A stretch of DNA of 64,000 nt. It comes from Gammaproteobacteria bacterium (GTDB taxonomy: Bacteria > Pseudomonadota > Gammaproteobacteria > Steroidobacterales > Steroidobacteraceae). Where the stretch lies: the NCBI GenBank assembly GCA_040007735.1, contig JBDTUL010000001.1, positions 3,933-67,932 on the forward strand. Reading direction: 5' to 3'. The translations under genes and the position numbers were made by a program. The notes under the pieces were generated by a model, which saw only the letters and a program-made list of their open reading frames with translations, was not told the DNA's origin and made no database searches. Below, piece by piece: positions 1-64,000 of the stretch (within the stretch, counting starts at the first letter, position 1; each line of letters starts with the position of its first letter).

Positions 1-1
1 G

Positions 2-190
2 CCGGACCAGCCGCGCCGAGTCGTGTTCCAGTGCGGCAGCGGCAAGCGCTCGGCGATGGCCGCAACCGCAAGACTCGCGGCTGGGGCTCCCGGCGCCGCG
101 CATCTCGCGGGCGGAATCGGTGCGTGGATCGCGGCAGGGCTGCCAGTCGTGCACATCGATCCAGCCACCGGCAAGCCGGTGCCTAAGTAG
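2..190 (+). CDS. rhodanese-like sulfurtransferase, C-terminal part (5' end outside window)
   Basis: Frame open from the window edge to TAG at 188-190. Translation ...VVFQCGSGKRSAMAA...AGGIGAWIAAGLPV shows a rhodanese active-site loop (C-x4-R-S). Confidence 0.65.
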   Translation, partial: PDQPRRVVFQCGSGKRSAMAATARLAAGAPGAAHLAGGIGAWIAAGLPVVHIDPATGKPVPK

Positions 191-283
191 AAATGCCGTG
201 GGGCCCGACAAGCCTACGGATGTGAACGAATGCCACGTCCTGAAGAATCCTCGACGATATTCCTGACCGCTACAGGTGCCATC

Positions 284-487
284 ATGACAATCGACCGCAT
301 CGTGCTTGCCTTCGCGGGCACCATGACTCTCCTGAGCCTCGCGCTCGGCTACTACGTCAGCCCTTACTGGCTGCTGCTTGCCGGATTCGTGGGCCTCAAT
401 CTGTTGCAGTCCTCTTTCACGGGGTTCTGCCCGCTCGCGATCATCCTCAAGAAACTCGGCTTCACGCCGGGCGTGGCGTTCAGCTGA
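284..487 (+). CDS. DUF2892 / YgaP-C-terminal-like small membrane protein
   Basis: ORF 230..487, with the likely ATG at 284 (MTIDRIVLAFAGTMTLLSLALG...FTGFCPLAIILKKLG). Two predicted TM helices. The stop at 485-487 abuts the next start at 489. Confidence 0.65.
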   Translation: MTIDRIVLAFAGTMTLLSLALGYYVSPYWLLLAGFVGLNLLQSSFTGFCPLAIILKKLGFTPGVAFS

Positions 488-488
488 T

Positions 489-1574
489 ATGCGCCGCGCA
501 GCGCGGATCGGCCAGTGGGTGAGCTTCGCCGCTACAATGGTGGCGCTCGGCGGCTGTAGCGGGTCGGGACCGAGCTTGCAGCCTGGCGTGCAGTCCACTC
601 CGCTCGACTCCGTCGTGGTCAAAGCCGAGCGCACGCCGCTCGAACGGCGGCTGGATGGCACCATCGAGGCTGTCAACCAAGGTACCGTGGCGGCACAGAC
701 CTCGGGCCGCGTTGCGGCCCTCTTCTATGATGTGAACGACTTCGTGCCTGCGGGCGCGGTCATCGCGCGCCTGCGCGCCACCGAGCAGCGCGTCGGCATG
801 CTGCAGGCAGAAGCAGCCTTGCGCGAAGCGACTGCGCGCGAGGCGGAAGCACAGGCGCGCTACCAGCGAGTGTCAGACATGTACGACCGCAAGGTCGTAG
901 CAAAGGCCATGCTCGACGAAGCAACCGCAAACCGCGACGCTGCGGTGGCACGGCTGGCCGCGGCACGTGCTGGCCTCGAAAGTGCGCGGGAAGGCGTCGC
1001 GTATACAGAAATCCGAGCCCCTTACGCAGGCATCGTGACGAAGCGCAACGTTCAGGTGGGTGAGACCGTCGCCCCGGGCACATCCATCATGAGCGGTCTA
1101 TCCCTGCAGTTCCTGCGAGTTGCTGTGGATGTGCCGCAGTCTATCGTGGAGCAGGTTCGGAACATCCGCAAAGCCGCCGTGTACGTGAACGGGCGCCGCG
1201 TCGAAGCCACGAAGCTCACGGTCTTTCCAGAAGCGTCGACGCCGTCGAACACCTTCCGCGCGCGGCTCGAGCTGCCAGAGAATGCGACAGATCTTTACCC
1301 GGGCATGTTCGTCAAGGTCGGGTTCATCGTCGGCGATGCGGATCGACTTCTGGTGCCGGCCCGCGCGCTGGTCGAGCGCAGCGAGGTCACGGCGGTCTAT
1401 GTCGTCGATGCGAGCGGTCGCACCTCCCTGCGACAGCTGCGCACCGGTCATCGCTTCGACGAGAAGGTCGAGGTGCTGGCCGGGCTTCGCGAAGGTGAGC
1501 GAGTCGCCGTCGACCCGGTCGCCGCCATGAAGCAACTCAAGCCCGTCACCCCGGTCCAGGGCGACGCCAAGTGA
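489..1574 (+). CDS. efflux RND periplasmic adaptor (membrane fusion protein), lipoprotein
   Basis: ORF 378..1574 trimmed to ATG 489. This gives a lipoprotein signal MRRAARIG...VALGGCSG. HlyD-type coiled coil (LQAEAALREATAREAEAQARYQR) followed by beta-barrel regions. Confidence 0.85.
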   Translation: MRRAARIGQWVSFAATMVALGGCSGSGPSLQPGVQSTPLDSVVVKAERTPLERRLDGTIEAVNQGTVAAQTSGRVAALFYDVNDFVPAGAVIARLRATEQRVGMLQAEAALREATAREAEAQARYQRVSDMYDRKVVAKAMLDEATANRDAAVARLAAARAGLESAREGVAYTEIRAPYAGIVTKRNVQVGETVAPGTSIMSGLSLQFLRVAVDVPQSIVEQVRNIRKAAVYVNGRRVEATKLTVFPEASTPSNTFRARLELPENATDLYPGMFVKVGFIVGDADRLLVPARALVERSEVTAVYVVDASGRTSLRQLRTGHRFDEKVEVLAGLREGERVAVDPVAAMKQLKPVTPVQGDAK

Positions 1575-4500
1575 GCGAGCCACTCGGTTTCAGTGGGCGA
1601 CTGGCGGCGCGATTCCTCGGTAATCCACTGTCTCCGTTGATTGCGCTCGCAGCGCTGCTCCTGGGCGTCTTCGCCGTGCTCGTGACGCCACGCGAAGAGG
1701 AGCCGCAGATCGACGTCACGTTCGCGAATATCTTCGTGCCCTTCCCCGGCGCTTCCGCGGAGCAGGTGGAGAACCTGGTCGCTTCGCCCATGGAGAAAGT
1801 CCTGGACGAAATCTCGGGCGTCGAGCACATCGCGTCGGCATCCCGGCCGGGCATGGCTGTGCTCAGCGTGCAGTTCAAGGTGGGTGAGCCGCGCACCGAA
1901 GCGATCGTTCGGCTCTACAACGCCATCTATTCGAACCAGGACTGGCGGCCGGCGAATGCCGGAATCCTCCAGCCTCTCGTCAAGCCGAAAGGCATTGACG
2001 ATGTGCCCATCGTAACGCTGACCCTCTGGACGCAGGATCCCGCCCGCGGCTCGCACGAGCTCGGCCAGGTGGCGCGCTCGATCGAGGCGGAGATCAAGCG
2101 CGTGCCGGGCACGCGAAATGTGTACACGGTGGGCAGTCCGCAAAGCACCGTGCGCGTAGAACTCGATCCGCAGAAGCTCGCAGGCTTCGGCCTCACGGTC
2201 GGCGAGCTCACGCAGGCCCTGCAAGCTGCGAATGTCGTACAGCACGCCGGCGCGCTGGTGGGCGCGGATCACGTTACACCGGTCGACGCCGGTCGCTTCC
2301 TCGCGGATCGTGACGACGTCGCCGGGCTCGTGGTCGGCGCGAGCCAGGGCAAGCCCGTGTTCCTCGAAGACGTCGCCACTATCATCTCCGGCGCGGATCA
2401 GCCCAGCTCTTATGTATGGCTCGGCACCGGCCCGGGCGCGGCCACGAGCGGGCTTCCAGCCATCGCCCATGCCCCCGCAGTCACAATCGCCATCTCAAAG
2501 AAGCCGGGCGAGAACGCCATCGACGTGGCGAACCATGTGGTCCGGCGCGTCGAGCAGCTACGCGGCACTTTCATCCCGGAGGGCATCGAGGCGACCGTCA
2601 CACGCAACTACGGCGTCACCGCGAACGATAAGGCCGTGAAGCTCATTGAAAAGCTGCTCTTCGCCACAGGCTCCGTCGTGCTGCTCGTGGTGCTCACGAT
2701 GGGCCGCCGCGAAGCGGTGGTGGTGGGTGCGGCCGTCGTGGTCACGCTCGCCGCAACCCTCTTTGCCTCATGGGCGTGGGGATTCACCATCAACCGGGTG
2801 TCACTGTTCGCGCTCATTTTCTCCATCGGCATTCTCGTGGACGATGCCATCGTCATCGTGGAGAACATCCATCGGCACATGCGACTGGGTGGCGGCGCAC
2901 TCACGCAAATCATTCCGCGCGCCGTCGACGAAGTGGGCGGCCCGACGATTCTGGCGACGTTTACCGTAATCGCCGCGCTCCTGCCGATGGCCTTCGTCAG
3001 CGGCCTCATGGGCCCATACATGAGCCCCATCCCGATCAACTCCAGCATGGGCATGCTCATCTCGCTCGCCGTGGCGCTCGTCTTTACGCCGTGGATGTGC
3101 CGGAAGCTGCTTGGCTCTCACGCCGTCGCCCATACGGAAGCCGAGAGCGCGTGGCTGCGCAGGTTGTTCGAGCGCTTCCTTCGTCCGTTTCTCGGCGATG
3201 CACCTGCACGCGGCCGCCGCCACAAGCTCTACTGGGGCGTGCTCGCCGCCATCGTGATCGCGGTGGGCCTGACGGTGGTGAAGCTCGTCGTGATGAAGAT
3301 GCTTCCGTTCGACAACAAGTCGGAATTCCAGGTCGTCGTCAATCTGCCGGAAGGCTCCACGCTCGAGACCACCGCACAAGTGCTCGATGAGCTGTCGCAC
3401 GCCGTCGAACAGGTTCCGGAAGTGAGCGACTATCAGGCCTACGCCGGCACCGCCGCGCCGATCAACTTCAACGGGCTCGTGCGCCAGTACTACCTGCGCG
3501 AGAGCCCGGAGCTCGGCGACCTTCAGGTGAACCTGGTCGACAAACATCATCGCTCGCGCAAGAGCCACGACATCGCGCTGGCCGTGCGTCCTGCGCTTGC
3601 GGCCATCGGCAGGAAATACGGCGCATCAGTCCAGGTGGTTGAAGTGCCGCCGGGTCCACCGGTGCTGGCGCCGCTCGTCGCGGAGATCTACGGCCCTAGC
3701 TATCAGGACCAGCGCCGTGTCGCAGCCGAAGTACGCAAGCTCTTCAACGCGACACCGGACATCGTGGATACGGACGACAGCCTCGAAGCACCTGCGGAGC
3801 GCTACATCGTCGAAGTCGACCGGCAGAAGGCCGCGCTCCTCGGCGTTGCGCAGGATCAAGTCGTCCAGACCATCGCCGCCGCGCTCGCAGGCGCCGACGC
3901 AACCTATGTGCACACGGGGCGTGAGCGATATCCCATACCGGTTCGCATCGAACTGCCGGTAGCGGACAAGGCGGACATCGGCTCAATGCTCGCGCTGGAA
4001 GTGCGCACCACGAACGGCGCCTCAGTGCCCCTCTCAGAGCTTGTGACTGTGCGCAAGGCCACGTGGGACGGAGCGATCTACCACAAGGACCTGCTGCCTG
4101 TCGTCTACGTCACGGGCGACATGGCCGGCAAGCTCGACAGCCCGCTCTACGGCATGTTCTCGATGGTCGGAAAGATCAGCCGCGACCCGCCGGGCGGCGC
4201 GCCCATCGCACAACGATTCGTGAGCCAGCCCGACGACCCGAGCTCACTCGCCATCAAATGGGATGGCGAGTGGCAGATCACCTACGAAACTTTCCGTGAC
4301 ATGGGTCTCGCGTACTCGGTGGGCCTCGTGCTCATCTACCTGCTCGTCGTTGCGCAGTTTGGCTCCTACGCGCTGCCGCTCATCATCATGGCGCCCATAC
4401 CGCTCACTATCATCGGCGTGATGCCGGGGCACGCACTGCTCGGCGCGCAGTTCACCGCCACTTCGATGATCGGAATGATCGCGCTGGCGGGCATCATCGT

Positions 4501-4795
4501 GCGCAACTCGATCCTTCTCGTGGACTTCATCGACACGGAGATCAAGACGGGCCGCAGCCTCGAAGACGCCGTGGTGCGCGCGGGAACGATCCGCGCGAAG
4601 CCGATAGCGCTGACCGCACTCGCTGCGATGATCGGCGCGTTTTTCATCCTCGACGACCCGATCTTCAACGGCCTCGCAGTGTCGCTGATTTTCGGCATCC
4701 TGGTTTCGACCGTGCTCACGCTGCTCGTGATCCCGGTTCTTTATTACGCATATCTCAGACGGAAAACCGCGCGCCTCGCGCGCGAGGGGAACTGA
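1571..4795 (+). CDS. efflux RND transporter permease (AcrB/HAE-type)
   Basis: 1074-aa ORF with the 12-TM, two-large-periplasmic-loop layout typical of AcrB-family pumps. Its start overlaps the adaptor stop by 4 nt. Confidence 0.9.
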   Translation: MSEPLGFSGRLAARFLGNPLSPLIALAALLLGVFAVLVTPREEEPQIDVTFANIFVPFPGASAEQVENLVASPMEKVLDEISGVEHIASASRPGMAVLSVQFKVGEPRTEAIVRLYNAIYSNQDWRPANAGILQPLVKPKGIDDVPIVTLTLWTQDPARGSHELGQVARSIEAEIKRVPGTRNVYTVGSPQSTVRVELDPQKLAGFGLTVGELTQALQAANVVQHAGALVGADHVTPVDAGRFLADRDDVAGLVVGASQGKPVFLEDVATIISGADQPSSYVWLGTGPGAATSGLPAIAHAPAVTIAISKKPGENAIDVANHVVRRVEQLRGTFIPEGIEATVTRNYGVTANDKAVKLIEKLLFATGSVVLLVVLTMGRREAVVVGAAVVVTLAATLFASWAWGFTINRVSLFALIFSIGILVDDAIVIVENIHRHMRLGGGALTQIIPRAVDEVGGPTILATFTVIAALLPMAFVSGLMGPYMSPIPINSSMGMLISLAVALVFTPWMCRKLLGSHAVAHTEAESAWLRRLFERFLRPFLGDAPARGRRHKLYWGVLAAIVIAVGLTVVKLVVMKMLPFDNKSEFQVVVNLPEGSTLETTAQVLDELSHAVEQVPEVSDYQAYAGTAAPINFNGLVRQYYLRESPELGDLQVNLVDKHHRSRKSHDIALAVRPALAAIGRKYGASVQVVEVPPGPPVLAPLVAEIYGPSYQDQRRVAAEVRKLFNATPDIVDTDDSLEAPAERYIVEVDRQKAALLGVAQDQVVQTIAAALAGADATYVHTGRERYPIPVRIELPVADKADIGSMLALEVRTTNGASVPLSELVTVRKATWDGAIYHKDLLPVVYVTGDMAGKLDSPLYGMFSMVGKISRDPPGGAPIAQRFVSQPDDPSSLAIKWDGEWQITYETFRDMGLAYSVGLVLIYLLVVAQFGSYALPLIIMAPIPLTIIGVMPGHALLGAQFTATSMIGMIALAGIIVRNSILLVDFIDTEIKTGRSLEDAVVRAGTIRAKPIALTALAAMIGAFFILDDPIFNGLAVSLIFGILVSTVLTLLVIPVLYYAYLRRKTARLAREGN

Positions 4796-4797
4796 AC

Positions 4798-6078
4798 ATG
4801 GCACACATCGTCGTGGTTGGCGCAGGCGTCGGCGGCGTTCCGTGCGCTTACGAGCTTCGCAAGAAACTGGGCAAGGAGCATCGGGTCACGCTCATTGGCT
4901 CGTCGCCCTATTTCGAATTCACGCCATCGAACCCCTGGATCGCGGTGGGCTGGCGCAAGTGCGAACAGACGCGCGTGGAGATGAAGCACCCACTGGAATC
5001 CAAAGGCGTCCAATGGATCGCGGACGCCGTCGAATCGATCGACGCCCCGAAAAACAGCCTGCGCCTGCGCAATGGCGGCGAGGTCGCGTACGACTACCTG
5101 GTCATCGCCACCGGCCCGAAACTGGCCTTCGATGAAGTGCCCGGGCTCGGGCCCTCCGGTTTCACGCAATCCGTCTGCACGCACGAACACGCGTTGCAGG
5201 CGTGGGAGAAGTACCAGGAATTCCTGAAGGATCCGGGGCCCATCATCGTCGGCGCCGCAGGTGGCGCCAGCTGCTTCGGGCCCGCGTATGAGCTCGTGAT
5301 GATCCTCGACGCCGATCTACGCAAACGCAAACTGCGCGACCGCGTGCCCATGACCTTTGTCACGAGCGAGCCCTACATCGGCCACATGGGGCTGGGCGGC
5401 GTCGGCGACAGTAAGGGGCTCATGGAGTCCGAGATGCGGCAGCGGCACATCAAGTGGGTGACGAACGCGAAGGTGTCGAGCGTAACGGCCGGCGAAATGA
5501 AAGTGGTCGAGCACGACGACGAGGGAAAGCCGAAGAAGGAGCACGCACTCCCCTTCAAATACAGCATGGTGATCCCCGCGTTCAAAGGCGTGGATGCCGT
5601 GGCCGGCGTGCCGGAGCTGTGCAATCCGCGCGGCTTCGTGATCATCGATGCGCACCAGCGCTCGAAGAGGTACCAGAACATCTTCTCTGCAGGGGTGTGC
5701 GTGGCCATCCCACCGGTCGAACAGACGCCCGTTCCGACTGGTGCACCGAAAACCGGCTACATGATCGAGTCGATGGTGAGCGCCATCTGCGAGAATATCG
5801 TGGCGGAACTGCAGGGCAAGCCCGCCACCGCCCAGGCCACGTGGAACGCGATCTGCCTTGCGGACTTCGGGGACACCGGCGCGGCGTTTGTCGCCCTGCC
5901 GGAGATTCCCCCACGCAACGTCACCTGGGCGAAAGTGGGCAAGTGGGTGCATCTGGCCAAGGTGGCCTTCGAGAAGTATTTCTTGCGCAAGGTGCGCACG
6001 GGGTCGGTCACGCCGGTGTACGAGAAATACGTGCTCAAGGCGCTCGGCATCGTTTCGCTCAAGCAGGCGCGTCCGTGA
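4798..6078 (+). CDS. sqr: sulfide:quinone oxidoreductase, type I
   Basis: 426 aa. N-terminal FAD fold VVVGAGVGGVP. Full-length resemblance to recalled Acidithiobacillus SQR (FTPSNPWIAVGW, GASCFGPAYE, IPAFKGV, PKTGYMIESMV, HLAKVAFEKYFLRK). The start lies 2 nt after the RND stop. Confidence 0.85.
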   Translation: MAHIVVVGAGVGGVPCAYELRKKLGKEHRVTLIGSSPYFEFTPSNPWIAVGWRKCEQTRVEMKHPLESKGVQWIADAVESIDAPKNSLRLRNGGEVAYDYLVIATGPKLAFDEVPGLGPSGFTQSVCTHEHALQAWEKYQEFLKDPGPIIVGAAGGASCFGPAYELVMILDADLRKRKLRDRVPMTFVTSEPYIGHMGLGGVGDSKGLMESEMRQRHIKWVTNAKVSSVTAGEMKVVEHDDEGKPKKEHALPFKYSMVIPAFKGVDAVAGVPELCNPRGFVIIDAHQRSKRYQNIFSAGVCVAIPPVEQTPVPTGAPKTGYMIESMVSAICENIVAELQGKPATAQATWNAICLADFGDTGAAFVALPEIPPRNVTWAKVGKWVHLAKVAFEKYFLRKVRTGSVTPVYEKYVLKALGIVSLKQARP

Positions 6079-6405
6079 GAAGCGCGGCGCGCTGGTCTGC
6101 CGCGATGCTCACCGCGGTAGTGGTTGCCGGCGCGTTGGCGTCGGGACGGGCCGGGGCTGAGACACTCGATGACGCGTGGCGACTCGCCCTTGAGCACGAT
6201 GATGGGCTGGCCGCAGTAACCGCAGACCTCGAGGGCGCGCGCTCCAGCGAGCGCGCGGCGCGGGCTTCCCGCTGGCCTCGCTCGCCGCGAACGCCGGCTA
6301 TACGCGCTTCAACTCGGCGCCCCAGTTCGACATCGCAGGCTCCGGCGTCGCGCTGCAAGCGCCCCTCTTTTCCGGCGACGACTACGTCTCCGGGGGTGTG
6401 GCGCA
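6075..6405 (+). pseudogene. outer-membrane efflux factor (TolC/OprM family) N-terminal remnant, frameshifted and truncated
   Basis: GTG at 6075 overlaps the sqr stop. Signal-like VRSAARWSAAMLTAVVVAGALASGRAGA is followed by ETLDDAWRLALEHDDGLAAVTADLEGARSSERAARA. After about 6262 the OMF-like sequence continues in another frame (FPLASLAANAGYTRFNSAPQFDIAGSGVALQAPLFSGDDYVSGGVA) and then stops, leaving only about 110 of roughly 450 residues. Confidence 0.55.
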
Positions 6406-6417
6406 GGACACTCCCCT

Positions 6418-6618
6418 ATGTGGTACTTCAGCTGGATTCTGGGATTGGGGTTTGCCATCGCGTTCGGCGTGCCCAACGCCGTCTGGTACGAAATCGGCGG
6501 CGAACGCCTCAAGAGCCGCCCTCGCCTCCCCCCACAACCTGATCAGGAAAACTCATCTTGCATCCCTATCCCCATTCGTATCGTGTCTCGGCGACCGGAG
6601 CCGCCGCAGGCATCGTGA
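6418..6618 (+). CDS. cydX: CydX/YbgT-like small membrane protein (orphan; native stop uncertain)
   Basis: MWYFSWILGLGFAIAFGV... matches the recalled E. coli CydX N-terminus MWYFAWILGTLLACSFGV. No cydA or cydB in the window. The ORF tail past about 35 aa overlaps osmC and is probably not native. Confidence 0.5.
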   Translation: MWYFSWILGLGFAIAFGVPNAVWYEIGGERLKSRPRLPPQPDQENSSCIPIPIRIVSRRPEPPQAS

Positions 6619-7001
6619 CGGTGAGCTCGCCGCAACTTCCGGATCTGGAGACGGCGCCACCGCCGCAGTTCGACGGCCCGGGCAACGTCTGGTCGCCGGA
6701 AGGTCTGCTGTGTGCGGCGGTTGCCGATTGCTTCATCCTGACTTTTCGCGGCGTGAGCCGTGCGGCCCGCTTCGAGTGGCTGACGCTTGAATGCCGTGTC
6801 GAGGGCACTCTGGATCGGGCCGAAGGCGGATCCCGGTTCACACGATTTGTAACGTTCGCAACGCTCACGGTTCCTGAAGGTGCCGACCCAGTCAAAGCGC
6901 GCGCATTGCTGGAGCGTGCCGAGCAAAGCTGCCTGATCTCGAATTCATTGCGGGGCGACCGCACGCTCGAAGCCGAAGTAGTTGCGACTACGCAAGGGTG
7001 A
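6558..7001 (+). CDS. OsmC/Ohr family peroxiredoxin-like protein
   Basis: 147 aa with the OsmC-family pattern (SPEGLLCAAVADCFILTF ... AEQSCLISNSL) and two conserved Cys. Confidence 0.8.
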   Translation: MHPYPHSYRVSATGAAAGIVTVSSPQLPDLETAPPPQFDGPGNVWSPEGLLCAAVADCFILTFRGVSRAARFEWLTLECRVEGTLDRAEGGSRFTRFVTFATLTVPEGADPVKARALLERAEQSCLISNSLRGDRTLEAEVVATTQG

Positions 7002-7138
7002 CGCCTCGATGATTCGGAGACGCGAATACTGTATGACCCCCATTCAGACCGTGGCGTGACGTCCCCATTCGAATCGAATGGGCAACCGGGCGTCATGGAC
7101 GCCTGCAACCCGAGGAAAGGTCCGGGTTCATGACCCGC

Positions 7139-8533
7139 TCAAATGACTTTTGAGTGAGCGAGGCCGTTGCGTGGCGACAGATAGGCGTCGAATACCATTG
7201 CCACCCTGCGCATGAGCAGGCGCCCTGCCCCGGTCACCCCGATGCATCCAGAGCGAACATAGGTGAGTCCCAGGGATTGCAGCTCCTGAAGCCGCTCGAT
7301 CTCGACGCGGAAATAGCGCTTGAAGTCCACTCCAAAGCGCTTGCCAATCTGTGCGCAATCAATGATCTCGTGACACATCAGCTCCTGAATGACGGCCCGG
7401 CGGATGAGATCGTCGTCGCTGAGCTGCACACCCCGTTGCACGGGCAGGCGCCCCGAATCGATCGCCGCGCCATACTCCGGCAGAGTCTTGAAGTTCTGCG
7501 AATAGGTGTTCCCGACTTTTCCGATGGCGCTCACCCCGAGACCTATCAGGTCATGATCGGCGTGTGTGGAATACCCTTGAAAATTTCGCTGCAGAGACTT
7601 GTCACGCTTCGCATTCACCAACTCATCTGTCGGAAGCGCGAAATGGTCCATACCTATGTATACATATCCGGCAGAAGTGAGTCGCTCGATGGTCAGGCCC
7701 AAAAGCTTCAACCGCAGATCCGCGCCGGGCAACTCCGCCGCATTGATTCGTCTCTGCGCCTTGAAGAGGTGCGGCATGTGAGCATAGGCATACACGGCCA
7801 GTCGGTCCGGCCGTGCCTTGATGACCGATTGCAGCGTCCGTTCAAAGCCGGCCAGTGTCTGGCGAGGCAGGCCGTAAATAAGGTCGAAGCTGACGGACTG
7901 AACGCCCGCATGCCGTATCGCTTCCACGACGTGCAGGGTGTCGGCTTCCGGTTGAATGCGGTTCACAGCGTTCTGTACTTCGGGATCGAAGTCCTGCACG
8001 CCGAGGCTCATGCGATTGAATCCCATCGAGGCGAGCGCGTTCACTGAATCGACGGTTACCGTGCGCGGGTCGATCTCGATCGAATACTCCCTGGCTGCGT
8101 CGCTGGCGAGTCCGAAGTGGCGTGACAGCGTGTCCATCAGTGCCGAAAGGTCTGCTTTATCGAGGAACGTTGGCGTCCCGCCCCCGAAGTGCAGCTGATC
8201 GACCTTGCGTCCCCGGTCGAAAAGCTCAGCCTGCATTTCGATCTCACGGCCCAACCGCGACAGGTAGGCAGAGGACCGTGAACGATCGCGCGTGATGACC
8301 CGGTTGCAGCCGCAGTAGAAACAAGGGCTCGAGCAGAACGGGATGTGAACGTAGATCGAAAGGGGGTTCGCTCCGGAGCGCGCGTTGCTGGCTTGCGCAA
8401 CCTGGCGGTAACTTTCTTCACCGAACTGATCAGTGAATTGCACCGCTGTCGGATACGACGTATAGCGCGGCCCAGCGCAATCGCAACGACGAATCAAATC
8501 TGCATCGAATAGCACGGCGTTCATGCTGTTCAT
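7139..8533 (-). CDS. hemN: oxygen-independent coproporphyrinogen III oxidase (radical SAM)
   Basis: GPRYTSYPTA motif, radical-SAM CxxxCxxC (PFCSSPCFYCGC), and a length close to E. coli HemN. The ORF track start at 8572 is a TTG. ATG 8533 (MNSMNAVLFDADLIRR) aligns better with the HemN N-terminus. Confidence 0.9.
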   Translation of the reverse strand: MNSMNAVLFDADLIRRCDCAGPRYTSYPTAVQFTDQFGEESYRQVAQASNARSGANPLSIYVHIPFCSSPCFYCGCNRVITRDRSRSSAYLSRLGREIEMQAELFDRGRKVDQLHFGGGTPTFLDKADLSALMDTLSRHFGLASDAAREYSIEIDPRTVTVDSVNALASMGFNRMSLGVQDFDPEVQNAVNRIQPEADTLHVVEAIRHAGVQSVSFDLIYGLPRQTLAGFERTLQSVIKARPDRLAVYAYAHMPHLFKAQRRINAAELPGADLRLKLLGLTIERLTSAGYVYIGMDHFALPTDELVNAKRDKSLQRNFQGYSTHADHDLIGLGVSAIGKVGNTYSQNFKTLPEYGAAIDSGRLPVQRGVQLSDDDLIRRAVIQELMCHEIIDCAQIGKRFGVDFKRYFRVEIERLQELQSLGLTYVRSGCIGVTGAGRLLMRRVAMVFDAYLSPRNGLAHSKVI

Positions 8534-8685
8534 GGTAGCGGCGGGACCTGGCTCGGACACTACGTAGAACAACGTGGCCGAATGGCGCGCCGTCTAGGTA
8601 TTCCTCCGCAATTGCCGCGAGCGTTTCCGGCGGGAGCTTTGCCGCGCAAGTCTCGCCATGCGAGTAATCCCGACGTCCTGCGCAG

Positions 8686-8838
8686 TTAGGTGTCGCGCGG
8701 CTCCTCGTCCGACTCGTAACCGTGGGCTGCTTCATCCAGGTTCTCGAATTGGCCGGTGTCGACCGCCCAGAACAGTGACCAGACGGCCACTCCGAGCAGC
8801 ACGAGACTCAGCGGGATCAGGACGAACAGGATGTTCAT
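8686..8838 (-). CDS. ccoS: cbb3 oxidase maturation protein CcoS/FixS
   Basis: 50 aa, MNILFVLIPLSLVLLGVAVWSLFWAVDTGQFENLDEAA..., the typical CcoS. Its ATG overlaps the ccoI stop (ATGA). Confidence 0.85.
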   Translation of the reverse strand: MNILFVLIPLSLVLLGVAVWSLFWAVDTGQFENLDEAAHGYESDEEPRDT

Positions 8839-11030
8839 GACACAACCTTCTCTCCCGCGAGCCTTCGCGCATTGAGCACGACGACCAGCGAGCTGACAGA
8901 CATGCCGAGCGCCGCGAGCCACGGCGGCACGAGATCGAGTGCAGCGAGCGGCACGGCAGTGAGGTTGTATGCGAGCGACCAACGCAGGTTCTGCCGGACG
9001 ATGCGAAGCATGCGCCGAGCCGTGCGGATGCCATCTGGAATCACACCCAGGGCATCGTTCAGGAGCAGGAAGTCCGCTGCCGCCTGCGCGATAGCCGAGC
9101 CCTGCCCCATGGCACAAGAGACGTCGGCGGCCGCAAGCGCCGGGCCGTCGTTGACGCCGTCCCCTACTGCGAGCACGCGATTCCCCGCCGCCTGGAGTTC
9201 CCGAATCAGCTCGACCTTTTGAGCCGGCCCGAGACGCGCGGTTGCGTGCTCGATGCGCAAGGCGACACTCGCCGCGTCCACTGCCTGCTGGGCATCACCG
9301 CTAGCCATAACCGCCCTTACGCCGAGCCGCCCGAGTTGCTCGACGGCCGCAAACGCGTCTGGCCGAACCGCTTCGCCGAGTTGGTACACCGCTACCAATC
9401 CAGACTCGTTTCCCAAAAAGATGCCGGGGTCATCCGCGGGCGCTGCGACATCGCTGGAGAGTTCAGACACGAAATCGTGTCTACCGATACGCCAGCGTCG
9501 GTCGCCAATACGACCCGCTACGCCCAATCCGTCCGTCTCGGACAGCTCGACAGCTACGACTTCGGGCAGTGCGCCGTTCGCGAACAAGGCCGCGACAGGA
9601 TGGCTCGACCCGCGCTCCAGCGCCGCCGCTGCCGCTAGTGCCGCGCCTCGGTCCAGTGAGCCAAGCAACGTCGTTCGAACAAGTGATAGGCCGCCGGCGG
9701 TAAGGGTGCCTGTCTTATCCAGCACGACGGCGTCGACTCGAGCAAGACGCTCCAAGGCGTCGGCGCGGGTGACAAGCAACCCCCGCCTGGCAAGTCGCGT
9801 TGAGGCCGCCGCAACGGCCACCGGCGTTGCGAGAGACAGTGCACAGGGGCAAGTCACTACAAGCACAGCCAGCGCAGCCGGAAACGCTCGCGCCGGATCG
9901 AACATGAGCCAGAGGGCGACCACGACGACGCAGACAATCAGACTCGCCGCAATGAACCAGCTCGCTGCGCGATCCGCCGCCCGGGCAATGGCGGGGCGAA
10001 CGCTCTGCGCGCGCTCCAGACGAGCGACGACCGAGGCCAGCGTCGAACCGGCAACACCACACCGCGCGCGTACTCGAATCGCATTACCCACACTGAGGGC
10101 GCCGCCGAGAAGCTGATCGCCAGCGACCCTGCGCTCAGCCTTCGATTCGCCGGTGACGAGTGATTCGTCCACGAGTGCTGTTCCCTCGAGCAGCACACTA
10201 TCGACAGGAATCACTCCGCCCTTCGGGATCTGCAGGATGTCGCCGGCGACGATATTCGAGGTCGGAATCCGGACCGATGTCCCATCCGCATTGACGCGCG
10301 ATACCTGCGCCGGGAGACTGCGCGCGACGGCTTCACTGATTGTGAGACTGCGTTGACGCACTACCATTTCGACGTAACGCCCGGCACCGAGGAAGAAGAT
10401 GAACATCGTCACGGAATCGAAATAGGTCTGCCCATGTCCTCGCACGGTGTTGAAGACGCTAGCGCAGTAGGCAAGCACAAGCGCGAGTGCGACCGGCACA
10501 TCCATTCCCAGCGAGCGGCGCCTTAAGTCCCGCCAGGCGCCAATCAGAAAGGGCGCACCGGAATACAGAAGCACCGGCGTCGTGATCGCCATGGCGACGT
10601 AGCGAAGGTAGGTCGCGATGGCGGGGTCCATTGCTTCAGGCCGGGCCACATACACGCCGAAGACGTACATCATCACTTGCATCATGCCGAGCCCGGCAAG
10701 GCCGATGCGCTTCAACGCGAGGCGGCGTTCCCGCACGAACGCGGCCTCTGCATCCGCACCGGCGAGCGGAATGGGCTTGAATCCGGCGGTGGCGACGGCC
10801 TCGAGAATCCGGACAAGAGGACTACAGGTCGGATCCCAGTCGACGCAGATGCGTGACGTCGCGACGTTCACGGTCACCGCCTCAATGCCGGGTAACGTGC
10901 GCACTGCCCTCTCGATCGAGCGGCTACATGCCGCACAACGGATGCCCTCAGCAGCGAACACTGTGCGGGCGTGCCCGCCAGACTCGTTAGTCCAAAACGC
11001 ATGCGAGCCCAATGCTGCGACGGCGACCAT
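8835..11030 (-). CDS. ccoI: copper-translocating P1B-type ATPase CcoI/FixI
   Basis: 731 aa with an N-terminal metal-binding CAAC, CPC in a TM helix (VVTCPCALSLATP), DKTGTLT and GDGVNDGPAL. Confidence 0.9.
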   Translation of the reverse strand: MVAVAALGSHAFWTNESGGHARTVFAAEGIRCAACSRSIERAVRTLPGIEAVTVNVATSRICVDWDPTCSPLVRILEAVATAGFKPIPLAGADAEAAFVRERRLALKRIGLAGLGMMQVMMYVFGVYVARPEAMDPAIATYLRYVAMAITTPVLLYSGAPFLIGAWRDLRRRSLGMDVPVALALVLAYCASVFNTVRGHGQTYFDSVTMFIFFLGAGRYVEMVVRQRSLTISEAVARSLPAQVSRVNADGTSVRIPTSNIVAGDILQIPKGGVIPVDSVLLEGTALVDESLVTGESKAERRVAGDQLLGGALSVGNAIRVRARCGVAGSTLASVVARLERAQSVRPAIARAADRAASWFIAASLIVCVVVVALWLMFDPARAFPAALAVLVVTCPCALSLATPVAVAAASTRLARRGLLVTRADALERLARVDAVVLDKTGTLTAGGLSLVRTTLLGSLDRGAALAAAAALERGSSHPVAALFANGALPEVVAVELSETDGLGVAGRIGDRRWRIGRHDFVSELSSDVAAPADDPGIFLGNESGLVAVYQLGEAVRPDAFAAVEQLGRLGVRAVMASGDAQQAVDAASVALRIEHATARLGPAQKVELIRELQAAGNRVLAVGDGVNDGPALAAADVSCAMGQGSAIAQAAADFLLLNDALGVIPDGIRTARRMLRIVRQNLRWSLAYNLTAVPLAALDLVPPWLAALGMSVSSLVVVLNARRLAGEKVVS

Positions 11031-11036
11031 GTGCGG

Positions 11037-11570
11037 CTACTCGTTGTGTCCCGAGCCGGCGTCGAGAACCAAACGGCTGAGCGACCCACGCGTGGTCTGA
11101 CGAATGGCCCAACCGTTCACGGCATCGATGAGTTCGAGGCGCCAGTGCCCCTCCACAGCTTGATGGCACTTGCCGGTGTAGAGCACGACTTCGCGGCCGG
11201 CTGCTTTCTCAACGCGCACTCGATCAAAGGTGACGCGCTGGTCGAGTTTCGGTTTGGTCGCATGCGCCAGCAGCAGCAACAATGCGCTCGGCGTGGCTCC
11301 GTCCATCTGCAGGCGCACCTCGCAGCGGCCTGAAGGTCCGAACCCGGAAAGCAAGGCACTCACATGCAGGTCCGCGGCGTGCGCCGCTTGAGTGAAGTCG
11401 CGGTCGAGCTGGAAACCTTCCCAGTGGTACTGCTCGGGCAGCTGTCCATCGGGGTGGTTGAGAGTGAGCACGAGCGACAGAACGCTTGCGACGACAGCCA
11501 CCGCGGGCAGACCCCAGGCGAGCAACAGAACCGGATTGCGTATGACAGACATCGGAGACCTTCCTTTCAT
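11037..11570 (-). CDS. ccoH: CcoH/FixH cbb3 assembly protein
   Basis: 177 aa with one N-terminal TM helix. Position between ccoG and ccoI. The start overlaps the ccoG stop (ATGA). Confidence 0.75.
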   Translation of the reverse strand: MKGRSPMSVIRNPVLLLAWGLPAVAVVASVLSLVLTLNHPDGQLPEQYHWEGFQLDRDFTQAAHAADLHVSALLSGFGPSGRCEVRLQMDGATPSALLLLLAHATKPKLDQRVTFDRVRVEKAAGREVVLYTGKCHQAVEGHWRLELIDAVNGWAIRQTTRGSLSRLVLDAGSGHNE

Positions 11571-12949
11571 TGCGTCGGCGCTATGAAGCGGGCTGTGGCG
11601 TGCGCGACCAGCCGCGGCTCCCGTTCTGCCTGGACGACGAACTCAATGTCCTGTGGACCCATCGGCTCGTAGGCCGGGCGGCGAACTCTGACGGCTGCGG
11701 AATACACTTCCCCGCTAGCCACGTCGAATCGCGCGACGGCCGGATCGAGGCTCAACTCGCCATCGCCGCGGACCGTCACGCGGAAGCGATGCGCTTGCTC
11801 GGTCTTGTTGAGTATCTTGACGTTGTAGACATTCTCGACGCGCCCATCATCCAGCAGCCGATAGAGCGCGTTCCGGTCACGAATGATGTCGACGTCGAGT
11901 GGCGTGCGCATCGCAATGCCGACGCCAAATGCCAGGATGAGAGCTGCAAGCAGTGCCCCGTACACGAGGACACGTGGCCGGAGAACGCGTGATGGCTTGC
12001 GCTCGAGCGCGTTCTGCGTGGTGTAGCGGATGAGCCCGCGCGGGTAGCTCATCTTATCCATGACGGTGTCGCAGGCATCGACGCAGGCCGCGCAGGCAAT
12101 GCACTCGTACTGAAGCCCCTTCCGAATATCTATTCCTGTCGGACAGACCTGTACGCACAACGTGCAATCGACGCAGGCACCCAAGCCGGCCACACCGAGA
12201 TCTGTTCCCCTTCGGCGTGAGCCGCGCGGCTCCCCGCGCTCCTCATCATAGGTCACGATCAGTGTGTCGCGGTCGAACATGGCACTCTGGAAGCGTGCAT
12301 ACGGACACATGTATTTGCACACTTGCTCACGCAGGAAACCGGCGTTCCCATATGTGGCAAAACCATAGAACAGCATCCAGAAAAGCTCCCATGGCCCGAG
12401 GGAAAGGGCCAGGATCTGTGGCGGCAGAGATGCAATGGGGGTGAAGAACCCCACGAAGGTGACGCCGGTCCACAGCGAGAAAGCGATCCAGAGCGCGTGC
12501 TTGAGGACCTTGCGTCCCAGCTTCCGTGCGCTCCAGCCGGGCCTGTCGAGTTTCAAACGCTCGCTGCGCGAGCCCTCCACGAGCTGCTCCATCCACAGGA
12601 ACGTTTCGGTCCAGACGGTTTGTGGGCAGGCGAATCCGCACCACAGCCGGCCTGCGATCGCGGTGAAGAAGAACAGACCGAACGCTGCAATGACCAGCAA
12701 CGCCGTGAGAAAGATAAAGTCCTGCGGCCACATCACGAGCCCAAAGACATAGAACTTTCGCGCGGGCAGATCGAAGAGCACCGCCTGACGGCCGTTCCAA
12801 TGGACCCAGGGCATCAGATAGAAGAGCCCCAGCAGCACCCAGACCGCGAGAGTGCGCAGGCGTGCATAACGGCCTGATACCTCTCGCGGATAGATCTTCT
12901 GCTCCGAGACGTAGTAGCTGTCGGAACCGGAAGTCAGTGGCGCGTTCAC
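11567..12949 (-). CDS. ccoG: CcoG/FixG 4Fe-4S ferredoxin-type membrane protein
   Basis: ORF 11567..13165 trimmed to GTG 12949, which forms a GTGA overlap with the upstream ORF stop. KIYPREVSGRYARLR N-terminus and two CxxCxxCxxxCP ferredoxin motifs (CTLCVQVCP, CIACAACVDAC). Confidence 0.85.
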   Translation of the reverse strand: MNAPLTSGSDSYYVSEQKIYPREVSGRYARLRTLAVWVLLGLFYLMPWVHWNGRQAVLFDLPARKFYVFGLVMWPQDFIFLTALLVIAAFGLFFFTAIAGRLWCGFACPQTVWTETFLWMEQLVEGSRSERLKLDRPGWSARKLGRKVLKHALWIAFSLWTGVTFVGFFTPIASLPPQILALSLGPWELFWMLFYGFATYGNAGFLREQVCKYMCPYARFQSAMFDRDTLIVTYDEERGEPRGSRRRGTDLGVAGLGACVDCTLCVQVCPTGIDIRKGLQYECIACAACVDACDTVMDKMSYPRGLIRYTTQNALERKPSRVLRPRVLVYGALLAALILAFGVGIAMRTPLDVDIIRDRNALYRLLDDGRVENVYNVKILNKTEQAHRFRVTVRGDGELSLDPAVARFDVASGEVYSAAVRVRRPAYEPMGPQDIEFVVQAEREPRLVAHATARFIAPTQ

Positions 12950-13269
12950 GGCTTTCCGCCACTCCGGGCCGACGTGTCGGTATGAGCCATGTAGATAGTG
13001 AGCGCCGCGGAGATTGCCGCCACGAGCCACAAACAGAAGAAGCCGAGCGCGTAGACCGTGCGACGATCGATCCACCACGACGGCAGTTCGCCGCCCTGAA
13101 TGGCGCCCGGGTCGAACAGCGCAAATGTCAGCGTCGTTCCCCCGGCAGCCGCCAGGAATGAACACCAGATCACGACGCCAATAGTGCGTCCGCGCGGCGT
13201 CAGCTCACGCACAGGTGGGGGCAAGCCTGCAGGAGCGCCAGTCGGTTCGGTGTTTGCCGGGCTGCTCAT
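12946..13269 (-). CDS. hypothetical 2-TM membrane protein wedged between ccoP and ccoG
   Basis: 107-aa ORF with 4-nt start/stop overlaps at both ends (ATGA with ccoP, GTGA with ccoG). Two hydrophobic helices. No family recognised. Confidence 0.5.
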   Translation of the reverse strand: MSSPANTEPTGAPAGLPPPVRELTPRGRTIGVVIWCSFLAAAGGTTLTFALFDPGAIQGGELPSWWIDRRTVYALGFFCLWLVAAISAALTIYMAHTDTSARSGGKP

Positions 13270-14204
13270 TGAGCAGGCGTCGGCGTCGCACTCGCGACCG
13301 AGGCCGAAGCGGATGCAGCCCCGCCGCCGAGACTGAGCACGTAGGCCGCAACGAGCTTCGTGCGCACTTCACCCAGGCGCTCCAGGTGCGCGGGCATCTG
13401 GCCCTGCCGTCCATTGGCGATGGTGGCGCGAATCGTCGCCACCGCGCCACCATGCAACCACACGTTGTCTGTCAGGTTCGGCGCGCCGAGCAAAGGATTT
13501 CCCTGACCTCCCGCGCCGTGACATGCCGCGCACAGCTGCCCGAACGTCTGCTTGCCTTCCTCGGCGTTTCCGGCAGGAAGCTTGCGGCCGGACAGGCTCA
13601 TCACATACGTCAGAAGATTCTCGAGGCGCTCGCCGCCCACAATCGGAAGCCACCCCGGCATCACGCCCGTGCGCCCGTTCTGGATTGTGGCCAGCACCGT
13701 TTCTGCCGAGCCGCCCCATAGCCAGTCCTTGTCCGTGAGGTTCGGGAATCCCGGCGCGCCGCGCGCATCGGCGCCATGACAGGCGGCGCAGTTGTTCAGG
13801 AAGAAGTTACGTCCGGTGCGGATCGCCTCCGGATCGTGCACCAGCGCTGCAACTGGCTGTTTTGCGAACGGTGCCAAGGCTCGCTGCAGAACAAGCTCCG
13901 CGTCGCGTGACTCGGCCTCGAACTGCTCGACCTGGCTCCACTTTCGAATGCCCAGGAAATTGCCGAGTCCCGGATAGAGAACCAGATAGCCTAGGCCGAA
14001 CAACACAGTGAGAACGAAGAGTCCGAGCCACCACCGGGGTAATGGCTTGTTGTACTCGGTCAGGTCACCGTCCCAGATGTGTCCCGTCGTTTGTGCGCGC
14101 TTCTCCTCACCCCGGCTGCGACTCGTCCACCACAGCAGCCACAGCGCGGCCGCGATGTTCAACAGCGTGGGAATGGCAATGAGCGCGCTGGTGAGGGAGC
14201 TCAT
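13266..14204 (-). CDS. ccoP: cbb3 oxidase subunit III, diheme cytochrome c
   Basis: 312 aa with an N-terminal TM helix and two CxxCH motifs (CAACHG twice). Confidence 0.9.
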   Translation of the reverse strand: MSSLTSALIAIPTLLNIAAALWLLWWTSRSRGEEKRAQTTGHIWDGDLTEYNKPLPRWWLGLFVLTVLFGLGYLVLYPGLGNFLGIRKWSQVEQFEAESRDAELVLQRALAPFAKQPVAALVHDPEAIRTGRNFFLNNCAACHGADARGAPGFPNLTDKDWLWGGSAETVLATIQNGRTGVMPGWLPIVGGERLENLLTYVMSLSGRKLPAGNAEEGKQTFGQLCAACHGAGGQGNPLLGAPNLTDNVWLHGGAVATIRATIANGRQGQMPAHLERLGEVRTKLVAAYVLSLGGGAASASASVASATPTPAQ

Positions 14205-14353
14205 GAACGAATCTCACCGTCTTCTTCGAGCGGAAGCCGAGCGGCAGCGTCGAACCGCGCGCGGCGCCGGTCGCTGAAGGCCCACACCCACATGCCGACA
14301 AAAAGCACGATCAGAATCGCGGTGACGACGCCGCTCAATGTTCCGGCACTCAT
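14201..14353 (-). CDS. ccoQ: cbb3 oxidase subunit IV CcoQ
   Basis: 50 aa, MSAGTLSGVVTAILIVLFVGMWVWAFSDRRRARFDAAARLPLEED, trimmed from ORF 14201..14470. The stop overlaps the ccoP start. Confidence 0.75.
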   Translation of the reverse strand: MSAGTLSGVVTAILIVLFVGMWVWAFSDRRRARFDAAARLPLEEDGEIRS

Positions 14354-14378
14354 CGCTGTGTCCTCGGTAAGGTGTTCA

Positions 14379-14987
14379 TCAGTGCCACTGCTTCGAGGCA
14401 AGCCCGAGCCCCTGCAGGTAGGCGATGAGTGCTTCCATCTCGGTCTTTCCCTCGACCGCCGCCGGAGCACCTGCGAGGTCGGCGTCGGTATAGGGCACGC
14501 CGAGCTTGCGTAGCACCCGCATCTTCACCGGAAGCTCCTGCGGATCAACCTTTGCGTCCGCGAGCCAGGCGTACCGAGGCATGTTCGACTCCGGGACGAC
14601 GTCGCGAGGGTTCGCAAGATGCACACGATGCCATTCGTCGCTGTATCGCCCGCCGACACGCGCAAGGTCCGGGCCGGTGCGCTTCGACCCGAATTGGAAC
14701 GGATGGTCATACACGGACTCGCCCGCCACGGAATAGTGGCCGTAGCGCTCGGTCTCCGCGCGCAGCGGTCGAATCATCTGCGAGTGGCAACCGTAGCAGC
14801 CCTCGCGAACGTAGATGTCGCGGCCGGCGAGCTCCAGTGCCGGATAGGGCTTTACTCCGGGCGCGGCGTGAGTCACCTGGCTGGAAAGATAGAGCGGAAT
14901 GATCTCGACCATCCCGCCGACGCTGATCACAACCGCGATCAGAATGCCCATCAGCCCGGCGCGCTTCTCGATGATTTCGTGTTTCAC
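14379..14987 (-). CDS. ccoO: cbb3 oxidase subunit II, monoheme cytochrome c
   Basis: 202 aa with an N-terminal TM helix and a [11 protein letters not shown] heme motif. Confidence 0.9.
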
Positions 14988-15006
14988 GTAGTCGTTCCCC
15001 TGCCCA

Positions 15007-16473
15007 TCACGCCGGCTGCGCTACGGGCACATCGATCGTAGCGCCACGGCTTTCCCGGATCGTCCGGCGGACGTTGTAGGCCATGATGAACATGCCACCG
15101 AGCACCAGCAGTCCACCGCCGAGCCGCACGATGTAGTACGGGTACGTTGCCTTGAGCGCTTCGACGAATGTGTAGGTGAGCGTTCCATCGCTATTGGTGG
15201 CGCGCCACATGAGGCCCTGCATTACCCCGGCCACCCACATGGCGGCGACGTATAGAACGATGCCCAGCGTCGTGATCCAGAAGTGCCAGTCGATGAGGCG
15301 CGTGCTCCACATGCTCGTGCGGCCGTACAGGCGCGGGATCATCACGTAGAGCGATCCCACCGTCGTCATCGCCACCCAGCCCAGCGCGCCGGAGTGAACG
15401 TGACCGATGGTCCAGTCCGTGTAGTGAGACAACGCGTTGACGGTCTTGATCGACATCATTGGCCCTTCGAAGGTCGACATGCCGTAGAACGAGAGAGCGA
15501 CGATCAGGAATTTGAGGATGGGATCCGTGCGCAACTTATGCCACGCGCCGGAGAGCGTCATCATGCCGTTGATCATGCCGCCCCAGGACGGCGCAAGCAG
15601 AATCAGCGAGAACACCATGCCGATCGACTGAGCCCAGTCCGGCAACGTGGTGTAGTGCAGATGATGCGGGCCAGCCCACATGTAGATGGAAATGAGCGCC
15701 CAGAAGTGCACGATCGACAGCCGATACGAATACACAGGGCGGCCAGCCTGCTTCGGAATGAAGTAATACATCATCCCGAGAAAGCCGGTGGTCAGGAAAA
15801 AGCCCACGGCATTGTGTCCATACCACCACTGCACCATCGCATCGACGGTGCCGGCGTACGCGGAGTACGACTTGGTGAGCGAGACAGGCAACGCAGCGCT
15901 GTTCACGATGTGCAGCACCGCCGTCGTGACGATGAACGAGGCGAAGAACCAGTTGGCCACGTAGATATGCGACACGCGTCGCTTGATCAGCGTGCCGAAG
16001 AACACAACCAGATACGCGACCCAGACGATGGCGAGAAGAATGTCGATGGGCCACTCGAGCTCTGCGTATTCCTTGCTGCTCGTGATCCCTAAAGGCAAGG
16101 TGATCGCTGCGAGAACGATGACGGCCTGCCATCCCCAGAACGTGAAAGACGCCAGTGCGTCGGAGAACAGCCGCACGTGACACGTGCGCTGGACCACGTA
16201 ATAAGACGTGGCAAACAGCGCCGAGCCGCCAAATGCGAAGATCACCGCATTGGTGTGCAGCGGACGCAGCCGCCCGTATGCGAGCCATGGAAGGCCCAGA
16301 CTCAGGTCCGGCCAGATCAGCTCCGCGGCAATGAGCGCACCAACCGCCATGCCGACGATGCCCCATACGATGGTCATCGCGGCGAACTGCCTGATGACCT
16401 GGTCGTTGTAGGTCGTCGCTGCCGCCGGGGCGACAGGCGCTTGCGCCAGGACGTCGGCGGTAATGGCATTCAC
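15007..16473 (-). CDS. ccoN: cbb3 oxidase subunit I
   Basis: 488 aa, polytopic heme-copper oxidase subunit I pattern ([29 protein letters not shown]). Confidence 0.95.
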
Positions 16474-16570
16474 AGTGTGGCGCCCTGCGCAGCAGTCGGC
16501 GCAGCGCGCTGGTCACTATCCACGCGTGACATCTTTGCGGTGTGCGCAGAGCGCTTCAGGCCCTTTCGCG

Positions 16571-16585
16571 CCATCTTTAAGATGG
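16571..16585. promoter_or_regulatory. perfect palindrome CCATCTT-T-AAGATGG about 100 bp upstream of ccoN
   Basis: Read directly from the sequence in the ccoN 5' intergenic region. The binding factor is unknown. Confidence 0.25.
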
Positions 16586-16732
16586 CTACGACCCCGACGC
16601 CAGCCAGGCCAAACAGGACACTTCTAACAGGCTCTTCACACAACGGGCAGCACATTGATGTCACTCCTCAGGATTCGCCGCGATACTGACGCGGGCGAGG
16701 CAGGCCTGCGACTCGCACGACTGCATAACCCG

Positions 16733-16754
16733 CTGAGGAGTTCTACGTAGCTCG
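16733..16754 (+). promoter_or_regulatory. degenerate member of the island box family (CTGAGGAGTTCTACGTAGCTCG)
   Basis: Lies between the ligB stop and the ccoN start. Shares CT(A/G)AGGAGTT and CTACG cores with the boxes at 42430..42456 and 44276..44302. Confidence 0.3.
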
Positions 16755-16766
16755 TGCGATTCGCTT

Positions 16767-17615
16767 TCACGCCGCGAGCGTGTTCTCCAGCACCAGCAGG
16801 CCTGTCGCCGTATTCGAGATCGGGATGTGATAGTTGCTGTGGACCTTGTGGACACCCTCCGCAAGCGCGCCGCGCGCCGCAATCCACATGAGAATCTCGA
16901 TCCCCTGGGTTCCGGCGAGCTCAATGATTTCCCGGTTGGAATAGCGCGTCAGCGCTTCGGGATCGCTCACCAGCTTCTCGAGGCACAGGAGGTCGAATTC
17001 CTTGTTGATGAAACCGGCGCGCGTTCCATCGAGTTGATGCGACATGCCGCCGGTGCCCACGACGAGCACACGTGCATCTTCAGGAAACGTCTCAATGGCG
17101 CGCCCCACCGCCGCACCGAACTTCAGACAACGCGCCGCGCTCGGTAACGGGTGCTGCACCGTGTTGATCGCGATAGGGACAGTCTTTACCGGCCGACGTC
17201 CCGCGCCGGGCCACAAAAGAGCCATGGGCACCGCGAACGCGTGATCCACCAGCATCTCCTGGCAGGTGGTGACGTCGAACTCGGCCTCGACCAGCGACTC
17301 GATCAAATGCCAGGACAAGTCCGGCGAGCCCGGAAACGGCGGCACCTGCGGCAGGCCCCAGCCCTCGTCCGCGTTCTGGTAGCTCTCGGCCGCACCCACG
17401 GCAAACGTCGGCATCTTGTCCAGAAAGAAATTGAGGCCGTGGTCGTTGTAGAAAACGACAACGGTGTCCGGGCGTACCTCTTCCAGCCACTCGTGCACCC
17501 GATCGAACGCCTGGAAGAACGGTTCCCAGTACGGCTCCGACTCGCAGGCACGTGCGATCGCGCCGCCAATGGCTGGAACGTGAGAGGTCATGAGAGCGCC
17601 AACGATCTGTGCCAT
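16767..17615 (-). CDS. ligB: class III extradiol dioxygenase, protocatechuate 4,5-dioxygenase beta subunit-like
   Basis: ORF trimmed to ATG 17615 (MAQIVGALMTSHVPAIG...). Colinear with recalled Sphingobium LigB (YNDH, PTFA.G, ADEGWG, GTGGMSHQL.G.RAG.INKEFD, YHIP.SNTA). Confidence 0.85.
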   Translation of the reverse strand: MAQIVGALMTSHVPAIGGAIARACESEPYWEPFFQAFDRVHEWLEEVRPDTVVVFYNDHGLNFFLDKMPTFAVGAAESYQNADEGWGLPQVPPFPGSPDLSWHLIESLVEAEFDVTTCQEMLVDHAFAVPMALLWPGAGRRPVKTVPIAINTVQHPLPSAARCLKFGAAVGRAIETFPEDARVLVVGTGGMSHQLDGTRAGFINKEFDLLCLEKLVSDPEALTRYSNREIIELAGTQGIEILMWIAARGALAEGVHKVHSNYHIPISNTATGLLVLENTLAA

Positions 17616-17617
17616 GT

Positions 17618-17968
17618 CTATTTCCCCGCTGCGGTGAGCTGGGCGCGAAAAGCTTCGACGGACATGCCCGTCTGCTGAGCGCCAATGTCCTGCACACTCA
17701 GACCGAAAATGCCCGTGAGCTTGGCGAGGTAGTAGATGTTCCCCCCGACAGCGATCAGCGACAGCACGTCGCGACGCTTTACCGCGTCTCGCTGTTCCGC
17801 ATCGAGCCGAAAACGCGTGCAGTACGCATCTTCGTCCTCGCGGAAAGCACGGCGGTTTTCCGCGCTGTTGAAGGAATAGCACATGCGGTTGAGCGCATAC
17901 CCGCGCCGTGCCGCGGTGCCATCGAAGATCGGAGTGACGGGAGCGAGTGGGTTGGCTGTGGAGATCAT
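17618..17968 (-). CDS. ligA: protocatechuate 4,5-dioxygenase alpha subunit-like
   Basis: ORF trimmed to ATG 17968 (116 aa). LigA-like ARRGYALNRMCYSF...AENRRAFREDEDAY...GGNIYYLAKL. The stop lies 2 nt before the ligB start. Confidence 0.8.
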   Translation of the reverse strand: MISTANPLAPVTPIFDGTAARRGYALNRMCYSFNSAENRRAFREDEDAYCTRFRLDAEQRDAVKRRDVLSLIAVGGNIYYLAKLTGIFGLSVQDIGAQQTGMSVEAFRAQLTAAGK

Positions 17969-18075
17969 GATGGGCCTCTTCCGGTTACGAATCGCCGGAC
18001 TCATAAGATAGCGGCCTCGGTCGCGCAGGAACCCAGAGAATATTCGGGCGTCGCTACGCAGAAACCCGTATCGCT

Positions 18076-19812
18076 TCAGAACGTCGCGTGCAACCGGCGC
18101 AGCTTCAACCGGTAAATGAGCGGCGCGTCCTGCGCATAAATATCTTCGAAGAAGAGCACCGGTCCCGCCTCGGTCGCGAGCGCGGTTCCGTACAGAATAA
18201 ACACGCGAATGGGGCGACTGAGTGGGACGCGCACTGGCGTTGGACTCTGAAGCGCCAGCTCTCGCTTCTGCTCGTTCCAGTCCGGTTCGTCGCGCATCAC
18301 GTGGGCGAGGAGCGCCATCGGGTCCGAAACCCGGATACACCCATGGCTGAGCGCGCGGCGACTCCGGGAAAACAACTCCCGGGCGGGTGTATCGTGCAGA
18401 TAGACATTGTGCCGGTTCGGAAAAATGAATTTCACTCGCCCCAGCGCGTTGCCCGAACCCGGCTTCTGACGCAGGCGCAGGCTTCCTTGTGCAAGCAGCC
18501 GCACGTTCTCCGGCGTGGCTGGCAATGGCCGGGAACTGTCGCTATCGCCACGCACTATCTCGTAGCCGCTCTTTTCCATCCATGCCGCATTGGCATGTAT
18601 TTGCGGCAGGAGTTCCTTTACCAGAATGCTGCGCGGGACGTCCCAGTAAGGCTGGACCACGACGTAACGCATGTCCGCTGCGAACACGGGAGTCTGGCGA
18701 GCCTTGAAGGCCGCGCCAACGATGACATCCATTTGCAGAATGTCCTGCGCGCGATCCTGCGTCGTGCGAAACGCAAAGAGCCGGAATTGCGGAATGTTCA
18801 CGACGATCGGCGGCGAGTCCAGCCGTGGCGGCAGCCAGCGCGCTCGTTCGAGAGACAGTTCGATCTGTGCGATCCGTGTCGCGAACGGCGTGGTTAGCGC
18901 GAGAAACGTCGCTCGACCAAGCACCCCGTCGACGTCGAGACCATGCCGGGACTGAAAGTTCTTCAGGCCCACGACGAGCGAGGGGTCCAGACTGGGTTCC
19001 TCTTGGCCGGGCGGACTTCCCGTTACGCCGAGGTCGCCGAGCGCAATCAAAAGCCGACGCAAAGACCCTGCGCCATCGTACTTCTCGCCGGGCCGGATCG
19101 TGGGACGCGGCATCGCCGGCAGCGTTGTGAGGCCCCGACCGTTGGCATCGAGATTCCGGTACTTCGCCAGCGCCTTCTTGAGCAGCGCGTAGTGCTGCAG
19201 TTGGGGCTCCAATCCATCCAGGGTGGCGCCCACGTTGGACGAGACGGCCAGCGACTCAACGGCCTGTGCGACGTCGAACTGCGGACGCGCGATATCCAGA
19301 TCTTGCCCGACATCGACCGGTCGTACGCGTCCATCATGCAGGTCGGACGCGAGGCGTGCCGCGACGACACTCAACGCGATGTCGAGGCGCAGAGTACTTG
19401 TCGCCGTCCGCGGACCCGACCTCTGCAGCTCACGCGCTTGTTGCAGGAGACTCGTCGCATCGTAGTCCGCGACCAGCAAACCGCGTCCCTCGACCGCAGC
19501 GAACGCCTCGATCAGCTGGCCGGCCGCGCGGCTGAGCTCCCCAGCCTCAATCCACAGAGGGACATAACTTCGCCCCGCGTATACTTTTGAAAGCGGTTCG
19601 CGCCATCGCGGCAAGTCCCAAAGTCCTGTCTCCCCAGACACGTGCCCCGAGAACACCTCGCCCACGAAGGTCTCGGCGGGAGAAGCCACGACCTCAGACG
19701 CTAAGGCATGCGCGAAGGCTCCTTTGCACAGGATCGCGACAAGCAGTCCGTGCAGTAATCGGGAATTCATGAGTGCGAGCCGGGTATAGCGAGCTAGTCT
19801 TCGTAGCCCCAT
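18076..19812 (-). CDS. L,D-transpeptidase family protein (YcbB-like, with peptidoglycan-binding domain)
   Basis: 578 aa with a signal-like N-terminus, a PG-binding-like repeat (LKNFQSRHGLDVDGVLGRATF) and a YkuD catalytic motif (YLHDTP...SHGCIRV). Confidence 0.8.
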   Translation of the reverse strand: MGLRRLARYTRLALMNSRLLHGLLVAILCKGAFAHALASEVVASPAETFVGEVFSGHVSGETGLWDLPRWREPLSKVYAGRSYVPLWIEAGELSRAAGQLIEAFAAVEGRGLLVADYDATSLLQQARELQRSGPRTATSTLRLDIALSVVAARLASDLHDGRVRPVDVGQDLDIARPQFDVAQAVESLAVSSNVGATLDGLEPQLQHYALLKKALAKYRNLDANGRGLTTLPAMPRPTIRPGEKYDGAGSLRRLLIALGDLGVTGSPPGQEEPSLDPSLVVGLKNFQSRHGLDVDGVLGRATFLALTTPFATRIAQIELSLERARWLPPRLDSPPIVVNIPQFRLFAFRTTQDRAQDILQMDVIVGAAFKARQTPVFAADMRYVVVQPYWDVPRSILVKELLPQIHANAAWMEKSGYEIVRGDSDSSRPLPATPENVRLLAQGSLRLRQKPGSGNALGRVKFIFPNRHNVYLHDTPARELFSRSRRALSHGCIRVSDPMALLAHVMRDEPDWNEQKRELALQSPTPVRVPLSRPIRVFILYGTALATEAGPVLFFEDIYAQDAPLIYRLKLRRLHATF

Positions 19813-19885
19813 ACGGGCATGTGTCGAGCACCCGCGGCCAGCAGCATCGCGAGAGCGGCCCAGGAGCGGGCAATCTGCAGCAGCG

Positions 19886-20782
19886 TCATGCGGTTACTTC
19901 GTGCAACCACTCGACGACGGGTGTGACCTGAGAATCAGCCTTTACCAACACAAAATCGCATGCAAGCGCGTCGATGAGCCTGCTGGTAAGTGTGCCCATC
20001 AGCGGGCCGATCCCCTGCCGCCGCGTCAGCGCGCCGATGATCATGAGGTCGTAGTTCTGGCTGTCTGCGAATCCGGGCAGCACATCGTCGGCGGCGCCTG
20101 CGATTACATGCTGACTTTCCACTCCCACCTGGAACTTGCGGACCAGGCGCCCCAGCGTCTCCCAATGAGCCTCCACTGCCACTGAATCCTTGGCTTCCTG
20201 CTCGCAGTACAGAACATCGAGCTGCCCGTGACAGCCCAGCGTCAGGAAGCCGGCAGCCTCCATTACCGATCTTGCCAGCCCCGAGCCGGCTGCGTCGGCG
20301 ACATCCACCGCCGCGGCAAAGCGCCCCCGCGCGCTCCAGGGACGCCCGCGGGTCAACATCAGCGGGACGGGGCAGGCCTTTGCCAATTGCCAATCGTTGG
20401 CGTCGAGCGAAAATCGCTGCATCGGATGGTGGCCGGCAGCGCTCTTGACGACGAGATCCGGACACATCTCGTGAACCCTGTGAACGACAGACGCGCACAG
20501 GGGACCTTCGCTTGCCACGTGCGTTGTGATCGGCACGTCTTCGGCAAGCGAGCGCCCGACAGCGTCCACATAGCGCTGCAAGCGTGAGAGGCGGCCGCTC
20601 TGAGCCTCCTCGGGGCTCATTTTATCGTGAGCATGCCGCAGCGAGTGCCCATCCTCCGGATCGCATAAGAAAAGCTCCAGACGCGCTCGAAAATGACGGG
20701 CGAGCACCATGGCCTTCGCCACGACGTGCCGGCTTCCGTCAGCCGGGTCTATTACGACAAGAATGGAAGTCAGTTTGTCCAC
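19886..20782 (-). CDS. tandem universal stress protein (UspE-like), family 1
   Basis: 298 aa, MDKLTSILVVIDPADGS..., two USP domains (second ...LMIIGALTRRQGIGPLMGTLTSRLIDALACDFVLVK). About 60% identical by eye to 41467..42363. Confidence 0.85.
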   Translation of the reverse strand: MDKLTSILVVIDPADGSRHVVAKAMVLARHFRARLELFLCDPEDGHSLRHAHDKMSPEEAQSGRLSRLQRYVDAVGRSLAEDVPITTHVASEGPLCASVVHRVHEMCPDLVVKSAAGHHPMQRFSLDANDWQLAKACPVPLMLTRGRPWSARGRFAAAVDVADAAGSGLARSVMEAAGFLTLGCHGQLDVLYCEQEAKDSVAVEAHWETLGRLVRKFQVGVESQHVIAGAADDVLPGFADSQNYDLMIIGALTRRQGIGPLMGTLTSRLIDALACDFVLVKADSQVTPVVEWLHEVTA

Positions 20783-20828
20783 GCGCCGAGCCTGCCTGCG
20801 CGAAGCGTCACCTGGTATGCGCGCGCTT

Positions 20829-20855
20829 GCGTAGCGACCTGTGGAAACTCCCTAG
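20829..20855 (-). promoter_or_regulatory. island box, long form (gene-sense CTAGGGAGTTTCCACAGGTCGCTACGC)
   Basis: 47-73 nt upstream of the USP start at 20782, in the divergent fixL/USP intergenic region. 25 of 26 nt identical to the box at 42430..42456. Confidence 0.6.
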
Positions 20856-20888
20856 TTCGAGACGAGTGACCTGGGACATACTTCCACC

Positions 20889-22046
20889 ATGTCCGAACCC
20901 ACACTCCAGGCACTTCTGGAAGCTGCCGTCGATGCGGTCGTCCTCATCGATCATCGGGGTTCGATCACGGCTTTCAATCGTTCTGCCGAACGCCTGTTCG
21001 GCTACGGGTCCGAGGAACTGCTCGGCAGGAACGTGAGCATCCTGATGCCTGCGCCGCACCGGGCCGAGCACGATAGTTATCTCGAGCGCTATGCCCGAAC
21101 GGGCATCCCGCACATCATTGGCGTCGGCCGCGAGGTGGAAGGCCTGCGCAAGGACGGATCGTGCTTTCCCGCATTTCTTTCCGTCGGTCGCGTCGCGGGT
21201 GCCGAGCCGCCGCGATTTGTCGGGTTCGTGAGAGACATCACGACCGAGCGCCAGACACTCGCCAGCATCCAGGCCGAACGCGATCGGGCGGAAGCCCGGC
21301 AGAAGGAAGCGCAGCACGCGCGGGGACTGCAGGAGCGCATGACCCACGTGAGTCGCATGGCGACCATGGGCGAGATGGCCGCCGGCATTGCTCATGAGCT
21401 CAATCAGCCGCTGAGCGCTATAGCAACATACGCGCGAGCCTGCGAGCGTTTCCTCAAGATGGAGCAGCCCGACTTTCCGGAAACTCTCTCCGCGCTGAGC
21501 GAGATCAGCCTCGAAGCGATGCGCGCCGGCGAGATAATCCGGCGGCTGAGGCAACTCGTGAGCGCACGACCGAGCGATCACGTAACAACAGACCTCAATG
21601 CACTCGTTCGAGACCTCGAAGTGCTCATACAGGCTGATGCCAGAGTCCACAAGACTCAGATCGAGTTCGATCTCGCCGCCACACTACCGCCCGTACGCGG
21701 CGACCACACGCAGCTGCAACAACTGGCGCTGAGCCTCGTGCGCAACTCAATCGAATCGCTCACCGAATCTGAAACAAGTGGCCGGCTAGTGATCATCCGC
21801 ACGTCCCGCGTGCCGGACGGCCGGTTGGAGGTGAGCGTTTGCGACAACGGTCCAGGCGTCGCGCCGGACATGGTGGATCGGCTGTTCATCCCATTTGTCA
21901 CGACGAAGGTCAACGGCACAGGACTCGGTCTCTCAATTAGTCAGACCATCGCCCAGGCTCATGGCGGCACAATCGGATATCGACCGCACACGCCCGTCGG
22001 CGCGTGCTTCTGCGTGCGCCTGCCCCCTTTAGAGGAAGCAGAATGA
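20889..22046 (+). CDS. fixL: oxygen-sensing heme-PAS histidine kinase FixL (soluble form)
   Basis: PAS domain with the FixL heme-pocket signature (PAPHRAEHDSYLERYARTG...GREVEGLRKDGSCFPAFLSVG). H-box MGEMAAGIAHELNQPLSAI. HATPase boxes (NSIES, DNGPGV, GTGLGLSIS). No TM segment. Confidence 0.85.
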   Translation: MSEPTLQALLEAAVDAVVLIDHRGSITAFNRSAERLFGYGSEELLGRNVSILMPAPHRAEHDSYLERYARTGIPHIIGVGREVEGLRKDGSCFPAFLSVGRVAGAEPPRFVGFVRDITTERQTLASIQAERDRAEARQKEAQHARGLQERMTHVSRMATMGEMAAGIAHELNQPLSAIATYARACERFLKMEQPDFPETLSALSEISLEAMRAGEIIRRLRQLVSARPSDHVTTDLNALVRDLEVLIQADARVHKTQIEFDLAATLPPVRGDHTQLQQLALSLVRNSIESLTESETSGRLVIIRTSRVPDGRLEVSVCDNGPGVAPDMVDRLFIPFVTTKVNGTGLGLSISQTIAQAHGGTIGYRPHTPVGACFCVRLPPLEEAE

Positions 22047-22669
22047 AAGAGACCGCCCCCACCGTGTATATCGTCGATGATGATAACGGTGTCCGATCTT
22101 CCATCCGGGTGCTGATGAAGTCGGTTGGGCTACCTGCGATGGCGTTGGCGTCGGCAAAGGAATTCCTCGCAAGCTATCACCCCAACCAGCCGGGCTGCCT
22201 CGTGCTGGACATACGAATGCCAGGTATGAGCGGGCTGGAGCTGCAGGAAGCACTCAACGAACGGGGTGCCGTGATCCCGGTTATCTTCATCACGGGCCAC
22301 GGCGATATCCCGATGGCCGTTGAAGCGATGCGCCATGGTGCGTTCGACTTCCTGCAGAAGCCGTTCCGTGACCAGGACCTGCTCGATCGCATACAGAAGG
22401 CACTCGCTCGTGACGTGGAGACCCGCGAATCTCTGCGCGAACACGGGCGCACACGTGTTCGCATCGCCTCACTCACACCGCGCGAGCGGGAAGTCCTGGA
22501 CCTTCTCACGTCCGGGAAAGCCAACAAGATGATGGCCCAGGACTTGGGACTGAGTCAGCGAACAGTGGAGATTCACCGCGCGCACGTAATGGAAAAGATG
22601 GGCGCCAAGTCCGTCGCTCAGCTGGTGCGCATGGTCATGGATCTGGAGTTCCGCGGCTCGCAGACCTAG
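22043..22669 (+). CDS. fixJ: response regulator FixJ (receiver + LuxR-type HTH)
   Basis: ATG 22043 overlaps the fixL stop (ATGA). Receiver domain (VYIVDDD, LVLDIRMPGMSG, LQKPF) plus HTH (LTPREREVLDLLTSGKANKMMAQDLGLSQRTVEIHR). Confidence 0.85.
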   Translation: MKETAPTVYIVDDDNGVRSSIRVLMKSVGLPAMALASAKEFLASYHPNQPGCLVLDIRMPGMSGLELQEALNERGAVIPVIFITGHGDIPMAVEAMRHGAFDFLQKPFRDQDLLDRIQKALARDVETRESLREHGRTRVRIASLTPREREVLDLLTSGKANKMMAQDLGLSQRTVEIHRAHVMEKMGAKSVAQLVRMVMDLEFRGSQT

Positions 22670-22715
22670 CGCGCGGCTCCGTGCGTCGCTGAGGGTATAC
22701 TTGCGCACGCGGCGA

Positions 22716-23107
22716 TCAATTCGTGACGAGGACGGGACTTATGAATCCCGCCGGCTTTCCGACCAGCAGATCGCAGTCCGTTTGTTCGAGCACCTGTGAG
22801 GCGGTGCTGGCGGAGCCCGAAAACCGTTGTCTCGCGGCCACGCCCATTACGAGCACGGCCGGTTTCACTTCCTGCACCAGATCGTTGTTCCGCCCGCCCA
22901 GCTTTCCGGAACGTCCTGACCGACATCGCAAACGAAGAGCTCCAGGGCGCTGCCGTAACTTGCGGCCAGCCGCGCAGCCTTTTGAACGCAGGAATGTGCC
23001 GTCACGGTCGGATCGACGACCACGAGGATTTTCTGGATGGCGTCGTGCCCAAACGCACGCTCTACGTACCGTATCGATCGGGGGTGAAGCTCTGTCGGGT
23101 CGCTCAT
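22716..23107 (-). pseudogene. single-domain USP, frameshifted and internally shortened
   Basis: The N-terminal half lies in one frame (MSDPTELHP...IQKILVVVDPTVTAHSCVQKAARLAASYGSALELFVCDV, stop at 22865). The C-terminal half lies in another frame (DLVQEVKPAVLVMGVAARQRFSGSASTASQVLEQTDCDLLVGKP, stop at 22716). The switch is near 22880-22900. Confidence 0.5.
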
Positions 23108-23243
23108 TTTCGGCTCCTTCAACACTGCGTCCTAGTATCGACACTATGGAAAACTCTCCCATACGCAGTATTGCGGTATTGGCTACGGAGCTGACGAATG
23201 CGCCGGCAAAGCAAGCGGCACCGCGATGCCCGGGGCTCGCCGC

Positions 23244-23783
23244 CTACGCGGTCGGGTTTGAATCGACGCGCGGCAGAGGACGGCTGCGATTTATCGCCGC
23301 GACGAACACGGCTAGTTTTGTGTCGTATAAGGCCGCGTCTGCCAGATCGCGTGCATCGAATCCCACTGCCGCCAGAGCTATACGCCCGGATACGCGTTGC
23401 AGCTGGGGCACGAGTTTCATAACCTCAGTGCTACCGGAAGTGGTGAAGTACGCCACGTCCCCAAGTCGGGAACGGCAGCGGTTCAGAAAAGCGCGTACGC
23501 CCGGCGTCATGCGCCCGAACCACACCGGCGTGCCTATGATCGTCAGAGCGTAGTCCTGCGGATCGGTCGAAAGCGAGCCAATGCTCGCGGCCTTACCTCT
23601 CATCGCGTCGAAGGCACACTTGAGGTATCCCACAAAGCCAGTGCCGTGACCTTCGTCGCGGATGCTTTCGACATCCGCACCCATCAAGCGGGCGATGTCG
23701 CGTGCCACCCTGGCCGTGTTTCCGCTCATTGAGTAATAGACCACCAGCACTTTTCCTGCGTTGGCACCTGCGCCGCTTACCAT
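23244..23783 (-). CDS. flavodoxin-family protein
   Basis: KVLVVYYSMSGNTARVARDIA is a flavodoxin FMN-loop pattern. ATG 23783 has a GGAGA Shine-Dalgarno 6 nt upstream. The ORF-track start at 23801 is a TTG. Confidence 0.7.
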   Translation of the reverse strand: MVSGAGANAGKVLVVYYSMSGNTARVARDIARLMGADVESIRDEGHGTGFVGYLKCAFDAMRGKAASIGSLSTDPQDYALTIIGTPVWFGRMTPGVRAFLNRCRSRLGDVAYFTTSGSTEVMKLVPQLQRVSGRIALAAVGFDARDLADAALYDTKLAVFVAAINRSRPLPRVDSNPTA

Positions 23784-23863
23784 GAAGACTCTCCAAATCA
23801 AGTCCTTATCAGGGTATTCAGTCTAAGAGAGCCGGCCCACTCCGATCGTCAGTAGTACCGCCG

Positions 23864-23891
23864 AGCGCCGTTGGGGAAACTGCGTAGCGAC
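23864..23891 (-). promoter_or_regulatory. rearranged island box upstream of flavodoxin gene (gene-sense GAATCCTTCGTCGCTACGCAGTTTCCCC)
   Basis: Contains the same two cores (TCGCTACG and AGTTTCC) as the long boxes, but in swapped order. 81-108 nt upstream of ATG 23783. Confidence 0.35.
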
Positions 23892-23973
23892 GAAGGATTC
23901 AGATTTCACTTGCCGGCACGGCGGTACCACTCGAGCTGCCTTGTGCAGGCACCAGCCGGGATAATCTGGAAGC

Positions 23974-26655
23974 TCACCCTTCCTGAGGGTGTATGTCGAG
24001 CCTGATGCGCACGACGCCTTCCTGCGCCATCTCCAAACGAAAGCCCTGTGTTTTCGCAAGTTGCAACATACGCGTGTTCGAGGCGAGTACATCCCCGATC
24101 ACCTGTCGAACTCCAAGTTGCCGGCAATAACGAACGATCTTCTCCATGAGCACGGCGCCAAGGCCATGGCCCTTCAGGTCTGAACGCACCAGCACGGCAA
24201 ACTCGGCACTCTCACTGTCTGGATCGGTCTGCGCGCGCACCACTCCAAGGGTCTCAGAGCGGCCGTCCGGTCCCGGCGCCGTGGCAATGAAGGCCATCGA
24301 GCGCTCGTAATCCAACTGAGTAAGATACGCGAGCTCGCCCGGTGGAAGCTTCTTCACCGCATGAAAGAAGCGCGCTTGCATGTCGTCTTCGGAAATGCGC
24401 GAAATGAATTCCTGATGCTGAGGCGCATCTTCGGGCCTCAAGGGACGCAGCAGTATCGTGCGATGGCCGAGAGTGAGTTGCTCTTCCAGCTCTTTGGGAT
24501 AGGGCCTGATGGCGAGCCGGTCGGCTGCCCTGCCTGTGGCTCGCGCGACCCGGATGCGTGCGTCCAGCGCCATGACGCCAGCGTCGTCGGCCAGCAGCGG
24601 GTTGATATCGAGTTCGACGATCTCAGCGATATCCACGGCAAGCCGGGAAACCTGCACGAGCGCTCGCTCCAGCGCTTGCATGTCGGCAGCCGGGTAATTG
24701 CGGAACCCCGCAAGCAACCGGCGCACACGCGTGCGGGAAATGAGCTCCGCCGCCAGCACCGTGTTGAGCGGCGGGAATCCGACTGCCTTGTCTGGAGCGA
24801 CTTCGACCTGCACGCCACCCTTGCCGAACAATATGATAGGGCCGAATGTTGCATCGACCGCGATTCCGACGATTAATTCGTGTGCGTGAGGCTTTCGTAC
24901 CATCGATTGTACGGTGAAGCCTTCGAGGCGCGCCTGCGGCCGCTGCACCCGGCATCGCTCCAACATCAGGTTTGCAGCCCGCGCCAATGCGTCGGCGTCG
25001 GCGATGTCGAGCACCACACCATCAACATCCGATTTGTGAGTGATATCCGGCGATAGAATCTTGAGTGCGACCGGATACCCCAGCGCCGCGGCTTCGACAA
25101 GCGCATCGTCCACATGTGATGCAATGCGCGTGGGGACGACGGGAATGAGATATGCGGCGAGAACCCGCTTCGCTTCGAGTTCGTTCAGAATGAATCGCCC
25201 CTCATCGAGCGCCGCGGAAATGATTGCTCTGACTTCCTCAGGGCGGGGCGCAAACGATTCCGGAACTGACGAGGGAACCTCCATCAGTTGCCGCTGATTG
25301 CGGTTGTAGCGGACCGCGTGGATGAACGCGCCGATAGCCTCTTCCGGCGTCGAGTATGTGGGAACGCCTGCGTCAGTGCAGAGCTTCCTCGCCTCGCGCA
25401 CGGCTTCGCCCCCCATCCAGCACGTAAGGACCGGGCGGCCGCTCGCAGCGATTTTTTCTGCGGAAAATCTCGCGATCGTCGTTGCCGGCACAATGGCGGT
25501 TGGCGCGTGTATCAAGAGCGCGGCATCCACGGCGGGATCGGCGAGCACGCATTGGAGCGCTTCGACATATCTCGTCGCCGGCGCATCCCCGATAATATCC
25601 ACGGGGTTTGCATGCGACCAATTCGGTGGCAATACCGCGTCGAGCCTCGCAATCGTCTGTGCCGATAGCGTTGCAAGCTCACCCTGCTCGGCGATGAGCT
25701 CATCGGTTGCCATGACCGCCGGCCCTCCTCCATTGCTCACGATCGCAAGGCGCTCACCGTGCAGCGGCTTCAGTCGGACGAGCGTCTCGGCCGCATCGAA
25801 GAGCTCTCGCGTGGTATCGACTCGCAACATGCCTGAGCGCCTGAACGCGGCGTCGTAGACATCATCCGCACCCGCCAGAGCGCCGGTGTGTGATGCGGCT
25901 GCCTTTGCGCCTTCTGCATACCGACCTGCCTTGACGACTATGACGGGCTTGTTCCGCGCCGTGGCGCGTGCGGCCGACATGAACTTTCGCGCGGCGCTGA
26001 TCGATTCGACGTAAAGCAGGATCGCCCGCGTATGCGAATCGCGAGCCAGGTAATCGAGCAGATCTCCAAAATCCACGTCCGCACAGTTACCGAGCGAGAT
26101 GAGGCACGAGAAGCCAATCTTCGCCGTACGCGCCCAGTCGAGCATCGCGGTCGCCAGCGCGCCGGATTGCGCAATGAAAGCAAGATTTCCCGACAGCGCC
26201 TGCGCGTGAGCGAAGCTTGCATTCAACCCAATGCGCGGCTGGAGAATCCCCAGGCAGTTTGGGCCGAGAATGCGCAACGTATGCGGCCGGGCTGCCTGAA
26301 GCATGGCTTGCGATAACGTGCCGCCGTCCGGGCCCGGAGCATCGAGACCCGCAGTAATCACGACGGCTGCGCGCGTGCCCAGCTCACCAAGCTCACCAAT
26401 CAGGCTCGGGACGGTAGATGCCGGCGTGCAAATGACTGCGAGATCCGGCACGCCGGGTAGATCACGGATGCTCTTGAATGCGAGGCGGTTCGCCACCTTC
26501 TGATGCCGCAGATTCACGGGCCATATCGGGCCGGCGAATCCACCTTCGAGAAGGTTGCGCATCACGGTGGCTCCCACGCTGCCGGGTCTGTCCGACGCGC
26601 CGATGAGCGCAACAGAGTGAGGCTCGAGCAGAAAATCGAGATTGCGACTGCTCAT
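23974..26655 (-). CDS. Pat/YfiQ-like protein acetyltransferase (NDP-forming acyl-CoA synthetase domains + C-terminal GNAT)
   Basis: 893 aa. CoA-binding N-terminus (SVALIGASDRPGSVG), succinyl-CoA-synthetase-like and ATP-grasp regions. C-terminal GNAT (ETLGVVRAQ...VLVRSDLKGHGLGAVLMEKIVRYCRQLG). Confidence 0.85.
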   Translation of the reverse strand: MSSRNLDFLLEPHSVALIGASDRPGSVGATVMRNLLEGGFAGPIWPVNLRHQKVANRLAFKSIRDLPGVPDLAVICTPASTVPSLIGELGELGTRAAVVITAGLDAPGPDGGTLSQAMLQAARPHTLRILGPNCLGILQPRIGLNASFAHAQALSGNLAFIAQSGALATAMLDWARTAKIGFSCLISLGNCADVDFGDLLDYLARDSHTRAILLYVESISAARKFMSAARATARNKPVIVVKAGRYAEGAKAAASHTGALAGADDVYDAAFRRSGMLRVDTTRELFDAAETLVRLKPLHGERLAIVSNGGGPAVMATDELIAEQGELATLSAQTIARLDAVLPPNWSHANPVDIIGDAPATRYVEALQCVLADPAVDAALLIHAPTAIVPATTIARFSAEKIAASGRPVLTCWMGGEAVREARKLCTDAGVPTYSTPEEAIGAFIHAVRYNRNQRQLMEVPSSVPESFAPRPEEVRAIISAALDEGRFILNELEAKRVLAAYLIPVVPTRIASHVDDALVEAAALGYPVALKILSPDITHKSDVDGVVLDIADADALARAANLMLERCRVQRPQARLEGFTVQSMVRKPHAHELIVGIAVDATFGPIILFGKGGVQVEVAPDKAVGFPPLNTVLAAELISRTRVRRLLAGFRNYPAADMQALERALVQVSRLAVDIAEIVELDINPLLADDAGVMALDARIRVARATGRAADRLAIRPYPKELEEQLTLGHRTILLRPLRPEDAPQHQEFISRISEDDMQARFFHAVKKLPPGELAYLTQLDYERSMAFIATAPGPDGRSETLGVVRAQTDPDSESAEFAVLVRSDLKGHGLGAVLMEKIVRYCRQLGVRQVIGDVLASNTRMLQLAKTQGFRLEMAQEGVVRIRLDIHPQEG

Positions 26656-26875
26656 GGGACGATGCTAGTCGCTTCCAGCGCCTCAGATCGGACAGTTGCG
26701 CGAAGCGGCGTTCGATGAGAGGCTACTTGACGGGATCCGCACTCCCAGCTGGTTTTCATGCTGTCCTCCGAACTCGTCCGCCGGGTCCTCGACTCGGCTC
26801 CCGACACAGTGTATTCATGCTGTTGCCATCTTCGCAGCGCGCACACTTACGTCGCTAAGTGCAACGTACTACCCG

Positions 26876-26895
26876 CTAAGGATTCGTTCGTATGT
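26876..26895 (+). promoter_or_regulatory. island box, short form CTAAGGATTCGTTCGTATGT
   Basis: 73 nt upstream of ATG 26968. A second CTAAGT...ACTAC-like copy lies just upstream (26854..26872). 17 of 20 positions are invariant across the three short-form copies. Confidence 0.55.
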
Positions 26896-26967
26896 CCCTG
26901 CGGGGCTCGCGGTGGAAACATGGCGCACTTGAGGCGGCCCTGCTTTCCTGCTTCAGCCGGAGATCAC

Positions 26968-27147
26968 CATGGGCACCATCCGCACGGTTCTCGTCGCAGT
27001 GAAAGACTCCACGGCGATCTCATTGCCGGCCGTCACGAAAAGCGCGCGCCTGGCGCGTGGATGCGTTTCGCAGGACTTCCGAGTGCGGGCCTCGCAGCCT
27101 GACAGAGGAAACCATTTCATGGCCACGACCATCCGGAGTCTCTCATG
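26968..27147 (+). pseudogene. N-terminal fragment of a family-2 tandem USP
   Basis: 59-codon ORF, below the track cutoff. MGTIRTVLVAVKDSTAISLPAVTKSARLARG... matches the N-termini of the four 327-329 aa USPs for about 30 residues and then diverges. Its stop overlaps the start of the intact USP at 27145. Confidence 0.5.
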
Positions 27148-28128
27148 ACATTCCGCCTTCGGCGCATCCTCGTCGCCATCCGCGACGAGCGTCATACATC
27201 CCGAACCCAGCTGCGCAAGGCTGCTGCCTTGGCGCGAGCGAGCGGCGCTCGGGTCGAGTTGTTTCACGCAATTAACGAGCCGCAAGCACTCGACTCACTT
27301 CGACGGGGGTCAGTTGCCGGCGAACCGGTGCGTGAAATCGTCGGCCGGTTAGCTTCGCAGTCCGAGAAACGCCTCGCGCGCCTCACGGCGCTGAAGGATT
27401 TTCGGGGACTGAAAGTGACCTGCTCGGCAAGCTGGGACTTCCCCCCGCACGAAGCGATTATTCGCCGCGCTCTGGCGACGAAGGCAGACCTGGTGGTGGC
27501 CTGCACCCAGCACAAGGGCGTCGCTGCTCGACTTCTGCTCGCCAATACGGACTGGGAGCTGATCCGCCACTGCCCGTGCCCAGTACTGGTCGTCAAAACC
27601 TCGCGTGCATGGAATAAACCTGCGGTGATCGCCGCAATCGATCCGTTTCATGCGCACGACAAGCCCGCGGCGCTCGATCGTCGTATTCTCGAGGCAGGAC
27701 GCTACCTTGTGCGCGAGCTGCAGGGGTGCTTGCATGCCTTCCATGCATACATGCCCATGGTGCTGGTCGCACCCGCACCGGCCGGTCACGCACTCGCGAT
27801 CAACGCGTCACCCGAGCTCGAGGAGATACACACCGAGCAGGTAACGAAGGCTTTTGAGCGCGTCGTCACGCGCTTCGGCGTTGCACCGAGACGGCAGCAC
27901 CTTCACATGGGCATCGTGCACGATGAACTGGCCGCCGCGATTCGAGACGTGGATGGCAGAATTGTCGTCCTGGGTGCCGTGTCACGCTCGGCGATCCGGC
28001 GGTTCCTCATTGGCAGCACGGCAGAGCGCATGCTCGATCGGCTGGAATGCGACTTCCTGATCGTGAAGCCTCCCTCCTTTCGCTCTCGGGTTCCCCGTAG
28101 AGCTTCGCTCGCCTGGCTCGAGGGTTAA
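27145..28128 (+). CDS. tandem universal stress protein, family 2
   Basis: 327 aa. RILVAIRDE...ELFHAI...WDFPPHEAIIRRA...TDWELIRHCPCPVLVVK...VVLGAVSRSAIRRFLIGSTAERMLDRLECDFLIVKP. Confidence 0.85.
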   Translation: MTFRLRRILVAIRDERHTSRTQLRKAAALARASGARVELFHAINEPQALDSLRRGSVAGEPVREIVGRLASQSEKRLARLTALKDFRGLKVTCSASWDFPPHEAIIRRALATKADLVVACTQHKGVAARLLLANTDWELIRHCPCPVLVVKTSRAWNKPAVIAAIDPFHAHDKPAALDRRILEAGRYLVRELQGCLHAFHAYMPMVLVAPAPAGHALAINASPELEEIHTEQVTKAFERVVTRFGVAPRRQHLHMGIVHDELAAAIRDVDGRIVVLGAVSRSAIRRFLIGSTAERMLDRLECDFLIVKPPSFRSRVPRRASLAWLEG

Positions 28129-28132
28129 ACGG

Positions 28133-28531
28133 TCAATTCAACCACGCGAGCACTCCAAGAGGGTTATGCGTGCGCGCGATTGACACTATCCAGCCGTAGA
28201 CCAGGCACGCTGCAATCGTGCAGATGAGGCGAGAGCGCCGTGTGGGAGCGCGCTTGAGTCCGAAGCTTGCCAGGACGATATAGAGAACGACGAGGGGCAC
28301 TTTCGCCGTGAGCCAGGAGTTCACGAACGGAAACTGGTGTAGCACCGTCATCAGCATGAGCGCCGCCGTCAGCAGCACTGTGTCGACCGTGTAACTGAGA
28401 TAGCGAATCGGCGCGGCCATCGCCCACAGTTGCCTTCCCTGCACCGCCAGGGCGCGTAACAAGAACAACCCGCCGCTCGACACGACGGCAATGACGTGGA
28501 CCAGCTTGATCTGCGGGTAGAACTCGATCAC
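28133..28531 (-). CDS. SirB2/YchQ-like 4-TM membrane protein
   Basis: 132 aa with four hydrophobic helices. Recalled resemblance to the SirB2 family. Moderate certainty only. Confidence 0.55.
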   Translation of the reverse strand: MIEFYPQIKLVHVIAVVSSGGLFLLRALAVQGRQLWAMAAPIRYLSYTVDTVLLTAALMLMTVLHQFPFVNSWLTAKVPLVVLYIVLASFGLKRAPTRRSRLICTIAACLVYGWIVSIARTHNPLGVLAWLN

Positions 28532-28583
28532 GAGCTACCTGGGAAAAATGCCTCGGCAGCGCGTGCGCCGACATTCACCGGCG

Positions 28584-28985
28584 TCAGCTCGCGCGCTGCG
28601 GATGCATTCGATCCTCCACCTTGAAGAACTTCCGCGCGTGCGCCACGATTTCTCCGTCAGTCGGATGATCGAGCGTTTCCACCGCCAGGATACGCGCTCT
28701 AAGTTTTTGATCATGGTGTTCAATGTGCTTGATGAGTTCGTGCTTCGCGTTTGCTGGCCCGACGACGAGCACTTCACCGGCGCCGGCGATGGCCGACACG
28801 ACCCGGTGAAAGAATGGCTGATCTTCTGTCGCGTGACCGCTTCCGATTGAATTCGCCTTGTGGTGAAGATGCAGTGTCGGATTCGTGGCCGACACCAACA
28901 CCCTCGCGAAACCCTCGGCATTCAAGTGGAAAACACGGGCCTCGTGATGATCGATCCACACCGCAGAGTGATAGTGCTGAGTCAC
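28584..28985 (-). CDS. small conserved protein of the eRF1-like type often annotated as translational machinery protein (tentative)
   Basis: 133 aa. MTQHYHSAVWIDHHEARVFHL...HLHHKA...VLVVGPANAKHELIKHIEHH...LDHPTDGEIVAHARKFF resembles a recalled ~130-aa family seen in Burkholderia and Cupriavidus. Not verified. Confidence 0.4.
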   Translation of the reverse strand: MTQHYHSAVWIDHHEARVFHLNAEGFARVLVSATNPTLHLHHKANSIGSGHATEDQPFFHRVVSAIAGAGEVLVVGPANAKHELIKHIEHHDQKLRARILAVETLDHPTDGEIVAHARKFFKVEDRMHPQRAS

Positions 28986-29183
28986 AGATTTACTCCAGAT
29001 TTGAACGGCGTCGGAGCGCGGGCCGCGAACCGGCGCCAGAAGCAGCGTCGAGTATCAGGTGAATGTTCACACGAACACCCCCATGCGCCGTGAGGAACAG
29101 TCACGGGTGGTTTACGCATTCCTGCGTATGCCCCGCCGCTCGGGTGATTGCCGCCACGGATTGAACGACATACTTGGAATGCC

Positions 29184-29543
29184 TCAGGAATTCGCCTGAG
29201 CCGCGCAGCTCTGACACTCTCGAGCGTACGCCACGGCCGCGAGTCGCTGCGTGCTGATGGGGCCAGCGCATGTCTCGCAAACGCCGTAACTCCCCTCGTC
29301 CACGCGGCGCAACGCCATCGCGATCTGTGTCAATTCGACGCTCGTCGCGACCGCCAGATTATCTACAACCTCATCGTTCTCCCGCTGAATTGCACGGTCG
29401 GGAGCATCGGCGCTCAACGGAGCGTCAACCCTCCTGCTGTCAGCCAGCAATCGATCACGGCGGCTCTCGAGCTCGCGCTGCCGCCGCAGAAGATGCATAC
29501 GAGCTTCATCTACTTCCAAGTTACTGACCTTAGCTGGATTCAT
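29184..29543 (-). CDS. DksA/TraR-family C4 zinc-finger protein
   Basis: ORF trimmed to ATG 29543 (119 aa). Coiled-coil N-terminus and C-terminal CETC-x17-CQSC. Confidence 0.75.
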   Translation of the reverse strand: MNPAKVSNLEVDEARMHLLRRQRELESRRDRLLADSRRVDAPLSADAPDRAIQRENDEVVDNLAVATSVELTQIAMALRRVDEGSYGVCETCAGPISTQRLAAVAYARECQSCAAQANS

Positions 29544-29701
29544 GTTCCTCACCTCGCCGTTGATTGCATAGTGCAGTAGCTGTGCACATCTGAACACTGA
29601 GATTTTTCGGCCTGCGCTACGCAGTTCTCCCGGTAGAAATGTCGACCCGCGTACGCGGTACGCACTTTTGGGCGTAACTTCGCGTTAGTTCCGCTAGAAG
29701 A

Positions 29702-29721
29702 CTAAGGACTCTTTCGTATGT
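29702..29721 (+). promoter_or_regulatory. island box, short form CTAAGGACTCTTTCGTATGT
   Basis: 59 nt upstream of ATG 29780. Preceded by GTTAGTTCCGC (29684..29694), which resembles the AGTT(T)CC core. Confidence 0.55.
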
Positions 29722-29779
29722 GCTGAATTGACCGGCGTGCAATCATTTTGTGCGCATCCTCACGAGCGAGAACACGGTC

Positions 29780-30520
29780 ATGAACACCAGAAAGCGCTGC
29801 GGAACCGAGCGGATTCGCCATGCGGGACCACTTGCGGCGTTAGCTCTGTGCGCCATCTTGCCTGTGCACGCCGCTGCAGACCGCGGCCTCAACGAGGGCG
29901 ATGAAGCGCGACGCGAGCTCATTGAGGCGGCCCGCCTGGTACCCAATACCCGACACGGCGCGGAGCTATTCGAGACCTGTGCCGCCTGCCATGGCCGCGA
30001 CGGATTGGGCGCTTCCGACGGAAGCGTCCCCGCCATCGCCGGGCAGCACGGCTCGGTTTTGCTGAAGCAGCTCGTAGATTTCCGTCATAACCGGCGCTGG
30101 GACGAGCGAATGCAGCATTTCAGCGATCGGCATCATCTCGCGAGTGCGCAGGAGCTCACTGATGTCACCGCCTACGTTTCCGGTCTGCGGCGTTTCGCGC
30201 CCCGAAGTAACGCGACTGGAACCGGCGAATACCTGCACCAGGGGACCAGCGTCTATTTCCGTGTGTGCGAAGCGTGTCACCGCCCATTGGGACAGGGAGA
30301 CTTACTGCATTTTCGGCCACGGCTGGCCGGCCAGCACTATCAGTATCTTCTCAAGCAGCTGAACGACATGGCATCGGGCAATCGGCAGGCAGTACATCCC
30401 GCACATGTCGAGCGGCTCCGCATATTGAGTCCAGAGGATCTCATGGGTGTCGCGGACTACCTTTCGCGCCTGAGCCCTGAGCTTTCCTCTGACAGCGTGA
30501 TACAGGCGAGTCGCCCATGA
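29780..30520 (+). CDS. diheme c-type cytochrome
   Basis: ORF 29750..30520 with the likely start at ATG 29780, giving signal peptide MNTRKRC...LCAILPVHAAA. Two CxxCH motifs (CAACH, CEACH). Confidence 0.8.
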   Translation: MNTRKRCGTERIRHAGPLAALALCAILPVHAAADRGLNEGDEARRELIEAARLVPNTRHGAELFETCAACHGRDGLGASDGSVPAIAGQHGSVLLKQLVDFRHNRRWDERMQHFSDRHHLASAQELTDVTAYVSGLRRFAPRSNATGTGEYLHQGTSVYFRVCEACHRPLGQGDLLHFRPRLAGQHYQYLLKQLNDMASGNRQAVHPAHVERLRILSPEDLMGVADYLSRLSPELSSDSVIQASRP

Positions 30521-31365
30521 CCTCGGCCGCCGACCGCGTTCGAGCCATTCTCGAGAGTCCATCCTATCGACTCGCAGAGGACGACACGGCATTCATGGAA
30601 AGTGCTGCGGCTCGCGCTTCGCGTCTGTCACTGGAATTCATGCGTGCGGATATGTATCTGCGCGAGCACAAGATCAATTCGACTGTCGTGGTGTTCGGCG
30701 GAACCAGAATCAGAGATCCCGAGATTGCGGAAGCCGCTCTCAGAGCCGTCGAAACAGGAAGCTTCCCAGATGGCACGCGACTCGCGACGGCGAAGCGGGA
30801 TCTGCGAATGAGCCGCTACTACACAGAAGCACGGCAGTTCTCGAACAGCCTGTCACACCGGGTGCGAAGGAATGACGGTCACCACCTGGTCGTGGTGACC
30901 GGGGGTGGCCCGGGCATCATGGAAGCCGCGAATCGCGGTGCATTCGAAGCTGGCGCGCCCAGCGTCGGGTTCAATATCCGGCTTCCGTCGGAACAGCCGC
31001 CCAATCCCTACATCTCTCCCCATCTCGCGCTCCGGTTTCACTACTTCGCGCTGCGCAAGATGCATTTCCTGCTTCGCGCCCGCGCGCTGGTCGCGTTCCC
31101 CGGCGGGTACGGGACGCTTGACGAACTATTTGAAGCGCTGAACCTGATCCAGACCCATGAGATGAGGCCGATTCCAATCGTGCTCGTTGGCGGAGAATTC
31201 TGGCGACGCGCGATCGATTTCGCCTACCTCGTCGATGAAGGCTGCATCGATGAGGCCGACCGGGGGCTGGTTCGCATCGTAGAGACTGGCGAAGCGGCCG
31301 CTGACGTGGTTCTCGCGCTGCATACGGCTCCATCTCCGACCGCAACCCAGGAAACAGTTTCATAG
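30517..31365 (+). CDS. LOG / TIGR00730-type (PpnN/YgdH-like) nucleotide nucleosidase family protein
   Basis: VVTGGGPGIMEAANRGA and PGGYGTLDELFE motifs. The ATG overlaps the cytochrome c stop (ATGA). Confidence 0.8.
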   Translation: MTSAADRVRAILESPSYRLAEDDTAFMESAAARASRLSLEFMRADMYLREHKINSTVVVFGGTRIRDPEIAEAALRAVETGSFPDGTRLATAKRDLRMSRYYTEARQFSNSLSHRVRRNDGHHLVVVTGGGPGIMEAANRGAFEAGAPSVGFNIRLPSEQPPNPYISPHLALRFHYFALRKMHFLLRARALVAFPGGYGTLDELFEALNLIQTHEMRPIPIVLVGGEFWRRAIDFAYLVDEGCIDEADRGLVRIVETGEAAADVVLALHTAPSPTATQETVS

Positions 31366-31378
31366 AGGAGCTCACGCA

Positions 31379-32365
31379 ATGAGCGCGATTAGAAGCATTC
31401 TGGTTGCCGTGAAAGACGCGGATACGAAGCAGCTGCCGGTAGTTGCCAAAGCCGCGCAATTAGCCCGGTGCTTCGGCGCCTCCCTCGAGCTCTTCCACGC
31501 CATCTCGGAACCTGTTTACGCGGGCTTCCAGCTGACGGAGCAGTCGCTGCAGGAATTGAAGTCCACTCGGGTCGCGCAACACCTGATTCGCCTCGAAGGG
31601 CTCGCAGCGCAGTTTCGCGGGCCGGAGGTGCGAATCTCCACCTCAGCGGCTTGGGACTTCCCCGCGCACGAATCGATAGTGCGCCGAGCTATTGAGGTCA
31701 AGGCGGATCTCATTGTGGCGGCTTGCCACGATGGCAGACGCCTCACCCCGTGGCTGATGCATCTCACGGACTGGGAGCTGCTTCGAACCAGCCCGATGCC
31801 TGTGCTGCTCGTTCGCACCGAAGAGCCGTACGAGCGGCCGATCGTGCTGGCCGCCGTCGACCCGCGACATGCGCATGCCAAACCGTCGAGCCTGGACTTG
31901 GTGGTGCTCGACACGGCCTCGCACATCACGCGTGCGCTGTCGGGGTCCCTGCATGCGATGCATGCTTACTTTCCCGTGCCGCTAGATGTTCCAGCCTCCG
32001 ACATTCTCACGGACGAGCAGGCTGGCCGGCTTTACACGAAGATCGAGAAGCGTGCGCGATCCGCCTTCGAAAAGTGCGCCGCCCGCGCTCACATCCCTCG
32101 TGCTCGCCGGCATCTCGTCAAGAAGAATCCGGTCATCGCGATTCCAGAAGTTGCGAAGGAAGTGGGTACCGACATTCTAGTCATGGGCGCCGTCTCCCGG
32201 TCGGGTCTCAAGCGAATTTTTATCGGTAACACGGCGGAGCGCGTGCTGGGACACGTTCGGTGTGACGTGCTGGTGGTCAAGCCACGGCGATTTGCGAGAC
32301 GGATTGTAAAGGGACAGCGCGGTGTGCGGCTCGTGGCGCAACAGTTGCCGTCGGTTTACTTCTGA
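31379..32365 (+). CDS. tandem universal stress protein, family 2
   Basis: 328 aa. MSAIRSILVAVKD...ELFHAI...WDFPAHESIVRRA...LTDWELLRTSPMPVLLVR...LVMGAVSRSGLKRIFIGNTAERVL...DVLVVKP. Confidence 0.85.
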   Translation: MSAIRSILVAVKDADTKQLPVVAKAAQLARCFGASLELFHAISEPVYAGFQLTEQSLQELKSTRVAQHLIRLEGLAAQFRGPEVRISTSAAWDFPAHESIVRRAIEVKADLIVAACHDGRRLTPWLMHLTDWELLRTSPMPVLLVRTEEPYERPIVLAAVDPRHAHAKPSSLDLVVLDTASHITRALSGSLHAMHAYFPVPLDVPASDILTDEQAGRLYTKIEKRARSAFEKCAARAHIPRARRHLVKKNPVIAIPEVAKEVGTDILVMGAVSRSGLKRIFIGNTAERVLGHVRCDVLVVKPRRFARRIVKGQRGVRLVAQQLPSVYF

Positions 32366-32397
32366 TCTGTCATTTGCGCAGGCCTTAGGGAAGTCCC

Positions 32398-32844
32398 ATG
32401 CAAGAAACCGCATCGACCGTTTTCATTGTCGATGACGACTACGGCGTGAGATCGTCCATCCGAGTACTCATGAAATCGGTTGGTCTTCCCGCCACACCTT
32501 ACGCGTCGGCAAGAGAGTTCCTGGATGTATACCACCCGAGCCAGCCCGGCTGCGTGGTACTCGATATCCGTATGCCCGGCATGAGCGGGCTCGAGCTGCT
32601 GCAGGCGCTCAATGAGAAAGGCGCGGTAATACCCGTCATCTTCATCACCGGCCACGGCGACATCCCGATGGCCGTCGAGGCCATGCGTCTCGGCGCATTC
32701 GACTTCCTGCAGAAGCCGTTCCGGGACCAGGATCTGATCGACCGGATCCAACAGTCCCTGGCCCGCGACGCAGAGACGCGGGAAGAACTTCAGGAGCACG
32801 GACCCGATCCGGGCCGTTGGCCGCGAGACAACAGTGCTGGCTGA
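32398..32844 (+). CDS. receiver-only paralog of FixJ (LuxR HTH missing)
   Basis: The first ~125 aa are about 80% identical by eye to FixJ 22043..22669 (VDDD.GVRSSIRVLMKSVGLPA...IRMPGMSGLEL...VIPVIFITGHGDIPMAVEAMR.GAFDFLQKPFRDQDL). After ...ELQEHG it reads 13 unrelated residues and stops. 32845..33050 is non-coding. Confidence 0.75.
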   Translation: MQETASTVFIVDDDYGVRSSIRVLMKSVGLPATPYASAREFLDVYHPSQPGCVVLDIRMPGMSGLELLQALNEKGAVIPVIFITGHGDIPMAVEAMRLGAFDFLQKPFRDQDLIDRIQQSLARDAETREELQEHGPDPGRWPRDNSAG

Positions 32845-33050
32845 CGAAGGCTGTCGTACTGCGCTACGTCATTGCCAACTACCTACGAGCCGGGCGCCGC
32901 GGTCTGCACAACCGGCATAAAAGCTGCAACGCACTGCCCGCGCGTCGGTGCAGAGTCGACGCCGCCGCTCGCATGCATACGCAGTATTGGGCGCTCTCGT
33001 TACCTTGACCGATCAGGCGCCCGCATGACCTGCGATACGGCTCCGATAGC

Positions 33051-34637
33051 TTAGGGTGCACTTCGGTGCAACTTCAGCATGCCTTCGACCTCGTCGACGA
33101 TGCTTTCGCGCGTGGTATCCGCGTCGATGACTTCCAGATCCTCGCCGGGTTTGATCGCCTCGACGCTTGCCTGCTGATGTTCGAGCACGGCGAGAGTCGC
33201 CTCCGAGGCATCGTGCGCTTTCCGCGCACGATCGAAAATGCGAGTCCGCAGCACCTCGAAAGGGGCGCGACAGCGCACCAGCACCAGCGGCACATGCAGG
33301 TCGGCTGCGAGCTTGATGAAAAGTGCACGATCAGCTCGACGCTGAAAGGTGGCGTCCACTATGGCGCAGAACCCTCCCGCCAGAATGTCTGATGCGCAAC
33401 GAGCAAGCCTTCGGTAGGTGTGGTCGTTCGCTCCCTGTGCGTAAAGCCCCTGATCGATGCCCGAATGCGAAGAGTGAGACGCAACAAGCCCCGCCAGCCT
33501 CTTGCGCTCGACATCCGAGCGGACGTGAATCGCACTGAACCTGCCTGCCACGCGCTGCGCGAGCCACGTCTTTCCCGAACCGGACAGGCCACTCATGAGG
33601 ACGAGCGTGGGCCGGTGGGGCGCAAGAAGATTTCGCGCACAGTCGAGGTATTCCCGATGATCCGATACAAAGCGATCGCACCCGTTAGGCCCAGCCGCGG
33701 TCGCGCCTTCAACTTCGAGCGCGGCCACTTTTGCGCGCACTAGCGCACGATGCGCTCCATACAGTCGCAGCAGGCGCACCGCCTCGTAGTCGCCACCCTC
33801 GCCCAGATAGCCATTGACGAACGCATTCGCATGCACGCTCGCGCCGCGACGGCACAGGTCCATGAAGAGGAAGGCGATCTCCTCAGCGACATCGATCCAG
33901 CGGAACGCGGGCTCGAACTCCAAGCCATCGAAGGCAAGGAGGCGTCCGGCGCTTCTCACCACGTTGCAGCAGTGCAGATCGCCATGGCATTCCCTGACAC
34001 GCCCACTCGCGTGCCGCGCATCGATAAAGGCCGCACATGCCTCGAGCCGCTTGTGCATGGACTGAGTGAGTTCCCGGCTGTCGATGTGCAATCCAGCGCG
34101 TCTGGAGAGGCTCCCCACTTGCTCGAGATTCTGGCGTAAAGCCTCTGTGACCGAGACGAGGGTGCCATAATGTGAGCCGGTTTCGGCGGGCGGTAAGCGC
34201 TCGTGGAGCCTTGCAAGATGCTCTCCAAACTGCGAAAGCTCGCTTGGCTCGACGCGAGCCTCGGCGACCAGCCGATCGAGCTCTTCACGCGTGTCGAACT
34301 GACACATGCGCACTGCATGCTCGATGATGTCGCCAGTACCACCTATTCGTGCATTCCGACCGTCACTAGTGATCGGCACGACATCCAGATAGAGGTCCGG
34401 CGCGAAGCGCCGATTGAGCCGCAGCTCTTCACGACAAAAAAACAGGCGCTGCTCGGCCGAGCGCATATCGATGAACGGGTAGCACACCGGGCGCTTGATC
34501 TTGTATGCGAATGCTCCCGCCAGACAGACCCACGAGATGTGTGTTTCGATGAGCCGCACCCGATCTACCGGATGCGGATAGGCATCCGGCTCCATCAGGA
34601 AAGAAAGGTTTGCGGGAAGGCCGCTCAACCCCGTCAC
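33051..34637 (-). CDS. bifunctional APH-like phosphotransferase / P-loop (AAA_33-type) kinase fusion protein
   Basis: 528 aa. The N-terminal two thirds are protein-kinase/APH-like (HGDLHCCNV...). The C-terminal domain carries Walker A LMSGLSGSGKTWLA. Confidence 0.7.
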   Translation of the reverse strand: MTGLSGLPANLSFLMEPDAYPHPVDRVRLIETHISWVCLAGAFAYKIKRPVCYPFIDMRSAEQRLFFCREELRLNRRFAPDLYLDVVPITSDGRNARIGGTGDIIEHAVRMCQFDTREELDRLVAEARVEPSELSQFGEHLARLHERLPPAETGSHYGTLVSVTEALRQNLEQVGSLSRRAGLHIDSRELTQSMHKRLEACAAFIDARHASGRVRECHGDLHCCNVVRSAGRLLAFDGLEFEPAFRWIDVAEEIAFLFMDLCRRGASVHANAFVNGYLGEGGDYEAVRLLRLYGAHRALVRAKVAALEVEGATAAGPNGCDRFVSDHREYLDCARNLLAPHRPTLVLMSGLSGSGKTWLAQRVAGRFSAIHVRSDVERKRLAGLVASHSSHSGIDQGLYAQGANDHTYRRLARCASDILAGGFCAIVDATFQRRADRALFIKLAADLHVPLVLVRCRAPFEVLRTRIFDRARKAHDASEATLAVLEHQQASVEAIKPGEDLEVIDADTTRESIVDEVEGMLKLHRSAP

Positions 34638-35236
34638 CCAGGCGTTGCGGAAACGGCCAGCGCTGCGGGAGGATCGGACCGGACCGCGACACGGACGGCC
34701 GCGAGCCGATCATACAAGCGCCGCTTGCGCACGAGAGGCACCCATTCGTAGGCCAGCATCTCGGTGGGTCGCCACAGCGCAATCCACCCCAGAATGATGA
34801 GGCCCTCATCCAGCGCCTGAGGAAGCCCCGCGACGAACCGAAGCAGCAGCTCGCGCGCCGTCATGCAAATCGCGAACGCGATGATGCCGACTATCAGGGC
34901 GATGTGTCCCATGCGGCGATGCTCGAAGAGCTCGCGACGAGCGGCGGCCGCCATCCGGCCGTAGTAGTTTTCGACTGCCGTCTGCAGATCGCTAGCAAGT
35001 GCAGCGTCACCATGGGTATGCACGTGGAGGTGCCAGGCCGTTGCAGATCGTTTGTCACTGAACTCATCCTCGATAAACGCGGCAGCGTTTTGATCGAGGT
35101 CCCGATCCCAGAACGGCGACGGGTCGAGCGAGCTGAGCATCTGCGAAAGGTCCCGCACGTGAATGCTGACGGACGCTGTGCTGTGAGGGTGCGCCTTCAT
35201 CATAGGATGGTCGGCTACTTTCGTCCCTCGCGCCAT
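34634..35236 (-). CDS. hypothetical membrane protein (2-3 TM) co-transcribed with the kinase fusion
   Basis: 200-aa ORF whose stop overlaps the downstream start by 4 nt. Soluble N-terminal half, hydrophobic C-terminal half. No family recognised. Confidence 0.5.
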   Translation of the reverse strand: MARGTKVADHPMMKAHPHSTASVSIHVRDLSQMLSSLDPSPFWDRDLDQNAAAFIEDEFSDKRSATAWHLHVHTHGDAALASDLQTAVENYYGRMAAAARRELFEHRRMGHIALIVGIIAFAICMTARELLLRFVAGLPQALDEGLIILGWIALWRPTEMLAYEWVPLVRKRRLYDRLAAVRVAVRSDPPAALAVSATPG

Positions 35237-35256
35237 ACGACGAATCGCGAGAGCCG

Positions 35257-35276
35257 CTAAGGAGTCTTTCGTATGT
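35257..35276 (+). promoter_or_regulatory. island box, short form CTAAGGAGTCTTTCGTATGT
   Basis: 62 nt upstream of USP ATG 35338, in the divergent intergenic region shared with the operon starting at 35236. Confidence 0.55.
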
Positions 35277-35337
35277 TCGCCGTGCTGGCCGGGTGAAAGG
35301 ATGTGCGTGAATTCAAAATCAGCGTGGGAGCCTCTTC

Positions 35338-36327
35338 ATGCCAGCCATTCGCACGATCCTCGTGGCCATAAAAAACCCGGATTCGAAGTCGCACCCCTCG
35401 ATCGCCAAGGCGGCACAGCTTGCGAAAGGGTTCGGCGCGAAGCTCGTCCTGTTTCATGCCATCACCGACCTCGTAACAACGGACTCATACCTGTTTGCGG
35501 ACGATTTGGTAAACCGGCTGCGCCGGGACAGGATGGCCGACTACCAGAGACGGCTCGAGGCCATCGCCGCGCCTCTGCGGGAACAAAAGCTAGATGTCAG
35601 GGTTTGTGCGGCCTGGGATTTCCCCGCCCACGAGGCGATCGTCCGGCACGCCCGCAAGCACAAGGCCGATCTCATCGTCGCCGAATGTCATGTGGGCCGG
35701 CGGCTCGCGCCATGGCTGCTGCATCTCACCGATTGGGAGCTGTTGCGCACGAGCCCGGTGCCCGTGCTGCTCGTCAAGGGCGGCGCAGCCTGGGAAGACG
35801 TGAAGGTGCTTGCGGCGATCGATCCGTCACATCAGTTCGCCAAACCCGCGAAGCTCGATTCGCGCATCCTGGCCGCCGCTGACACATTCACCACCGCCCT
35901 GAAGGGCACGCTGCACGTCGCGCACTCCTACGTCGCCGTGCCAGCGGGCGCCGTGCCTATGATGGGCGCCAGCGGGCTGCTCGTCAGCGAGATCATTCAG
36001 GGCACGGAGGCGCGCGCCAGGCAAAACCTCAAAGCAGCCGTGGCAGGGTCCAGAATCCCGCGCAGTCGCCAGCATCTGGTCCAGGGCGTTCCGTTGGAGG
36101 CGATCCCGCGCCTGGCACAAAAGTTGGGCTGTGGGCTCATCGTCATGGGCGCCCTCTCGCGCTCCGGCCTGAAACGCGTGCTCATCGGAAACACTGCCGA
36201 ACGGATTCTCAATCTGCTAACCGCCGACGTCCTCGTCGTGAAGCCTCTCGAGTTCAAGACGCGCGTCATGAAGCGCGGTCGCGGAGTGCATCTCATCGCC
36301 TCTCCTGCCGCCGCAATCGGGGCGTGA
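35338..36327 (+). CDS. tandem universal stress protein, family 2
   Basis: 329 aa. MPAIRTILVAIKN...VLFHAI...WDFPAHEAIVRHA...LTDWELLRTSPVPVLLVK...IVMGALSRSGLKRVLIGNTAERIL...DVLVVKP. Confidence 0.85.
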   Translation: MPAIRTILVAIKNPDSKSHPSIAKAAQLAKGFGAKLVLFHAITDLVTTDSYLFADDLVNRLRRDRMADYQRRLEAIAAPLREQKLDVRVCAAWDFPAHEAIVRHARKHKADLIVAECHVGRRLAPWLLHLTDWELLRTSPVPVLLVKGGAAWEDVKVLAAIDPSHQFAKPAKLDSRILAAADTFTTALKGTLHVAHSYVAVPAGAVPMMGASGLLVSEIIQGTEARARQNLKAAVAGSRIPRSRQHLVQGVPLEAIPRLAQKLGCGLIVMGALSRSGLKRVLIGNTAERILNLLTADVLVVKPLEFKTRVMKRGRGVHLIASPAAAIGA

Positions 36328-36436
36328 CACTCGGGCCGAAGTCGAAGTAGCGCGTTGCTGCTGACCGAGGCGACAATGACAGAGAAGCTGGAAATGTCGG
36401 GCGCGGAGATGTAAGTCCCCGCTCCCGCGAGACCGA

Positions 36437-36754
36437 CTAGTCCTTCGAACCGCACGATGGCCCGCCGATGATGAGGCCCGCGATGAACGCAAAACCTGCT
36501 GCGGCTCCGACGGTCTTCCAGGTGTTTTCACGAAAGTAGCCGTCCACGGCCTCGACGCGCTGATGTAAAGCGCGCGTGATCGCCTGGTGCACGCCGTCGA
36601 TCCGCGCGCGAATCGCCGCCACTTTGCAATCGACCTGAGGATCCTGCGCCGCGCTGCCACCGGCAGGCGCCGCGGCCGCGGCTTTCGTAAGCTCATCGAT
36701 GTCGGCGAGCACGCGCGTGAGGTCTTCGAGAACCTGTCGGGAATTAATGGACAT
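36437..36754 (-). CDS. DUF883 (ElaB/YqjD/YgaM-like) membrane-anchored stress protein
   Basis: ORF trimmed to ATG 36754, which has an AAGGAGGA Shine-Dalgarno upstream. Coiled-coil region plus C-terminal anchor NTWKTVGAAAGFAFIAGLIIGG. Confidence 0.7.
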   Translation of the reverse strand: MSINSRQVLEDLTRVLADIDELTKAAAAAPAGGSAAQDPQVDCKVAAIRARIDGVHQAITRALHQRVEAVDGYFRENTWKTVGAAAGFAFIAGLIIGGPSCGSKD

Positions 36755-36811
36755 TCTGACATCCTCCTTTGAATCACTGAAACAGTGTAGGTGCATCCAA
36801 AGCACGCCCGC

Positions 36812-36851
36812 CTGAGTAGTTCCGCAGGCACACTCGGGAGAATCGCGTAGT
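36812..36851 (+). promoter_or_regulatory. degenerate island box (CTGAGTAGTTCCGCAGGCAC...ATCGCGTAGTC)
   Basis: 58-97 nt upstream of the DUF883 start, but in inverted orientation relative to that gene. Shares the CT(A/G)AGTAGTTCC core. Confidence 0.3.
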
Positions 36852-38227
36852 CAGTTCCGCGGCTCGTCGGTCGAAAGATCGTAGACGTCGCGATGCTCGG
36901 GAACCGTGACGTTCCACCCGAGCCCGTGCTCGATGCGAAACCGCAGCGCATCGCTTGCCGACGGCTCGCCGTGAGTGACGAACGTATGACGGGGCGCGCG
37001 CCCGAGTTGTTTCATCCAGGCGATCAACTCGTCGGCATCGGCGTGCGACGACGAGGCCTGCAGCTGGCCGATCTCCGCCTTGACGGCAAAGTCCTGCGAA
37101 TGGATGCGGATCGACGCCGCCCCCCGCACCAGCGCACCGCCTCGGGTACCGGGCGACTGATAGCCGCCGAACAGGATGAGATTCCGCGCATCCCCGAGAA
37201 ACGCCTTGAGATGGTGGACGACGCGCCCGCCCGTGGCCATGCCGCTTGCGGAGATGATGATGGCGGGACCTGTGAGCCGATCGAGCTCCTTTGAGCCTTC
37301 CGACGTGGTCACGATCTGCGCCGCCCCCGACATGGATCGGCAATCCGCTTCGCTGAGCCGGTGCTCGGATCGGAAGCGCTCATAGAGTGCCGTGGCATCA
37401 ATGGCCATGGGACTATCGATATAGACGGGAACATCGGGCAGAGATCCCTTCTGCTTGAGGCGGGCAACGAGAAGAAGCAACGCCTGGGTGCGGCCGACAG
37501 CAAAAGCAGGAACCACAACGGTGCCGCCTCGCGCGATGGCCTTCGACAGCCAGCCATTCAGCTCCGCCTCCGCATCGATCGCGGGATGGAGCCGATCGCC
37601 ATAGGTCGACTCCGTGACCAGGTATTCAGTTTGTGCAGGAACCGCTGGCGCGTTCATCACGGGCTCATTCGGACGACCCAGGTCGCCGGTGAAAGTAACG
37701 GAAAGCCCTTCTGCCTCGAGCCGTACGAAACTCGCGCCGAGCAAATGTCCGGCGGGTCGCAGCTCGAAACGGAATACGCCTGCGATCATCCGTGGCTTGT
37801 CGAAATCCACCGGACGGAACAGCTTCAGGCACGCTTCGACGTCATCGAGCGTGTACAACGGCAGCGCCGGCTTGTGCTTGGAGAAGCCGTGCCGATTCGC
37901 GTATCGCGCCTCTTCTTCCTGAAGATGAGCGCTATCGGGCAACAGGATCCGGCACAACTCGAAAGTACCAGCCGAACAGTAGATCGGTCCATGGAATCCA
38001 CGGCGTACCAATGCCGGCAGGTAGCCGCTGTGATCGATGTGTGCGTGTGTGAGCACCACAGCGCCGACTGCGGCCGGATTGAATGACGGCGCAGCCCAGT
38101 TCCTCAACCGGAGCTGCTTGTATCCCTGAAACAGCCCGCAATCGATGAGCACACTCTGCCCCGCTGCCTGCAGCAGATAACGAGAACCTGTGACCGTACC
38201 CGCCGCACCGAGGAACTGCAGTTGCAT
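36851..38227 (-). CDS. MBL-fold metallo-hydrolase of the beta-CASP (RNase J/CPSF-like) type
   Basis: ORF trimmed to ATG 38227 (MQLQFLGAAGTVTGSRYLL...). HxHxDH motif (THAHIDHSGYLP). C-terminal beta-CASP-like region (HADADEL...THGE). Confidence 0.8.
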   Translation of the reverse strand: MQLQFLGAAGTVTGSRYLLQAAGQSVLIDCGLFQGYKQLRLRNWAAPSFNPAAVGAVVLTHAHIDHSGYLPALVRRGFHGPIYCSAGTFELCRILLPDSAHLQEEEARYANRHGFSKHKPALPLYTLDDVEACLKLFRPVDFDKPRMIAGVFRFELRPAGHLLGASFVRLEAEGLSVTFTGDLGRPNEPVMNAPAVPAQTEYLVTESTYGDRLHPAIDAEAELNGWLSKAIARGGTVVVPAFAVGRTQALLLLVARLKQKGSLPDVPVYIDSPMAIDATALYERFRSEHRLSEADCRSMSGAAQIVTTSEGSKELDRLTGPAIIISASGMATGGRVVHHLKAFLGDARNLILFGGYQSPGTRGGALVRGAASIRIHSQDFAVKAEIGQLQASSSHADADELIAWMKQLGRAPRHTFVTHGEPSASDALRFRIEHGLGWNVTVPEHRDVYDLSTDEPRN

Positions 38228-38306
38228 AGCCGCCCTCTGATTGTTCTGGACTGGTGCATTTGAGGAAACATCACCCCGGTGTGTCATTCGGGGGATTGCC
38301 TGCCGA

Positions 38307-38333
38307 CTAAGTAGTACTCGCGTGCCCCTACGG
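38307..38333 (+). promoter_or_regulatory. island box, long form CTAAGTAGTACTCGCGTGCCCCTACGG
   Basis: 95 nt upstream of the ATPase remnant start at 38428. Same 27-nt frame (CTAAG at 1-5, CTACGG at 22-27) as 44276..44302 and 42430..42456. Confidence 0.5.
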
Positions 38334-38427
38334 TTCCGCGCGAATGGGCGTCGTCGATCGCCGAAGAGATGATAGGGCATGCTACCTGTGAGTGTGACCG
38401 GCACGTCCGCAGCTTCTGCAACGGCTC

Positions 38428-38938
38428 GTGACGACACCGGACGGGCTCACCACCGAAGAGGCGGAGCGGCGTCTGCTGGCGCGCGGATTGAACCTCACTC
38501 ATTCGCCGGCCGCAACGCTGGAACATCAGACTCGTGCGCACCTTCATGCTGCTGGTCGGGCCAGTCAGCTCGCTTTACGATTTCCTCACGTTCTACGTGC
38601 TGCTGCACGTATTCCACTTCGACGAGGGCCTGTTCCAGACAGGCTGGTTTCTCGAATCTCTGGCGACGCAGACACTGGTGCTGTTCGTCATTCGTACGGT
38701 CGCCCGGCCTTGGAAAGACCGGCCGAGCGTTCCGCTGACGGTCACCACGCTGCTGGTCGTTCTTGTGGGCGGGATACTCCCGTACTCACCGCTTGCGCCG
38801 CCACTCGGGCTGCATCCGTTGCCAGCGGCGTACTTTCTGCTTCTCGCGGTAGTCACGGTCACTTACCTCGCGCTCGTCGAGCTCGTGAAGGGGCACGTGA
38901 TGAAAGGAATTCTCGCCTCCGGCGATAGAATTGCATAG
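38428..38938 (+). pseudogene. MgtA-type P-type ATPase with a large internal deletion (N-terminal ~30 aa joined out of frame to the last ~135 aa)
   Basis: The frame starting at 38428 reads MTTPDGLTTEEAERRLLARGLN, a P-type ATPase N-terminal motif. The frame 38534..38938 reads RTFMLLVGPVSSLYDFLTFYVL...GWFLESLATQTLVLFVIRT...LVKG, the MgtA C-terminal TM helices. DKTGT and the rest are absent. Confidence 0.6.
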
Positions 38939-38963
38939 TCGGGCCGAAGAGCGAGTTCAAACG

Positions 38964-38991
38964 CTTACGTAGTTTCACTGAGACTCTACGA
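38964..38991 (+). promoter_or_regulatory. island box, long-form variant CTTACGTAGTTTCACTGAGACTCTACGA
   Basis: 75 nt upstream of the CBS gene ATG 39066. Has AGTTTC(C)AC and CTACG cores at the same spacing as the other long forms. Confidence 0.5.
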
Positions 38992-39065
38992 AAGCCCGCG
39001 CATGGCGGATCAACCCCCCCGGCTATCAACATACTCGTGCGAATCGACCACTACAGGAGAGCACG

Positions 39066-39521
39066 ATGAACGTCGGACACCTTCGCCAGCACCACGTTGT
39101 AACGTGTCAGCCGGCCGACAATCTGGTTACCGCCGCAAGGCTGATGCGGGAGAAGCATGTCGGCTTCCTGGTGGTAGTAGAAGTCGATGCGCAGGATGGA
39201 GACCTTACGCCCATCGGGGTCATTACCGACCGGGACATCGTCATCTCGGTCGTTGCCGAGGACGTAAGTCCGCACTCGCTGACTGTCGGTGACGTGATGA
39301 CCCGCAAACCTGTGGTCGCGTTGTCAGAGGACCCACTTAGCGACTCCGTTCAACAAATGCGGCTGAAGGGTGTCAGACGTCTCCCCGTCGTAGGCACGCG
39401 CGGGCATCTCGTGGGTGTGATCTCGCTGGACGACGTGCTGACGAGGATGGCAGCGGATTTCGGAGGTGCAGCCGGCGCAATCTCCAAAGGTCGCGCATTG
39501 GAAACCGAGATTCGTCCGTAG
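39066..39521 (+). CDS. CBS domain-containing protein
   Basis: 151 aa with two CBS repeats (VVTCQPADNLVTAARLMREKHVGFLVVV ... VQQMRLKGVRRLPVVGTRGHLVGVISLDDV). Confidence 0.8.
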   Translation: MNVGHLRQHHVVTCQPADNLVTAARLMREKHVGFLVVVEVDAQDGDLTPIGVITDRDIVISVVAEDVSPHSLTVGDVMTRKPVVALSEDPLSDSVQQMRLKGVRRLPVVGTRGHLVGVISLDDVLTRMAADFGGAAGAISKGRALETEIRP

Positions 39522-39542
39522 CGCAATGACGTTGGAGCGGTC

Positions 39543-39923
39543 ATGGAACATCGCTGGGGTCGTCGTATAGAGGCTGACGTTGCCGTTCGCTTGGTAGCGT
39601 CTCCGGGTGCAATCGGCTGGGGCCGGCTGAGGAATGTGAGTATCAGCGGTGCATTCGTGGAGACCCGCCTGAGATTGCCCATGCTGGCGGTCGTCGATGT
39701 TGAGCCCCAGCACGGCCCGTCTGCAAATCGAAAGATTCAAAGGCTGCGCGCATGTGTCGTGCGACATAGCAGCGCGGGTATGGGGCTCGAATGGGAAGAA
39801 CTGTCCGGGCGCGCCCTCGAGGCCGTTCTCGGTCATAGCGCCGCCTCAGCAGCCGCGCCGCCTCCGAAGGGACACGATGAACTCGATCAACCCGACCGCT
39901 ACGTAATCTCCCTGAGTCGTTAG
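39543..39923 (+). CDS. PilZ domain-containing protein
   Basis: N-terminal RxxxR (HRWGRRIE) and D/NxSxxG (NVSISGAF) motifs characteristic of c-di-GMP-binding PilZ domains. Confidence 0.65.
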   Translation: MEHRWGRRIEADVAVRLVASPGAIGWGRLRNVSISGAFVETRLRLPMLAVVDVEPQHGPSANRKIQRLRACVVRHSSAGMGLEWEELSGRALEAVLGHSAASAAAPPPKGHDELDQPDRYVISLSR

Positions 39924-39936
39924 GCATCGCTACGAA
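39912..39936 (+). promoter_or_regulatory. degenerate island box (CTGAGTCGTTAGGCATCGCTACGAA)
   Basis: 77 nt upstream of USP ATG 40013, overlapping the PilZ stop. Shares the CTGAGT and TCGCTACG cores, but the spacing is 3 nt shorter. Confidence 0.3.
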
Positions 39937-40012
39937 TCGCGCTCGCCGACTACGTGACGCGAAGATGTAGCGCTCCGCTCAGATCCGGACAACGCCAACT
40001 GGAGAGCCGATT

Positions 40013-40999
40013 ATGCGAACCGTGCGCCGAATACTGGTGGCCGTGAAGGAACCTATGGCAAAACGCCTCCCGGCGGTCGAAAAGGCGACGCAGCTCGCTC
40101 GGTCGCTAGGTGCGGACGTCGAGCTGTTCCACTCGATCTCCGGGCCCATCTTTTTGGGCGCCGACAGTTTCGACGGTGGCAGCCTCGCAGAAGTCCAGAA
40201 CGCGCGTCGCGTCCAGGTCAAAAGCCGTCTCGAAGCGATTGCCAGCAAGATTCGCAAGCAGGGGATCAGTGTTAGCACATGCGCGGACTGGGACTTCCCC
40301 GCCGGCGAGGCGATTGTCCGGCGCGCGGCTCGCACTCGGTCCGATCTGATCGTGGCGGACTGTCACGCGGGCAAGCATCACGGTTCCTGGCTCCTGAGGC
40401 TGACCGACTGGGAGCTTCTGAGACATAGCTCTGTGCCGGTGCTGCTCGTGAAGAGCGCTCGCCCGTATCGGAATCCGGTCGTGCTCGCCGCGGTGGACCC
40501 GGGGCACGCGTTCGCTAAGCCCGCAAAGCTCGACGATGAGATTCTGAGTGCCGCCGCATTAGTGAAGAGGACGCTGCGAGGAACCCTACACGCCGTACAC
40601 GCCTATGTACCAGTGCCAAACGATGCGAAGCCTTCCGAGTTGCTCGATCCCGACGCGACCAGGACTCTGGATGCCCGCGCTCGCACGCACGCCCGCCAAC
40701 GGCTTCAGCCGCTGCTCAAGAAGGTTACGGTGCCGCCTGGCCAACGGCACCTCGTAGGCCAGCATCCTATCAACGCGATCCCCGATCTGGCGCGCGAAAT
40801 CGGCTGCGCCATATTGGTTATGGGTGCAATTTCACGTTCCGGACTAAAGCGCCTTTTTATCGGCAACACGGCGGAACGGATACTCGATGAGGTAGGGTGT
40901 GACGTGCTTGTGGTGAAGGCGCCGGGCTTTGCAAGTCGAATTCCCTATGCCGAACGCGGGACACGAGTGGTTATGTCGCCAATGCCGCGTCGGCCCTGA
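40013..40999 (+). CDS. tandem universal stress protein, family 2
   Basis: 328 aa. MRTVRRILVAVKE...ELFHSI...WDFPAGEAIVRRA...LTDWELLRHSSVPVLLVK...LVMGAISRSGLKRLFIGNTAERIL...DVLVVKAP. Confidence 0.85.
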   Translation: MRTVRRILVAVKEPMAKRLPAVEKATQLARSLGADVELFHSISGPIFLGADSFDGGSLAEVQNARRVQVKSRLEAIASKIRKQGISVSTCADWDFPAGEAIVRRAARTRSDLIVADCHAGKHHGSWLLRLTDWELLRHSSVPVLLVKSARPYRNPVVLAAVDPGHAFAKPAKLDDEILSAAALVKRTLRGTLHAVHAYVPVPNDAKPSELLDPDATRTLDARARTHARQRLQPLLKKVTVPPGQRHLVGQHPINAIPDLAREIGCAILVMGAISRSGLKRLFIGNTAERILDEVGCDVLVVKAPGFASRIPYAERGTRVVMSPMPRRP

Positions 41000-41470
41000 C
41001 TATTTCATTGGCATGGGCGCGGCGCGCTTCTGACCATCCTGCTCCGTGCGCTGAATAGAGCGCAGATAGGTGACGAGACGATCCACTTTGTCGGTTGCCT
41101 GCCGATGAGCAACTTCATCGTCCGGGTCGTCGCCAAAGAATTCATAGCCCCACACGGGCATGTGTCGAGGTCCGTGCGAGCGCAGTTCTGCCTGACCGTC
41201 GATGATTCGAAATATCTCGAGGTCCGGAAACACTCCACCGCGACGTGCGGATATCAGCGTAAGGTCTGGCACCTTGACTGTCAGAAACGGTGACACCGGC
41301 CCATTGCCACGAGCGTCGGCGCCGTGGCAACCCGCGCACGAGACCTGATAGAGGTGCCCACCCGGCGCGTGCTTGCGGACGTCATCAGCACGAGTGGCCG
41401 CCCAGCGCAGCGCCATGACTGCGACGATCGCCAGAATCGTAGTGTTACGAGCCCACATGGCAGGCATCAT
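41000..41470 (-). CDS. monoheme c-type cytochrome
   Basis: 156 aa with a signal-like N-terminus and a CAGCHG heme motif. The start overlaps the stop of the upstream USP by 4 nt. Confidence 0.75.
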   Translation of the reverse strand: MMPAMWARNTTILAIVAVMALRWAATRADDVRKHAPGGHLYQVSCAGCHGADARGNGPVSPFLTVKVPDLTLISARRGGVFPDLEIFRIIDGQAELRSHGPRHMPVWGYEFFGDDPDDEVAHRQATDKVDRLVTYLRSIQRTEQDGQKRAAPMPMK

Positions 41471-42363
41471 GCCGTAACCGCGCGTGCCGGCTCAGCGACA
41501 CCGCCGGCCCAGCCTCCTGATTTCACGAGCACGAAGTCGGATTCGAGCGCATCTACCAGCCTGCTGGTAAGAGTCCCCATCAACGCGGCAAGACCCTTCC
41601 GGCGGCTCAGCGCACCCATGATCAGAACGTCATACGGTACTCGCGCGGCAAAGCCGGGCAACGTGTCTTCGGCGTCACCGTGGAGCACATGCAATCGTTC
41701 ATTACCCACGCGGAACTCGTGGACAAGGCGATTCAGAGTGCCAGTACGTGCATCGTGAGCAGCGGCGTCTCCGTTCTCAGGGTCGCTGAATACGACGTCG
41801 AGTTGTGCGTGACAGCCCTGAGCCAGTAAGCCCGCAGTGTGCAGGATCGAACGCGCAAGACCGGTTCCCTCCCGCTCGGACACATCGACGGCCGCAGCAA
41901 ACGTGGGGCGTGCGCTCCAGGGACGACCACGCGTGAGCATCAGGGGCGCAGGGCAAACTCTCACGAGCTGCCAATCGTTCGCGTCCAGCGCAAACCGCTG
42001 CAGTGGGTGATGACCCGCCGCACTCTTGATAACGAGGTCGGGCTTCGTCTCGAGCACTCGCTGTACAATCGCCTCATAGTGCGGGCTCACGGCAGATACA
42101 TGAGTCGATATTTCGACATCATCGGCCAGCGATTGCCGAAGTGCCTCGAGGTAACGCATACCTCTGGCGACACATGCCCGCAGGGCGGCCTCGACCCCGG
42201 CGTGATCATATGTGTGCCGCAGGATGAAAGCCTGCTCCGAATCGCAGAGGAACAACTCCAGTCGGGCGTTAAAATCGCGCGCCAGCACCATGGCTTTGGC
42301 CAGGACGTGCCTGGTCTCATCGGCTGGATCGATCACAACGAGAATTGAGCTCAGTTTTTCCAC
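41467..42363 (-). CDS. tandem universal stress protein (UspE-like), family 1
   Basis: ORF 41467..42612 trimmed to GTG 42363 (VEKLSSILVVIDPADETRH...). This gives 298 aa, the same length as paralog 19886..20782. Confidence 0.85.
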   Translation of the reverse strand: MEKLSSILVVIDPADETRHVLAKAMVLARDFNARLELFLCDSEQAFILRHTYDHAGVEAALRACVARGMRYLEALRQSLADDVEISTHVSAVSPHYEAIVQRVLETKPDLVIKSAAGHHPLQRFALDANDWQLVRVCPAPLMLTRGRPWSARPTFAAAVDVSEREGTGLARSILHTAGLLAQGCHAQLDVVFSDPENGDAAAHDARTGTLNRLVHEFRVGNERLHVLHGDAEDTLPGFAARVPYDVLIMGALSRRKGLAALMGTLTSRLVDALESDFVLVKSGGWAGGVAEPARAVTA

Positions 42364-42429
42364 GGTGGCGCCCTCTGTCCGTGGTAAGCATGCTCGCCCG
42401 CAGAGCCCGATCACGAAATGCGTGTGGTT

Positions 42430-42456
42430 CCGTAGCGACCTGTGGAAACTCCTTAG
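42430..42456 (-). promoter_or_regulatory. island box, long form (gene-sense CTAAGGAGTTTCCACAGGTCGCTACGG)
   Basis: 67-93 nt upstream of GTG 42363. A 22-nt run (CGTAGCGACCTGTGGAAACTCC) is identical to 20830..20851. Confidence 0.6.
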
Positions 42457-42464
42457 CGCCCCGC

Positions 42465-43603
42465 GACCGTGCACGTTCCATCGGATCCAGCGCCTGGGCG
42501 TCACTTGCCAATACGGCGGTTTCCAGAAGGCGCCGCAGAGCCGGGGAGTGCGCGATGTCTTCGCACGCCTGATTCGGCCGCCAGGACTCTTGGGCGCTCT
42601 GCATCTGTACAAGCGACATGGAATTGCGCGTCAGCGTGCCAGTCTTGTCAGTGCACAGAACCGTCGCGGATCCAAGCGTTTCGATAGCAGAGGCTCGCCT
42701 GGTGAGCACACGTGACCGCGACAGACGCCACGCCCCCATCACCATGAACACGGTCAGCACGAGCGGGAATTCCTCTGGCAGCATCGACATGCCGAGCGCG
42801 ATGCCACCGAGCAACGCATGCAACCAATCGCCGCGCAGAACGCCGTACAGCACTACGGCAAGCGCGCTCAACACGAATCCCGCTATAGCAAAGATGACAA
42901 CCAGGCGCCGCATCTGCGCCTGCAGCCGGGGCTGCTCTTGCTCGATGGCGCTCACCGCGCGCCCGATCTTCCCGATCTCGCTGCGGCCGCCCGTGGCCGT
43001 GACGGTCGCAAGACCCGTACCGCGCAGAATCAGCGTTCCGGAGAACAGATAAGGGAGATCGTCGCCACCCGGCGCGGCAGGCGCCGAACCGCCCTGGTCG
43101 GCGAGGCGCTTGCGAACCGGAACAGATTCGCCGGTGAGTAACGACTCATCTACGCGAATATCGCTGCCCTCCACGAGTATCGCGTCAGCGGCTACCCGGT
43201 CGCCCTCTGTCACCACGAGCAAGTCGCCGCGCACCACGTCTCGTCCCGCAATGCGATGTCGCTCGCCATCGCGGATGACAAGCGCACGCGGACTCGTGAG
43301 ATCCCTGAGCGCATCGAGCACTCGTTCGCTGCGACCTCGCTGGATCATCGCAATGGAAACCGACACAGTCGCGAAGGCTGCCAGCACGACTGCCTCACCC
43401 ACATCGCCGATCACCGCGTATAGAACGGCTGCGCCAATCAGAAGCGCAAACATCGGCTCGCGCATCACCTCGAGCGCGATGACGAAACCCGAATGGCGCT
43501 CGGGTGAAGGCAGATCGTTATAGCCCTCGCGAGCAAGCCGCAACTCGGCTTCACGCTGCGTCAGGCCGAGCGGCCCGCGTCCGGATGTCACGGATGCAGG
43601 CAT
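42465..43603 (-). pseudogene. cation-transporting P-type ATPase (type II-like), 3'-truncated after ~380 codons
   Basis: From ATG 43603: MPASVTSGRGPLGLTQREAELRLAREGYNDLP..., TGESVPV, CTDKTGTLT. ATPase-like sequence ends at ...DAQALDPMERA (about 42468). The ORF then reads through the USP promoter box. The N and P domains and the C-terminal TM helices are missing. Confidence 0.65.
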
Positions 43604-43607
43604 GGCA

Positions 43608-44047
43608 TCAGCGCGTGAAAGCCAGCTGCTCTTTTGGGCCGCTCCACTCCGAGCGTGCCAGGAAATCCGCGACTCCAACCAGATCGTCACGGTCGAGCCG
43701 AGCCAGCAACCGCACGTGTTCGCGCGAGAAGTTGGGTCGGCGACCATCGACTGCGTCGTACATCTGTCGCAGCACATACGCATAGTGCTGGCCGGCGAGA
43801 CGTGGGATCGCACCGGGATCGTCACCCTCGCCCTGCGGCCCGTGGCAGCTCGCGCAGCGCTGGGCATAGACGGCGGCGCCGTGCTCGACAAGCTCACCAT
43901 TGCCCACGTTACGCGGCCGCTCGCGCGCCATCCTGCTGACATACTCCGCTACTGCGCGGTTGCCTCGGAGCGTGCATCGAAGGGCAGAAGTGCGGCGGAG
44001 ACTGTGGCCACGATGACGAGTAAGGCGTGAAGTCCGGTTGATCTCAT
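43608..44047 (-). pseudogene. monoheme c-type cytochrome with signal peptide in a different frame (frameshift or sequencing error)
   Basis: ATG 44047 gives MRSTGLHALLVIVATVSAALLPFDARSEATAQ followed by a stop at 43949. The heme domain (GELVEHGAAVYAQRCASCHG...LAGQHYAYVLRQ...DLVGVADFLA) lies in another frame, 43608..~43960, without any signal peptide. Confidence 0.5.
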
Positions 44048-44275
44048 GCTGTGGCACTCAATGCGAGTTGCGCAGGTCGGTGCGGCACACGCCGCAAGCC
44101 GAAACCTGCAGCAAGAGCTCGTGCTCGTGGAGAGGCCGAATGGGCGTGTCCTCGAGCTGCAACGGTTTTCCGGGTGAATGAACGCGCATCGCGCGCATCG
44201 AACTGGGACGAATCACGTTACGCACTCCGCACGACAGCCTGACAAGGAGAATGTCAGGTTACGCGGCATGACAAA

Positions 44276-44302
44276 CTAAGTACTTCCACGGCTCGACTAC
44301 GG
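44276..44302 (+). promoter_or_regulatory. island box, long form CTAAGTACTTCCACGGCTCGACTACGG
   Basis: 84 nt upstream of BON gene ATG 44386. A weaker CAAGGAGAATGTCAGGTTACGCGG copy lies at 44242..44265. Confidence 0.5.
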
Positions 44303-44385
44303 AGCCCTCCGAATCGCATCTGCCCGTCATCAATTCGAAAATGCGACGTCGTGAAAATCGCGAACTGCATCCGAGGAGAGCGGGC

Positions 44386-45045
44386 ATGAGAACCGACGCC
44401 GAGATCCGCGAGGACGTCACCGAAGAGCTTCGCTGGACACCGTATGTCGACGAAACCGATATCGCCGTCAAGGTGACCGAGGGTGTCGTGACCCTTACCG
44501 GTTTCGTGAAGTCCTTCGACGAGCGATGCAACGCCGAGCGCGCAGTCAAGCGCATCAGCGGTGTGCGTGCATTGGCCAACGATCTGGAGACCCGCTTACG
44601 GCACGGAGACAGCCAGACTGATCCGGAACTCGCGCGAGCCGCTGCAACAGCGCTCGACCACGAGCTTCCCTATTCAGCACACCTCATAAGGATCGTGGTG
44701 GAGAACGGCCACGCGACGCTCGAAGGCGTTGTGGACTGGCAGTATCAGAAGGAACGTGCCGATCAGGCCATACGCACGCTGCGCGGTCTCACGGGTGTGA
44801 CAAATCTGGTGAGCGTGAGCGGCGGTGACCGGCCTGTGGCGTCAGACATCAAACTGAAGATCGCCGGAGCGCTGAAGCGCAGTGCCGAAATCGATGCCGG
44901 GCGAATCAACGTTCAGATCGACGGACAACAGGTCACGCTGACGGGTAGGGTTCAATCCTGGTCGGAGCACGAAGCCGCTGCGGACGTAGCGTGGTCCGCA
45001 CCCGGCGTGACCGAGGTCAGGAATCACATCTGCGTCGGACCATGA
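44386..45045 (+). CDS. BON domain-containing (OsmY-like) protein, three BON repeats
   Basis: ORF trimmed to ATG 44386 (MRTDAEIREDVTEELRW...). Repeats end in GVVTLTG, GHATLEG and QQVTLTG, each followed by an A...A...V.GV..V.N pattern. Confidence 0.8.
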   Translation: MRTDAEIREDVTEELRWTPYVDETDIAVKVTEGVVTLTGFVKSFDERCNAERAVKRISGVRALANDLETRLRHGDSQTDPELARAAATALDHELPYSAHLIRIVVENGHATLEGVVDWQYQKERADQAIRTLRGLTGVTNLVSVSGGDRPVASDIKLKIAGALKRSAEIDAGRINVQIDGQQVTLTGRVQSWSEHEAAADVAWSAPGVTEVRNHICVGP

Positions 45046-46856
45046 AACCCTCGTCCGAATCGGAGCTGTCCCACTTCATCTGGGAGCAGCGCTATCGTGA
45101 TCCGGATGCACAGCCTCACGAGAAGGACCTCGGCGACACGTGGAAGCGCGTGGCGCGCGCGGCCTCGGCGGTCGAACAGAATCCGCCGCTCTGGACCGAA
45201 AGATTTCTCAGCCTGTTTCGGGATTTCCGGTTCATCCCCGGGGGCCGCATTCTCGCGGGCGCGGGTGCGGCCCGAAACCTGACGCTCGCCAACTGCTTCG
45301 TGATGGGCGCTATCGAGGATTCGGTCGCGGGAATATTCGAAGCCCTCAAGGAAGGCGCGCTGACCATCCAGCAGGGAGGCGGAGTGGGCTACGACTTTTC
45401 GACGCTCCGCCCGCGCGGGTCAGCTGCGCAGAGCAGTGGCACAGTCGCGTCCGGCCCTATCTCGTTCATGCGCGTCTGGGATGCGATGTGCGCAGCCGTC
45501 CAGTCCACCACAGCGCGCCGCGGCGCCATGATGGCGACGCTGCGCTGTGATCACCCCGACATCGAAGCATTCATCGATGCCAAGCGCTCGCCCGATGAGC
45601 TGCGCTACTTCAACCTCTCCGTTCAAGTGACCGAGCAGTTCATGCAAGCCGTCCTGAACGATGGCGACTGGCCGCTCGTCTTTCCCGATCCGGACGGCAG
45701 CGCCGAATGCGTCTGGAGCGGCAGTCTCGAGGCGGTCCGCTGCCGCGTCCATCGTGTCGTCCGCGCCCGCGAGATATGGAAGCGCCTCTGCAATAGTGCC
45801 TACGATTGCGCAGAACCGGGCGTGCTGTTCATCGATCGCATCAACGGCGAGAACAATCTCGCCTACTGCGAGCAGCTGACCGCGACAAACCCGTGCGCAG
45901 AAGCACCGCTGCCTGCGTACGGAGCTTGCCCGCTCGGATCTATCAATCTCGCTGCCTTCGTGCTCGACGCCTTTACTGCCAGGGCGCGCCTCGATGAAGC
46001 TGGCATCCGCACGAGCGCCCGTGAAGCAGTGAGATTCCTGGATGACATCATTGAGATTTGTCATTTCCCCCTGATGCGCCACAGAGAGCAGGTAAATCGA
46101 TCCAGACGCCTGGGGCTCGGAGTGACCGGCCTCGCCGATGCGCTCGCAATGCTCGGGCTGCACTACGACAGTGAACCCGCGCGCGCGACTGCCGCCCTGG
46201 CCATGCGCACTCTTCGAGATTCGGCCTACGAGGCTTCCGTCGACCTCGGGCGCGAGCGCGGTTCATTCCCCGCCTTCGATGCGGACGCCTACCTTTCACG
46301 CCCGTTCATCCGGGCGCTCCCGGCGCATATCCAGAATTCCATCGCACGTTACGGCATTCGCAACAGCCATCTCATCGCGATCGCGCCGGCAGGCTCGATA
46401 AGCCTGCTCGCAAATAATGTGAGCAGCGGCATCGAGCCTATGTCTGGCATCGAAACGTTCCGACGCGTGCTCGCCACCGATGCGACCTATCGGAACTTCC
46501 AGGTGACCGATCTTGCGTACGCGGCTTGGCGCCTGCTACGAACCCCGCAAGCCGACAAACCGGCCTCCTTCGTCGAGGCCGAAGCAATCGCCCCGCGCGA
46601 TCACCTGCTGATGCAGGCAGCAGTGGCACCATTTGTCGACGGCTCGATCTCGAAGGTGATCTCTCTACCGCAAGGTGCCGACCGAACGGCCGTTGCGGAG
46701 CTCTTCGAAGCCGCGCATCTGCTTGGCCTGAAGGGGTGCACGATATTCTCCGCTGGCTCGCGTGCGGCGGCGATTGCGCGCAGAGGCGAGGCGGATCATG
46801 AGCGGGAGGCACTAGCGGCCGAATACTGCAGCACTGCGGGTCGAGCCAGCGACTGA
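45042..46856 (+). CDS. nrdJ: adenosylcobalamin-dependent (class II) ribonucleotide reductase
   Basis: ORF trimmed to ATG 45042, which overlaps the BON stop (ATGA). RNR signatures LANCFV, GGGVGYDFSTLRPRG, SGPISFM, TNPCAE, ISKVISL. Confidence 0.85.
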   Translation: MKPSSESELSHFIWEQRYRDPDAQPHEKDLGDTWKRVARAASAVEQNPPLWTERFLSLFRDFRFIPGGRILAGAGAARNLTLANCFVMGAIEDSVAGIFEALKEGALTIQQGGGVGYDFSTLRPRGSAAQSSGTVASGPISFMRVWDAMCAAVQSTTARRGAMMATLRCDHPDIEAFIDAKRSPDELRYFNLSVQVTEQFMQAVLNDGDWPLVFPDPDGSAECVWSGSLEAVRCRVHRVVRAREIWKRLCNSAYDCAEPGVLFIDRINGENNLAYCEQLTATNPCAEAPLPAYGACPLGSINLAAFVLDAFTARARLDEAGIRTSAREAVRFLDDIIEICHFPLMRHREQVNRSRRLGLGVTGLADALAMLGLHYDSEPARATAALAMRTLRDSAYEASVDLGRERGSFPAFDADAYLSRPFIRALPAHIQNSIARYGIRNSHLIAIAPAGSISLLANNVSSGIEPMSGIETFRRVLATDATYRNFQVTDLAYAAWRLLRTPQADKPASFVEAEAIAPRDHLLMQAAVAPFVDGSISKVISLPQGADRTAVAELFEAAHLLGLKGCTIFSAGSRAAAIARRGEADHEREALAAEYCSTAGRASD

Positions 46857-46980
46857 CGTTCAGTAGAAAGCCGTATTGCCTAAGCGCATCAGCGGATCGC
46901 ATTGACAGGCCAGGACGAGCACGATCTTCCATGCAACGCCGGGGTAAGAACCGGCTACATCAACTGGAAGGAGTAGGAAA

Positions 46981-47430
46981 ATGAGCCTGGTACGTTGGGA
47001 ACCGTTCTCTGGGGTGGATGAAATATTCAATCGGCTGATGCCGGCCGCGTTCGGACGTTGGCCGCGCGTGAACCTGCCGGCAAACGGTGAGACGAAGTTC
47101 GAGTGGGCGCCGTCAGCCGACATCAGTGAGACTGAGAAAGAATTTCTGGTGCGCGCCGAACTGCCGGCGGTCAAGAAAGAAGACGTGAAGGTGACCGTTG
47201 ATCGGGGAATGCTCACGATCGAGGGTGAGCGCAAGCAGGAAAGGGAAGACAAGACCGAGAAATATCACCGCGTCGAAAGTTACCGCGGCAGCTTCTCCCG
47301 CAGCTTCTCACTTCCGGAGAACATCGATGCCGATGCGATCCGATGCGAGAGCAAGGACGGCGTGCTGGTCGTGCACATTCCCAAGACCCAGCCCGCGGCG
47401 GCGAAATCGAAGCAGATCAAAGTCGAATGA
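46981..47430 (+). CDS. Hsp20/alpha-crystallin family small heat-shock protein
   Basis: 149 aa. WEPF...APSADISETEKEFLVRAELPAVKKEDVKVTVDRGMLTIEGERK...ESYRGSFSRSFSLPENID...GVLVVHIPK. GGAAGGAG Shine-Dalgarno 7 nt upstream. Confidence 0.9.
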   Translation: MSLVRWEPFSGVDEIFNRLMPAAFGRWPRVNLPANGETKFEWAPSADISETEKEFLVRAELPAVKKEDVKVTVDRGMLTIEGERKQEREDKTEKYHRVESYRGSFSRSFSLPENIDADAIRCESKDGVLVVHIPKTQPAAAKSKQIKVE

Positions 47431-47467
47431 TCTCGACCGCAACTGTGTTAGTTCAAGTCCGCACGAA

Positions 47468-47489
47468 GGCGCCAGTGCAAGCTGGCGCC
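47468..47489 (+). terminator. GC-rich hairpin GGCGCCAG-TGCAAG-CTGGCGCC downstream of hsp20
   Basis: Perfect 8-bp stem with a 6-nt loop, 38 nt after the hsp20 stop. There is no U-tract, so terminator function is uncertain. Confidence 0.35.
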
Positions 47490-47700
47490 CTCCTTGCGGT
47501 CGGCTTGCGTGCAGGAGGTCAACTGCCGCGCTAATCGTAACGTGGCAAGCAGGTGTCTCATAGGACCTCCTTACCTGCCAGCTGCCGCCCAGCAGGTGCT
47601 TCAGTTCGTCGTAGTCACTGCACTCAAACTCGCCACGTAGCTGGCCACGGCAACGATATCGTTCCGCGACAGCTTGGCGAGGAGTGGTGTATGCGTTTCC

Positions 47701-48987
47701 TTACTGCCCTGCCACGGCCAGCGTAATCACCAAAGCGATCCAGCCGGCGATGATGCAACCGAGAGCGACGGCCGCGATCTCGACTGCAAACCGTCCGCGG
47801 CCGATCACCGCACTCAGTGCCACCTTGCTGAGTGTGTTACTCGCCACTCCAGCGAGGATCGCGAAGGAAGCTGCTCGCGATGCCAGCTCCGACTCCAGGC
47901 GCACCATAGAGACTGTCATCGCATCTACGTCAAATAGGCCCATGGTAGCCGCCCCTGCTATGGCCCCTGTCGCGCCGAATCGCTCGTTGATGACGCGGCC
48001 GACCACAATCAGTGCGCCCATTGACGCTGCGATACCGATCACAGGCCAGAACCCGAATGGATTGCGAAATGGCACCGGCGACTGGGGATCGCCCCGCGCT
48101 GAGAGCAGCGATACCAGTGCAAACCCCGCGGCAACCAAAGCGCCAACGAGCAGCGAAGGACCAACCCACATGAGCAAGGACGGCTTGAGCGCACCGACAA
48201 TCGCGGCGACTCGGACAAACGAAACAGCGGTGGCCAGTGCCGTGCCCGCCGCCAGAGTGCGTGCCGACCCTTCGCCGGCAGCCGCTCTTCTTGCGTTGGC
48301 CAGCGCGACAGCGGTCGACGATACCAACCCTCCGGCGGCGGCGGCTACGAGAGCCCCACGGCGCTCGCCCAGGTGTTTCACGGCGATATAGCCCGCGAAT
48401 GATATCGACGCAATCGCAACGGCGATCACCCAGACTTCGCGCAGATTTACTCCGCCGAAAGGGCCGACCGAACGATCGGGCACGATCGGAAGCGCGATGA
48501 ATGTCATGGCGAGCAGGACGAGCGCGGATTCGAACTCGACACGGGTGATGCTCGCCACCCAGCCGTGAAGACCTTCGCGAAACACAAGAACAGCCACGGC
48601 AGTCACCGCCGAGGCAGCGGCAACTCGGACGTCTCCAACCAGAGCATATGCACCCAGAATGAACGTCAGCAGCGCGGCGATCGCAGTGGTCGCCGAAGAC
48701 GTTCCGGAGGCTCTGTTCTCGTCGCGACTGAACATGGTGATCACCACGGCGAAAGCGAGAAACGCGAGACCCAGCAGAATGCTGCCGCTGATGCCCAGAG
48801 TGCCATTGGCGCCCTGGGCAAGCGCTCCCACCAGCCCTCCCAGGAGTCCCGATATAGCAAAGGTGCGCAATCCGGCTGCGCGACTACCGGGCAGCGCCTC
48901 ACGCGTTCTCCATCCGCGTTCGAGTCCGATCAGTAGCCCGATGCCGAAAGCAAGCGCGACGCGCGACAGTAACCCCTCGAGATCCAC
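47701..48987 (-). CDS. MgtC/SapB-family plus DUF4010 membrane protein
   Basis: 428 aa. N-terminus LAFGIGLLIGLERGWRTRE...AGLRTFAISGLLGG is the MgtC-type motif. Polytopic throughout. Confidence 0.8.
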   Translation of the reverse strand: MDLEGLLSRVALAFGIGLLIGLERGWRTREALPGSRAAGLRTFAISGLLGGLVGALAQGANGTLGISGSILLGLAFLAFAVVITMFSRDENRASGTSSATTAIAALLTFILGAYALVGDVRVAAASAVTAVAVLVFREGLHGWVASITRVEFESALVLLAMTFIALPIVPDRSVGPFGGVNLREVWVIAVAIASISFAGYIAVKHLGERRGALVAAAAGGLVSSTAVALANARRAAAGEGSARTLAAGTALATAVSFVRVAAIVGALKPSLLMWVGPSLLVGALVAAGFALVSLLSARGDPQSPVPFRNPFGFWPVIGIAASMGALIVVGRVINERFGATGAIAGAATMGLFDVDAMTVSMVRLESELASRAASFAILAGVASNTLSKVALSAVIGRGRFAVEIAAVALGCIIAGWIALVITLAVAGQ

Positions 48988-49150
48988 ACAGCACCCCTCG
49001 CGTTAGTGGGTGCCAATAGAACCCGCGATGCGCACGCCGGACATACGTACTTCGCCGGGTTTTCTGCCCGCCCGCTCCGCAATGCTCCGTATGGGCGACT
49101 GCTTAAGCCGCGCGCAGCATCAACTCCGAACTGACCTGGTAGGGTACGCC

Positions 49151-49666
49151 ATGAAAAGCAGCATCGCAGTGAGAACCATGCTTTCCTATACGTTGGTCTT
49201 GGTCGCCTGCGCACCGGCCCTCCTCTGGGCGCAGCAGAAACCTGCCATGTCAGAGACCAAACCGTACACGGTGGTCAACGGGAAGGTAGACGATGCGACG
49301 TTTCGTGGTTGGCGCGCTTATCACTCCTCGTGCCACACCTGCCACGGGGTCGACGGCACCGGCACGAGTGTCGCACCGAATCTGGTCGAGCGCGTCAAAG
49401 CTCTGTCCGCTCGGGACTTCACTACCAAGGTACTGACGAGCTATCGCATCGTCATTGATTCTGGTGAAGCGCATGCAGACGACTCAACAGCGGTACGCCA
49501 GGCATTCATCGACGAGGTCTTGAGACGCGAACGGGGCGACCTCGTAATGCCCGCATGGGAGCACGACTCGAAAGTGCAGCCACATGTCCTCGATTTATAT
49601 GCGTATCTGCGAGCGCGTGCCGATGGATCCCTCGGCCCGGGGCAGCCCGCGCGGAGCGCGCAATAG
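49151..49666 (+). CDS. monoheme c-type cytochrome
   Basis: ORF 49010..49666 trimmed to ATG 49151, giving signal peptide MKSSIAVRTMLSYTLVLVACAPALLWA. CHTCHG heme motif. Confidence 0.75.
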   Translation: MKSSIAVRTMLSYTLVLVACAPALLWAQQKPAMSETKPYTVVNGKVDDATFRGWRAYHSSCHTCHGVDGTGTSVAPNLVERVKALSARDFTTKVLTSYRIVIDSGEAHADDSTAVRQAFIDEVLRRERGDLVMPAWEHDSKVQPHVLDLYAYLRARADGSLGPGQPARSAQ

Positions 49667-49675
49667 CTCTAGACA

Positions 49676-49903
49676 ATGGAGGAATCTCTGATGAGCGCGA
49701 CCACCGCGTACAGCTCGAAACGCGGCGACACCATGCTTGCCCGGCGCCGCACATTCATCACGCCCGAACAGCGGCGGAGCATGGTCGCCGAAGCCGTGTA
49801 CTACTTTTCTGAGCACCGCGGCTTTGCCGCCGGCTATGAGTTGAATGACTGGCTCGCCGGCGAAGACCAGATCGCTGCCACATTTTCGATGCGCGACGCA
49901 TAG
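49676..49903 (+). CDS. DUF2934 domain-containing small protein
   Basis: 75 aa. The IT..QRR.MVAEAAYY..E.RGF..G.E..DW..AE pattern recalled for DUF2934 matches ITPEQRRSMVAEAVYYFSEHRGFAAGYELNDWLAGE. Confidence 0.6.
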   Translation: MEESLMSATTAYSSKRGDTMLARRRTFITPEQRRSMVAEAVYYFSEHRGFAAGYELNDWLAGEDQIAATFSMRDA

Positions 49904-50158
49904 CCGCCTCAGGCTCCTGAACACTCAGCTCGAGGAATGACACGACATGACCGCTTTCCACGCCGCCGACTTGAAGTTCCTCTCAAGTGCGAAGAATCTC
50001 ACAATGCAAAAACTGAAACGCCTTTGGCCCTTCGCCGCACTGCTCTTCACTACCTCGTGCGCAAGGGAAGGGAAGACTTAAGGGGAAAGGCCCTACCCGG
50101 AAAAAAGGGGCTAAAGGGTTTCCACCCCCCCCCCAATGAAAGTTTCAATGTGTGGACG

Positions 50159-51292
50159 ATGTTTACCTTGTTTCAACGAAAAAGACCTCCACCGAACATT
50201 GTTGTCGAGGCAACGGCTCAGCAAGGATTGTTGCAGCCGGCCGCGCCAGCGGCGCTCCTGGCAACTCCACGACGGCAAAGACTCATCGAGCATATCTGGC
50301 AACGGACTTCGCTCTCGCGCGCTCAATTCACTGAGCTCTACCAAACACCTCTGGAACGCTATGCGGCCTTGGTCCAGCAGTTTCCTGCGTCGGAGAATCA
50401 TCATCATTCCTATCACGGCGGCATGCTGGACCACGCTTTGGAATGCGTCGCGTATGCCCTGAAGCTGCGCCAGTCATACCTGCTTCCCGTTGGAGCGCAT
50501 CCTGAGACACAGGCCGCCCAAGCCGAGGCCTGGAGCGCCTGCGTCGCCTATGCCGCGCTGCTGCATGACCTCGGCAAGATCGCGGTCGATATCCATGTCG
50601 AGCATGCAAGCGGTGAGCATTGGCATCCTTGGCACGGCGCACTGACCCGCCCGTATCGTTTCCGGTATCGCAAGGATCGGTTGTATCGACTTCACGGAGC
50701 CGCGACGGGACTCTTATATGCAGACGTCCTCGGCAGGCAGATCCTCGACTGGCTCCACGCCTTCCCGGAACTGTGGGCTTCATTGCTCTATGTGCTTGCC
50801 GGACAGTATGAGCATGCCGGAATTCTCGGCGATCTGGTTCAGCAAGCCGACAAGGCTTCCGTCGCTCAGGAGCTCGGTGGCAATCCCGACCAGGCGCAGC
50901 GTGCGCCGAAGCAGGCTCTACAGCGCAAGCTCTTGGACGGTTTGCGGTATCTCATCAAAGAAGGGCTCAGGCTGAATCAGCCCGAGGCTTCAGATGGATG
51001 GCTGTCGCAGGATGCGCTGTGGCTGGTGAGCAATACCGTCTGCGACAAGCTACGGGCTCACCTTCTCTCACAGGGCATGGAAGGCATTCCGGCGAACAAC
51101 GCCGTCGTATTCAATGTTTTTCAGAGATCACGGAATCGTCCAGCCCACCGCGGATGGAAAGGCGGTTTGGAAGGCGACAGTTGCGAGCAATACCGGCTGG
51201 ACACACAGCTTTACGTTTCTGAGGTTAGCGCCTGCGTTGATATGGGAAACCGGCGAACGTCCCGCCGCGTTCGCCGGAACGATTCGCGTTGA
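50159..51292 (+). pseudogene. traI: ICE relaxase (MobH/TraI, PFGI-1/ICEclc-class) N-terminal ~380 aa, frameshifted near 51118 and 3'-truncated
   Basis: MFTLFQRKRPPP...LIEHIWQRTSLSRAQFTELY...HHSYHGGMLDHALE (HD-domain motif)...LLHDLGK. After ...VVFNVFQ the homologous sequence (DHGIVQPTADGKAVWKATVASNTGWTHSFTFLRLAPALIWE) continues in the frame of ORF 51114..51389. Confidence 0.6.
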
Positions 51293-52220
51293 GGACACCG
51301 CCTCTGTCGATGCACCTGATCGCCGATGCCTTTGTCGCGATTCTTCATTGCCGCGGCAGGTATACGCAGTTCGCGAGCTGTCCAGTTGAGCCAAGGCCAA
51401 CGCGCAAGGCGTAACTCCGTGCTGCGCAACCACGTGGCAATTACGCCTTCGAGGCCAAGTCTTGTGGTCGCATCGAGCTCCTCCACATCAAGCCGCAGAT
51501 AGAATTCTGGTAACTCAGCGTAGGCAATCGCAGCGTGGTTCTTCCGCTTCGGCTTCGCGAGCAGTGCTGTCACGTCTTCGGCCGGATTGGCGATGCAACG
51601 CCCAAGCACCTTCTCTCGCTTAAAAACCATATTGAGGCGTGAGCGCAGGTCGCGGGCAGTGTCCAACGATCCGCGAGATTCGACGTTCTTGCACAGCTCG
51701 AGCACGTCGGGAGCCGTCAGTGAGTCGAAAGGCCATTCGCCGACCGACCGCCTCAGGAGCGGGTGCGCTCGGCGTTGCTCAGGCGCAAGTCCACGCAAGA
51801 TGTAAATGAGGAAGACGTCGCGCTCGAACTGCCGCAAAACCTGGGCGGCGTACTCCTCATCCCATCGCTCGGACGCCTTTCTCACACTCCACCACTCCCT
51901 CGCGACGACCTCAAACGAGCGGATCTGCGTTCCCGCAGAGGGAGGTGCCGCGTCCTTGCGTCGTTCGGCGCTCGGATCAATGCCCTGCGCGACGCAGCGG
52001 CGAATGTCATCACGCCGCTCTCGGGCTGCCTTCAATGAGACAGCCGGCCATTGTCCCAGCCCCAACTGCTGCTCGTTGCCTTGGTACCTGTACCGCTGTC
52101 GCCAAAGGCGTCCACCACTTGGCGTGACAAGCAAGTACAGCCCGTTCTCATCGACAAGTTTCCGCGGCCGTCCCGAATGTTTCGCGGCTCGAAGGCTCGA
52201 ATTAATGCTTCAGTCAGCAT
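51211..52220 (-). pseudogene. tyrosine integrase (DUF4102/P4-like N-terminus), frameshifted and lacking the catalytic C-terminus
   Basis: MLTEALIRA... (from 52220) shifts frame into RKLVDENGLYLLVTPSGGRLWRQRYRYQG...GIDPSAERR.... Similarity ends near 51340 at ...ELRIPAAAMK. The R-H-R-Y catalytic region is absent. Confidence 0.65.
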
Positions 52221-52350
52221 GGCATGTCCTCAATTGCACAAGGCGAGAGGCGCTGGCTCGGCCAGCGGGAGGTGATGCGAAGGTCTCTCGGGCAAGGGGG
52301 GCCGTCGCGCGCCAATCCGCACAGGGCGGATCTCGGATTGGGACGTCAGT

Positions 52351-52408
52351 GAGGGCACGCCGATTTCTCGGTTTTGAGGGCACGCCGATTTTCGTGGGTC
52401 GCGTGCCC
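52351..52408. repeat. two 16-bp direct repeats GAGGGCACGCCGATTT (52351..52366, 52376..52391) plus an inverted GCGTGCCC arm (52401..52408)
   Basis: Read directly from the sequence, 130-190 bp upstream of the integrase remnant start. Confidence 0.6.
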
Positions 52409-53096
52409 GCAAACGTGCCCAGACCGCCGCGTGGCTGCCAGCGGAACACAGTGGACGCCAGTGGCGTCTAAGTGTTTGACGGAATTGGGTATTCGAGCCA
52501 AACCCCGACCGGGCGGGCTCTTGCTGGAACGCTGTAGAAGGTCAGTTGGCGGAGAGGGTGTCGGCCACTCTGGGCTCTCAACCGCTTGAATACAGAGTGT
52601 ATTTCTCAGTGAAACACCGGGCGTACCCCTCAGCGTACCCCGCCAAGCAAGCGGCTCTCGGTGACATTCACTGGCCGTCGGCAGATTGCAGACGTCGCGA
52701 ACGCACAAGCTTTCCCCGCTTTCGCGGGACGTGCGCGCGCCGGACCGAAACATTTCAGATGCCCCAGCCGATGTCCCCAGGAGTCCAGCAAGCTCCAGCG
52801 GGCCTGCACGATCAAGCCACCCGGCCCGACTGCGCGGACCGGCCTTGCCTACATCCCCGTGATTCGGATTTCTGGCGTCGACCATGAACAGCATGGTAGC
52901 GGATGAGATGGGCTAAGAAAATCTTGGAGGCGGAGGGAAGAGGTTGGATCACCGAAGACGTATCGGCGTGGATCGCACAACGTGCCGATCGGAAGGTACC
53001 CCCACCAGATACTTCCCAGCAGAATCGTTACACGACGCGCCGCGTACACACGGCAGCGAGTTCGCGCTATCGACACCACGCCACGCAAGTTGACAA

Positions 53097-53475
53097 CTAA
53101 CGCCTTTTGGCTCGTGCAGGTCCCCTGACGCTCTTACTTTGGGACCCCGCAGCCTTCCCTGTGCGCTTCGCAGAGCGCCGCGATGTGCCCAGCTCGATCC
53201 ATGTCGGCGCGTGGTCGCTTGCGCCAGCTTCATTGCGCACCCAGCGATCTACTCCGGCGCGCTTGAGTCGCGGCCCCAACGCCTCGGTCAAGAGCACATG
53301 ATGCAGACGCAGCCCGGCGTTGCGCGGCCAATGATTTCGGAAGGAGTCCCAGAACGTGTACACCGGCTCATCCGGGTGAAGCGATCGGATGGAATCGGTC
53401 CAGCCCTGCGCCAGAAGGCGCTCGAATGCGGCACGGCTTTCGCGCCTGGCGCCGGCATTGGGGAGTACCTCCTCC
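53097..53475 (-). pseudogene. exodeoxyribonuclease III (XthA) C-terminal fragment, 5'-truncated
   Basis: ...AFERLLAQGWTDSIRSLHPDEPVYTFWDSFRNHWPRNAGLRLHHVLLTEALGPRLKRAGVDRWVRNEAGASDHAPTWIEL matches the last ~110 aa of ExoIII. The upstream reading frame is closed by a stop right at the P450 gene end. Confidence 0.6.
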
Positions 53476-54765
53476 CTATCGAATCACTCGCACGGGCAGA
53501 TGTTTGAGTCCGCGTAACGTATTGTTGAATCGGCGCTCGGGCTCACCCATCAGCTCGATTCTCGACACGCGCTGGGCCAGCACCTGTAGAACGACCTCGC
53601 CCTCAAGACGCGCGAGAAGCTGACCCACGCAGGCGTGAATGCCCACTCCGAAGCCCACATGCCCGGCCGACGTCCGCTCAATGTCATAGGCGTCGGGGTT
53701 CTGCCAGCGCCGCGGATCGCGATTGGCCGCGCCAAGTAACAATAGTATTTTTCGACCCGCTTCGAGTTGAACTTCGCCGAGCTCGGTTGCTCGCGTGGTC
53801 GTGCGGAAGAAAGTTTGGACGGGAGACTCGAACCGGATCGCTTCCTCAAACGCCGTGCGAGCCAGCTGCGGATTGTCACGCAGCTTCGACCACTGCTGCG
53901 GAAACCGTGCCAGACAGAATATCGCCGCGCCAATACCATTCACCGTGGTGTCGACTCCGGCAGTGAGCATGGCCCGGACCAGCTTGTGCGCCTCGTCTTC
54001 GGTGATTTCCCCCGCATCGGCGCATTCGTACAGAATCATGCCGAGTCCATTCGGTGCGAGATGCTCGCGCAGCGCTTCGGTCTCCACCCACGGGAAAACC
54101 ACCGCCGCGCGCTCCGCAGCCGCCTGAAACAGTTCGTTGGCCGGCCCGAAAGAGTTGAAGACCATATCCCCGTACGGGAGCAGATTCTGCCGATGACCGG
54201 CGCGCATGCCCATGGCATCGGGAAATACGCGCAAGGGGAACGCTTCGGAGAGATCCGTGCAGGCATCGAATTCACCCCGATCGATCAAGGCGTCGATCAT
54301 CGGGATGGCCGCCGCAGTAAACTGATCGCGCAATCGGCGCACCGCCTTTAGCGACAACGCTTTGTTCAAAGCGTTGCGGGATCGCGTGTGTTGCGGCGGA
54401 TCGGCCTCCAGGATGATGCTCGGCAGTCTGAAGCGGCCGTGTCGTACGAAATCAGCCATGCCCACACCGCGCCCTGACGCGAACGTCTCCCAATCCATCA
54501 ATGCGCGCCGCACTTCTTCATAGCGCGCCGTTGCTGCGATCGAGTAACGCGACAGCCAGGCGACTGGCCCGGCCTCACGTAGCGCTGCATGGCTCGGGTA
54601 GGGGTCGCTGAAGAATTCAGTCGAGAACGGGTCAACGTCGACTGCGGGAACCCCCGTTGGCGGGCCGTCGTCGTATACCGCGTAAGGCGAACGAACTGAG
54701 TCTACCAAGACCAACTCCACCTGCTGGCGGTCGAGCGACAACCGCCGCCTTTCCCACCGGTCCAC
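53476..54765 (-). CDS. cytochrome P450
   Basis: 429-aa ORF with heme-ligand loop FGVGIHACVGQLLA, an ExxR motif (EEAIRFESP) and an I-helix-like LTAGVDTT. The true start is uncertain because the ORF overlaps the upstream gene by 64 nt. Confidence 0.85.
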   Translation of the reverse strand: MDRWERRRLSLDRQQVELVLVDSVRSPYAVYDDGPPTGVPAVDVDPFSTEFFSDPYPSHAALREAGPVAWLSRYSIAATARYEEVRRALMDWETFASGRGVGMADFVRHGRFRLPSIILEADPPQHTRSRNALNKALSLKAVRRLRDQFTAAAIPMIDALIDRGEFDACTDLSEAFPLRVFPDAMGMRAGHRQNLLPYGDMVFNSFGPANELFQAAAERAAVVFPWVETEALREHLAPNGLGMILYECADAGEITEDEAHKLVRAMLTAGVDTTVNGIGAAIFCLARFPQQWSKLRDNPQLARTAFEEAIRFESPVQTFFRTTTRATELGEVQLEAGRKILLLLGAANRDPRRWQNPDAYDIERTSAGHVGFGVGIHACVGQLLARLEGEVVLQVLAQRVSRIELMGEPERRFNNTLRGLKHLPVRVIR

Positions 54766-56453
54766 GCACGCCCCCGCACGAATCGTCCGGAGTGAGCACC
54801 AGTTGCCCTGCCTTCACTCATCGCAAACTGCCCGTTCACCAGGACATTGCTGACACCCGTTGCGAGCTGATGCGGACTCTCATAGGTCGCGTGATCTTGG
54901 ATGGCCTGCGGATCGAACACGACGACGTCGGCAAAATAGCCTTGTTTCAGCAGGCCGCGTTTCGACAGGGAGAGATTGGCCGCAGGCAGGCCCGTCATGC
55001 GGTGAATGGCATCGCCGAGCGGCATCGAATGTTTGGAGCGAACATACTCGGCCAGCACCTTGGCAAAATTGCCGTAGGCGCGCGGATGAGAATGCGATTT
55101 CAGGAAGACGCCTTCCGGCGCCGGCGCCGCCTCGTCAGACCCGAAACTCATCCACGGCAGCGCGGCCTCCTTGCGGACATTGGCTTCCGACATCACAAAG
55201 TAGATGACACCGAGCCGGCTGCCATCTTCGATCACCAGATCCATCGCCGCTTCCTGCGGTGTCGTGTGACGCAGCTGCGCGACCTCCGCCAACGATTTCC
55301 CGGTGAGCGACTTGAGTTTGTCGTTCTTGAAGACCGCGAGGATCATGCCCTCCGGGCCCGCCTTCAAGAACAGATTCTCGTACCCCGCGTTCGGGTCGGC
55401 CATCTCGCGTGCGAGTCGGGCACGCACCGCTGGGTCTTTCATTCTTTGTATCCAGGCGTCGAGCCCGCCCTCGCGCACCCACGGCGGCATGGCGGCATCG
55501 AGCCCTGTTCCGCCGGCCGTATAAACATACATGTTTGCAGTGATGCGAACACCGGAGGCCCGGGCTGCCTCGATTTTCTCGATTGCGGCGTCCAGCTTGG
55601 GCCAGTTGGATTTCCCCCCGACCTTCAAGTGATAGATCTCTGCCGGGGCACCGCTGAGTCGCGCGATGGAGAGCGTCTCATCCACCGCTTCGAGAAAGCG
55701 ATCTCCCTCGCTTCGCATGTGGGTGATGTAGATGCCACCGCAGCGGCCCGATTCTGTCGCGAGCGCAGCAAGCTCATCTGTTTTCGCAAAAATCGCGGGC
55801 GTGTAGATGAGCGCCGATGAAACGCCGAGCGCCCCCTCTTCCATGGCTTGCCGAACGAGTCCGTGCATCCGAGTAAGCTGCTGCTCCGAGGGTTGCACAT
55901 CGCCTTCACCGAGCACGAAATCGCGAACCGTCGTCGCTCCGACAAACGACGCGATGTTGAGTGAGACCCCCGCGCGCTCCCGACCCTCCAGGTATTGCCC
56001 GAGCGTGCGCCAATCGATGGGGTACTTGATGTCGGACTGCTGGGCAGCATTGCGTGTAGCCATTGCATCGGTCAACGGGCCCATCGAATCGCCTTCGCCC
56101 ATGACCTCGAGCGTGACGCCCTGGAACAGATCGCTCTCCAGACGTCCATCCACGAAGAGGCTTTCCTGTGCCTGGCTCAGCATGTTGATGAAACCGGGCG
56201 CGACGGCCTGCCCGCGGGCTTCGACGATTCGCCTGGCCGTCATGGGCCTGGACTTGCCCACGTAGGCGATACGGTCACCCCGGATTCCCACATCGCCCGC
56301 ATACGACGGGCCGCCCGTGCCGTCGTAAATCTGGCCGCCCTTGATGACCACGTCATACGGCGCCTCCGCGGCGGCGGCCAGAGACCCCGTGGACGAGAGA
56401 ATCGCCGCGAGACCTGCGAGGCAAGCCGTTCCTCTTCTGCGCTTCGAAGACAT
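54702..56453 (-). CDS. N-acyl-D-amino-acid deacylase (D-aminoacylase) family amidohydrolase, secreted
   Basis: 583 aa with a signal peptide (MSSKRRRGTACLAGLAAILSSTGSLAAAA). YDVVIKGGQIYDGTGGPSYAGDVGIRGDRIAYVG N-terminus and amidohydrolase metal-binding pattern. Confidence 0.8.
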   Translation of the reverse strand: MSSKRRRGTACLAGLAAILSSTGSLAAAAEAPYDVVIKGGQIYDGTGGPSYAGDVGIRGDRIAYVGKSRPMTARRIVEARGQAVAPGFINMLSQAQESLFVDGRLESDLFQGVTLEVMGEGDSMGPLTDAMATRNAAQQSDIKYPIDWRTLGQYLEGRERAGVSLNIASFVGATTVRDFVLGEGDVQPSEQQLTRMHGLVRQAMEEGALGVSSALIYTPAIFAKTDELAALATESGRCGGIYITHMRSEGDRFLEAVDETLSIARLSGAPAEIYHLKVGGKSNWPKLDAAIEKIEAARASGVRITANMYVYTAGGTGLDAAMPPWVREGGLDAWIQRMKDPAVRARLAREMADPNAGYENLFLKAGPEGMILAVFKNDKLKSLTGKSLAEVAQLRHTTPQEAAMDLVIEDGSRLGVIYFVMSEANVRKEAALPWMSFGSDEAAPAPEGVFLKSHSHPRAYGNFAKVLAEYVRSKHSMPLGDAIHRMTGLPAANLSLSKRGLLKQGYFADVVVFDPQAIQDHATYESPHQLATGVSNVLVNGQFAMSEGRATGAHSGRFVRGRAWTGGKGGGCRSTASRWSWSW

Positions 56454-56572
56454 GTGAACCCATCCGTAGCCATATTACTCCGTATGGGACCTTAAGTCCT
56501 GTATGGAGACTTGTCAATCGAAAGCCCGATCGCTGCTACAATCGCTGCCCCAAGAGGGAAGCGAGGATCGGA

Positions 56573-57298
56573 ATGAGTGACCACGGGCCAACGCTAGGCG
56601 AGCTGCTGCGAGGACTGCGAACTCGTAACCACTGGACGCTTCAAGAGATGAGCGACAAGACCGGCATTCCGCGCTCGACCCTTGCCAAAGTCGAACACGA
56701 TCGCCTCACGCTCGGCTACGACAAACTTCAGCAGATCAGCCAGCGGCTCAAGATGAGGATGTCGGAGCTGTTTGCGGCTCCCGGAGATGAATCCGAAACG
56801 CGGGCCCTCACCCGGCGCAGCGTCGGCACGCTACAGAGCGCCGTGCACGTGGACTCTCCCAATTACGAGCACTTCTTCCTCTGCCCGGACCTGCGCAAGA
56901 AGCGGATGATTCCGATGCTCTCGCGAGTGCGAGCCCGAACGCTTGCTGAATTCGGCGAACTGGTGCGGCATTCCGGCGAAGAGTTCTTCTACGTTCTCGA
57001 AGGGCGCATTGAAGTGCACACCGAATTCTACGAACCCATCATCGTAGAGAAGGGGCAGTGCATTTATCTCGATTCGACGATGGGCCACGCCTATCTCGCG
57101 GGGCCGGGTTGCGAGGAAGCCGTGGCGGTGGGCGGCTGCGCCAGCGCCGATGAGACGCTGCTGGATTCGTTCGTGAAACCCGGATTTCATGAAGGGCGGG
57201 AGGCCGCCAACAAAGCTCCCGTGATCAGGGTGGCAGAGGTAGCGGCAGTTCGGCAGACGCGAAAGGCGGCGCCTCGCGCGAAGGCGCGTAGACGCTGA
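56573..57298 (+). CDS. XRE-family transcriptional regulator with C-terminal cupin domain
   Basis: HTH (LGELLRGLRTRNHWTLQEMSDKTGIPRSTLAKVEHD) followed by a cupin fold (HSGEEFFYVLEGRIEVH...YLDSTMGHAY). Confidence 0.8.
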   Translation: MSDHGPTLGELLRGLRTRNHWTLQEMSDKTGIPRSTLAKVEHDRLTLGYDKLQQISQRLKMRMSELFAAPGDESETRALTRRSVGTLQSAVHVDSPNYEHFFLCPDLRKKRMIPMLSRVRARTLAEFGELVRHSGEEFFYVLEGRIEVHTEFYEPIIVEKGQCIYLDSTMGHAYLAGPGCEEAVAVGGCASADETLLDSFVKPGFHEGREAANKAPVIRVAEVAAVRQTRKAAPRAKARRR

Positions 57299-57331
57299 CG
57301 GTAGGCGCCCGCGGGTTGAATGCCTACGTTT

Positions 57332-57748
57332 TTAGGCCACGGCTTCGAAAAGGATGTCGCGGCTGCCGTGCCAAAGGATCTGCTCGCCGAGCGTCGCCAG
57401 TCGATCGAGCCCTTCGGTGATCGTTAGAATCCGGTTACCGGCAAGGTCGCCGGCCACACTGCTGAAGCGCGCGGCTCCGTAGGGAAGAAGGATTTCTGTC
57501 TCGCTGATGCCTGCGGGATAGAACAGCAACTGGCCTGGCTGCGGATGGCTGACAGGGTTTTCCGGCTCGACGCCCAGGTCGAAGTTGCCCAACGGAATCC
57601 AGCAGGCCTGGCCACTCCAACGTGCGTGAATGATCTTCTGGGCGAACGGCAATATCGCCTCGAACGCCGCGCAGGTCTGCCGCGACAACTCCCGCTCCCA
57701 ATGCGCGGTGAACACCTGGTCGCCCACTGTGATTCTGACGCGCTGCAT
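57332..57748 (-). CDS. DUF3830-family (cyclophilin-like fold) protein
   Basis: ORF trimmed to ATG 57748 (MQRVRITVGDQVFTAHWE...HARWSGQACWIPL). Family assignment from memory, moderate certainty. Confidence 0.55.
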   Translation of the reverse strand: MQRVRITVGDQVFTAHWERELSRQTCAAFEAILPFAQKIIHARWSGQACWIPLGNFDLGVEPENPVSHPQPGQLLFYPAGISETEILLPYGAARFSSVAGDLAGNRILTITEGLDRLATLGEQILWHGSRDILFEAVA

Positions 57749-57839
57749 ACGATCCGGCCCCAATTTCTCTATACAGGTTCATTGTACCTGACTAGGATTC
57801 CTGCCGACAGTGTCACCCTCAATGGCAGGTTCCCACTCG

Positions 57840-58964
57840 ATGCGAATCGAACACGACATCGTGGTGATTGGCGGCGGCATGGCCGGCGCCTCGATCGCCG
57901 CGCATCTTTCCGAGCACGCTTCCGTACGCCTCCTGGAGATGGAGCCGCAACCCGGCTATCACTCCACCGGCCGCTCGGCCGCCCTCTTCGCCGAATCCTA
58001 TGGAAATGCCGTCATACGCGCGCTGACCCGTGCCAGTCGCGCCTTCTTCCATGCACCTCCCGCGTCGTTCTGCTCCGTGCCACTCCTGAGACCGCGCGAC
58101 GTCCTGATCACGGCTCGCACGGGGCAGACCGCAGCCCTCGAGGCCTTCATCGGTTCGACGAAACCCGGCGACGACATTGAAGCGATATCGGTCCGCGAGG
58201 CGTTGCAGATGTGGCCGCTCCTGCGCGCCGAGGGTCTCCAGGCCGCAGCACTCTGCCGCTGGACAGCCGATATCGAGGTGCACGAGCTGCACCACGCGTA
58301 TCTGCGGTTGTTACAGAGCCGAAAAGGCGTTGTTACTACGCGAGCGGAAGTCATTGCGCTCGAGCGCAACGCGAACGGGTGGTCGGTCGCGACTACACAG
58401 GACACTGTGCGTGCTCGAATCGTCGTCAACGCTGCGGGCGCGTGGGCCGGCGAAATCGGTAAGCTCGCGGGCGCGATGGACATCGGCCTTCAACCTTTGA
58501 AACGCACGGCATGTCTCATCGACGTGCCGACGGGGCATGCCGCGGATTCGTGGCCGATGCTGATCGATGCCAAAGAGCAGTTCTATGTGAAGCCCGACGC
58601 CGGCCTGCTGCTGCTGTCTCCAGCCGATGAGACCCTGACTCAACCTTGCGATGCCCAGGCCGATGAGCTCGATATCGCAATCGCAGTGGACCGTCTCGAG
58701 CAGGCCACCACCTTCAGCGTCAAGCGCATCACGCACAGATGGGCCGGGCTACGCTCCTTCGTCAGCGATCGCTCGCCGGTTGTGGGCTACGACCGCCAGC
58801 AACCCGACTTCTTCTGGATGGCAGCTCTCGGCGGATACGGCATCCAGACCGCCCCGGCGCTCAGTCGCGTTGCCGCTTCGTTGACCTTGGGCCAGCCCAT
58901 AGATGAGGAATTGCTCGCGCACGGCGTGGTGCCAGCAGCACTGGCTCCGGATCGCCTTCAATGA
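57840..58964 (+). CDS. FAD-dependent oxidoreductase (DAO family, D-amino-acid/opine oxidase-like)
   Basis: ORF trimmed to ATG 57840. DIVVIGGGMAGASIAAHL dinucleotide fold and HSTGRSAALF motif. Confidence 0.8.
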   Translation: MRIEHDIVVIGGGMAGASIAAHLSEHASVRLLEMEPQPGYHSTGRSAALFAESYGNAVIRALTRASRAFFHAPPASFCSVPLLRPRDVLITARTGQTAALEAFIGSTKPGDDIEAISVREALQMWPLLRAEGLQAAALCRWTADIEVHELHHAYLRLLQSRKGVVTTRAEVIALERNANGWSVATTQDTVRARIVVNAAGAWAGEIGKLAGAMDIGLQPLKRTACLIDVPTGHAADSWPMLIDAKEQFYVKPDAGLLLLSPADETLTQPCDAQADELDIAIAVDRLEQATTFSVKRITHRWAGLRSFVSDRSPVVGYDRQQPDFFWMAALGGYGIQTAPALSRVAASLTLGQPIDEELLAHGVVPAALAPDRLQ

Positions 58965-60118
58965 CTGCCTGGGATTTCTCCGGCCTCGGTGCCGATAGTG
59001 AGAACCCGGGCCTCGGGCCCTAGTTTCAACGATTCACGGAAAGCGCTTTGCCTGCCGATCTCGATCAGGCCGGCAAGCCCCGCGGCGCCCGACGGTCCGA
59101 CATCTATCGGCGCAGCCTCGCCGATGGCATTGCAATCCCCTAGCAGATCGACCGCGCGGCGTGCTGCTTCGTCATCTATGGCGATGAATGCATCCGCGCG
59201 ATGTTTGAGAACGTTCCAGGCGACGGGAGAGGCTTCACCGCAGGAAAGCATCTCCATGACAGTGGTGAGGTCACCGCCGATGCGTGCCGGGACGCCGAAA
59301 CGTGCGCTTTCCATCAAACAAGCTGATGCGCGCGGCTCAACGACGACCACAGTCGGCCGCTCTCGCCCCAGCGACTGGGCAAAGGAGCCGGCGACTGCCG
59401 CGGCCAGCCCGCCAACCCCGCCTTGAACGAAGACATGTGTGGGCAGTCGCGCGCGCTCGATTTGAGCGAGCACCTCGAGGATCATCACGGAATATCCCTG
59501 GATGATCTCTGCCGGCACCTGCTCGAAGTCCGACTCACTGGTGTCCGCGATGAGGATGTATCCGGGATTGCCCGCAACGTCGCGCGCGACGCGGACGGAG
59601 TCGTCATAGTTGCCCGATGTGCGGCGGACGTCGGCCCCCTGACGAGCGATCGCCTTCGCTTTATATACGGAAGCGTGCCGATGCATGAACACGATGCAGT
59701 GGCACCCAAAGCGCCTGGCCGCATGCGCCACCGACAAGCCGTGATTGCCGTCGGTGGCACAACACAGTGTGTAGGTCTTCAATTCGGCCGCGTACTTGCC
59801 GCTATGAATATCCGTGAGCGTGGCGTCGATACCGAAGCCAGCAGCAAGCCGGCGTTGCAACTCGCGTGTCGCGGCGTAGCCTCCGCCGAGTGCTTTGAAG
59901 CTACCGAGTCCGAAACGCGCTCCTTCATCCTTGTACAAAATCTCCTGCACACCCAGCGAAGCGGCCAATTTACCGAGCGTACGTAACGGAGTGGGTGCGT
60001 AGCCAGGCCAGCGACGCATCTCTTCCAACGCCTCTTTGGAGGTTTGTATCGAGAGAACGCGCCGTTCGGCGTCCGTGTAGCTTTCCCGATGTGAGCGGGG
60101 ATTCAAAACCAGTTCCAT
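58958..60118 (-). CDS. diaminopropionate ammonia-lyase (PLP-dependent, YgeX/DpaL-like)
   Basis: ORF trimmed to ATG 60118 (MELVLNPRSH...). YAPTPL, KDEGARFGLGSFKALGGGYA, ATDGNHG, NYDDSVR and IIQGY match recalled E. coli YgeX. Confidence 0.8.
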   Translation of the reverse strand: MELVLNPRSHRESYTDAERRVLSIQTSKEALEEMRRWPGYAPTPLRTLGKLAASLGVQEILYKDEGARFGLGSFKALGGGYAATRELQRRLAAGFGIDATLTDIHSGKYAAELKTYTLCCATDGNHGLSVAHAARRFGCHCIVFMHRHASVYKAKAIARQGADVRRTSGNYDDSVRVARDVAGNPGYILIADTSESDFEQVPAEIIQGYSVMILEVLAQIERARLPTHVFVQGGVGGLAAAVAGSFAQSLGRERPTVVVVEPRASACLMESARFGVPARIGGDLTTVMEMLSCGEASPVAWNVLKHRADAFIAIDDEAARRAVDLLGDCNAIGEAAPIDVGPSGAAGLAGLIEIGRQSAFRESLKLGPEARVLTIGTEAGEIPGSH

Positions 60119-60132
60119 GGAAGGGTTTGCGC

Positions 60133-62088
60133 TTACCAGCCGGAGAACCCGAGCAGTCCCCAGTATCGGAGTGTGACGGCACAGGAAATGAAGATCACAT
60201 AGCTCGCGGCGACGCCGGTCCACCGACGCCACGACCAGACACGGGGTCGCGCAACCAACACTGCGATAGTCAGCACAGTGGTGATCAGAGCAGCGGCCGC
60301 AAATAACCAGCAAGCCACAGGAAACAGCATGCCCGGGTATTGCGTGAGCAGCGCTTCGGTGTCGACCAGCCATGGCGCGATGCTGATCCAGGTGAGCGCA
60401 AAGGCGACGAGCCATAGGGCAGCACCGATGTGCCAAGCACCCCCACCGTCGTCACTACCGCGCCGGCTGCCGGCGTCTCGCACGAGTTGAATGGAACCGC
60501 CCACGGCAGCGACGTGGGCCAGTAGCACGATGAGCAGCAACCAGGTCGAGCCTGCGAAGAAACCAATACGCTGCTGCGGCTCGAGCACGTCAGCCTGGAG
60601 CAGCAGCAAGTCACCGTCTTTCCGACGGAACTCGATGCGGTTGCCCGTGCCCGGTTCCTGATACGCGCCGTTTCCGACAGGCGCAAAACGTGTCGCCTCG
60701 CCTTCACTTCGGACAGGGTTGTCATAGAGCCCGGACACAAGGGCATCGCCATTGCCGTCCAACTTCACGCTTACCGCTTTCAGGTTGAGGAAGGCGCGCT
60801 CTGTGCGGAAATAGGCTCTGCGCACCGCTCGATAGTTTCCGACGATTTCTGAATCTGCGATTTCCGGGGCGGCATTCGGTCTCACCTGCGCGGCCGACGG
60901 AGGACTCGCGACGGCAGCGGGATTCTCGCCCAGGAGGTACGAGCCGATGAGCCTGGGGAGACGCTGCACCAGATCTTTTCCAGATGACGTGTTGGTCCCG
61001 ACGAAAATTCCGAGACCCAGATCCGGCGCGACGATCATCGTGGAATGCTGATAGTAGGTCTCACCGTCATGGCCGAAAGCGAATCGCGAACCAGGCAGAG
61101 GAATCTGGAAGAAGCCGTGATAGGTAGTGCCAAAGCCTGGAGGGTTGGTAACGAGCGGCTCCAGCATGGTGTGAAGGCTCTGTGCCGTGAGTACGCCCGA
61201 CGCCTCAAGCACTTCCGGATTGAGCAGCGCCCTCATGTACGCGGCCATGTCGTTGGCGTTCGCCACCATTCCGGCCGCCGGACCATAGTGCGTGAGCACC
61301 TCCGGCGGCGCCTCCTCCAATCGGTCGTTCTCCCATTGAAACCCGCGGCTCAACATCGCGGCGCCAGCCGCGTCGATAGGTTTCGGCAGGCCCCGCCCCG
61401 CCGCCACGTCTGCAGGCAGCGCTTCCCGGAACGTCGTAAGTCGCATGCCGAGCGGGCGCAGGACTTGTCGTTCAGCGAACTCCTCCCAGGGCATTCCGCT
61501 CACCTCTGAGACGAGGACGCCCGCGAGGTCCGTGCCATAGTTGGAGTACACCCCAATCTCGCCGGGCGGCAGCACACGATGAGGCCGATATCTCGCCACG
61601 TAGGTTTTGAGCGGCAATTCGCGCCGGGGGTCTTCCACCACCATGTGGCCCAGCACGCTTTGTTCGAAGCCCGCTGTGTGCGACATCAAATGCCACACCA
61701 GAATGGGCTGAGTAAAGCCCTCGTCCGGCACTTGCAGCGGCTTCGGCAGATACCGGTTGATAGGGTCGCTCAACTTGATTCTGCCCTGCTCGACCAGTTG
61801 CATCAGCGCGATCCAGACAATGGTTTTGGAGACCGAGCCGACGCGGCACAAGGTATCCGCGGTCATCCGGGTGCGAGGGCTTAGGGCGGAAATGCCATAT
61901 CCCTTGGCCATCAGAACGGCGTCGCGCCCTACGATGGCGACGCTTACACCGGCGAGCCGATCCCGCTGCATGCCGTCGGCGACGGCGCCATCCACGAAAT
62001 CCGCCAGTCGTGCAACATCGAAGGCGGCGCGGGCAGGTGTCGCGTGGAGACACAGCGCGCAGAGGAGCAGCACTATGAGACGGTTCAT
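60133..62088 (-). CDS. serine hydrolase (beta-lactamase/D-aminopeptidase-type, SxxK) with C-terminal 4-TM extension
   Basis: Signal peptide from ATG 62088 (MNRLIVLLLCALCLHATPARA). Active-site SVSK. C-terminal ~150 aa form four hydrophobic helices. Confidence 0.8.
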   Translation of the reverse strand: MNRLIVLLLCALCLHATPARAAFDVARLADFVDGAVADGMQRDRLAGVSVAIVGRDAVLMAKGYGISALSPRTRMTADTLCRVGSVSKTIVWIALMQLVEQGRIKLSDPINRYLPKPLQVPDEGFTQPILVWHLMSHTAGFEQSVLGHMVVEDPRRELPLKTYVARYRPHRVLPPGEIGVYSNYGTDLAGVLVSEVSGMPWEEFAERQVLRPLGMRLTTFREALPADVAAGRGLPKPIDAAGAAMLSRGFQWENDRLEEAPPEVLTHYGPAAGMVANANDMAAYMRALLNPEVLEASGVLTAQSLHTMLEPLVTNPPGFGTTYHGFFQIPLPGSRFAFGHDGETYYQHSTMIVAPDLGLGIFVGTNTSSGKDLVQRLPRLIGSYLLGENPAAVASPPSAAQVRPNAAPEIADSEIVGNYRAVRRAYFRTERAFLNLKAVSVKLDGNGDALVSGLYDNPVRSEGEATRFAPVGNGAYQEPGTGNRIEFRRKDGDLLLLQADVLEPQQRIGFFAGSTWLLLIVLLAHVAAVGGSIQLVRDAGSRRGSDDGGGAWHIGAALWLVAFALTWISIAPWLVDTEALLTQYPGMLFPVACWLFAAAALITTVLTIAVLVARPRVWSWRRWTGVAASYVIFISCAVTLRYWGLLGFSGW

Positions 62089-62116
62089 AGGAAGCCCGCT
62101 CGATCTCTCGGATCGC

Positions 62117-63043
62117 TCAAGGGGTCGCATCCGCGTTGTAGAAATCGACGAAGTCGACGAAATCCGAGACCTCCCGCATGTCCTGGCCGACGAACTGAAT
62201 CGAGTGCGAGTCGACGCGCTTCACGACACGCAAATAGGCCAACACTTCGGCCGGCATATAGTTCTTGAATGTCAGGTCCAGTCTGATCGGGTGTGCAATC
62301 TTGAAAGGCGCGCGCTGTTCACGGTGCGCCATCGCAGCCAGCACCCCCTTGTATATTCGATCGCAGGCTTCCGCCGGTATCAGTGTCTCTGCCGAATGAA
62401 ACCCCAGACTGGTCTTGGTGGCGACGGAGTCGATGGGGCCGAGCCGCTCCTGAATCTCTCGAACGGCGGCGTCATCGCCTGACACGAAGATCACCGGTAC
62501 GTTCAAATCGCCCGCGTAAGCGGCATTGAACTCCGCCTCGGTGACGGGCCTGTCGTTCAGCGCCAGCCGAGCGAAGTGCGCGCTGGAGACGGTATGCGCG
62601 CGCACGCCGGTCGTGTTCGTCGTGGATGCGTGGTTGCCGATGAGCACCGCCGCGGCGAACGTGGAGTCCAATCCCGCCATCATGGCGCCGTGCCTTGGAA
62701 AAGACCGCACAACTCTTACATCCTTCGGAAATTGCTCCACCAGCAGACTCTCGCCGTTGCCGTGGGAATCGCTCACAACCACTTCCGTAGCGCCCGCGTC
62801 CTTTGCGGCGCGGACGGCGGCCATTGCTTCATCGGTCATGAACCGGCGGAATCGCTCGTACTCGAATCCCGCAGGATTGAGCTGATCCGCGGTCACGACG
62901 CCGGCGACACCTTCCATGTCGACCGAAATGTAGACCTTCAGATCCGCAGGTGCCGACGCATGTCTATGGGAGGCTCCGACAGACGTCGGCATCGTGCCGA
63001 TTGCAAACAGAGTCGAAATGAAGCAAGCGAGTCTCGGTGTCAT
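62117..63043 (-). CDS. M55-family D-aminopeptidase (DppA-like), secreted
   Basis: ORF trimmed to ATG 63043. KVYISVDMEGVAGV, VVVSDSHGNG and IFVSGDDAAV match the DppA/peptidase M55 pattern. Confidence 0.8.
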   Translation of the reverse strand: MTPRLACFISTLFAIGTMPTSVGASHRHASAPADLKVYISVDMEGVAGVVTADQLNPAGFEYERFRRFMTDEAMAAVRAAKDAGATEVVVSDSHGNGESLLVEQFPKDVRVVRSFPRHGAMMAGLDSTFAAAVLIGNHASTTNTTGVRAHTVSSAHFARLALNDRPVTEAEFNAAYAGDLNVPVIFVSGDDAAVREIQERLGPIDSVATKTSLGFHSAETLIPAEACDRIYKGVLAAMAHREQRAPFKIAHPIRLDLTFKNYMPAEVLAYLRVVKRVDSHSIQFVGQDMREVSDFVDFVDFYNADATP

Positions 63044-63053
63044 GACCTGCCTT

Positions 63054-64000
63054 CTATTTGAGGTGGTAATCGACCTGCAGACCGAAGGTTCTGGGCCTGA
63101 TGCGGTCGTTCCATTCGTCCAGCCCCGGGAATTCCGGAAACGGCGAGCGATCATAGCCGTTGAGGTTGTCCACGTAAGCCATCGCCGACCAGTGCGCAGG
63201 GGCTTCAACTGAGAAGCTCGCGCGTGAGATGAACATGTCGCTCGCCCTGACGACCGCTCCATTGAGGATGCCGTTCTCCATGGCCGAAGTGTAGTTGCCG
63301 GATAGCGCAAACTTGCCGCGATATCCGTCTCCACCGAGTGGCATCGAATACTGGATCGAACCGCCTGCGGTGTATTCAGGAGACCGGCTCAGGCGTTGAC
63401 CCTGCCCGAACAGCACACCGTCTGCGGACACCACATCCTTGTCGAAGGTCAGATCGTTCCAGCCAAAATCGAGTGCCAGCACCAATCCCTCTACCGGCTG
63501 GGTCGACACGGCAAACTCAGCTCCTACTCCGCTTGCGGACTGCGCGTTGACGAACGCACCGAAGCTCGCGCCCTGATAGAGCACCGTCAATGACTGCTGC
63601 ACGTCATTCCACTTGATGTAGTAGACGGCGGCGTCGAACGAAACGCGACGATCCCACAGGCTTCCCTTCGCGCCGATCTCGTAGTTGTTGAGTTTGTCGG
63701 GCTTCACCGGAGGAAATTCCGGCGCGGCCTGCAGCACCACCGGTTGCTGGCCAAAGCCGCTGCGGAAGCCCTGCGAGTAGGATGTATAGAGAGTAAGGTC
63801 TTGATCCGCAAACCAGGTGAGCACGACCCGCGGGGTGGTGGAATCGAACGACGCGGTGAAATGATCCGCGGTCACACCCGGAGGCGGCTGGTTGTCCGTT
63901 GTCGACTCGTCGTCGTTGAAATAGCGCAGGCCCACTGTCCATTGCAACCGGTCGCCGAAGAAGCGCCGGCTCAGCTCGCCGAAGACCGCGAAGGATTTGG
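63054..64000 (-). CDS. TonB-dependent receptor, C-terminal part (5' end beyond window)
   Basis: Beta-barrel repeat pattern ending in ...RPRTFGLQVDYHLK. The reading frame stays open upstream of the ORF-track Met to the window edge (FAVFGELSRRFFGDRLQWTVGLRYF). Confidence 0.8.
   Translation of the reverse strand, partial: KSFAVFGELSRRFFGDRLQWTVGLRYFNDDESTTDNQPPPGVTADHFTASFDSTTPRVVLTWFADQDLTLYTSYSQGFRSGFGQQPVVLQAAPEFPPVKPDKLNNYEIGAKGSLWDRRVSFDAAVYYIKWNDVQQSLTVLYQGASFGAFVNAQSASGVGAEFAVSTQPVEGLVLALDFGWNDLTFDKDVVSADGVLFGQGQRLSRSPEYTAGGSIQYSMPLGGDGYRGKFALSGNYTSAMENGILNGAVVRASDMFISRASFSVEAPAHWSAMAYVDNLNGYDRSPFPEFPGLDEWNDRIRPRTFGLQVDYHLK

Follow-up and report, generated by a model that had tools for sequence, protein, structure and literature searches.

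At the beginning of the stretch of DNA analysed here (64 kb, in the following called the window), four intact genes are located on one strand (plus strand, positions 284–6078). They encode a DUF2892/YgaP-like two-helix membrane protein of 67 aa (284–487; Pfam PF11127, 46 bits), an MFP periplasmic adaptor lipoprotein (489–1574; TIGR01730 RND_mfp, HlyD_D23), an RND permease of 1074 aa (1571–4795; Pfam ACR_tran, 506 bits) and a predicted type I sulfide:quinone oxidoreductase (SQR) of 426 aa (4798–6078). On the same strand they are preceded by the 3′ end of a rhodanese gene (2–190, 62 codons plus the stop codon at 188–190; Pfam Rhodanese, 22.5 bits), which ends only 93 nt ahead of the DUF2892 gene and whose C-terminal fragment (2–187) retains the active-site loop CGSGKRS within FQCGSGKRS. 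They are followed, again on the plus strand, by the remnant of an outer-membrane channel (OMF) gene (6075–6417), an orphan cydX-like small ORF (6418–6618; Pfam YbgT_YccB, 47 bits) and an OsmC-family peroxiredoxin-like gene (6558–7001; Pfam OsmC, 53 bits).

The spacing from gene to gene amounts to +1, −4 and +2 nt (DUF2892/MFP, MFP/RND and RND/SQR). The DUF2892 stop codon TGA (485–487) belongs to the string TGAtATG (485–491), in which the MFP gene starts with ATG 489, one nucleotide past the stop; the RND start codon GTG 1571 lies in a 4-nt GTGA overlap with the MFP end at 1574; and sqr starts with ATG 4798, preceded on the plus strand by a GC-rich hairpin (4767–4785) inside the RND 3′ end and then by a Shine-Dalgarno sequence, GAGGGG (4785–4790). 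GTG 6075, in a further GTGA overlap with the sqr stop codon ending at 6078, opens the OMF frame. An earlier sequence-only reading had given the junctions 485–491, 1571–1574, 4795/4798 and 6075–6078 and had placed sqr between the pump and its OMF gene; all of these positions check, and the gene order is borne out by ORF calls, translations and gene identities from Pfam, NCBIfam and PDB searches. Within 1–7300, no sigma-70 promoter was found and no intergenic junction carries a terminator-like site on the plus strand, all matches being intragenic or on the opposite strand. The nearest relatives of the locus are Steroidobacteraceae MAGs. The four intact genes make up a compact unit on one strand and are under purifying selection, with dN/dS values of 0.08–0.16 across DUF2892, MFP, RND and SQR (DUF2892 0.15 against the relative L001; SQR 0.08–0.13).

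The SQR aligns over residues 2–423 to the Acidithiobacillus ferrooxidans structures 3SZ0/3T2Z (552 bits) and reaches 396 bits with the Aquifex structure 3HYV. It carries the FAD-binding motif VVVGAGVGG at residues 5–13, in agreement with the GxGxxG fold, and its C127 (SVCTH), C159 (GASCFGP) and C353 (NAICLAD) align to C128, C160 and C356 of the A. ferrooxidans enzyme. With the FAD fold and the three redox cysteines present, the prediction of a type I SQR is confirmed at the level of sequence. For the DUF2892 gene the best start is ATG 284, as 41 homologues begin with M-T/S-I-D-R; the cysteine in TGFCP is invariant in 41 of 41 pump-linked homologues, and the protein matches the transmembrane domain of YgaP (PDB 2MPN, E = 1.7e-6). 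Almost no literature on DUF2892 was found, and the linkage described here is a first functional handle on these proteins.

The MFP scores 195 bits with TIGR01730 (cut-off 94.9), as expected of a cognate adaptor, carries the lipobox LGGC and is 75% identical to the MFP of L001. In the permease, the ACR_tran match covers residues 23–1059, corresponding to a full-length 12-TM RND protein. Its identity to AcrB, MdtB/C and CusA is only 22–23%, and it remains below all NCBIfam family cut-offs (TIGR00915, 308 against 940; NF033617, 470 against 1250; TIGR00914, the HME model, 261 against 701). Residues D424/D425, R978, R1008 and T1015 align to D407/D408, K940, R971 and T978 of AcrB and are invariant in the clade, as assessed in 81 orthologues, so that the position of the AcrB TM10 lysine is an invariant arginine. 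At the positions of the CusA methionine triad (Met573/623/672) the pump has V589, F633 and a gap, and at those of the CusA relay residues E939/K984 it has R978 and I1012. Placement relative to the HAE and HME families had been proposed as a check in the sequence-only reading; a neighbour-joining tree rooted on CusA puts the pump clade as sister to AcrB plus MdtBC, and together with the residue mapping this indicates a deep clade, sister to HAE-1, with an AcrB-type (HAE-like) proton relay and without the CusA metal site.

The OMF gene is a pseudogene remnant, both frameshifted and truncated. Codons 1 to about 68 are in frame (6075–6277), a 1-nt deletion at 6277/6278 puts codons from about 69 to 115 in another frame, and homology ends at about 6418, exactly where the cydX-like ORF begins. 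By tblastn, DNA alignment and translations the remnant covers approximately codons 1–115 of about 435; the intact OMFs of the loci L002 and L010 match the window in two frames (tblastn), and the rest of the gene was not found anywhere in the 64-kb window. The sequence-only reading was right in letting a GTGA overlap lead into an OMF frame, but the gene is broken and not merely clipped by the end coordinate. OMF genes are intact (Pfam OEP) in L001, L002, L010, L025, L081, L083 and others, and cleanly lost in the relative L082. Since the OMF gene of the window is a pseudogene, the pump, if working, must borrow a channel encoded elsewhere. The cydX-like ORF shares 72% DNA identity with cydX of L010, and no cydAB genes were found in the 64-kb window. 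As a candidate scenario for this junction we considered that a segment reaching from cydX to about codon 115 of the OMF gene was duplicated in tandem and that a deletion followed. In the closest relatives the association of osmC with the module is loose, the gene being located after the OMF gene (L081, L108), directly after sqr (L082) or upstream (L001, L010, L097).

In relatives, the module usually lies beside a divergent two-Cys ArsR repressor of the SqrR/BigR/YgaV type. Both sensing cysteines are present in 21 of 21 of these ArsRa regulators, and the module promoters of 14 loci contain a conserved operator-like palindrome, CTAAWTTAG. Rhodanese homologues adjoin the module in six loci (L010, L026, L036, L076, L092 and L162). 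No two-Cys ArsR repressor was found in the 64-kb window, counted from position 1, and a motif containing CTAAWTTAG had no match in it with up to 3 mismatches allowed. Both ends of the locus are clearly rearranged, with the divergent regulator and its operator lost from one and the OMF gene broken at the other: in this genome the module was remodelled while its core was kept.

Linkage of sqr and pump was followed from both sides. Among 80 genomes with orthologous pumps (57–81% identity), 22 have a type I sqr no more than 10 kb from the pump (19 of the 51 in which each flank extends over 5 kb or more), and DUF2892 is near the pump in 40. Pump genes are present on 54 of 80 metagenome contigs anchored on SQR (17 of 22 with at least 4 kb on both flanks) and stand beside 27 of the 28 SQRs with at least 70% SQR identity. 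At least five gene orders keep the linkage across Alpha-, Beta- and Gammaproteobacteria, and several architectures track RND subclades. The order RND>SQR>OMF recurs in dozens of independent contigs, with an SQR/OMF overlap of 4 nt in L002. This gene order is far beyond chance, and sqr is a genuine conserved part of the pump operon. The co-occurrence that the sequence-only reading had suggested searching for was found in both anchored sets and in three proteobacterial classes; its alternative, a strain-specific adjacency with orthologous pumps never linked to sqr, clearly fails with 22 of 80 genomes linked. The plasmid p2 of Azospirillum brasilense combines SQR (55% identity), DUF2892, MFP, RND (44.5%), rhodanese and a two-Cys ArsR. 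In many members of the clade an adjacent OMF gene is naturally absent. Of the closest pump orthologues, roughly half, constituting subclade D, lack both sqr and DUF2892 in their neighbourhood; they occur in sulfur oxidisers of the Chromatiales type, some with periplasmic storage of S0.

The statement in the sequence-only reading that no such arrangement had been described does not stand. In Azospira (Dechlorosoma) suillum PS the operon Dsui_3440-3443, encoding a small hypothetical protein, an RND protein, an SQR and an MFP, is of the same kind (Mehta-Kolte et al., mBio 2017, PMC5358917). In RNA-seq, sulfide raised its expression more than 100-fold, and it was a Bar-seq hit (PMC5358917). Further, Li et al. 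(Mol Microbiol 2025, PMC12423496) found RND pumps, sqr and rhodanese genes as neighbours of two-Cys ArsR sensors of sulfane sulfur, including SqrR of Rhodobacter capsulatus, and proposed such pumps as likely transporters of sulfur compounds. The idea is already known in outline from this one experimental report and one neighbourhood survey. When the literature was searched for RND pumps that export polysulfide or S0, and for sqr together with an RND efflux transporter, nothing relevant was found; the origin of extracellular S0 is stated to be unknown (PMC9995734).

From synteny and co-regulation, export of the S0 or polysulfide made by SQR is the best-supported candidate mechanism. The chance is somewhat below even that this locus represents a sulfide-stress module widespread in Proteobacteria and consisting of SQR, DUF2892 and a dedicated tripartite RND pump exporting S0. 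Ancestrally, this module would have possessed its own OMF and formed an MFP-RND-OMF tripartite pump. SQR would oxidise sulfide at the inner membrane, and its product, zero-valent sulfur in hydrophobic form (S8, polysulfanes), would be released into membrane or periplasm; the RND pump would capture this product from the outer leaflet or the periplasm and expel it via an OMF, which would prevent its accumulation as sulfane sulfur in the envelope. Handling or buffering of sulfane sulfur may be the task of DUF2892, rhodanese, TrxC and OsmC-type partners. More tentatively, DUF2892-MFP-RND(-OMF) might be a dedicated exporter of SQR-made zero-valent sulfur (S8/polysulfide), which would add a class of inorganic substrates, new for RND pumps, and supply a missing outward route for S0.

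Several observations were weighed against export. One is the existence of subclade D; others are the broken OMF gene and the lack of regulator and operator in the window. The putative pocket residues are not especially hydrophobic, which is weak evidence as the alignment to AcrB is only 22% identical. A conserved cysteine as a possible persulfide relay was sought in the permease across 81 orthologues, and none was found. The topology of SQR is unsettled: a periplasmic location is on record for R. capsulatus alone (Schutz 1999, cited in PMC9995734), and the SQR of this species makes cytoplasmic persulfides too (PMC9995734). Deletion of the A. suillum operon left the rate of perchlorate-dependent sulfide oxidation unchanged (PMC5358917). 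We counted this result against export as well; the assay itself does not address tolerance or S0 export.

Pump and SQR may also be co-regulated without sharing a substrate, a reading we regard as unlikely. Here, the pump would be an exporter of stress compounds or xenobiotics, such as organosulfur toxins or antibiotics of sulfidic habitats, and sulfide or sulfane sulfur would be the cue that places it in a persulfide regulon, with SQR detoxifying sulfide in parallel. Sulfane sulfur is known to induce the MDR-pump regulators MarR, MexR and OhrR, the subclade D pumps exist without sqr or DUF2892, and the pump has no sulfur-specific residues. However, the linkage survives at least five independent changes of gene order, with sqr placed at either the MFP/RND or the RND/OMF junction and some of the boundaries having overlapping codons, which is unusual for mere co-regulation; moreover, the closest SQRs are pump-linked with a single exception, and the pump clade stands apart from all curated MDR families.

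It is rather improbable, though compatible with any reading at the level of the family, that the module in this particular genome is a decaying relic with a poorly expressed or non-functional pump, in which only SQR is useful. The frameshift and truncation of the OMF gene, the clean loss of OMF in L082 and the lack of a two-Cys ArsR, an operator or a second OMF of the same family in 64 kb would fit decay. Yet DUF2892, MFP, RND and SQR are full length with the low dN/dS values given above, OMF genes are naturally missing beside many clade members, and many RND operons use a shared outer-membrane channel. In addition, an arsR-rhodanese promoter may sit just upstream of the window, as in L010 and L092.

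Export of thiophilic metals, or of metal-sulfide complexes made toxic by sulfide, was raised by the A. suillum authors in their discussion (PMC5358917), and we consider it quite improbable. The MFP is weakly similar to CzcB/CusB-type adaptors and the permease has several invariant histidines. Against this, TM4 carries an HAE-type DD pair where CusA has D-A, the metal-binding and relay positions of CusA are replaced as described above, the score with TIGR00914 (261 bits, cut-off 701) is far too low, and the neighbourhoods show no recurrent genes for metal sensors or chaperones. A chance, strain-specific rearrangement, for which the disturbed ends of the locus might speak, can be dismissed in view of the recurrence of RND>SQR>OMF in dozens of independent contigs and of the linkage across three proteobacterial classes.

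The locus is real, conserved and of a kind that has barely been characterised so far. A pump clade welded to type I SQR, and sulfide-induced in the one organism tested, is a concrete candidate for the exit step of S0. If S0 export is true, it would be a route to place S0 beyond the outer membrane in Gram-negative bacteria without storage in sulfur globules. What our analysis adds is how broad and tight the linkage is, the classification of the pump as HAE-like and not of the metal type, and a list of tractable hosts (Azospira suillum, Azospirillum brasilense, a Lysobacter/Luteimonas strain).

Among known systems, the type I SQRs of A. ferrooxidans and Aquifex aeolicus agree with the SQR of the window in full-length match, FAD motif and three catalytic cysteines; they are not known to be encoded inside pump operons. 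The HME system CusCFBA is likewise a tripartite RND pump with 22% overall identity, but the window pump lacks its Met triad and E939/K984 and falls far below the HME cut-off. With the HAE-1 pumps TriABC-OpmH, MexJK, MdtABC and AcrAB-TolC it has in common the 12-TM ACR_tran architecture, the D-D/(K→R)/R/T relay, the lipoprotein MFP and, in intact relatives, an OEP-family channel, whereas identity is only 22–23%, scores remain below all curated cut-offs, and the AcrB Phe cluster is not conserved. In Escherichia coli, ygaV-ygaP pairs an ArsR-type sulfide-responsive regulator with a rhodanese-DUF2892 fusion, and in L010 and L092 the module is preceded by arsR2-rhodanese. The order of rhodanese and DUF2892 membrane domain is the same, and the DUF2892 protein aligns to 2MPN; however, in YgaP a single protein carries the rhodanese at its N terminus and the two-helix domain at its C terminus, whereas the window has two separate ORFs, and its DUF2892 gene heads an RND-SQR operon. 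The regulons of SqrR, BigR, YgaV and sHdrR type (PMC12423496) resemble the modules of relatives in the divergent two-Cys ArsR, the window itself being without regulator or operator. In that survey no SQR embedded in a pump operon and no DUF2892 were described; for its alphaproteobacterial RND proteins, clade membership was checked here for Azospirillum alone. Closest is Dsui_3440-3443, which has the same gene set as window positions 284–6078 in one same-strand cluster, its small hypothetical protein being represented by DUF2892 in the Azospira MAG locus L075. It differs in having sqr between MFP and RND and not between RND and OMF, in that no OMF was reported, and in the regulator of Betaproteobacteria (ArsRb). 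In this congeneric MAG, which stood in for strain PS in the sequence comparison, the corresponding locus (L075) has the order MFP>SQR>RND>DUF2892 and shares 61% identity in RND and 64% in SQR with the window.

The ORF map and the sequence bore out all coordinates of the sequence-only reading. The window opens with the C-terminal fragment of a rhodanese (2-187, stop 188-190), in which the active-site loop CGSGKRS is kept; like all genes of the module described here, it lies on the plus strand. After 93 nt follows the 67-codon gene of a DUF2892/YgaP-like membrane protein, which runs from ATG 284, the best start and in agreement with 41 homologues, to the stop TGA 485-487. The gene for the periplasmic adaptor (MFP), a lipoprotein with the lipobox LGGC, begins one base past this stop at ATG 489, and its own stop overlaps the RND permease gene (GTG 1571 to 4795) by 4 nt. 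Two bases beyond the RND stop, sqr starts at ATG 4798 with its Shine-Dalgarno sequence GAGGGG located within the RND 3' end, and the frame of an outer-membrane factor (OMF) is opened by GTG 6075 in a GTGA overlap with the sqr stop. At the extreme end of the RND gene a GC-rich hairpin, CCGCGCGCCTCGCGCGCGA (4767-4790), abuts the sqr ribosome-binding site, where it could influence how sqr is translated or how stable the mRNA is. As judged by profile and structure matches, the gene identities are solid: DUF2892 matches Pfam PF11127 and the YgaP TM structure 2MPN, the MFP exceeds the cut-off of TIGR01730, and the RND protein matches ACR_tran over its full length with 506 bits. SQR reaches 552 bits against the structures of A. 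ferrooxidans type I SQR, and in the alignment its Cys127/159/353 coincide with the catalytic cysteines.

The linkage of sqr and pump was examined from both sides. An RND-anchored scan with one genome per species recovered RND orthologues (57-81% identity) at 80 loci, and the genes around them were identified by tblastn with the window proteins. Type I sqr was detected within 10 kb of the RND gene in 22 of these 80 loci, or in 19 of the 51 that extend 5 kb or more to each side; the chance expectation, roughly estimated with 1-2 sqr among ~4,000 genes and ~20 genes per 20-kb neighbourhood, is ~1% or less. In the reverse test on 80 SQR-anchored metagenome contigs (SQR identity 64-88%), pump genes were present on 54, on 17/22 contigs having at least 4 kb on both flanks, and on 27 of the 28 with at least 70% SQR identity, the sole exception being L089. 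Since this linkage recurs across loci and in varied gene orders, a strain-specific rearrangement is refuted, and the functional coupling proposed from the sequence alone is well supported by comparative genomics. DUF2892 was found in 40/80 RND-anchored loci, and the core of the module appears to consist of DUF2892, MFP and RND, to which SQR is added in roughly half the loci that carry DUF2892.

Gene order varies with the RND subclade. Subclade A, the Steroidobacteraceae-like clade of the window, shows DUF2892>MFP>RND>SQR>OMF, and subclade B (Lysobacterales) carries arsR on the minus strand beside SQR>DUF2892>MFP>RND. The order is MFP>SQR>RND>DUF2892 in subclade C (Azospira, Gallionella) and MFP>RND>DUF2892>(trxC/OMF)>SQR in C' (Burkholderiales), while in subclade E RND<MFP<DUF2892<arsR is read away from >SQR. 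The Chromatiales-type sulfur oxidisers of subclade D have MFP>RND without sqr or DUF2892, save for a Halothiobacillaceae locus (L034) with sqr directly upstream of the MFP gene. Downstream of RND, five subclade D loci (L017, L019, L024, L030, L054), all lacking sqr and DUF2892, carry a conserved LysR regulator, then a small ORF without Pfam match and an AI-2E family transporter. An annotated example of the module from a cultured strain is found on plasmid p2 of Azospirillum brasilense (L162, NZ_CP032341.1 328641-338604), with 55% SQR and 44.5% RND identity to the window. Here SQR and DUF2892 (SQR<DUF2892<) diverge from >MFP>RND>rhodanese, which is followed by a two-Cys ArsR gene on the opposite strand; trxC lies on the SQR side, the MFP is apparently split in two ORFs in this record, and the SQR is annotated merely as 'FAD-dependent oxidoreductase'.

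The commonest other neighbour of the module is an ArsR-family regulator (19 loci, plus 8 loci with a second type), and thioredoxin-2 (11 loci), CMD/AhpD-like proteins, rhodanese and OEP-family OMFs are also among the commonest. Two cysteines define the sulfane-sulfur sensors of the SqrR/BigR/YgaV type (PMC12423496), and both are present in 21/21 sequences of the first regulator, ArsRa. Where the two-Cys arsR diverges from the first gene of the module, the stretch separating them is AT-rich, and in it -35/-10-like hexamers overlap the palindrome CTAAWTTAG at 14 module promoters (L001 8467-8650, L002 ~8519, L010 ~8641, L025, L083, L092, L097, L106, L110, L112, L115, L116, L129, L136), forming a conserved promoter/operator-like element with a consensus of about TTGCTAAATTAGCA-N4-CTAATATAAT. 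Neither a two-Cys ArsR nor the CTAAWTTAG motif was detected in the 64-kb window, where the module adjoins the rhodanese gene in place of ArsR and operator. The window's module may have been fused to an arsR2-rhodanese unit, since L010 and L092 have that unit just upstream of the module. Eight betaproteobacterial loci (L062, L066, L067, L069, L072, L074, L077, L078) carry another ArsR-family regulator; in it the motif LCDLVCG is conserved at the C terminus and the alpha-2 cysteine is missing, suggesting that its chemistry of sensing differs. Genes of cytochrome bd oxidase (cydAB, cydX), a sulfide-insensitive terminal oxidase, recur on the module flanks (L010, L036, L039, L044, L045, L092); the two may therefore belong to a wider sulfide-stress island.

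The best-supported mechanism, advanced tentatively as somewhat short of an even chance, is that sulfur made by SQR is captured and expelled by the co-encoded pump. SQR would produce hydrophobic zero-valent sulfur at the membrane, and the HAE-like pump would take it from the outer leaflet or the periplasm and expel it, with DUF2892 (which has an invariant Cys), rhodanese, TrxC and OsmC-type partners in sulfane-sulfur handling. S8 or short polysulfides are described as SQR products (PMC5358917). This chain starts from the observed synteny, selection, regulator type and sulfide induction in a homologue; its substrate, the topology of SQR and the role of DUF2892 are what we infer. Parallel co-regulation of SQR and a pump with no common substrate is a rather doubtful reading. 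If the pump were proven to export S0, the interest of the operon would be high.

The window OMF gene is a remnant. In tblastn with intact orthologous OMFs, residues ~1-68 lie in one frame (6078-6278) and residues ~71-117 in another (6278-6418), and DNA alignment with L001, L010 and L002 places a single-base deletion at 6277/6278, after CGCTGGCC, and the end of OMF homology at ~6418. Exactly there begins an orphan cydX-like small ORF (6418-6618, Pfam YbgT), followed by osmC; no further OMF sequence and no cydAB were found in the 64-kb window. As L010 and L092 carry cydABX-arsR2-rhodanese directly upstream of the module, the junction likely arose by duplication/deletion or illegitimate recombination. 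Among the closest relatives, L081 (SQR identity 88%) has RND'-SQR-OMF-osmC and L001 (RND identity 81%) has arsR(-)/DUF2892-MFP-RND-SQR-OMF. In L082 (SQR identity 87%; RND'-SQR-osmC) the OMF is cleanly missing without trace and sqr runs directly into osmC (1749-1762 of that contig), an independent loss of the dedicated channel. Together these three show what the ancestral arrangement was and how it varies. Partial decay of the module in this genome only, which is compatible with the other readings, is unlikely: dN/dS values of 0.08-0.16 for DUF2892, MFP, RND and SQR, each against its nearest relatives, indicate that these four were preserved as coding genes through most of the divergence. Directly downstream of the module, a cbb3-type oxidase assembly/structural cluster (7139-16473, minus strand) comprises hemN, a CcoI-like P-type ATPase, FixG/CcoG, CcoP and CcoN.

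The RND protein stays under every curated NCBIfam cut-off, with MdtB/C-like NF033617 as the best match (470 vs 1250), 308 for HAE-1 TIGR00915 (cut-off 940) and 261 for HME TIGR00914 (cut-off 701). Its nearest solved structures are TriC, MexK and MdtB (~235-240 bits), and alignment gave 22-23% identity to each of E. coli AcrB, MdtB, MdtC and CusA. Placed relative to the HAE and HME families, as the sequence-only reading had envisaged, it came out as HAE-like and, with CusA as root, as sister to AcrB+MdtBC. The AcrB-type relay is present (D424/D425 = D407/D408; R978 = K940; R1008 = R971; T1015 = T978), and at the TM10 position of AcrB Lys940, 79/81 members of the pump clade have Arg, which is a signature of the clade. 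The positions of CusA Met573/623/672 and E939/K984 and the AcrB Phe cluster are not conserved in the RND protein, its clade has no conserved Cys, and these sequence features give no indication of the substrate. Relay, sister placement and the unconserved CusA positions thus argue for an HAE-like pump and not a metal pump. Export of a metal or metal-sulfide, a guess of the A. suillum authors (PMC5358917), is disfavoured by this residue analysis and very improbable.

The sequence-only reading knew of no description of such an arrangement, but one is already in the literature. In Azospira suillum PS, Dsui_3440-3443 encode a hypothetical protein, an RND pump, SQR and an MFP (Mehta-Kolte et al. 2017; PMC5358917). 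They are the single operon picked out by Bar-seq under sulfide-oxidising conditions, and in RNA-seq they rise from log2 ~1-4 to ~8.6-10.6; a second DUF2892 gene is the top induced transcript. Deletion of sqr or of the whole operon left the rate of perchlorate-dependent sulfide oxidation unchanged (PMC5358917). Our literature search found no paper testing the substrate of this pump. In a survey of two-Cys ArsR sensor neighbourhoods, RND pumps were considered likely sulfur-compound transporters, and RND genes are tabulated next to sqrR of R. capsulatus and next to many of its homologues in Alphaproteobacteria (Li et al. 2025, Table S1; PMC12423496). For R. capsulatus, extracellular sulfur globules were reported whose origin was stated to be unknown, possibly tied to periplasmic SQR (Shimizu et al. 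2023; PMC9995734). Compared with these systems, the window locus belongs, in a somewhat damaged form, to a known type of operon that has barely been characterised.

Follow-up and report, generated by a model that had tools for sequence, protein, structure and literature searches.

The host is a Steroidobacteraceae-like soil gammaproteobacterium in which about forty genes directed against oxygen shortage are grouped around a FixL/FixJ sensor pair. Within the window, which comprises the whole 64-kb stretch of DNA that was analyzed, these genes and the associated FixJ-type boxes (PWM, score on the box matrix) are arranged as follows:

7139-16643 (-): cbb3 cluster of hemN, ccoS, ccoI/fixI, fixH, ccoG/fixG, ccoP, ccoQ, ccoO, ccoN and a leader ORF (Pfam)
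16712-16749: FixJ-type boxes upstream of the ccoN operon (CTACGTAGAACTCC...TATGCAGTCGTGCGAG), PWM 13.5
16767-18004 (-): LigB/LigA-like extradiol dioxygenase pair (Pfam)
18055-18070: FixJ-type box (TACGCAGAAACCCGTA), 50 bp upstream of LigA
18076-19812 (-): YcbB/YkuD-type L,D-transpeptidase (NCBIfam)
19886-20782 (-): tandem USP gene divergent from fixL (Pfam)
20816-20855: two adjacent FixJ-type boxes in the USP/fixL divergent promoter (TGCGCGCGCTTGCGTA, then CTGTGGAAACTCCCTA), PWM 13.9
20889-22046 (+): fixL, short soluble heme-PAS histidine kinase of 385 aa
22043-22669 (+): fixJ, REC + GerE response regulator, overlapping fixL by 4 bp
22716-23125 (-): decayed, frameshifted USP gene; box 23162-23177
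23244-23801 (-): flavodoxin-like protein (Pfam); box 23871-23886
23974-26655 (-): Pat/YfiQ-type protein acetyltransferase with CoA-binding, ATP-grasp and GNAT domains (Pfam, NCBIfam)
26969-27148 (+): USP fragment, the second decayed USP; box 26877-26892 in the same unit
27145-28128 (+): intact tandem USP; box 27067-27082
28133-28531 (-): SirB-family membrane protein (Pfam)
28584-28985 (-): 133-aa single-domain protein with an eRF1/Pelota/Balon-like fold (AlphaFold fold search)
29113-29128: perfect palindromic box TACGCATTCCTGCGTA, 0 mismatches, PWM 18.9
29184-29543 (-): DksA/TraR-type C4 zinc-finger protein; box 29618-29633
29659-32844 (+): probable operon of diheme cytochrome c, LOG-like protein, tandem USP and REC-only FixJ paralogue; boxes at 29659 and 29703
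32978-32993: orphan box with 13 nt in common with the box at 23162
33051-35236 (-): operon of a 200-aa membrane protein and an APH-like + AAA_33 P-loop kinase (Pfam)
35258-36327 (+): tandem USP unit; box 35258-35273, PWM 19.1
36437-38227 (-): beta-CASP metallo-hydrolase and DUF883-like protein; box 36834-36849
38534-38938 (+): P-type ATPase C-terminal fragment, a pseudogene piece (Pfam)
38956-40999 (+): CBS-pair protein, PilZ-like protein and tandem USP; boxes at 38956 and 38987, and at 39900 and 39921, the latter two between the PilZ-like gene and the USP
41000-42434 (-): tandem USP (41470-42363) and cytochrome c (41000-41470); box 42419-42434
42317-43931 (-): monoheme cytochrome c (43608-43931) and P-type ATPase N-terminal fragment (42317-43603)
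44298-46856 (+): box 44298-44313, 3xBON protein and NrdJ, the latter probably starting at 45042 (Pfam, NCBIfam)
46981-47430 (+): Hsp20/alpha-crystallin; weak box
47701-49903: MgtC/DUF4010 (-), cytochrome c (+) and DUF2934 (+); shared box 49076-49091
50024-52134: ICE remnant with a truncated TraI_2 relaxase (50024-51292, +) and an integrase N-terminus lacking the catalytic domain (51211-52134, -)

The sensor pair is a genuine heme-PAS system, as the initial annotation had proposed. The PAS domain of FixL matches the heme domain of B. japonicum FixL (BjFixL; E 6e-37), and the two align at the proximal His and key Arg residues. FixJ, which is of the FixJ/StyR type, matches BjFixJ (5xso, E 4e-46). 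The pairing of fixL with the divergent USP gene (298 aa) was also found in the related loci L018, L019, L020 and L023.

An island at 19886-49903 had been delimited initially. Its gene list was borne out almost item by item by Pfam and NCBIfam, while its left border did not stand, as the co-regulated block runs past 19886 to about 7.1 kb and takes in YkuD, LigAB, ccoNOQP-fixGHIS and hemN. The neighboring cbb3 oxidase, LigAB and hemN genes bear the same FixJ-type box as the 19886-49903 block, and the earlier boundaries were therefore too narrow. The cbb3 cluster contains COX1, FixO, FixP_N, FixG_C, HMA-ATPase and Radical_SAM+HemN_C domains (Pfam), includes a Cys-rich leader ORF of 57 aa, and adjoins fixLJ in L018 and L023 too. 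Its ccoN site lies outside the matrix training set, in a region kept in the L018 alignment. The LigB/LigA pair holds the matching position in L019 and L023, and in L023 LigA is likewise preceded by a box. The YkuD gene is probably cotranscribed with the USP gene that precedes it and adjoins USP-fixLJ in L018, L020 and L023.

The six intact and two decayed USP genes reported initially were counted exactly (Pfam, tblastn). The intact tandem-USP genes, at 19886-20782(-), 27145-28128(+), 31379-32365(+), 35338-36327(+), 40013-40999(+) and 41470-42363(-), the last recovered by tblastn and not by the gene caller, are of the UspE/PA1789 type (PDB 3mt0, E 4e-29). Four c-type cytochrome genes are present (29750-30520, 41000-41470, 43608-43931 and 49010/49148-49666). 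NrdJ is a class II, AdoCbl-dependent enzyme (520 bits on NCBIfam NrdJ_Z, cut-off 400); the BON-NrdJ pair is present in L023, and nrdJ is preceded by boxes in L004 and L006. The CBS-pair protein matches Hrp1 (PDB 1xkf, E 2.5e-8). Among the remaining genes, Pat is kept beside a USP in L020, L023 and L001, SirB adjoins fixLJ in L022 as well, and the membrane protein and APH/P-loop kinase pair is retained in L004, L006, L011 and L012. Three assignments of the initial annotation hold with qualifications: the eRF1-like protein by fold only (no Pfam match; AlphaFold model with pLDDT 80; top PDB folds aRF1, eRF1, Pelota and Balon), and PilZ (21.3 bits) and DUF883 (25.6 bits) each just under the Pfam cut-off. 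Part of the locus has decayed, as seen in two USP pseudogenes, an ATPase gene broken in two and a shortened fixJ copy, so some parts need not function.

The right end of the block abuts the ICE scar noted initially, which was confirmed as relaxase and integrase pieces at 50.0-52.1 kb. This position, together with the rearrangements and pseudogenes of the locus, would fit a horizontally acquired island that arrived as cargo of the ICE. However, no compositional break is seen in codon-usage distances or in GC3 (0.70 in the block, 0.73-0.76 in the flanks), and neither a tRNA nor T4SS genes were found in the window. Block synteny is kept in Steroidobacteraceae-type relatives with FixL 62-85% identical, which upholds the co-conservation predicted for the block. 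Relatives with FixL 65-85% identical share the gene order at the left junction (cco-LigAB-YkuD-USP<->fixLJ), and the arrangement continues with USP-BON-NrdJ-Pat-CBS in relatives whose syntenic loci contain no ICE genes. Given this flank-like composition and the synteny, the suggested horizontal arrival is not supported, and we consider ICE cargo highly improbable.

The shared promoter box proposed earlier proved real and of the FixJ type. It exceeds shuffled sequence and recurs before homologues of the window genes in five metagenomic loci of relatives, all outside the training set (L018-L020 and L022-L023). It is an imperfect palindrome of ~20 bp with the core TACGnA-N4-TnCGTA, found upstream of most transcription units at a consistent spacing of about 50-90 bp from the start codon. 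Allowing three or fewer mismatches to TACGCA-N4-TGCGTA, 13 intergenic matches were obtained versus 2.8 +/- 1.6 in 300 shuffles (maximum 7), and de novo EM recovered the same palindrome. The 95th-percentile box score was reached by 22 of 37 gene starts inside the cluster and by 0 of 13 control promoters outside it, although counts within the window are partly circular because the matrix (PWM) was built from window sites. Only the related loci and the S. meliloti FixJ site serve as independent tests. In L018-L020, 11 of 18 box matches fall inside the -30 to -130 intervals (9% of bases, p = 7e-8), as do six of seven in L022-L023 (p = 5e-6); they precede USP, CBS, cytochrome c, PilZ, Pat, SulP, LigA, HPF and fixL genes. 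Phylogenetic footprints were seen at the ccoN and fixL promoters, that at USP/fixL extending across four aligned genomes. Convincing boxes were absent in the window from Pat, Hsp20, beta-CASP (score 7.8), SirB and cytochrome c 43931; Hsp20 homologues in L011 and L017 have stronger upstream boxes than the window Hsp20. Between the perfect box at 29113 and the closest start codon there are 127 bp.

The palindromes might instead be operators of another GerE/NarL-family regulator, such as the partner of a hybrid PAS kinase, with FixLJ merely co-located. Palindromes of 7-2-7 geometry are shared across the NarL/FixJ superfamily, and related loci contain extra PAS-HK-REC hybrids. The nearest PDB structure to the window FixJ is StyR and not FixJ, so its DNA specificity is deduced from the pairing with FixL and from box similarity. 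Against this, the region from 7 to 50 kb encodes no intact DNA-binding regulator other than FixJ. The S. meliloti FixJ site that was defined by experiment, TAAGTAATTTCCCTTA (PMC4999443), scores 11.5 bits on the window-derived matrix (top 6e-5 of random 16-mers) and has 13/16 identity with the box upstream of USP 40013, and the window boxes also fit the SELEX classes of S. meliloti FixJ. Furthermore, the best-conserved tandem boxes are those at the fixL promoter, a placement that is typical of autoregulation. Control by a different regulator thus seems unlikely to us.

As most block promoters carry a FixJ-type box, FixL/FixJ probably turns the block on directly. In a two-tier cascade, FixLJ would activate only an unlinked FixK-type CRP/FNR regulator, FixK or another stress regulator would drive the cluster, and the palindromes would not be the operative sites. 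This is the rule in rhizobia and Caulobacter and the proposed model in Burkholderia, in all of which FixJ directly controls a very small regulon (PMC4999443, PMC12071387, PMC6127331). With 64 kb of genome visible, a FixK-type gene could sit elsewhere. Yet no exact TTGA-N6-TCAA (FNR/FixK) box occurs in the roughly 185 kb made up by the window and six related loci, including the region upstream of ccoN, the canonical FixK target. No CRP/FNR-family gene was found in the 64-kb window or in the related neighborhoods examined, and the promoters conserve FixJ-type boxes instead. We regard the two-tier cascade as quite unlikely. With no FixK/FNR tier visible, FixJ would hold the role of FixK in rhizobia and Burkholderia and that of DosR in mycobacteria.

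We therefore posit, with fair confidence and on the basis of sequence comparison, a chromosomal regulon cluster of ~43 kb (about 7.1-49.9 kb) for life at low oxygen under one-tier control from FixL to FixJ. Upon loss of O2, the soluble heme-PAS kinase FixL would phosphorylate FixJ, as expected from its family. FixJ~P would then bind the ~20-bp palindromes, predicted in silico with NarL-like 7-2-7 geometry, and directly activate about 18 box-bearing intergenic regions, which serve 20-25 transcription units, including the fixLJ operon itself. One output may be microaerobic respiration through the cbb3 oxidase and its maturation genes, hemN, small cytochromes c and flavodoxin. The other may be growth arrest and persistence, involving the six tandem USPs, Hsp20, BON, AdoCbl-dependent NrdJ, the Pat-type acetyltransferase and the DksA-like protein, and further the eRF1-fold protein, LOG-like protein, beta-CASP nuclease, APH/P-loop kinase, CBS and MgtC.

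The gene content of the block is similar to that of the lxa locus, the DosR regulon and the FixK regulons of rhizobia, while its wiring appears to lead straight to FixJ. The novelty is smaller than first claimed: it lies in this wiring, with predicted direct FixJ boxes on about 20 promoters and no visible FixK tier, and not in the content, since hypoxia regulons of this type and FixLJ-to-FixK control of similar genes are already known. In Bradyrhizobium, FixLJ-to-FixK cascades control USP, Hsp20, CBS, GNAT and 'host attachment' (eRF1-like) genes (PMC6515984). Rhizobia (S. meliloti, B. diazoefficiens) share with the block the heme-PAS FixL/FixJ pair, a similar FixJ site, fixNOQP/fixGHIS, hemN and the gene families just named. 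Rhizobial FixJ, however, binds only a handful of promoters (fixK, nifA), and the regulon, scattered over the genome, depends on FixK and its TTGA-N6-TCAA boxes; here the targets are clustered, with FixJ-type boxes on about 18 intergenic regions, including that of ccoN.

[quoted passage not shown] 2013, PMC3721108), compared by gene descriptions, is likewise a single cluster, of about 50 kb, with six USPs. Both loci contain an alpha-crystallin sHSP, BON ('phospholipid-binding') proteins, LOG-type 'lysine decarboxylase', cytochrome c, class II RNR, a metal-dependent (beta-CASP-type) RNase, a cation P-type ATPase, two-component systems and a palindromic motif common to many promoters. In lxa this motif is FNR/Anr-type (TGA-N6-TCA) and the locus has Anr-like CRP regulators, whereas the block has FixJ-type boxes. 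The Burkholderia fixLJ genes (BCAL2210/2211) are unlinked, in contrast to those inside the block, and are thought to work via FixK (BCAM0049); FixLJ/FixK has already been proposed as the lxa controller (PMC12071387, PMC6127331). PHA, acetate-kinase, ADH, nitroreductase and ribokinase genes are specific to lxa, and Pat, DksA-like, eRF1-fold, APH/P-loop, CBS, MgtC and cbb3 oxidase genes to the block.

The kit of USP, sHSP, class II RNR, BON and CBS genes that the initial annotation had likened to lxa and the DosR regulon is present. M. tuberculosis DosS/DosT-DosR also couples a heme-based sensor kinase to a NarL/FixJ-superfamily regulator that is autoregulated and acts directly on ~20-bp palindromes at dozens of promoters, as predicted for the block. 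Both regulons include multiple tandem USPs, alpha-crystallin, class II RNR, a CBS-pair protein (Hrp1) and a P-type ATPase. The phosphotransferase Rv2004c (PMC8701281) pairs by description with the kinase of the block, and the ribosome factor Balon/Rv2629 (PMC10901736) by fold with its eRF1-fold protein, which has one domain in 133 aa where Balon has three. The DosR sensor is heme-GAF and not heme-PAS, the DosR box is unrelated in sequence, and the UspE/PA1789-type USPs of the block are a further difference; the resemblance is one of analogy and convergence at the family level, not orthology. Homologous tandem UspE-type USPs also occur in P. aeruginosa, where Anr-dependent members such as PA1789 have been tied to anoxic survival (cited in PMC3721108), but these are unclustered and under an FNR-type regulator with an Fe-S sensor.

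According to our analysis, the hypoxia regulon headed by FixLJ that the initial annotation proposed for positions 19886-49903 of the window (62% G+C) stands in silico, whereas neither its boundaries nor its acquisition as a horizontally transferred island could be upheld. The haem-PAS FixL named by the initial annotation was recovered at 20889-22046 with one PAS, a HisKA and a HATPase_c domain (Pfam). Aligned with the haem domain of Bradyrhizobium japonicum FixL (BjFixL, 1dp6; E 6e-37), its PAS domain shows no gap and retains the proximal His (...EHDSYLERY...) as well as the Arg residues of haem pocket and FG loop, one in YLERY and one in IIGVGREV. Haem binding and O2-inhibited autophosphorylation are predicted for this FixL from family features. 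FixJ (22043-22669) overlaps fixL by 4 bp and has the REC and GerE domains of the FixJ/StyR subfamily (E 4e-46 against BjFixJ, 5xso). No other intact DNA-binding regulator is encoded between 7 and 50 kb. In an alignment of the USP-fixL promoter from four genomes, a conserved CTGGGAcATACTT element (20856-20888) ends ~10 nt before the fixL ATG, pointing to a -10 element and to a fixL mRNA with hardly any leader. One related assembly, GCA_037975565.1, carries two modules of a USP gene facing fixLJ on two large contigs (loci L018 and L019), whose FixL proteins are 85% and 73% identical to that of the window; these are either paralogous FixLJ systems or the product of a mixed bin.

Genes were called with a self-trained codon model and then corrected by Pfam, NCBIfam, tblastn and motif searches. 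GC3-only calling did not discriminate real genes and was dropped. The codon model alone missed three minus-strand genes, calling their shadows instead (DksA-like, the sixth USP, and a cytochrome c at 43608-43931), and these were regained by motif and tblastn searches. Every item listed by the initial annotation for 19886-49903 was found in this way, the eRF1-like protein by fold. The USP genes number six intact in tandem and two decayed, exactly as claimed, NrdJ passes the curated NrdJ_Z threshold of NCBIfam, and the DksA/TraR entry corresponds to a zinc-finger gene at 29184-29543 on the minus strand. Also found were Hsp20, a protein with three BON domains, a Pat-type acetyltransferase, a flavodoxin, a LOG-like protein, an APH+AAA_33 kinase, a beta-CASP hydrolase, a CBS pair, MgtC/DUF4010 and four c-type cytochromes. 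Matches to PilZ and DUF883 are present but lie slightly under the Pfam cut-offs. SirB and DUF2934 are likewise encoded in this stretch. For several window genes, the nearest relatives come from Steroidobacteraceae and further soil MAGs of Gammaproteobacteria. A tRNA scan and an Rfam scan of the window detected no tRNA, riboswitch, sRNA or tRNA integration site.

The shared promoter box that had been proposed is real and of FixJ type, with the core TACGnA-N4-TnCGTA, and is backed by intergenic enrichment, expectation maximization (EM) and related loci. A TACGCA-N4-TGCGTA dyad, perfect at 29113-29128, was first spotted by k-mer counting and inspection. Searched with up to three mismatches, it was not enriched over the whole window; in intergenic DNA, the same search returned 13 matches against 2.8 +/- 1.6 in 300 shuffles (maximum 7), and 12 of the 13 fall at 18.0-44.3 kb. 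Unsupervised EM on 28 upstream regions yielded the same ~20-bp palindrome, cgCTACGcAgtncTgCGtAgcG. The distance from the end of the box to the start codon is about 50-90 bp. Between the TAC...GTA arms, the spacing is that of the 7-2-7 sites of NarL, and this spacing fits a GerE-type dimer. With a matrix trained on window sites, which renders the comparison partly circular, 22 of 37 gene starts inside the cluster reached the 95th percentile of control scores, as opposed to none of the 13 promoters outside. The 22 gene starts correspond to 18 distinct sites, several of them common to divergent genes.

Because of this circularity, external tests are decisive, and loci were fetched for them through FixL homologues of 62-85% identity. 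In the loci L018-L020, 11 of 18 matrix matches fell into the windows from -30 to -130 of genes, which make up 9% of the bases (p = 7e-8), and in L022-L023 this was the case for 6 of 7 (p = 5e-6). The genes below these external boxes encode USP, CBS, cytochrome c, PilZ, Pat, SulP, LigA, HPF and FixL, and FixJ-type boxes are conserved in five independent loci. In multi-genome alignments, the footprint of the USP-fixL promoter is made up of two neighbouring boxes with a conserved CATACTT behind them, immediately ahead of the ATG; a footprint is also seen upstream of ccoN. The experimentally defined FixJ site of Sinorhizobium meliloti fixK, TAAGTAATTTCCCTTA (Kurashima-Ito 2005, as quoted in PMC4999443), agrees with this picture: in the form quoted there, it is scored by the window matrix within the top 6e-5 of random 16-mers and is identical at 13 of 16 positions to the box upstream of the USP gene at 40013. 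Two SELEX classes, GTAGTTTCCC and GTAMGTAG, can be discerned in the boxes as well. In L022 (FixL 62% identical), an HPF/RaiA ribosome hibernation factor at 12023-12440 has a FixJ-type box 76 bp upstream, and the fixLJ neighbourhood of this locus also contains qNOR (NorB), HemN, SirB and BON genes.

The region upstream of ccoN is a textbook target of FixK/FNR. Exact TTGA-N6-TCAA sites are absent from the window and six related loci (~185 kb), the region upstream of ccoN included, TTGAT-N4-ATCAA with up to two mismatches shows no enrichment (9 sites where 12.8 are expected), and no CRP/FNR gene was found in the window or the six loci. An FNR/Anr/FixK box as the shared motif is ruled out by the zero exact sites and the lack of enrichment. 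This differs from the rhizobial FixLJ-FixK cascade, where fixK is the main FixJ target and TTGA-N6-TCAA lies upstream of fixNOQP; neither was found in the window or the six loci.

In silico, the block combines a haem-PAS FixL and a FixJ with FixJ-type operators on most of its units, the promoter of FixJ itself among them, and these operators are conserved across the clade. We posit that deoxy-FixL would phosphorylate FixJ, and that FixJ~P would in turn activate the box-bearing promoters, with high-affinity respiration and a growth-arrest/persistence programme as the putative output. The predicted position of FixJ would be compatible with the footprints on S. meliloti fixK, reported at -69..-31 (PMC4999443). 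Judging from the sequence, a direct FixL-to-FixJ mechanism for the block is probable.

The boundaries drawn by the initial annotation were too narrow. To the left of 19886 lie a YkuD-type L,D-transpeptidase, LigAB, ccoNOQP, fixGHIS/ccoS and hemN, and boxes are found there upstream of LigA and ccoN, with a weak one upstream of hemN. The sulfide:quinone-oxidoreductase-like flavoprotein and OsmC-like protein encoded just left of hemN (4798-7001) have no convincing FixJ box, and these two genes mark the left limit of the regulon. Directly upstream of ccoN and overlapping it is a 57-aa Cys-rich ORF (16470-16643, minus strand; MCCPLCEEPV...) that belongs to no Pfam family and whose 5' part is strongly conserved in nucleotides in L018. 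A pair of LigAB-type extradiol (O2-consuming) dioxygenase genes is kept, together with a FixJ-type box, in the interval that separates the cbb3 oxidase genes from fixLJ; the stop codon of LigB abuts the ccoN start in L023. An O2-dependent ring-cleavage enzyme is a puzzling member of a low-oxygen regulon.

Position of the LigAB-type dioxygenase pair and its box in three loci
Window: 16767-18070
L019: 7764-8965
L023: 5687-6904

Co-conservation of the gene set as a block was borne out in relatives with FixL 65% and 85% identical. L023, from a Steroidobacteraceae MAG (FixL 65% identical), reads fixIHG-ccoPQON-LigBA-YkuD-cytc-USP<->fixLJ-USP-BON-NrdJ-Pat-CBS-USP-USP, and in the relative with 85% FixL identity the cluster spans ~25-30 kb, starting at cco, continuing with fixLJ, Pat, USPs and BON, and ending at the eRF1-fold gene. 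Loci found via the APH/P-loop kinase contain the same genes in shuffled order. Since relatives keep the genes, some of them rearranged, we regard the set as co-conserved but fluid. The suggested horizontal arrival as an island was not upheld: comparison of codon usage and composition between block and flanks gave no signal of transfer and no compositional break, and the block is syntenic in relatives. The ICE scar itself is real: the TraI_2 relaxase is truncated, and of the integrase an N-terminus lacking the catalytic domain is left. At 50024-53475, 422 aa of the relaxase remain, and a stretch of ~1.3 kb that appears to be non-coding follows the remnants and precedes a P450 gene; no att repeat and no tRNA were identified in this region. 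Of the intact integrase, relaxase and T4SS expected of an ICE or genomic island, only truncated int and TraI_2 genes are present; a tRNA is missing, the composition is not atypical, and the block is present in relatives. For the ICE remnant, the best reading is that it lies beside the block and did not bring it in.

The locus is eroding, as seen in two USP pseudogenes, a split P-type ATPase, and a REC-only fixJ paralogue with an orphan box. This paralogue (32398-32844, 148 aa) lacks the HTH domain, has no fixL upstream and shares 84% amino-acid identity with FixJ over 135 codons. Its synonymous sites are saturated (pS 0.77; pN/pS 0.12), which rules out a recent duplication; by these values, the copy is ancient and constrained, under purifying selection. 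It was not found in L018-L020. An orphan FixJ box follows it at 32978-32993 and has 13 nt in common with the box at 23162. The paralogue is either what an old fixJ-USP-box duplication left behind or a phosphate sink or inhibitor resembling FixT; it may serve as a FixT-like feedback element.

Of the P-type cation ATPase, only two pieces are left, an N-terminal and a C-terminal one, which lie ~3.4 kb apart and on opposite strands; this points to an inversion or insertion combined with a deletion. Rejoining them through the homologue in the related locus L011 failed, and the fragments may stem from different genes, because this homologue matches the N-terminal piece alone.

P-type ATPase fragments and the genes between them
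38534-38938, plus strand: C-terminal fragment
CBS, PilZ-like, USP, cytochrome c and USP genes
42317-43603, minus strand: N-terminal fragment

[quoted passage not shown] The lxa motif is an FNR/Anr-like TGA-N6-TCA inverted repeat accompanied by Anr-like regulators, whereas the window has TACGnA-N4-TnCGTA instead. For Burkholderia, the accepted hypothesis has an unlinked FixLJ working through FixK (BCAM0049), which would act on the lxa motif of FNR type (PMC6127331, PMC12071387). In B. diazoefficiens, the FixK2 regulon contains USPs, Hsp20, CBS, GNAT and fixNOQP as well as a "host attachment" protein (PMC6515984). The window differs from both in that the sensor lies inside the cluster, FixJ boxes are direct, and no FNR tier is seen. 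The gene kit is also known from the DosR regulon, and closest in function is DosS/T-DosR of Mycobacterium tuberculosis, although the parts are not orthologous: DosS and DosT are haem-GAF kinases, while the window has a haem-PAS sensor, and its USPs are UspE-type. The sequence of the window box is unrelated to the DosR consensus. The DosR regulon, too, contains a phosphotransferase (Rv2004c), which can be likened to the APH/P-loop kinase by type alone.

We therefore put forward, as a tentative reading that we hold as possible, that FixJ has become, in this abundant soil gammaproteobacterial family, a master activator that works in one tier as DosR does, directly controlling at least 18 promoter regions for the cbb3 oxidase as well as for a clustered toolkit of growth arrest, with no FixK in between. 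Such a regulon would have arisen convergently, as the proteobacterial equivalent of the dormancy regulon of mycobacteria. If true, much the same hypoxia-survival kit would answer to FNR-type factors in Burkholderia, Pseudomonas and rhizobia, to DosR in mycobacteria, and directly to FixJ here. On evidence that is entirely computational, the wiring appears unusual and the theme already established. FixJ is usually regarded as having a handful of direct targets, and a large direct regulon would for this reason change the view of this regulator; in the literature collection searched, nothing relevant turned up on ChIP-seq of FixJ or on a large regulon under its direct control. FixL/FixJ is already in use in synthetic biology, so that the operators of the cluster would be useful there as well. 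The ~20 natural candidate operators of graded quality could also help to define the DNA specificity of FixJ, for which PMC4999443 still sees no consensus common to its sites.

As uncharacterised candidates for shutting down translation and transcription, the toolkit contains the 133-aa eRF1-fold protein, the DksA-like protein, Pat next to USPs, and the APH/P-loop kinase. The eRF1-fold protein, the DksA-like protein and the kinase with its membrane partner are candidate dormancy effectors of uncultured soil bacteria facing fluctuating oxygen. The kinase (528 aa, APH-like plus AAA_33 P-loop) forms an operon with a 200-aa membrane protein at 33051-35236, and the pair is kept across many gammaproteobacterial MAGs. 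A PDB sequence search with the kinase returned no match, and neither 34634-35236 nor the eRF1-fold gene (28584-28985) matched a family in Pfam or NCBIfam. The eRF1 likeness of the latter is one of fold, seen in a predicted model (AlphaFold, pLDDT 80), for which aRF1, eRF1, Pelota and Balon/Rv2629 were the best PDB folds (E 5e-5 to 1e-3, TMq 0.5-0.6), with TM-scores of 0.20-0.26 when normalised to the target. Balon, a mycobacterial hibernation factor that binds the ribosomal A site, is a three-domain aeRF1-like protein of ~360 aa, whereas the window protein is a single domain; because only one domain is covered, it resembles a Balon domain and is no Balon. Its family has > 2,500 members in metagenomes, labelled 'translational machinery protein' by PGAP and 'Dom34' by JGI, and features an invariant His/Asp-rich motif, WIDHxxAR...HHKA. 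A perfect FixJ box lies 127 bp upstream of the gene.

Follow-up and report, generated by a model that had tools for sequence, protein, structure and literature searches.

A recurrent promoter box beside fixLJ in a Steroidobacteraceae genome, a predicted operator of FixJ

The window (the whole stretch of 64,000 nucleotides that was analyzed) encodes a heme-PAS histidine kinase, FixL, and a response regulator, FixJ (Table 1), amid genes that fit survival at low oxygen: seven USPs, a class II RNR, Hsp20, CBS proteins, cbb3 oxidase, and hemN. FixJ is the only DNA-binding regulator encoded in the cluster between 16 and 47 kb, and neither a FixK gene nor an FNR-type box was found in the window. A receiver-only paralogue of FixJ is a possible feedback component. 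All twelve of the box sequences quoted in a preliminary description of this DNA lie exactly where it placed them, coordinates and strand alike.

Table 1. Genes, boxes and promoter elements at the locus
Feature	Position	Strand	Basis or -10-like hexamer
hemN upstream pair, CTACGTAGTGTCCG (8567->8554) and inverted CTAGGTATTCCTCC (8594-8607)	8554..8607	-	matrix matches
Small CxxC ORF	16470-16655	-	between operator and ccoNOQP
Operator 5' of small CxxC ORF and ccoNOQP, CTACGTAGAACTCC + TTATGCAGTCGTGC	16715..16750	-	CAGTAT 16683-16688
ligAB box, ATACGGGTTTCTGC	18058..18071	-	TATCTT 18005-18010
USP-A proximal site, CTACGCAAGCGCGCGCAT (TACG-N8-CGCAT)	20817..20834	-	pattern match, orthologue alignment
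USP-A distal box, CTAGGGAGTTTCCA	20842..20855	-	matrix match; conserved here in about 25 FixL orthologue loci
fixL inferred -10, CATACT	20877..20882	+	nATACT conserved 6-8 nt 5' of ATG in orthologues
fixL, heme-PAS histidine kinase	20889..22046	+	domain and structure matches
fixJ, REC + GerE/LuxR response regulator, candidate binder	22043..22669	+	domain and structure matches
Flavodoxin box, CTACGCAGTTTCCC	23874..23887	-	TAGACT 23820-23825
Single site 5' of USP remnant (26970-27104) and USP-B, CTAAGGATTCGTTCGTATGT	26876..26895	+	AAACAT 26916-26921
Box 5' of hypothetical gene 28584-28985, ATACGCAGGAATGC	29117..29130	-	GAACAT 29064-29069
Additional box, 85 nt 5' of the 29702 site, CTACGCAGTTCTCC	29617..29630	+	matrix match
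Single site 5' of cytochrome c - LOG - USP-C - receiver-only FixJ paralogue, CTAAGGACTCTTTCGTATGT	29702..29721	+	AATCAT 29741-29746
Receiver-only FixJ paralogue	32398..32844	+	last gene of box-driven operon
Single site 5' of USP-D, CTAAGGAGTCTTTCGTATGT	35257..35276	+	pattern match
Weaker inverted pair 5' of DUF883 gene (36437-36754, -)	36812..36851	+	matrix match
Operator upstream of P-type ATPase remnant (MgtA), CTAAGTAGTACTCG ... CTACGGTTCCGCGCGAAT	38307..38345	+	GATGAT 38368-38373
CBS-PilZ operator, TTACGTAGTTTCAC ... CTACGAAAGCCCGCGCAT	38965..39003	+	CAACAT 39027-39032
USP-E operator, CTACGTAATCTCCC and extra CTACG at 39930	39899..39935	+	GAAGAT 39961-39966
USP-F operator, distal CTAAGGAGTTTCCA and proximal CTACGGAACCACACGCAT	42418..42456	-	GAGCAT 42390-42395
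BON-nrdJ operator, distal CTAAGTACTTCCAC and proximal CTACGGAGCCCTCCGAAT	44276..44314	+	GAAAAT 44337-44342

Anatomy and distribution of the box

The box had been described in a long form of 27 nt and a short form of 20 nt. The long form does recur, but judged by its sequence it is not a single box: it is two sites in tandem, a distal CTAAGnAGTTTCC and a proximal TAMG-N8-CGYAT, and the short form is, on the same reading, the promoter-proximal site alone. Its near-invariance holds, at 18 of 20 positions rather than the 17 first counted. The exact pair CTAAG-N16-CTACG occurs three times (42431-42456 on the minus strand, 38307-38332 and 44276-44301 on the plus strand) and once more with one mismatch (20830-20855). 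Since the window has just 20 copies of CTAAG, both strands counted, we estimate that about 0.02 exact pairs at a fixed offset would be expected by chance. The short form TAAGGANTCNTTCGTATG, allowing up to three mismatches, has 4 matches against 0.12 expected, TAMG-N8-CKTA has 5 against 0.55, and the unified proximal pattern TAMG-N8-CGYAT has 8 against 1.09 (at most 5 in 300 shuffles), all eight of them intergenic.

A 14-nt weight matrix, trained solely on the eight main sites of the preliminary description, gave six further matches of at least 11 bits in the window. Five are intergenic, with 14% of the window being intergenic (binomial P ~3e-4, by our estimate); the sixth, at 39899, lies 100 nt 5' of a USP start, within the last 25 nt of a putative PilZ ORF. 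Within the window, then, the box is strongly over-represented and almost confined to intergenic DNA (13 of the 14 matches are non-coding), and the gene-sense orientation and distance to the start codon claimed for it hold as well, with about 45-90 nt from box end to start codon. Three outlying copies need rereading. The one at 23864-23891, called degenerate, is a strong minus-strand site, CTACGCAGTTTCCC (23887->23874); the USP-E box is present but has a better site beginning at 39899, not 39912; and for 16733-16754 the best reading is the minus-strand sequence CTACGTAGAACTCC, 5' of the small ORF and ccoN. Further sites precede ccoNOQP, hemN, ligAB, a flavodoxin gene, and one hypothetical gene, so that the predicted regulon, refined from the earlier reading, would reach to 8.5 kb (hemN, ccoNOQP, ligAB).

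Perhaps such copies are nothing but non-functional leftovers of segmental duplication, a REP/MITE-like repeat, or an RNA element of 5'-UTRs. The locus is rich in paralogues and gene remnants (USP fragments, a split P-type ATPase), and the long-form copies at USP-A and USP-F do descend from one duplication. These two USPs are 59% identical, close to the 60% first given, and the likeness of their boxes comes from that event: as the alignment reads, USP-F received a duplicate of the intergenic region between USP-A and fixL, after which just a 40-nt operator block stayed conserved. The block is identical at 35 of 40 positions, above the conservation of coding DNA, but the flanks have diverged to noise and cannot be aligned, and the USP-F copy has lost the fixL -10. 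Moreover, unrelated genes are preceded by the box, it recurs at the orthologous place in loci whose proteins are 51-83% identical, and its copies have no shared or unusually stable RNA fold (z -1.66 to +1.0) and no Rfam match. The idea is largely refuted and retains very little probability.

Promoter geometry and conservation in relatives

In 7 of 9 tandem-type sites, counting from box base 1, a -10-like hexamer (nAnnAT or TAnnnT, a pattern chosen after the orthologue alignment had been seen) begins at +62/63 (chance per site 0.032 for a 3-nt window); ligA and hyp28584 have one at tandem-type spacing too, and all three single sites have one at +40/41. The implied transcription starts mostly lie about 20-45 nt 5' of a Shine-Dalgarno sequence and start codon, the exceptions being hyp28584 (about 72 nt), the ATPase remnant, and USP-A, whose own -10 is degenerate (CAGGCT) and whose GTG start codon nearly coincides with the predicted transcription start. 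Between 34 and 47.5 kb no canonical sigma-70 -35/-10 pair was found at a box promoter; there are two such pairs in that region, against 2.6 expected, one intragenic and the other (38398-38369) next to the ATPase-remnant box but on the opposite strand. This fits dependence on an activator.

The lack of sigma-70 -35 elements could also mean that the box is itself the -35/-10 of an alternative sigma factor, as CTAAG and CTACG lie 16 nt apart, much like promoter hexamers. However, the short form has no second element at that spacing, a conserved -10-like hexamer, distinct from the box, follows it at a fixed distance 35-60 nt further on, the box is oppositely oriented at fixL, and the cluster has no sigma factor gene. 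We consider this highly improbable.

The DNA of the USP-A distal box is also -47 to -34 of the divergent fixL start (ATG 20889). There, CATACT stands 6 nt from the ATG and no Shine-Dalgarno sequence is present, implying, we infer, a leaderless fixLJ mRNA. Among 27 metagenomic FixL orthologues (51-83% identity), 24 have the core TAMGnAnTTTCC, at 10.5 bits or more, at -46 to -51 (mostly -47/-48) of the fixL ATG. The column consensus of the promoter consists of the blocks AGTAT, TTAnGnAGTTTCC, CTACGCAA, and CGCGCAT, with unconserved DNA between them; FixJ is 81-91% identical across the orthologous loci. Relatives also have orthologous boxes 5' of nrdJ, USP-E (locus L024, at 18101), the small ORF before ccoN (operator kept in L024 and L021), ligAB (L045 8969, L049 4380), and hemN, whose pair recurs in L045, its box start coordinates again 27 nt apart. 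The forward hemN box is just 20 nt from the start codon, where repression or some other geometry would be more plausible than activation. A palindromic TACG-N8-CGTA lies at the ligAB box (18055-18070), and the USP-D site reads TACG-N8-CTTA on the opposite strand, facing the divergent hyp34634-AAA33 operon.

FixJ as the candidate binder

FixJ of Sinorhizobium meliloti selects the SELEX cores GTAGTTTCCC and GTAMGTAG and binds TAAGTAATTTCCCTTA at fixK (PMC4999443), which confirms the cores like GTAGTTTCC and TACGTAG given in the preliminary description. Run on 665-700 kb of pSymA (about 70,000 positions), the matrix from the eight sites placed the FixJ site of S. meliloti fixK, CTAAGTAATTTCCCTTAG, first. 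That site, CTAAGTAATTTCCC, experimentally defined in the fixK promoter (PMC4999443), scores 16.4 bits in sense orientation, 87 nt 5' of fixK; PfixK of R. palustris carries GTACGTAG (PMC13327599). The box is thus of the same sequence type as the fixK site, by a matrix built from window sites alone. Its spacing to the inferred -10, about 7 nt greater here than in the S. meliloti fixK promoter, counts against FixJ as the binder.

The PAS domain of FixL matches the B. japonicum FixL heme domain (1dp6, E = 6e-37) and retains HDSY, ..RY, and G.GR. The C-terminal domain of FixJ has S. meliloti FixJ-C (1x3u) as its best PDB match, their recognition helices are nearly identical (RTVEIHRAHVMEKM here, RTVEVHRANVMAKM in S. 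meliloti), and among NCBIfam families FixJ fits 'response regulator FixJ' best. Against this, FixJ scores 237.8 bits, just below the curated cut-off of 255, FixL scores far below the cut-off for rhizobial FixL, and the best PDB match of full-length FixJ is StyR.

The boxes may instead be real operators of some other factor encoded outside the window and also controlling fixLJ, such as another NarL/LuxR-type, DosR-like regulator or a paralogous FixJ-like one. The shortfall of FixJ from its family cut-off would suit this, as would similar boxes in Steroidobacteraceae MAG loci with no close fixLJ within 10 kb, where they precede nrdJ, USP, and polX-like genes, and a second, distantly related kinase that adjoins fixLJ in many relatives. 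Yet the box equals an experimentally defined FixJ site, the recognition helix of FixJ nearly matches its S. meliloti counterpart, FixJ has no competitor as a DNA-binding regulator in the cluster, and the box goes with the fixL promoter at every locus where orthologues of fixLJ were detected. Another binder is unlikely, if less so than an alternative sigma factor.

The proposal of a hypoxia regulon under the adjacent FixJ is supported by the pSymA match, the heme-PAS domain, the FixJ-C match, the conserved fixL promoter, and the gene content. We give a probability of about 0.78 to the boxes being operators of phosphorylated FixJ, with FixL as a heme-PAS oxygen sensor and control that is direct, not relayed by FixK or FNR. 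We infer the transcription starts, an activating role in preference to a repressing one, FixJ itself as the protein that binds, and a dependence on oxygen. At low oxygen, FixL would phosphorylate FixJ, dimers of which would occupy the sites and bring RNA polymerase to about 15 promoters without a usable -35. The proximal site would be centred about 44 bp 5' of the inferred transcription start, over the missing -35, in the position of a class II activator. In long-form promoters, the stronger distal CTAAGnAGTTTCC would sit 21 bp (two helical turns) further 5', centred near -66. Predicted targets are the seven USP genes, BON-nrdJ, CBS-PilZ, flavodoxin, two cytochrome c operons, ligAB, the small ORF with ccoNOQP, and hemN. 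The distal USP-A box, in reverse and at -40.5 of the apparently leaderless fixL promoter, would provide positive autoregulation of fixLJ.

The predicted target set resembles a DosR/lxa-like dormancy gene set. The operator appears to be of a known kind in unusual wiring, namely direct control by FixJ of dormancy genes together with autoregulation. It seems that in this organism low-oxygen survival genes would be switched on by FixJ directly, bypassing the usual intermediate regulator.

The box and its promoters

Every sequence quoted in the preliminary description was recovered, at the right position and on the right strand. In a window of 62% G+C, CTAAG is rare (20 occurrences on both strands), and CTAAG-N16-CTACG was found three times exactly and once more with one mismatch, where simple arithmetic predicts about 0.02. 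The 20-nt short form, allowing up to three mismatches, occurs four times (0.12 expected from shuffles), and TAMG-N8-CKTA five times (0.55 expected from shuffles). The unified pattern TAMG-N8-CGYAT was found eight times against 1.09 expected, every time within the 14% of the window that is intergenic after curation of gene starts. A 14-nt weight matrix, built from the eight main sites first described and no others, gave six further matches at a threshold of at least 11 bits. Five are intergenic, and the sixth (39899) falls within the final 25 nt of the PilZ ORF, 100 nt before the universal stress protein (USP) gene USP-E. Random first-order sequence at that threshold gives a mean of 2.7 matches, without positional bias. 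Since the motif is over-represented and the matrix matches are mostly intergenic, it is real and characteristic of non-coding DNA upstream of genes.

Motif discovery in intergenic DNA through unweighted Hamming neighbors was dominated by GC-rich words of low complexity, and the box family was recovered when the words were re-ranked by intergenic/coding enrichment. The same ranking shows intergenic enrichment of a 12-mer family, TTCATGCTGT, present as a direct repeat of two copies (at about 26755 and 26813) in the 489-nt intergenic region between Pat and USP-B.

The consensus of the box in the window is CTAAGnAGTTTCC. What had been taken for a single 27-nt long form is two sites, a distal CTAAGnAGTTTCC and, 21 bp downstream, a proximal CTACGnnnnnnnnnCG(C/A)AT. 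The short form, CTAAGGAnTCnTTCGTATGT, recurs as described, and its layout, TAAG-N8-CGTAT, equals that of the proximal site. The boxes come in two architectures: two direct sites in tandem, spaced 21 bp apart, or one proximal palindrome by itself. A reading of the CGCAT block as a -35 element was considered and dropped: the block makes better sense as the right-hand half of the proximal palindrome, where the short form has CGTAT.

A -10-like hexamer (nAnnAT or TAnnnT, its start counted from the first base of the box) stands at +62 or +63 in 9 of the 11 tandem-type sites, namely those of USP-F, BON, the ATPase remnant, CBS, flavodoxin, USP-E, the small ORF before ccoN, ligA, and the hypothetical gene hyp28584, and at +40 or +41 in all three single sites, the short-form promoters. 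A 3-nt window gives a chance of 0.032 per site, with a pattern that was picked after the alignment of orthologues had been viewed; nine promoters sharing one hexamer position is far beyond chance. Relative to the inferred transcription starts, the box lies upstream of the -35 region and overlaps it, in fixed phase; the center of the proximal site would fall near -44 in both promoter classes and that of the distal site near -66. Most implied starts are about 20 to 45 nt upstream of a Shine-Dalgarno sequence and start codon, the exceptions being hyp28584 (about 72 nt), the ATPase remnant, and USP-A, which in the window has a weak -10 and almost no leader. A consensus scan found no sigma-70 -35/-10 pairs serving the box promoters, as expected if these depend on an activator. 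The forward box of hemN is only 20 nt from the start codon, both here and in the related metagenomic locus L045, a geometry that misfits the activation model. Both USP-D and the divergent operon of hyp34634 and AAA33 may depend on the palindromic site at 35257; for the site at 29617, no separate target is evident.

Sequences that recur between genes might instead be RNA elements or REP/MITE-type repeats, hairpin-forming palindromes whose placement ignores that of promoters. The fixed phase of the boxes with -10 elements and start codons speaks against this, and the reading was rejected: the z-scores of the folds lie between -1.66 and +1.0, the folds have no structure in common, and an Rfam scan of the window gave no match. 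Also rejected was the idea that the box constitutes the -35 and -10 elements of an alternative sigma factor.

A FixLJ-type system and its probable operators

The preliminary description proposed the adjacent FixJ as the obvious binder, and this reading gains support and precision from the match on pSymA, the recognition helix, and conservation at the fixL promoter. We put the probability that the boxes are FixJ operators at roughly 0.78. In S. meliloti, the FixJ site of the fixK promoter is TAAGTAATTTCCCTTA, within an operator spanning -69 to -31 with TAAG near -64, and in vitro selection gave the classes GTAGTTTCCC and GTAMGTAG (PMC4999443). PfixK of R. palustris carries GTACGTAG (PMC13327599). 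The FixJ motif is nonetheless poorly defined, with two to four natural sites known per genome and fixK the only target conserved among alphaproteobacteria (PMC4999443).

The matrix from the eight window sites was run over 665-700 kb of pSymA, which holds fixNOQP1, fixLJ, and fixK1. The top match, the best of about 70,000 positions at 16.4 bits, is CTAAGTAATTTCCC, exactly the published FixJ site, in gene sense and 87 nt upstream of the fixK ATG. The window boxes match experimentally defined FixJ sites in sequence, and the ranking, an independent cross-validation, is the strongest single argument for a FixJ-type specificity. The second-best match, CTACGGAGTCTCAA, scores 15.9 bits at position 31003 of the region (minus strand), about 2 kb downstream from a hemN homologue, and could be a FixJ site that has gone unreported. 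In locating fixLJ on pSymA, a first match (H31) proved to be a FixJ paralogue and was set aside.

The window sites resemble that of S. meliloti fixK in the core CTAAG-n-A-n-TTTCC, in the imperfect palindrome (TAMG-N8-CGYAT here, TAAG-N8-CTTA in S. meliloti), in orientation to the gene, in a compound operator of roughly -70 to -31, and in a poor -35 region. They differ in a distance from box to -10 that is about 7 nt longer, in having two architectures, in standing before about 15 promoters rather than 2-4, and in belonging to a gammaproteobacterium.

The FixJ gene adjoins a box. The protein consists of REC and GerE domains, the best PDB match to its C-terminal domain is 1x3u (the DNA-binding domain of S. 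meliloti FixJ), and the two recognition helices are almost identical (RTVEIHRAHVMEKM here, RTVEVHRANVMAKM in S. meliloti), with RTVE-HRA-VM conserved. It is conceivable, though improbable, that the boxes are bound by a second regulator of FixJ-like specificity, encoded elsewhere. FixL aligns end to end with the heme-PAS domain of B. japonicum FixL (1dp6; E = 6e-37, residues 2-128) and keeps the His-containing HDSY segment, ..RY, and G.GR, with both Arg positions. Pfam assigns it PAS, HisKA, and HATPase_c, so that a heme-PAS with proximal His and distal Arg precedes the kinase domains. NCBIfam ranks 'response regulator FixJ' and 'sensor protein FixL' first, with both scores below the curated equivalog cut-offs (FixJ 237.8 bits against 255, NF006900; FixL 319.5 against 850, NF041777). 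For this reason we call the system FixLJ-type; it is not a certified equivalog.

A receiver-only protein of 148 aa shows 84% protein and 75% DNA identity to residues 1-135 of FixJ. The likeness ends exactly where receiver and linker end, which points to a retained copy of the FixJ receiver rather than a recent truncation. Caulobacter and Sinorhizobium possess FixT, a single-domain receiver that is induced by FixLJ and inhibits it in feedback (PMC7078487); the Caulobacter protein has a 4-Cys Fe-S motif. As the last gene of a box-driven operon of cytochrome c, LOG, and USP-C, the receiver-only protein has a position that suggests a FixT-like role. It is unlike FixT in being a recent copy of FixJ's own receiver, 84% identical in amino acids over 135 residues.

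Conservation of the boxes in related loci

A metagenome scan with FixL returned 80 loci. In 24 of the 27 full-length FixL orthologues (51-83% identity), a box with the TAMGnAnTTTCC core, scoring at least 10.5 bits, lies at -46 to -51 (mostly -47 or -48) from the fixL ATG, in each such locus on the strand opposite to fixL; the remaining three have weaker or divergent sequence at that position. Most members of a more distant FixL group (53-57%) have GTACGCAaTAyyCC at the same place. The column consensus of 19 sequences resolves into discrete blocks, AGTAT, TTAnGnAGTTTCC, CTACGCAA, and CGCGCAT, separated by unconserved DNA, and a cAGcAT-like hexamer can be seen by eye further downstream of CGCGCAT in the anchored sequences. 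AGTAT is, on the fixL strand, nATACT; about 25 orthologues have this hexamer 6-8 nt ahead of the ATG, in loci L018-L049 at the same offset as in the window. In the group at 51-54%, the gene that comes before fixL on its strand is another one and the distance from box to fixL is kept, so the conserved partner of the box is the fixL promoter. If nATACT is the -10, then, as fixL has no Shine-Dalgarno sequence, the fixLJ mRNA is probably leaderless. The box would then be centered at -40.5, the position of a class II activator, from which we infer positive autoregulation.

FixJ is 81-91% identical in close loci. Orthologous boxes precede the small ORF before ccoN (L024, L021), USP-E (L024), ligA (L045, L049), and hemN (L045, with the same inverted pair and the same 27-nt offset between box start coordinates). 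They also precede nrdJ in the Steroidobacteraceae MAGs L004 and L005, where nrdJ and the gene of a PolX/PHP-type DNA polymerase diverge from a shared intergenic region that has two FixJ-type boxes back to back (9657-9705 and 16237-16301, respectively). In 17 loci of the genome collection with AAA33/APH neighbors 50-70% identical, exact patterns gave few palindromic intergenic matches, the short-form pattern gave none, and matches to the long pattern look like coincidences within coding sequence; related boxes were found there by matrix. An intergenic/coding test of the metagenomic loci was dropped, as its crude mask (longest ORF plus GC3) called the boxes upstream of fixL coding, because stop-to-stop frames cross them. 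For one marker protein, the nearest relatives in the genome collection, at 49-70% identity, come from Steroidobacteraceae and unclassified gammaproteobacterial MAGs, so that the lineage can be placed only approximately. Neither megablast of 24.5 kb against plasmids nor an exact look-up of FixJ in the assembly index gave a match.

The near identity of the boxes of two dissimilar USP genes had been offered as a sign of selection on the box. The region upstream of USP-F is a copy of the intergenic region between USP-A and fixL, in which traces of the fixL start are still visible and the fixL -10 is deleted. The argument must thus allow for shared ancestry, and yet it retains force: the proteins are 59% identical, 35 of 40 nt of the operator block are the same, and the flanks no longer align.

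The regulon and its relation to known systems

Gene order was taken from Pfam and NCBIfam annotation. After fixJ come a USP fragment, flavodoxin, a Pat-like acyl-CoA synthetase/GNAT, a USP remnant and USP-B, SirB, a hypothetical gene, cytochrome c, LOG, USP-C, and the receiver-only protein. Then follow the AAA33/APH kinase, a hypothetical gene, USP-D, DUF883, a beta-CASP RNase, the C-terminal P-type ATPase remnant, CBS and PilZ, USP-E, cytochrome c, USP-F, the N-terminal ATPase remnant, BON and nrdJ, Hsp20, MgtC, a TraI_2 relaxase-like gene, and a truncated integrase. Coordinates are collected in the table.

Features of the locus and their coordinates in the window
Feature	Position	Strand	Remarks
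CydX/YbgT-like small ORF	6418-6618	+	MWYFSWILGLGFAIAF...; identified by eye
OsmC/Ohr-like ORF	6558-7001	+	identified by eye; lies, like the preceding ORF, in the 1 kb that separates hemN from a Pyr_redox_2 gene
hemN	7139-8533	-	then fixS, fixI, fixH, fixG
fixP, fixQ?, fixO, fixN	13266-16473	-	
Small CxxC ORF	16470-16655	-	61 codons, conserved; MCCPLCEEPVRSVLFGL...; CxxC motif and one hydrophobic helix
ligB, ligA	16767-17968	-	ligA 17618-17968, over NCBIfam cut-off; L,D-transpeptidase next
USP-A	19886-20782	-	fixL, fixJ next
nATACT block	20877-20891	+	before fixL
fixL	20889-22046	+	
fixJ	22043-22669	+	
USP remnant	22865-23107	-	truncated
12-mer direct repeat	26752-26825		
USP remnant	26970-27104	+	truncated
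Receiver-only protein	32398-32844	+	
P-type cation ATPase, C-terminal remnant	38534-38938	+	about 4 kb from N-terminal remnant
P-type cation ATPase, N-terminal remnant	42480-43942	-	adjoined by USP-F and its promoter
BON-nrdJ region (nrdJ, class II ribonucleotide reductase)	44276-45045		nrdJ preceded in operon by three-BON-domain gene
Hsp20 upstream region	46857-46980		CTAAGCGCAT...CGCATTGACA
TraI_2 relaxase-like gene and integrase	49904-52209		integrase with only arm-binding and central domains

The small CxxC ORF is directly upstream of ccoN, its stop overlapping the ccoN GTG (GTGA), and has homologues in L021, L024, and L049. No cobalamin riboswitch of nrdJ was found, there being no Rfam match anywhere in the window. 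The region upstream of Hsp20 has a perfect TTGACA and is not a matrix match; the gene may be driven by a different type of promoter, e.g. one for a heat-shock sigma factor. The locus is rearranged, as the ATPase and USP remnants show, yet boxes persist beside the remnants. The relaxase-like gene and integrase after the cluster may mark where a decayed integrative element ends, and a tRNA scan found no tRNA genes in the window.

Judged by predicted functions, the gene set is of a low-oxygen, dormancy type. The protocatechuate 4,5-dioxygenase-type ligA and ligB, which require O2, are odd members of such a regulon, though a FixJ-type box precedes them, their place is between fixLJ and ccoNOQP, and the arrangement is syntenic in relatives. 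The DosR/DevR system of M. tuberculosis combines a NarL/LuxR-type regulator, heme sensor kinases (GAF-heme DosS/DosT), autoregulation, a USP gene beside the regulator, and a GGGACT-N2-AGTCCC-type palindromic operator. Prominent among its targets are USPs, class II ribonucleotide reductase, alpha-crystallin/Hsp20, a CBS protein, and a P-type ATPase. The window is like DosR in regulator type, heme sensor, apparent autoregulation, a USP gene beside the regulator, and predicted target genes, whereas its sensor is a PAS-heme FixL and not of the GAF-heme type, its operator is TAAG-based and not the DosR palindrome, and lineage and regulator subfamily differ; as to membership in a DosR regulon, the analogy is one of gene content. 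The low-oxygen-activated (lxa) locus of Burkholderia cenocepacia likewise has clustered islands of USPs, alpha-crystallin, ribonucleotide metabolism, electron transfer, and regulators, with a recurrent motif at many intergenic points. There, the motif is Anr/FNR-like, TGA-N6-TCA (Sass et al. 2013; PMC3721108), which is not enriched in the window, where the motif is FixJ-type.

With the FixLJ-FixK cascade of alphaproteobacteria, the window shares a heme-PAS FixL and REC-LuxR FixJ linked to fixNOQP, fixGHIS, and hemN. Unlike the cascade, it has FixJ-type boxes at ccoN and hemN, conserved in relatives, and fixLJ is apparently positively autoregulated. No gene of the Crp/Fnr family (fixK) occurs in the window, and the FNR/FixK box TTGAT-N4-ATCAA gives 9 matches there against 12.8 expected, none near ccoN or hemN.

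Operator and regulator are of a known kind; it is the wiring that is unusual. FixJ appears to control a large dormancy-type regulon, as well as cbb3 and hemN, directly and without FixK; fixLJ appears to regulate itself from an operator shared between divergent genes; and there is a receiver-only copy of FixJ. Perhaps, in this gammaproteobacterial lineage, FixLJ replaced the FixK/Anr/DosR tier, with direct activation of about 15 promoters plus both feedbacks, a proposal we hold tentatively, at somewhat less than even odds. One heme-PAS kinase and FixJ would then activate USPs, class II ribonucleotide reductase, CBS, cbb3 oxidase, hemN, and the extradiol dioxygenase. The box at -40.5 of a leaderless fixLJ mRNA would provide positive feedback, and the FixJ-induced receiver copy, having no DNA-binding domain, would provide negative feedback, either as a sink for phosphate or by entering the FixJ dimer as a poison subunit.

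The locus and its metagenomic relatives offer dozens of natural FixJ sites in two architectures, which would yield a usable matrix and a model set of promoters. The leaderless, autoregulated fixLJ operon and the receiver-only copy of FixJ would make a compact and directly testable feedback circuit. More broadly, the locus would show that in soil Gammaproteobacteria a low-oxygen persistence program like those of DosR and lxa can be under the direct control of FixLJ, with no FixK in between: a case of a regulon rewired with its physiological output unchanged.
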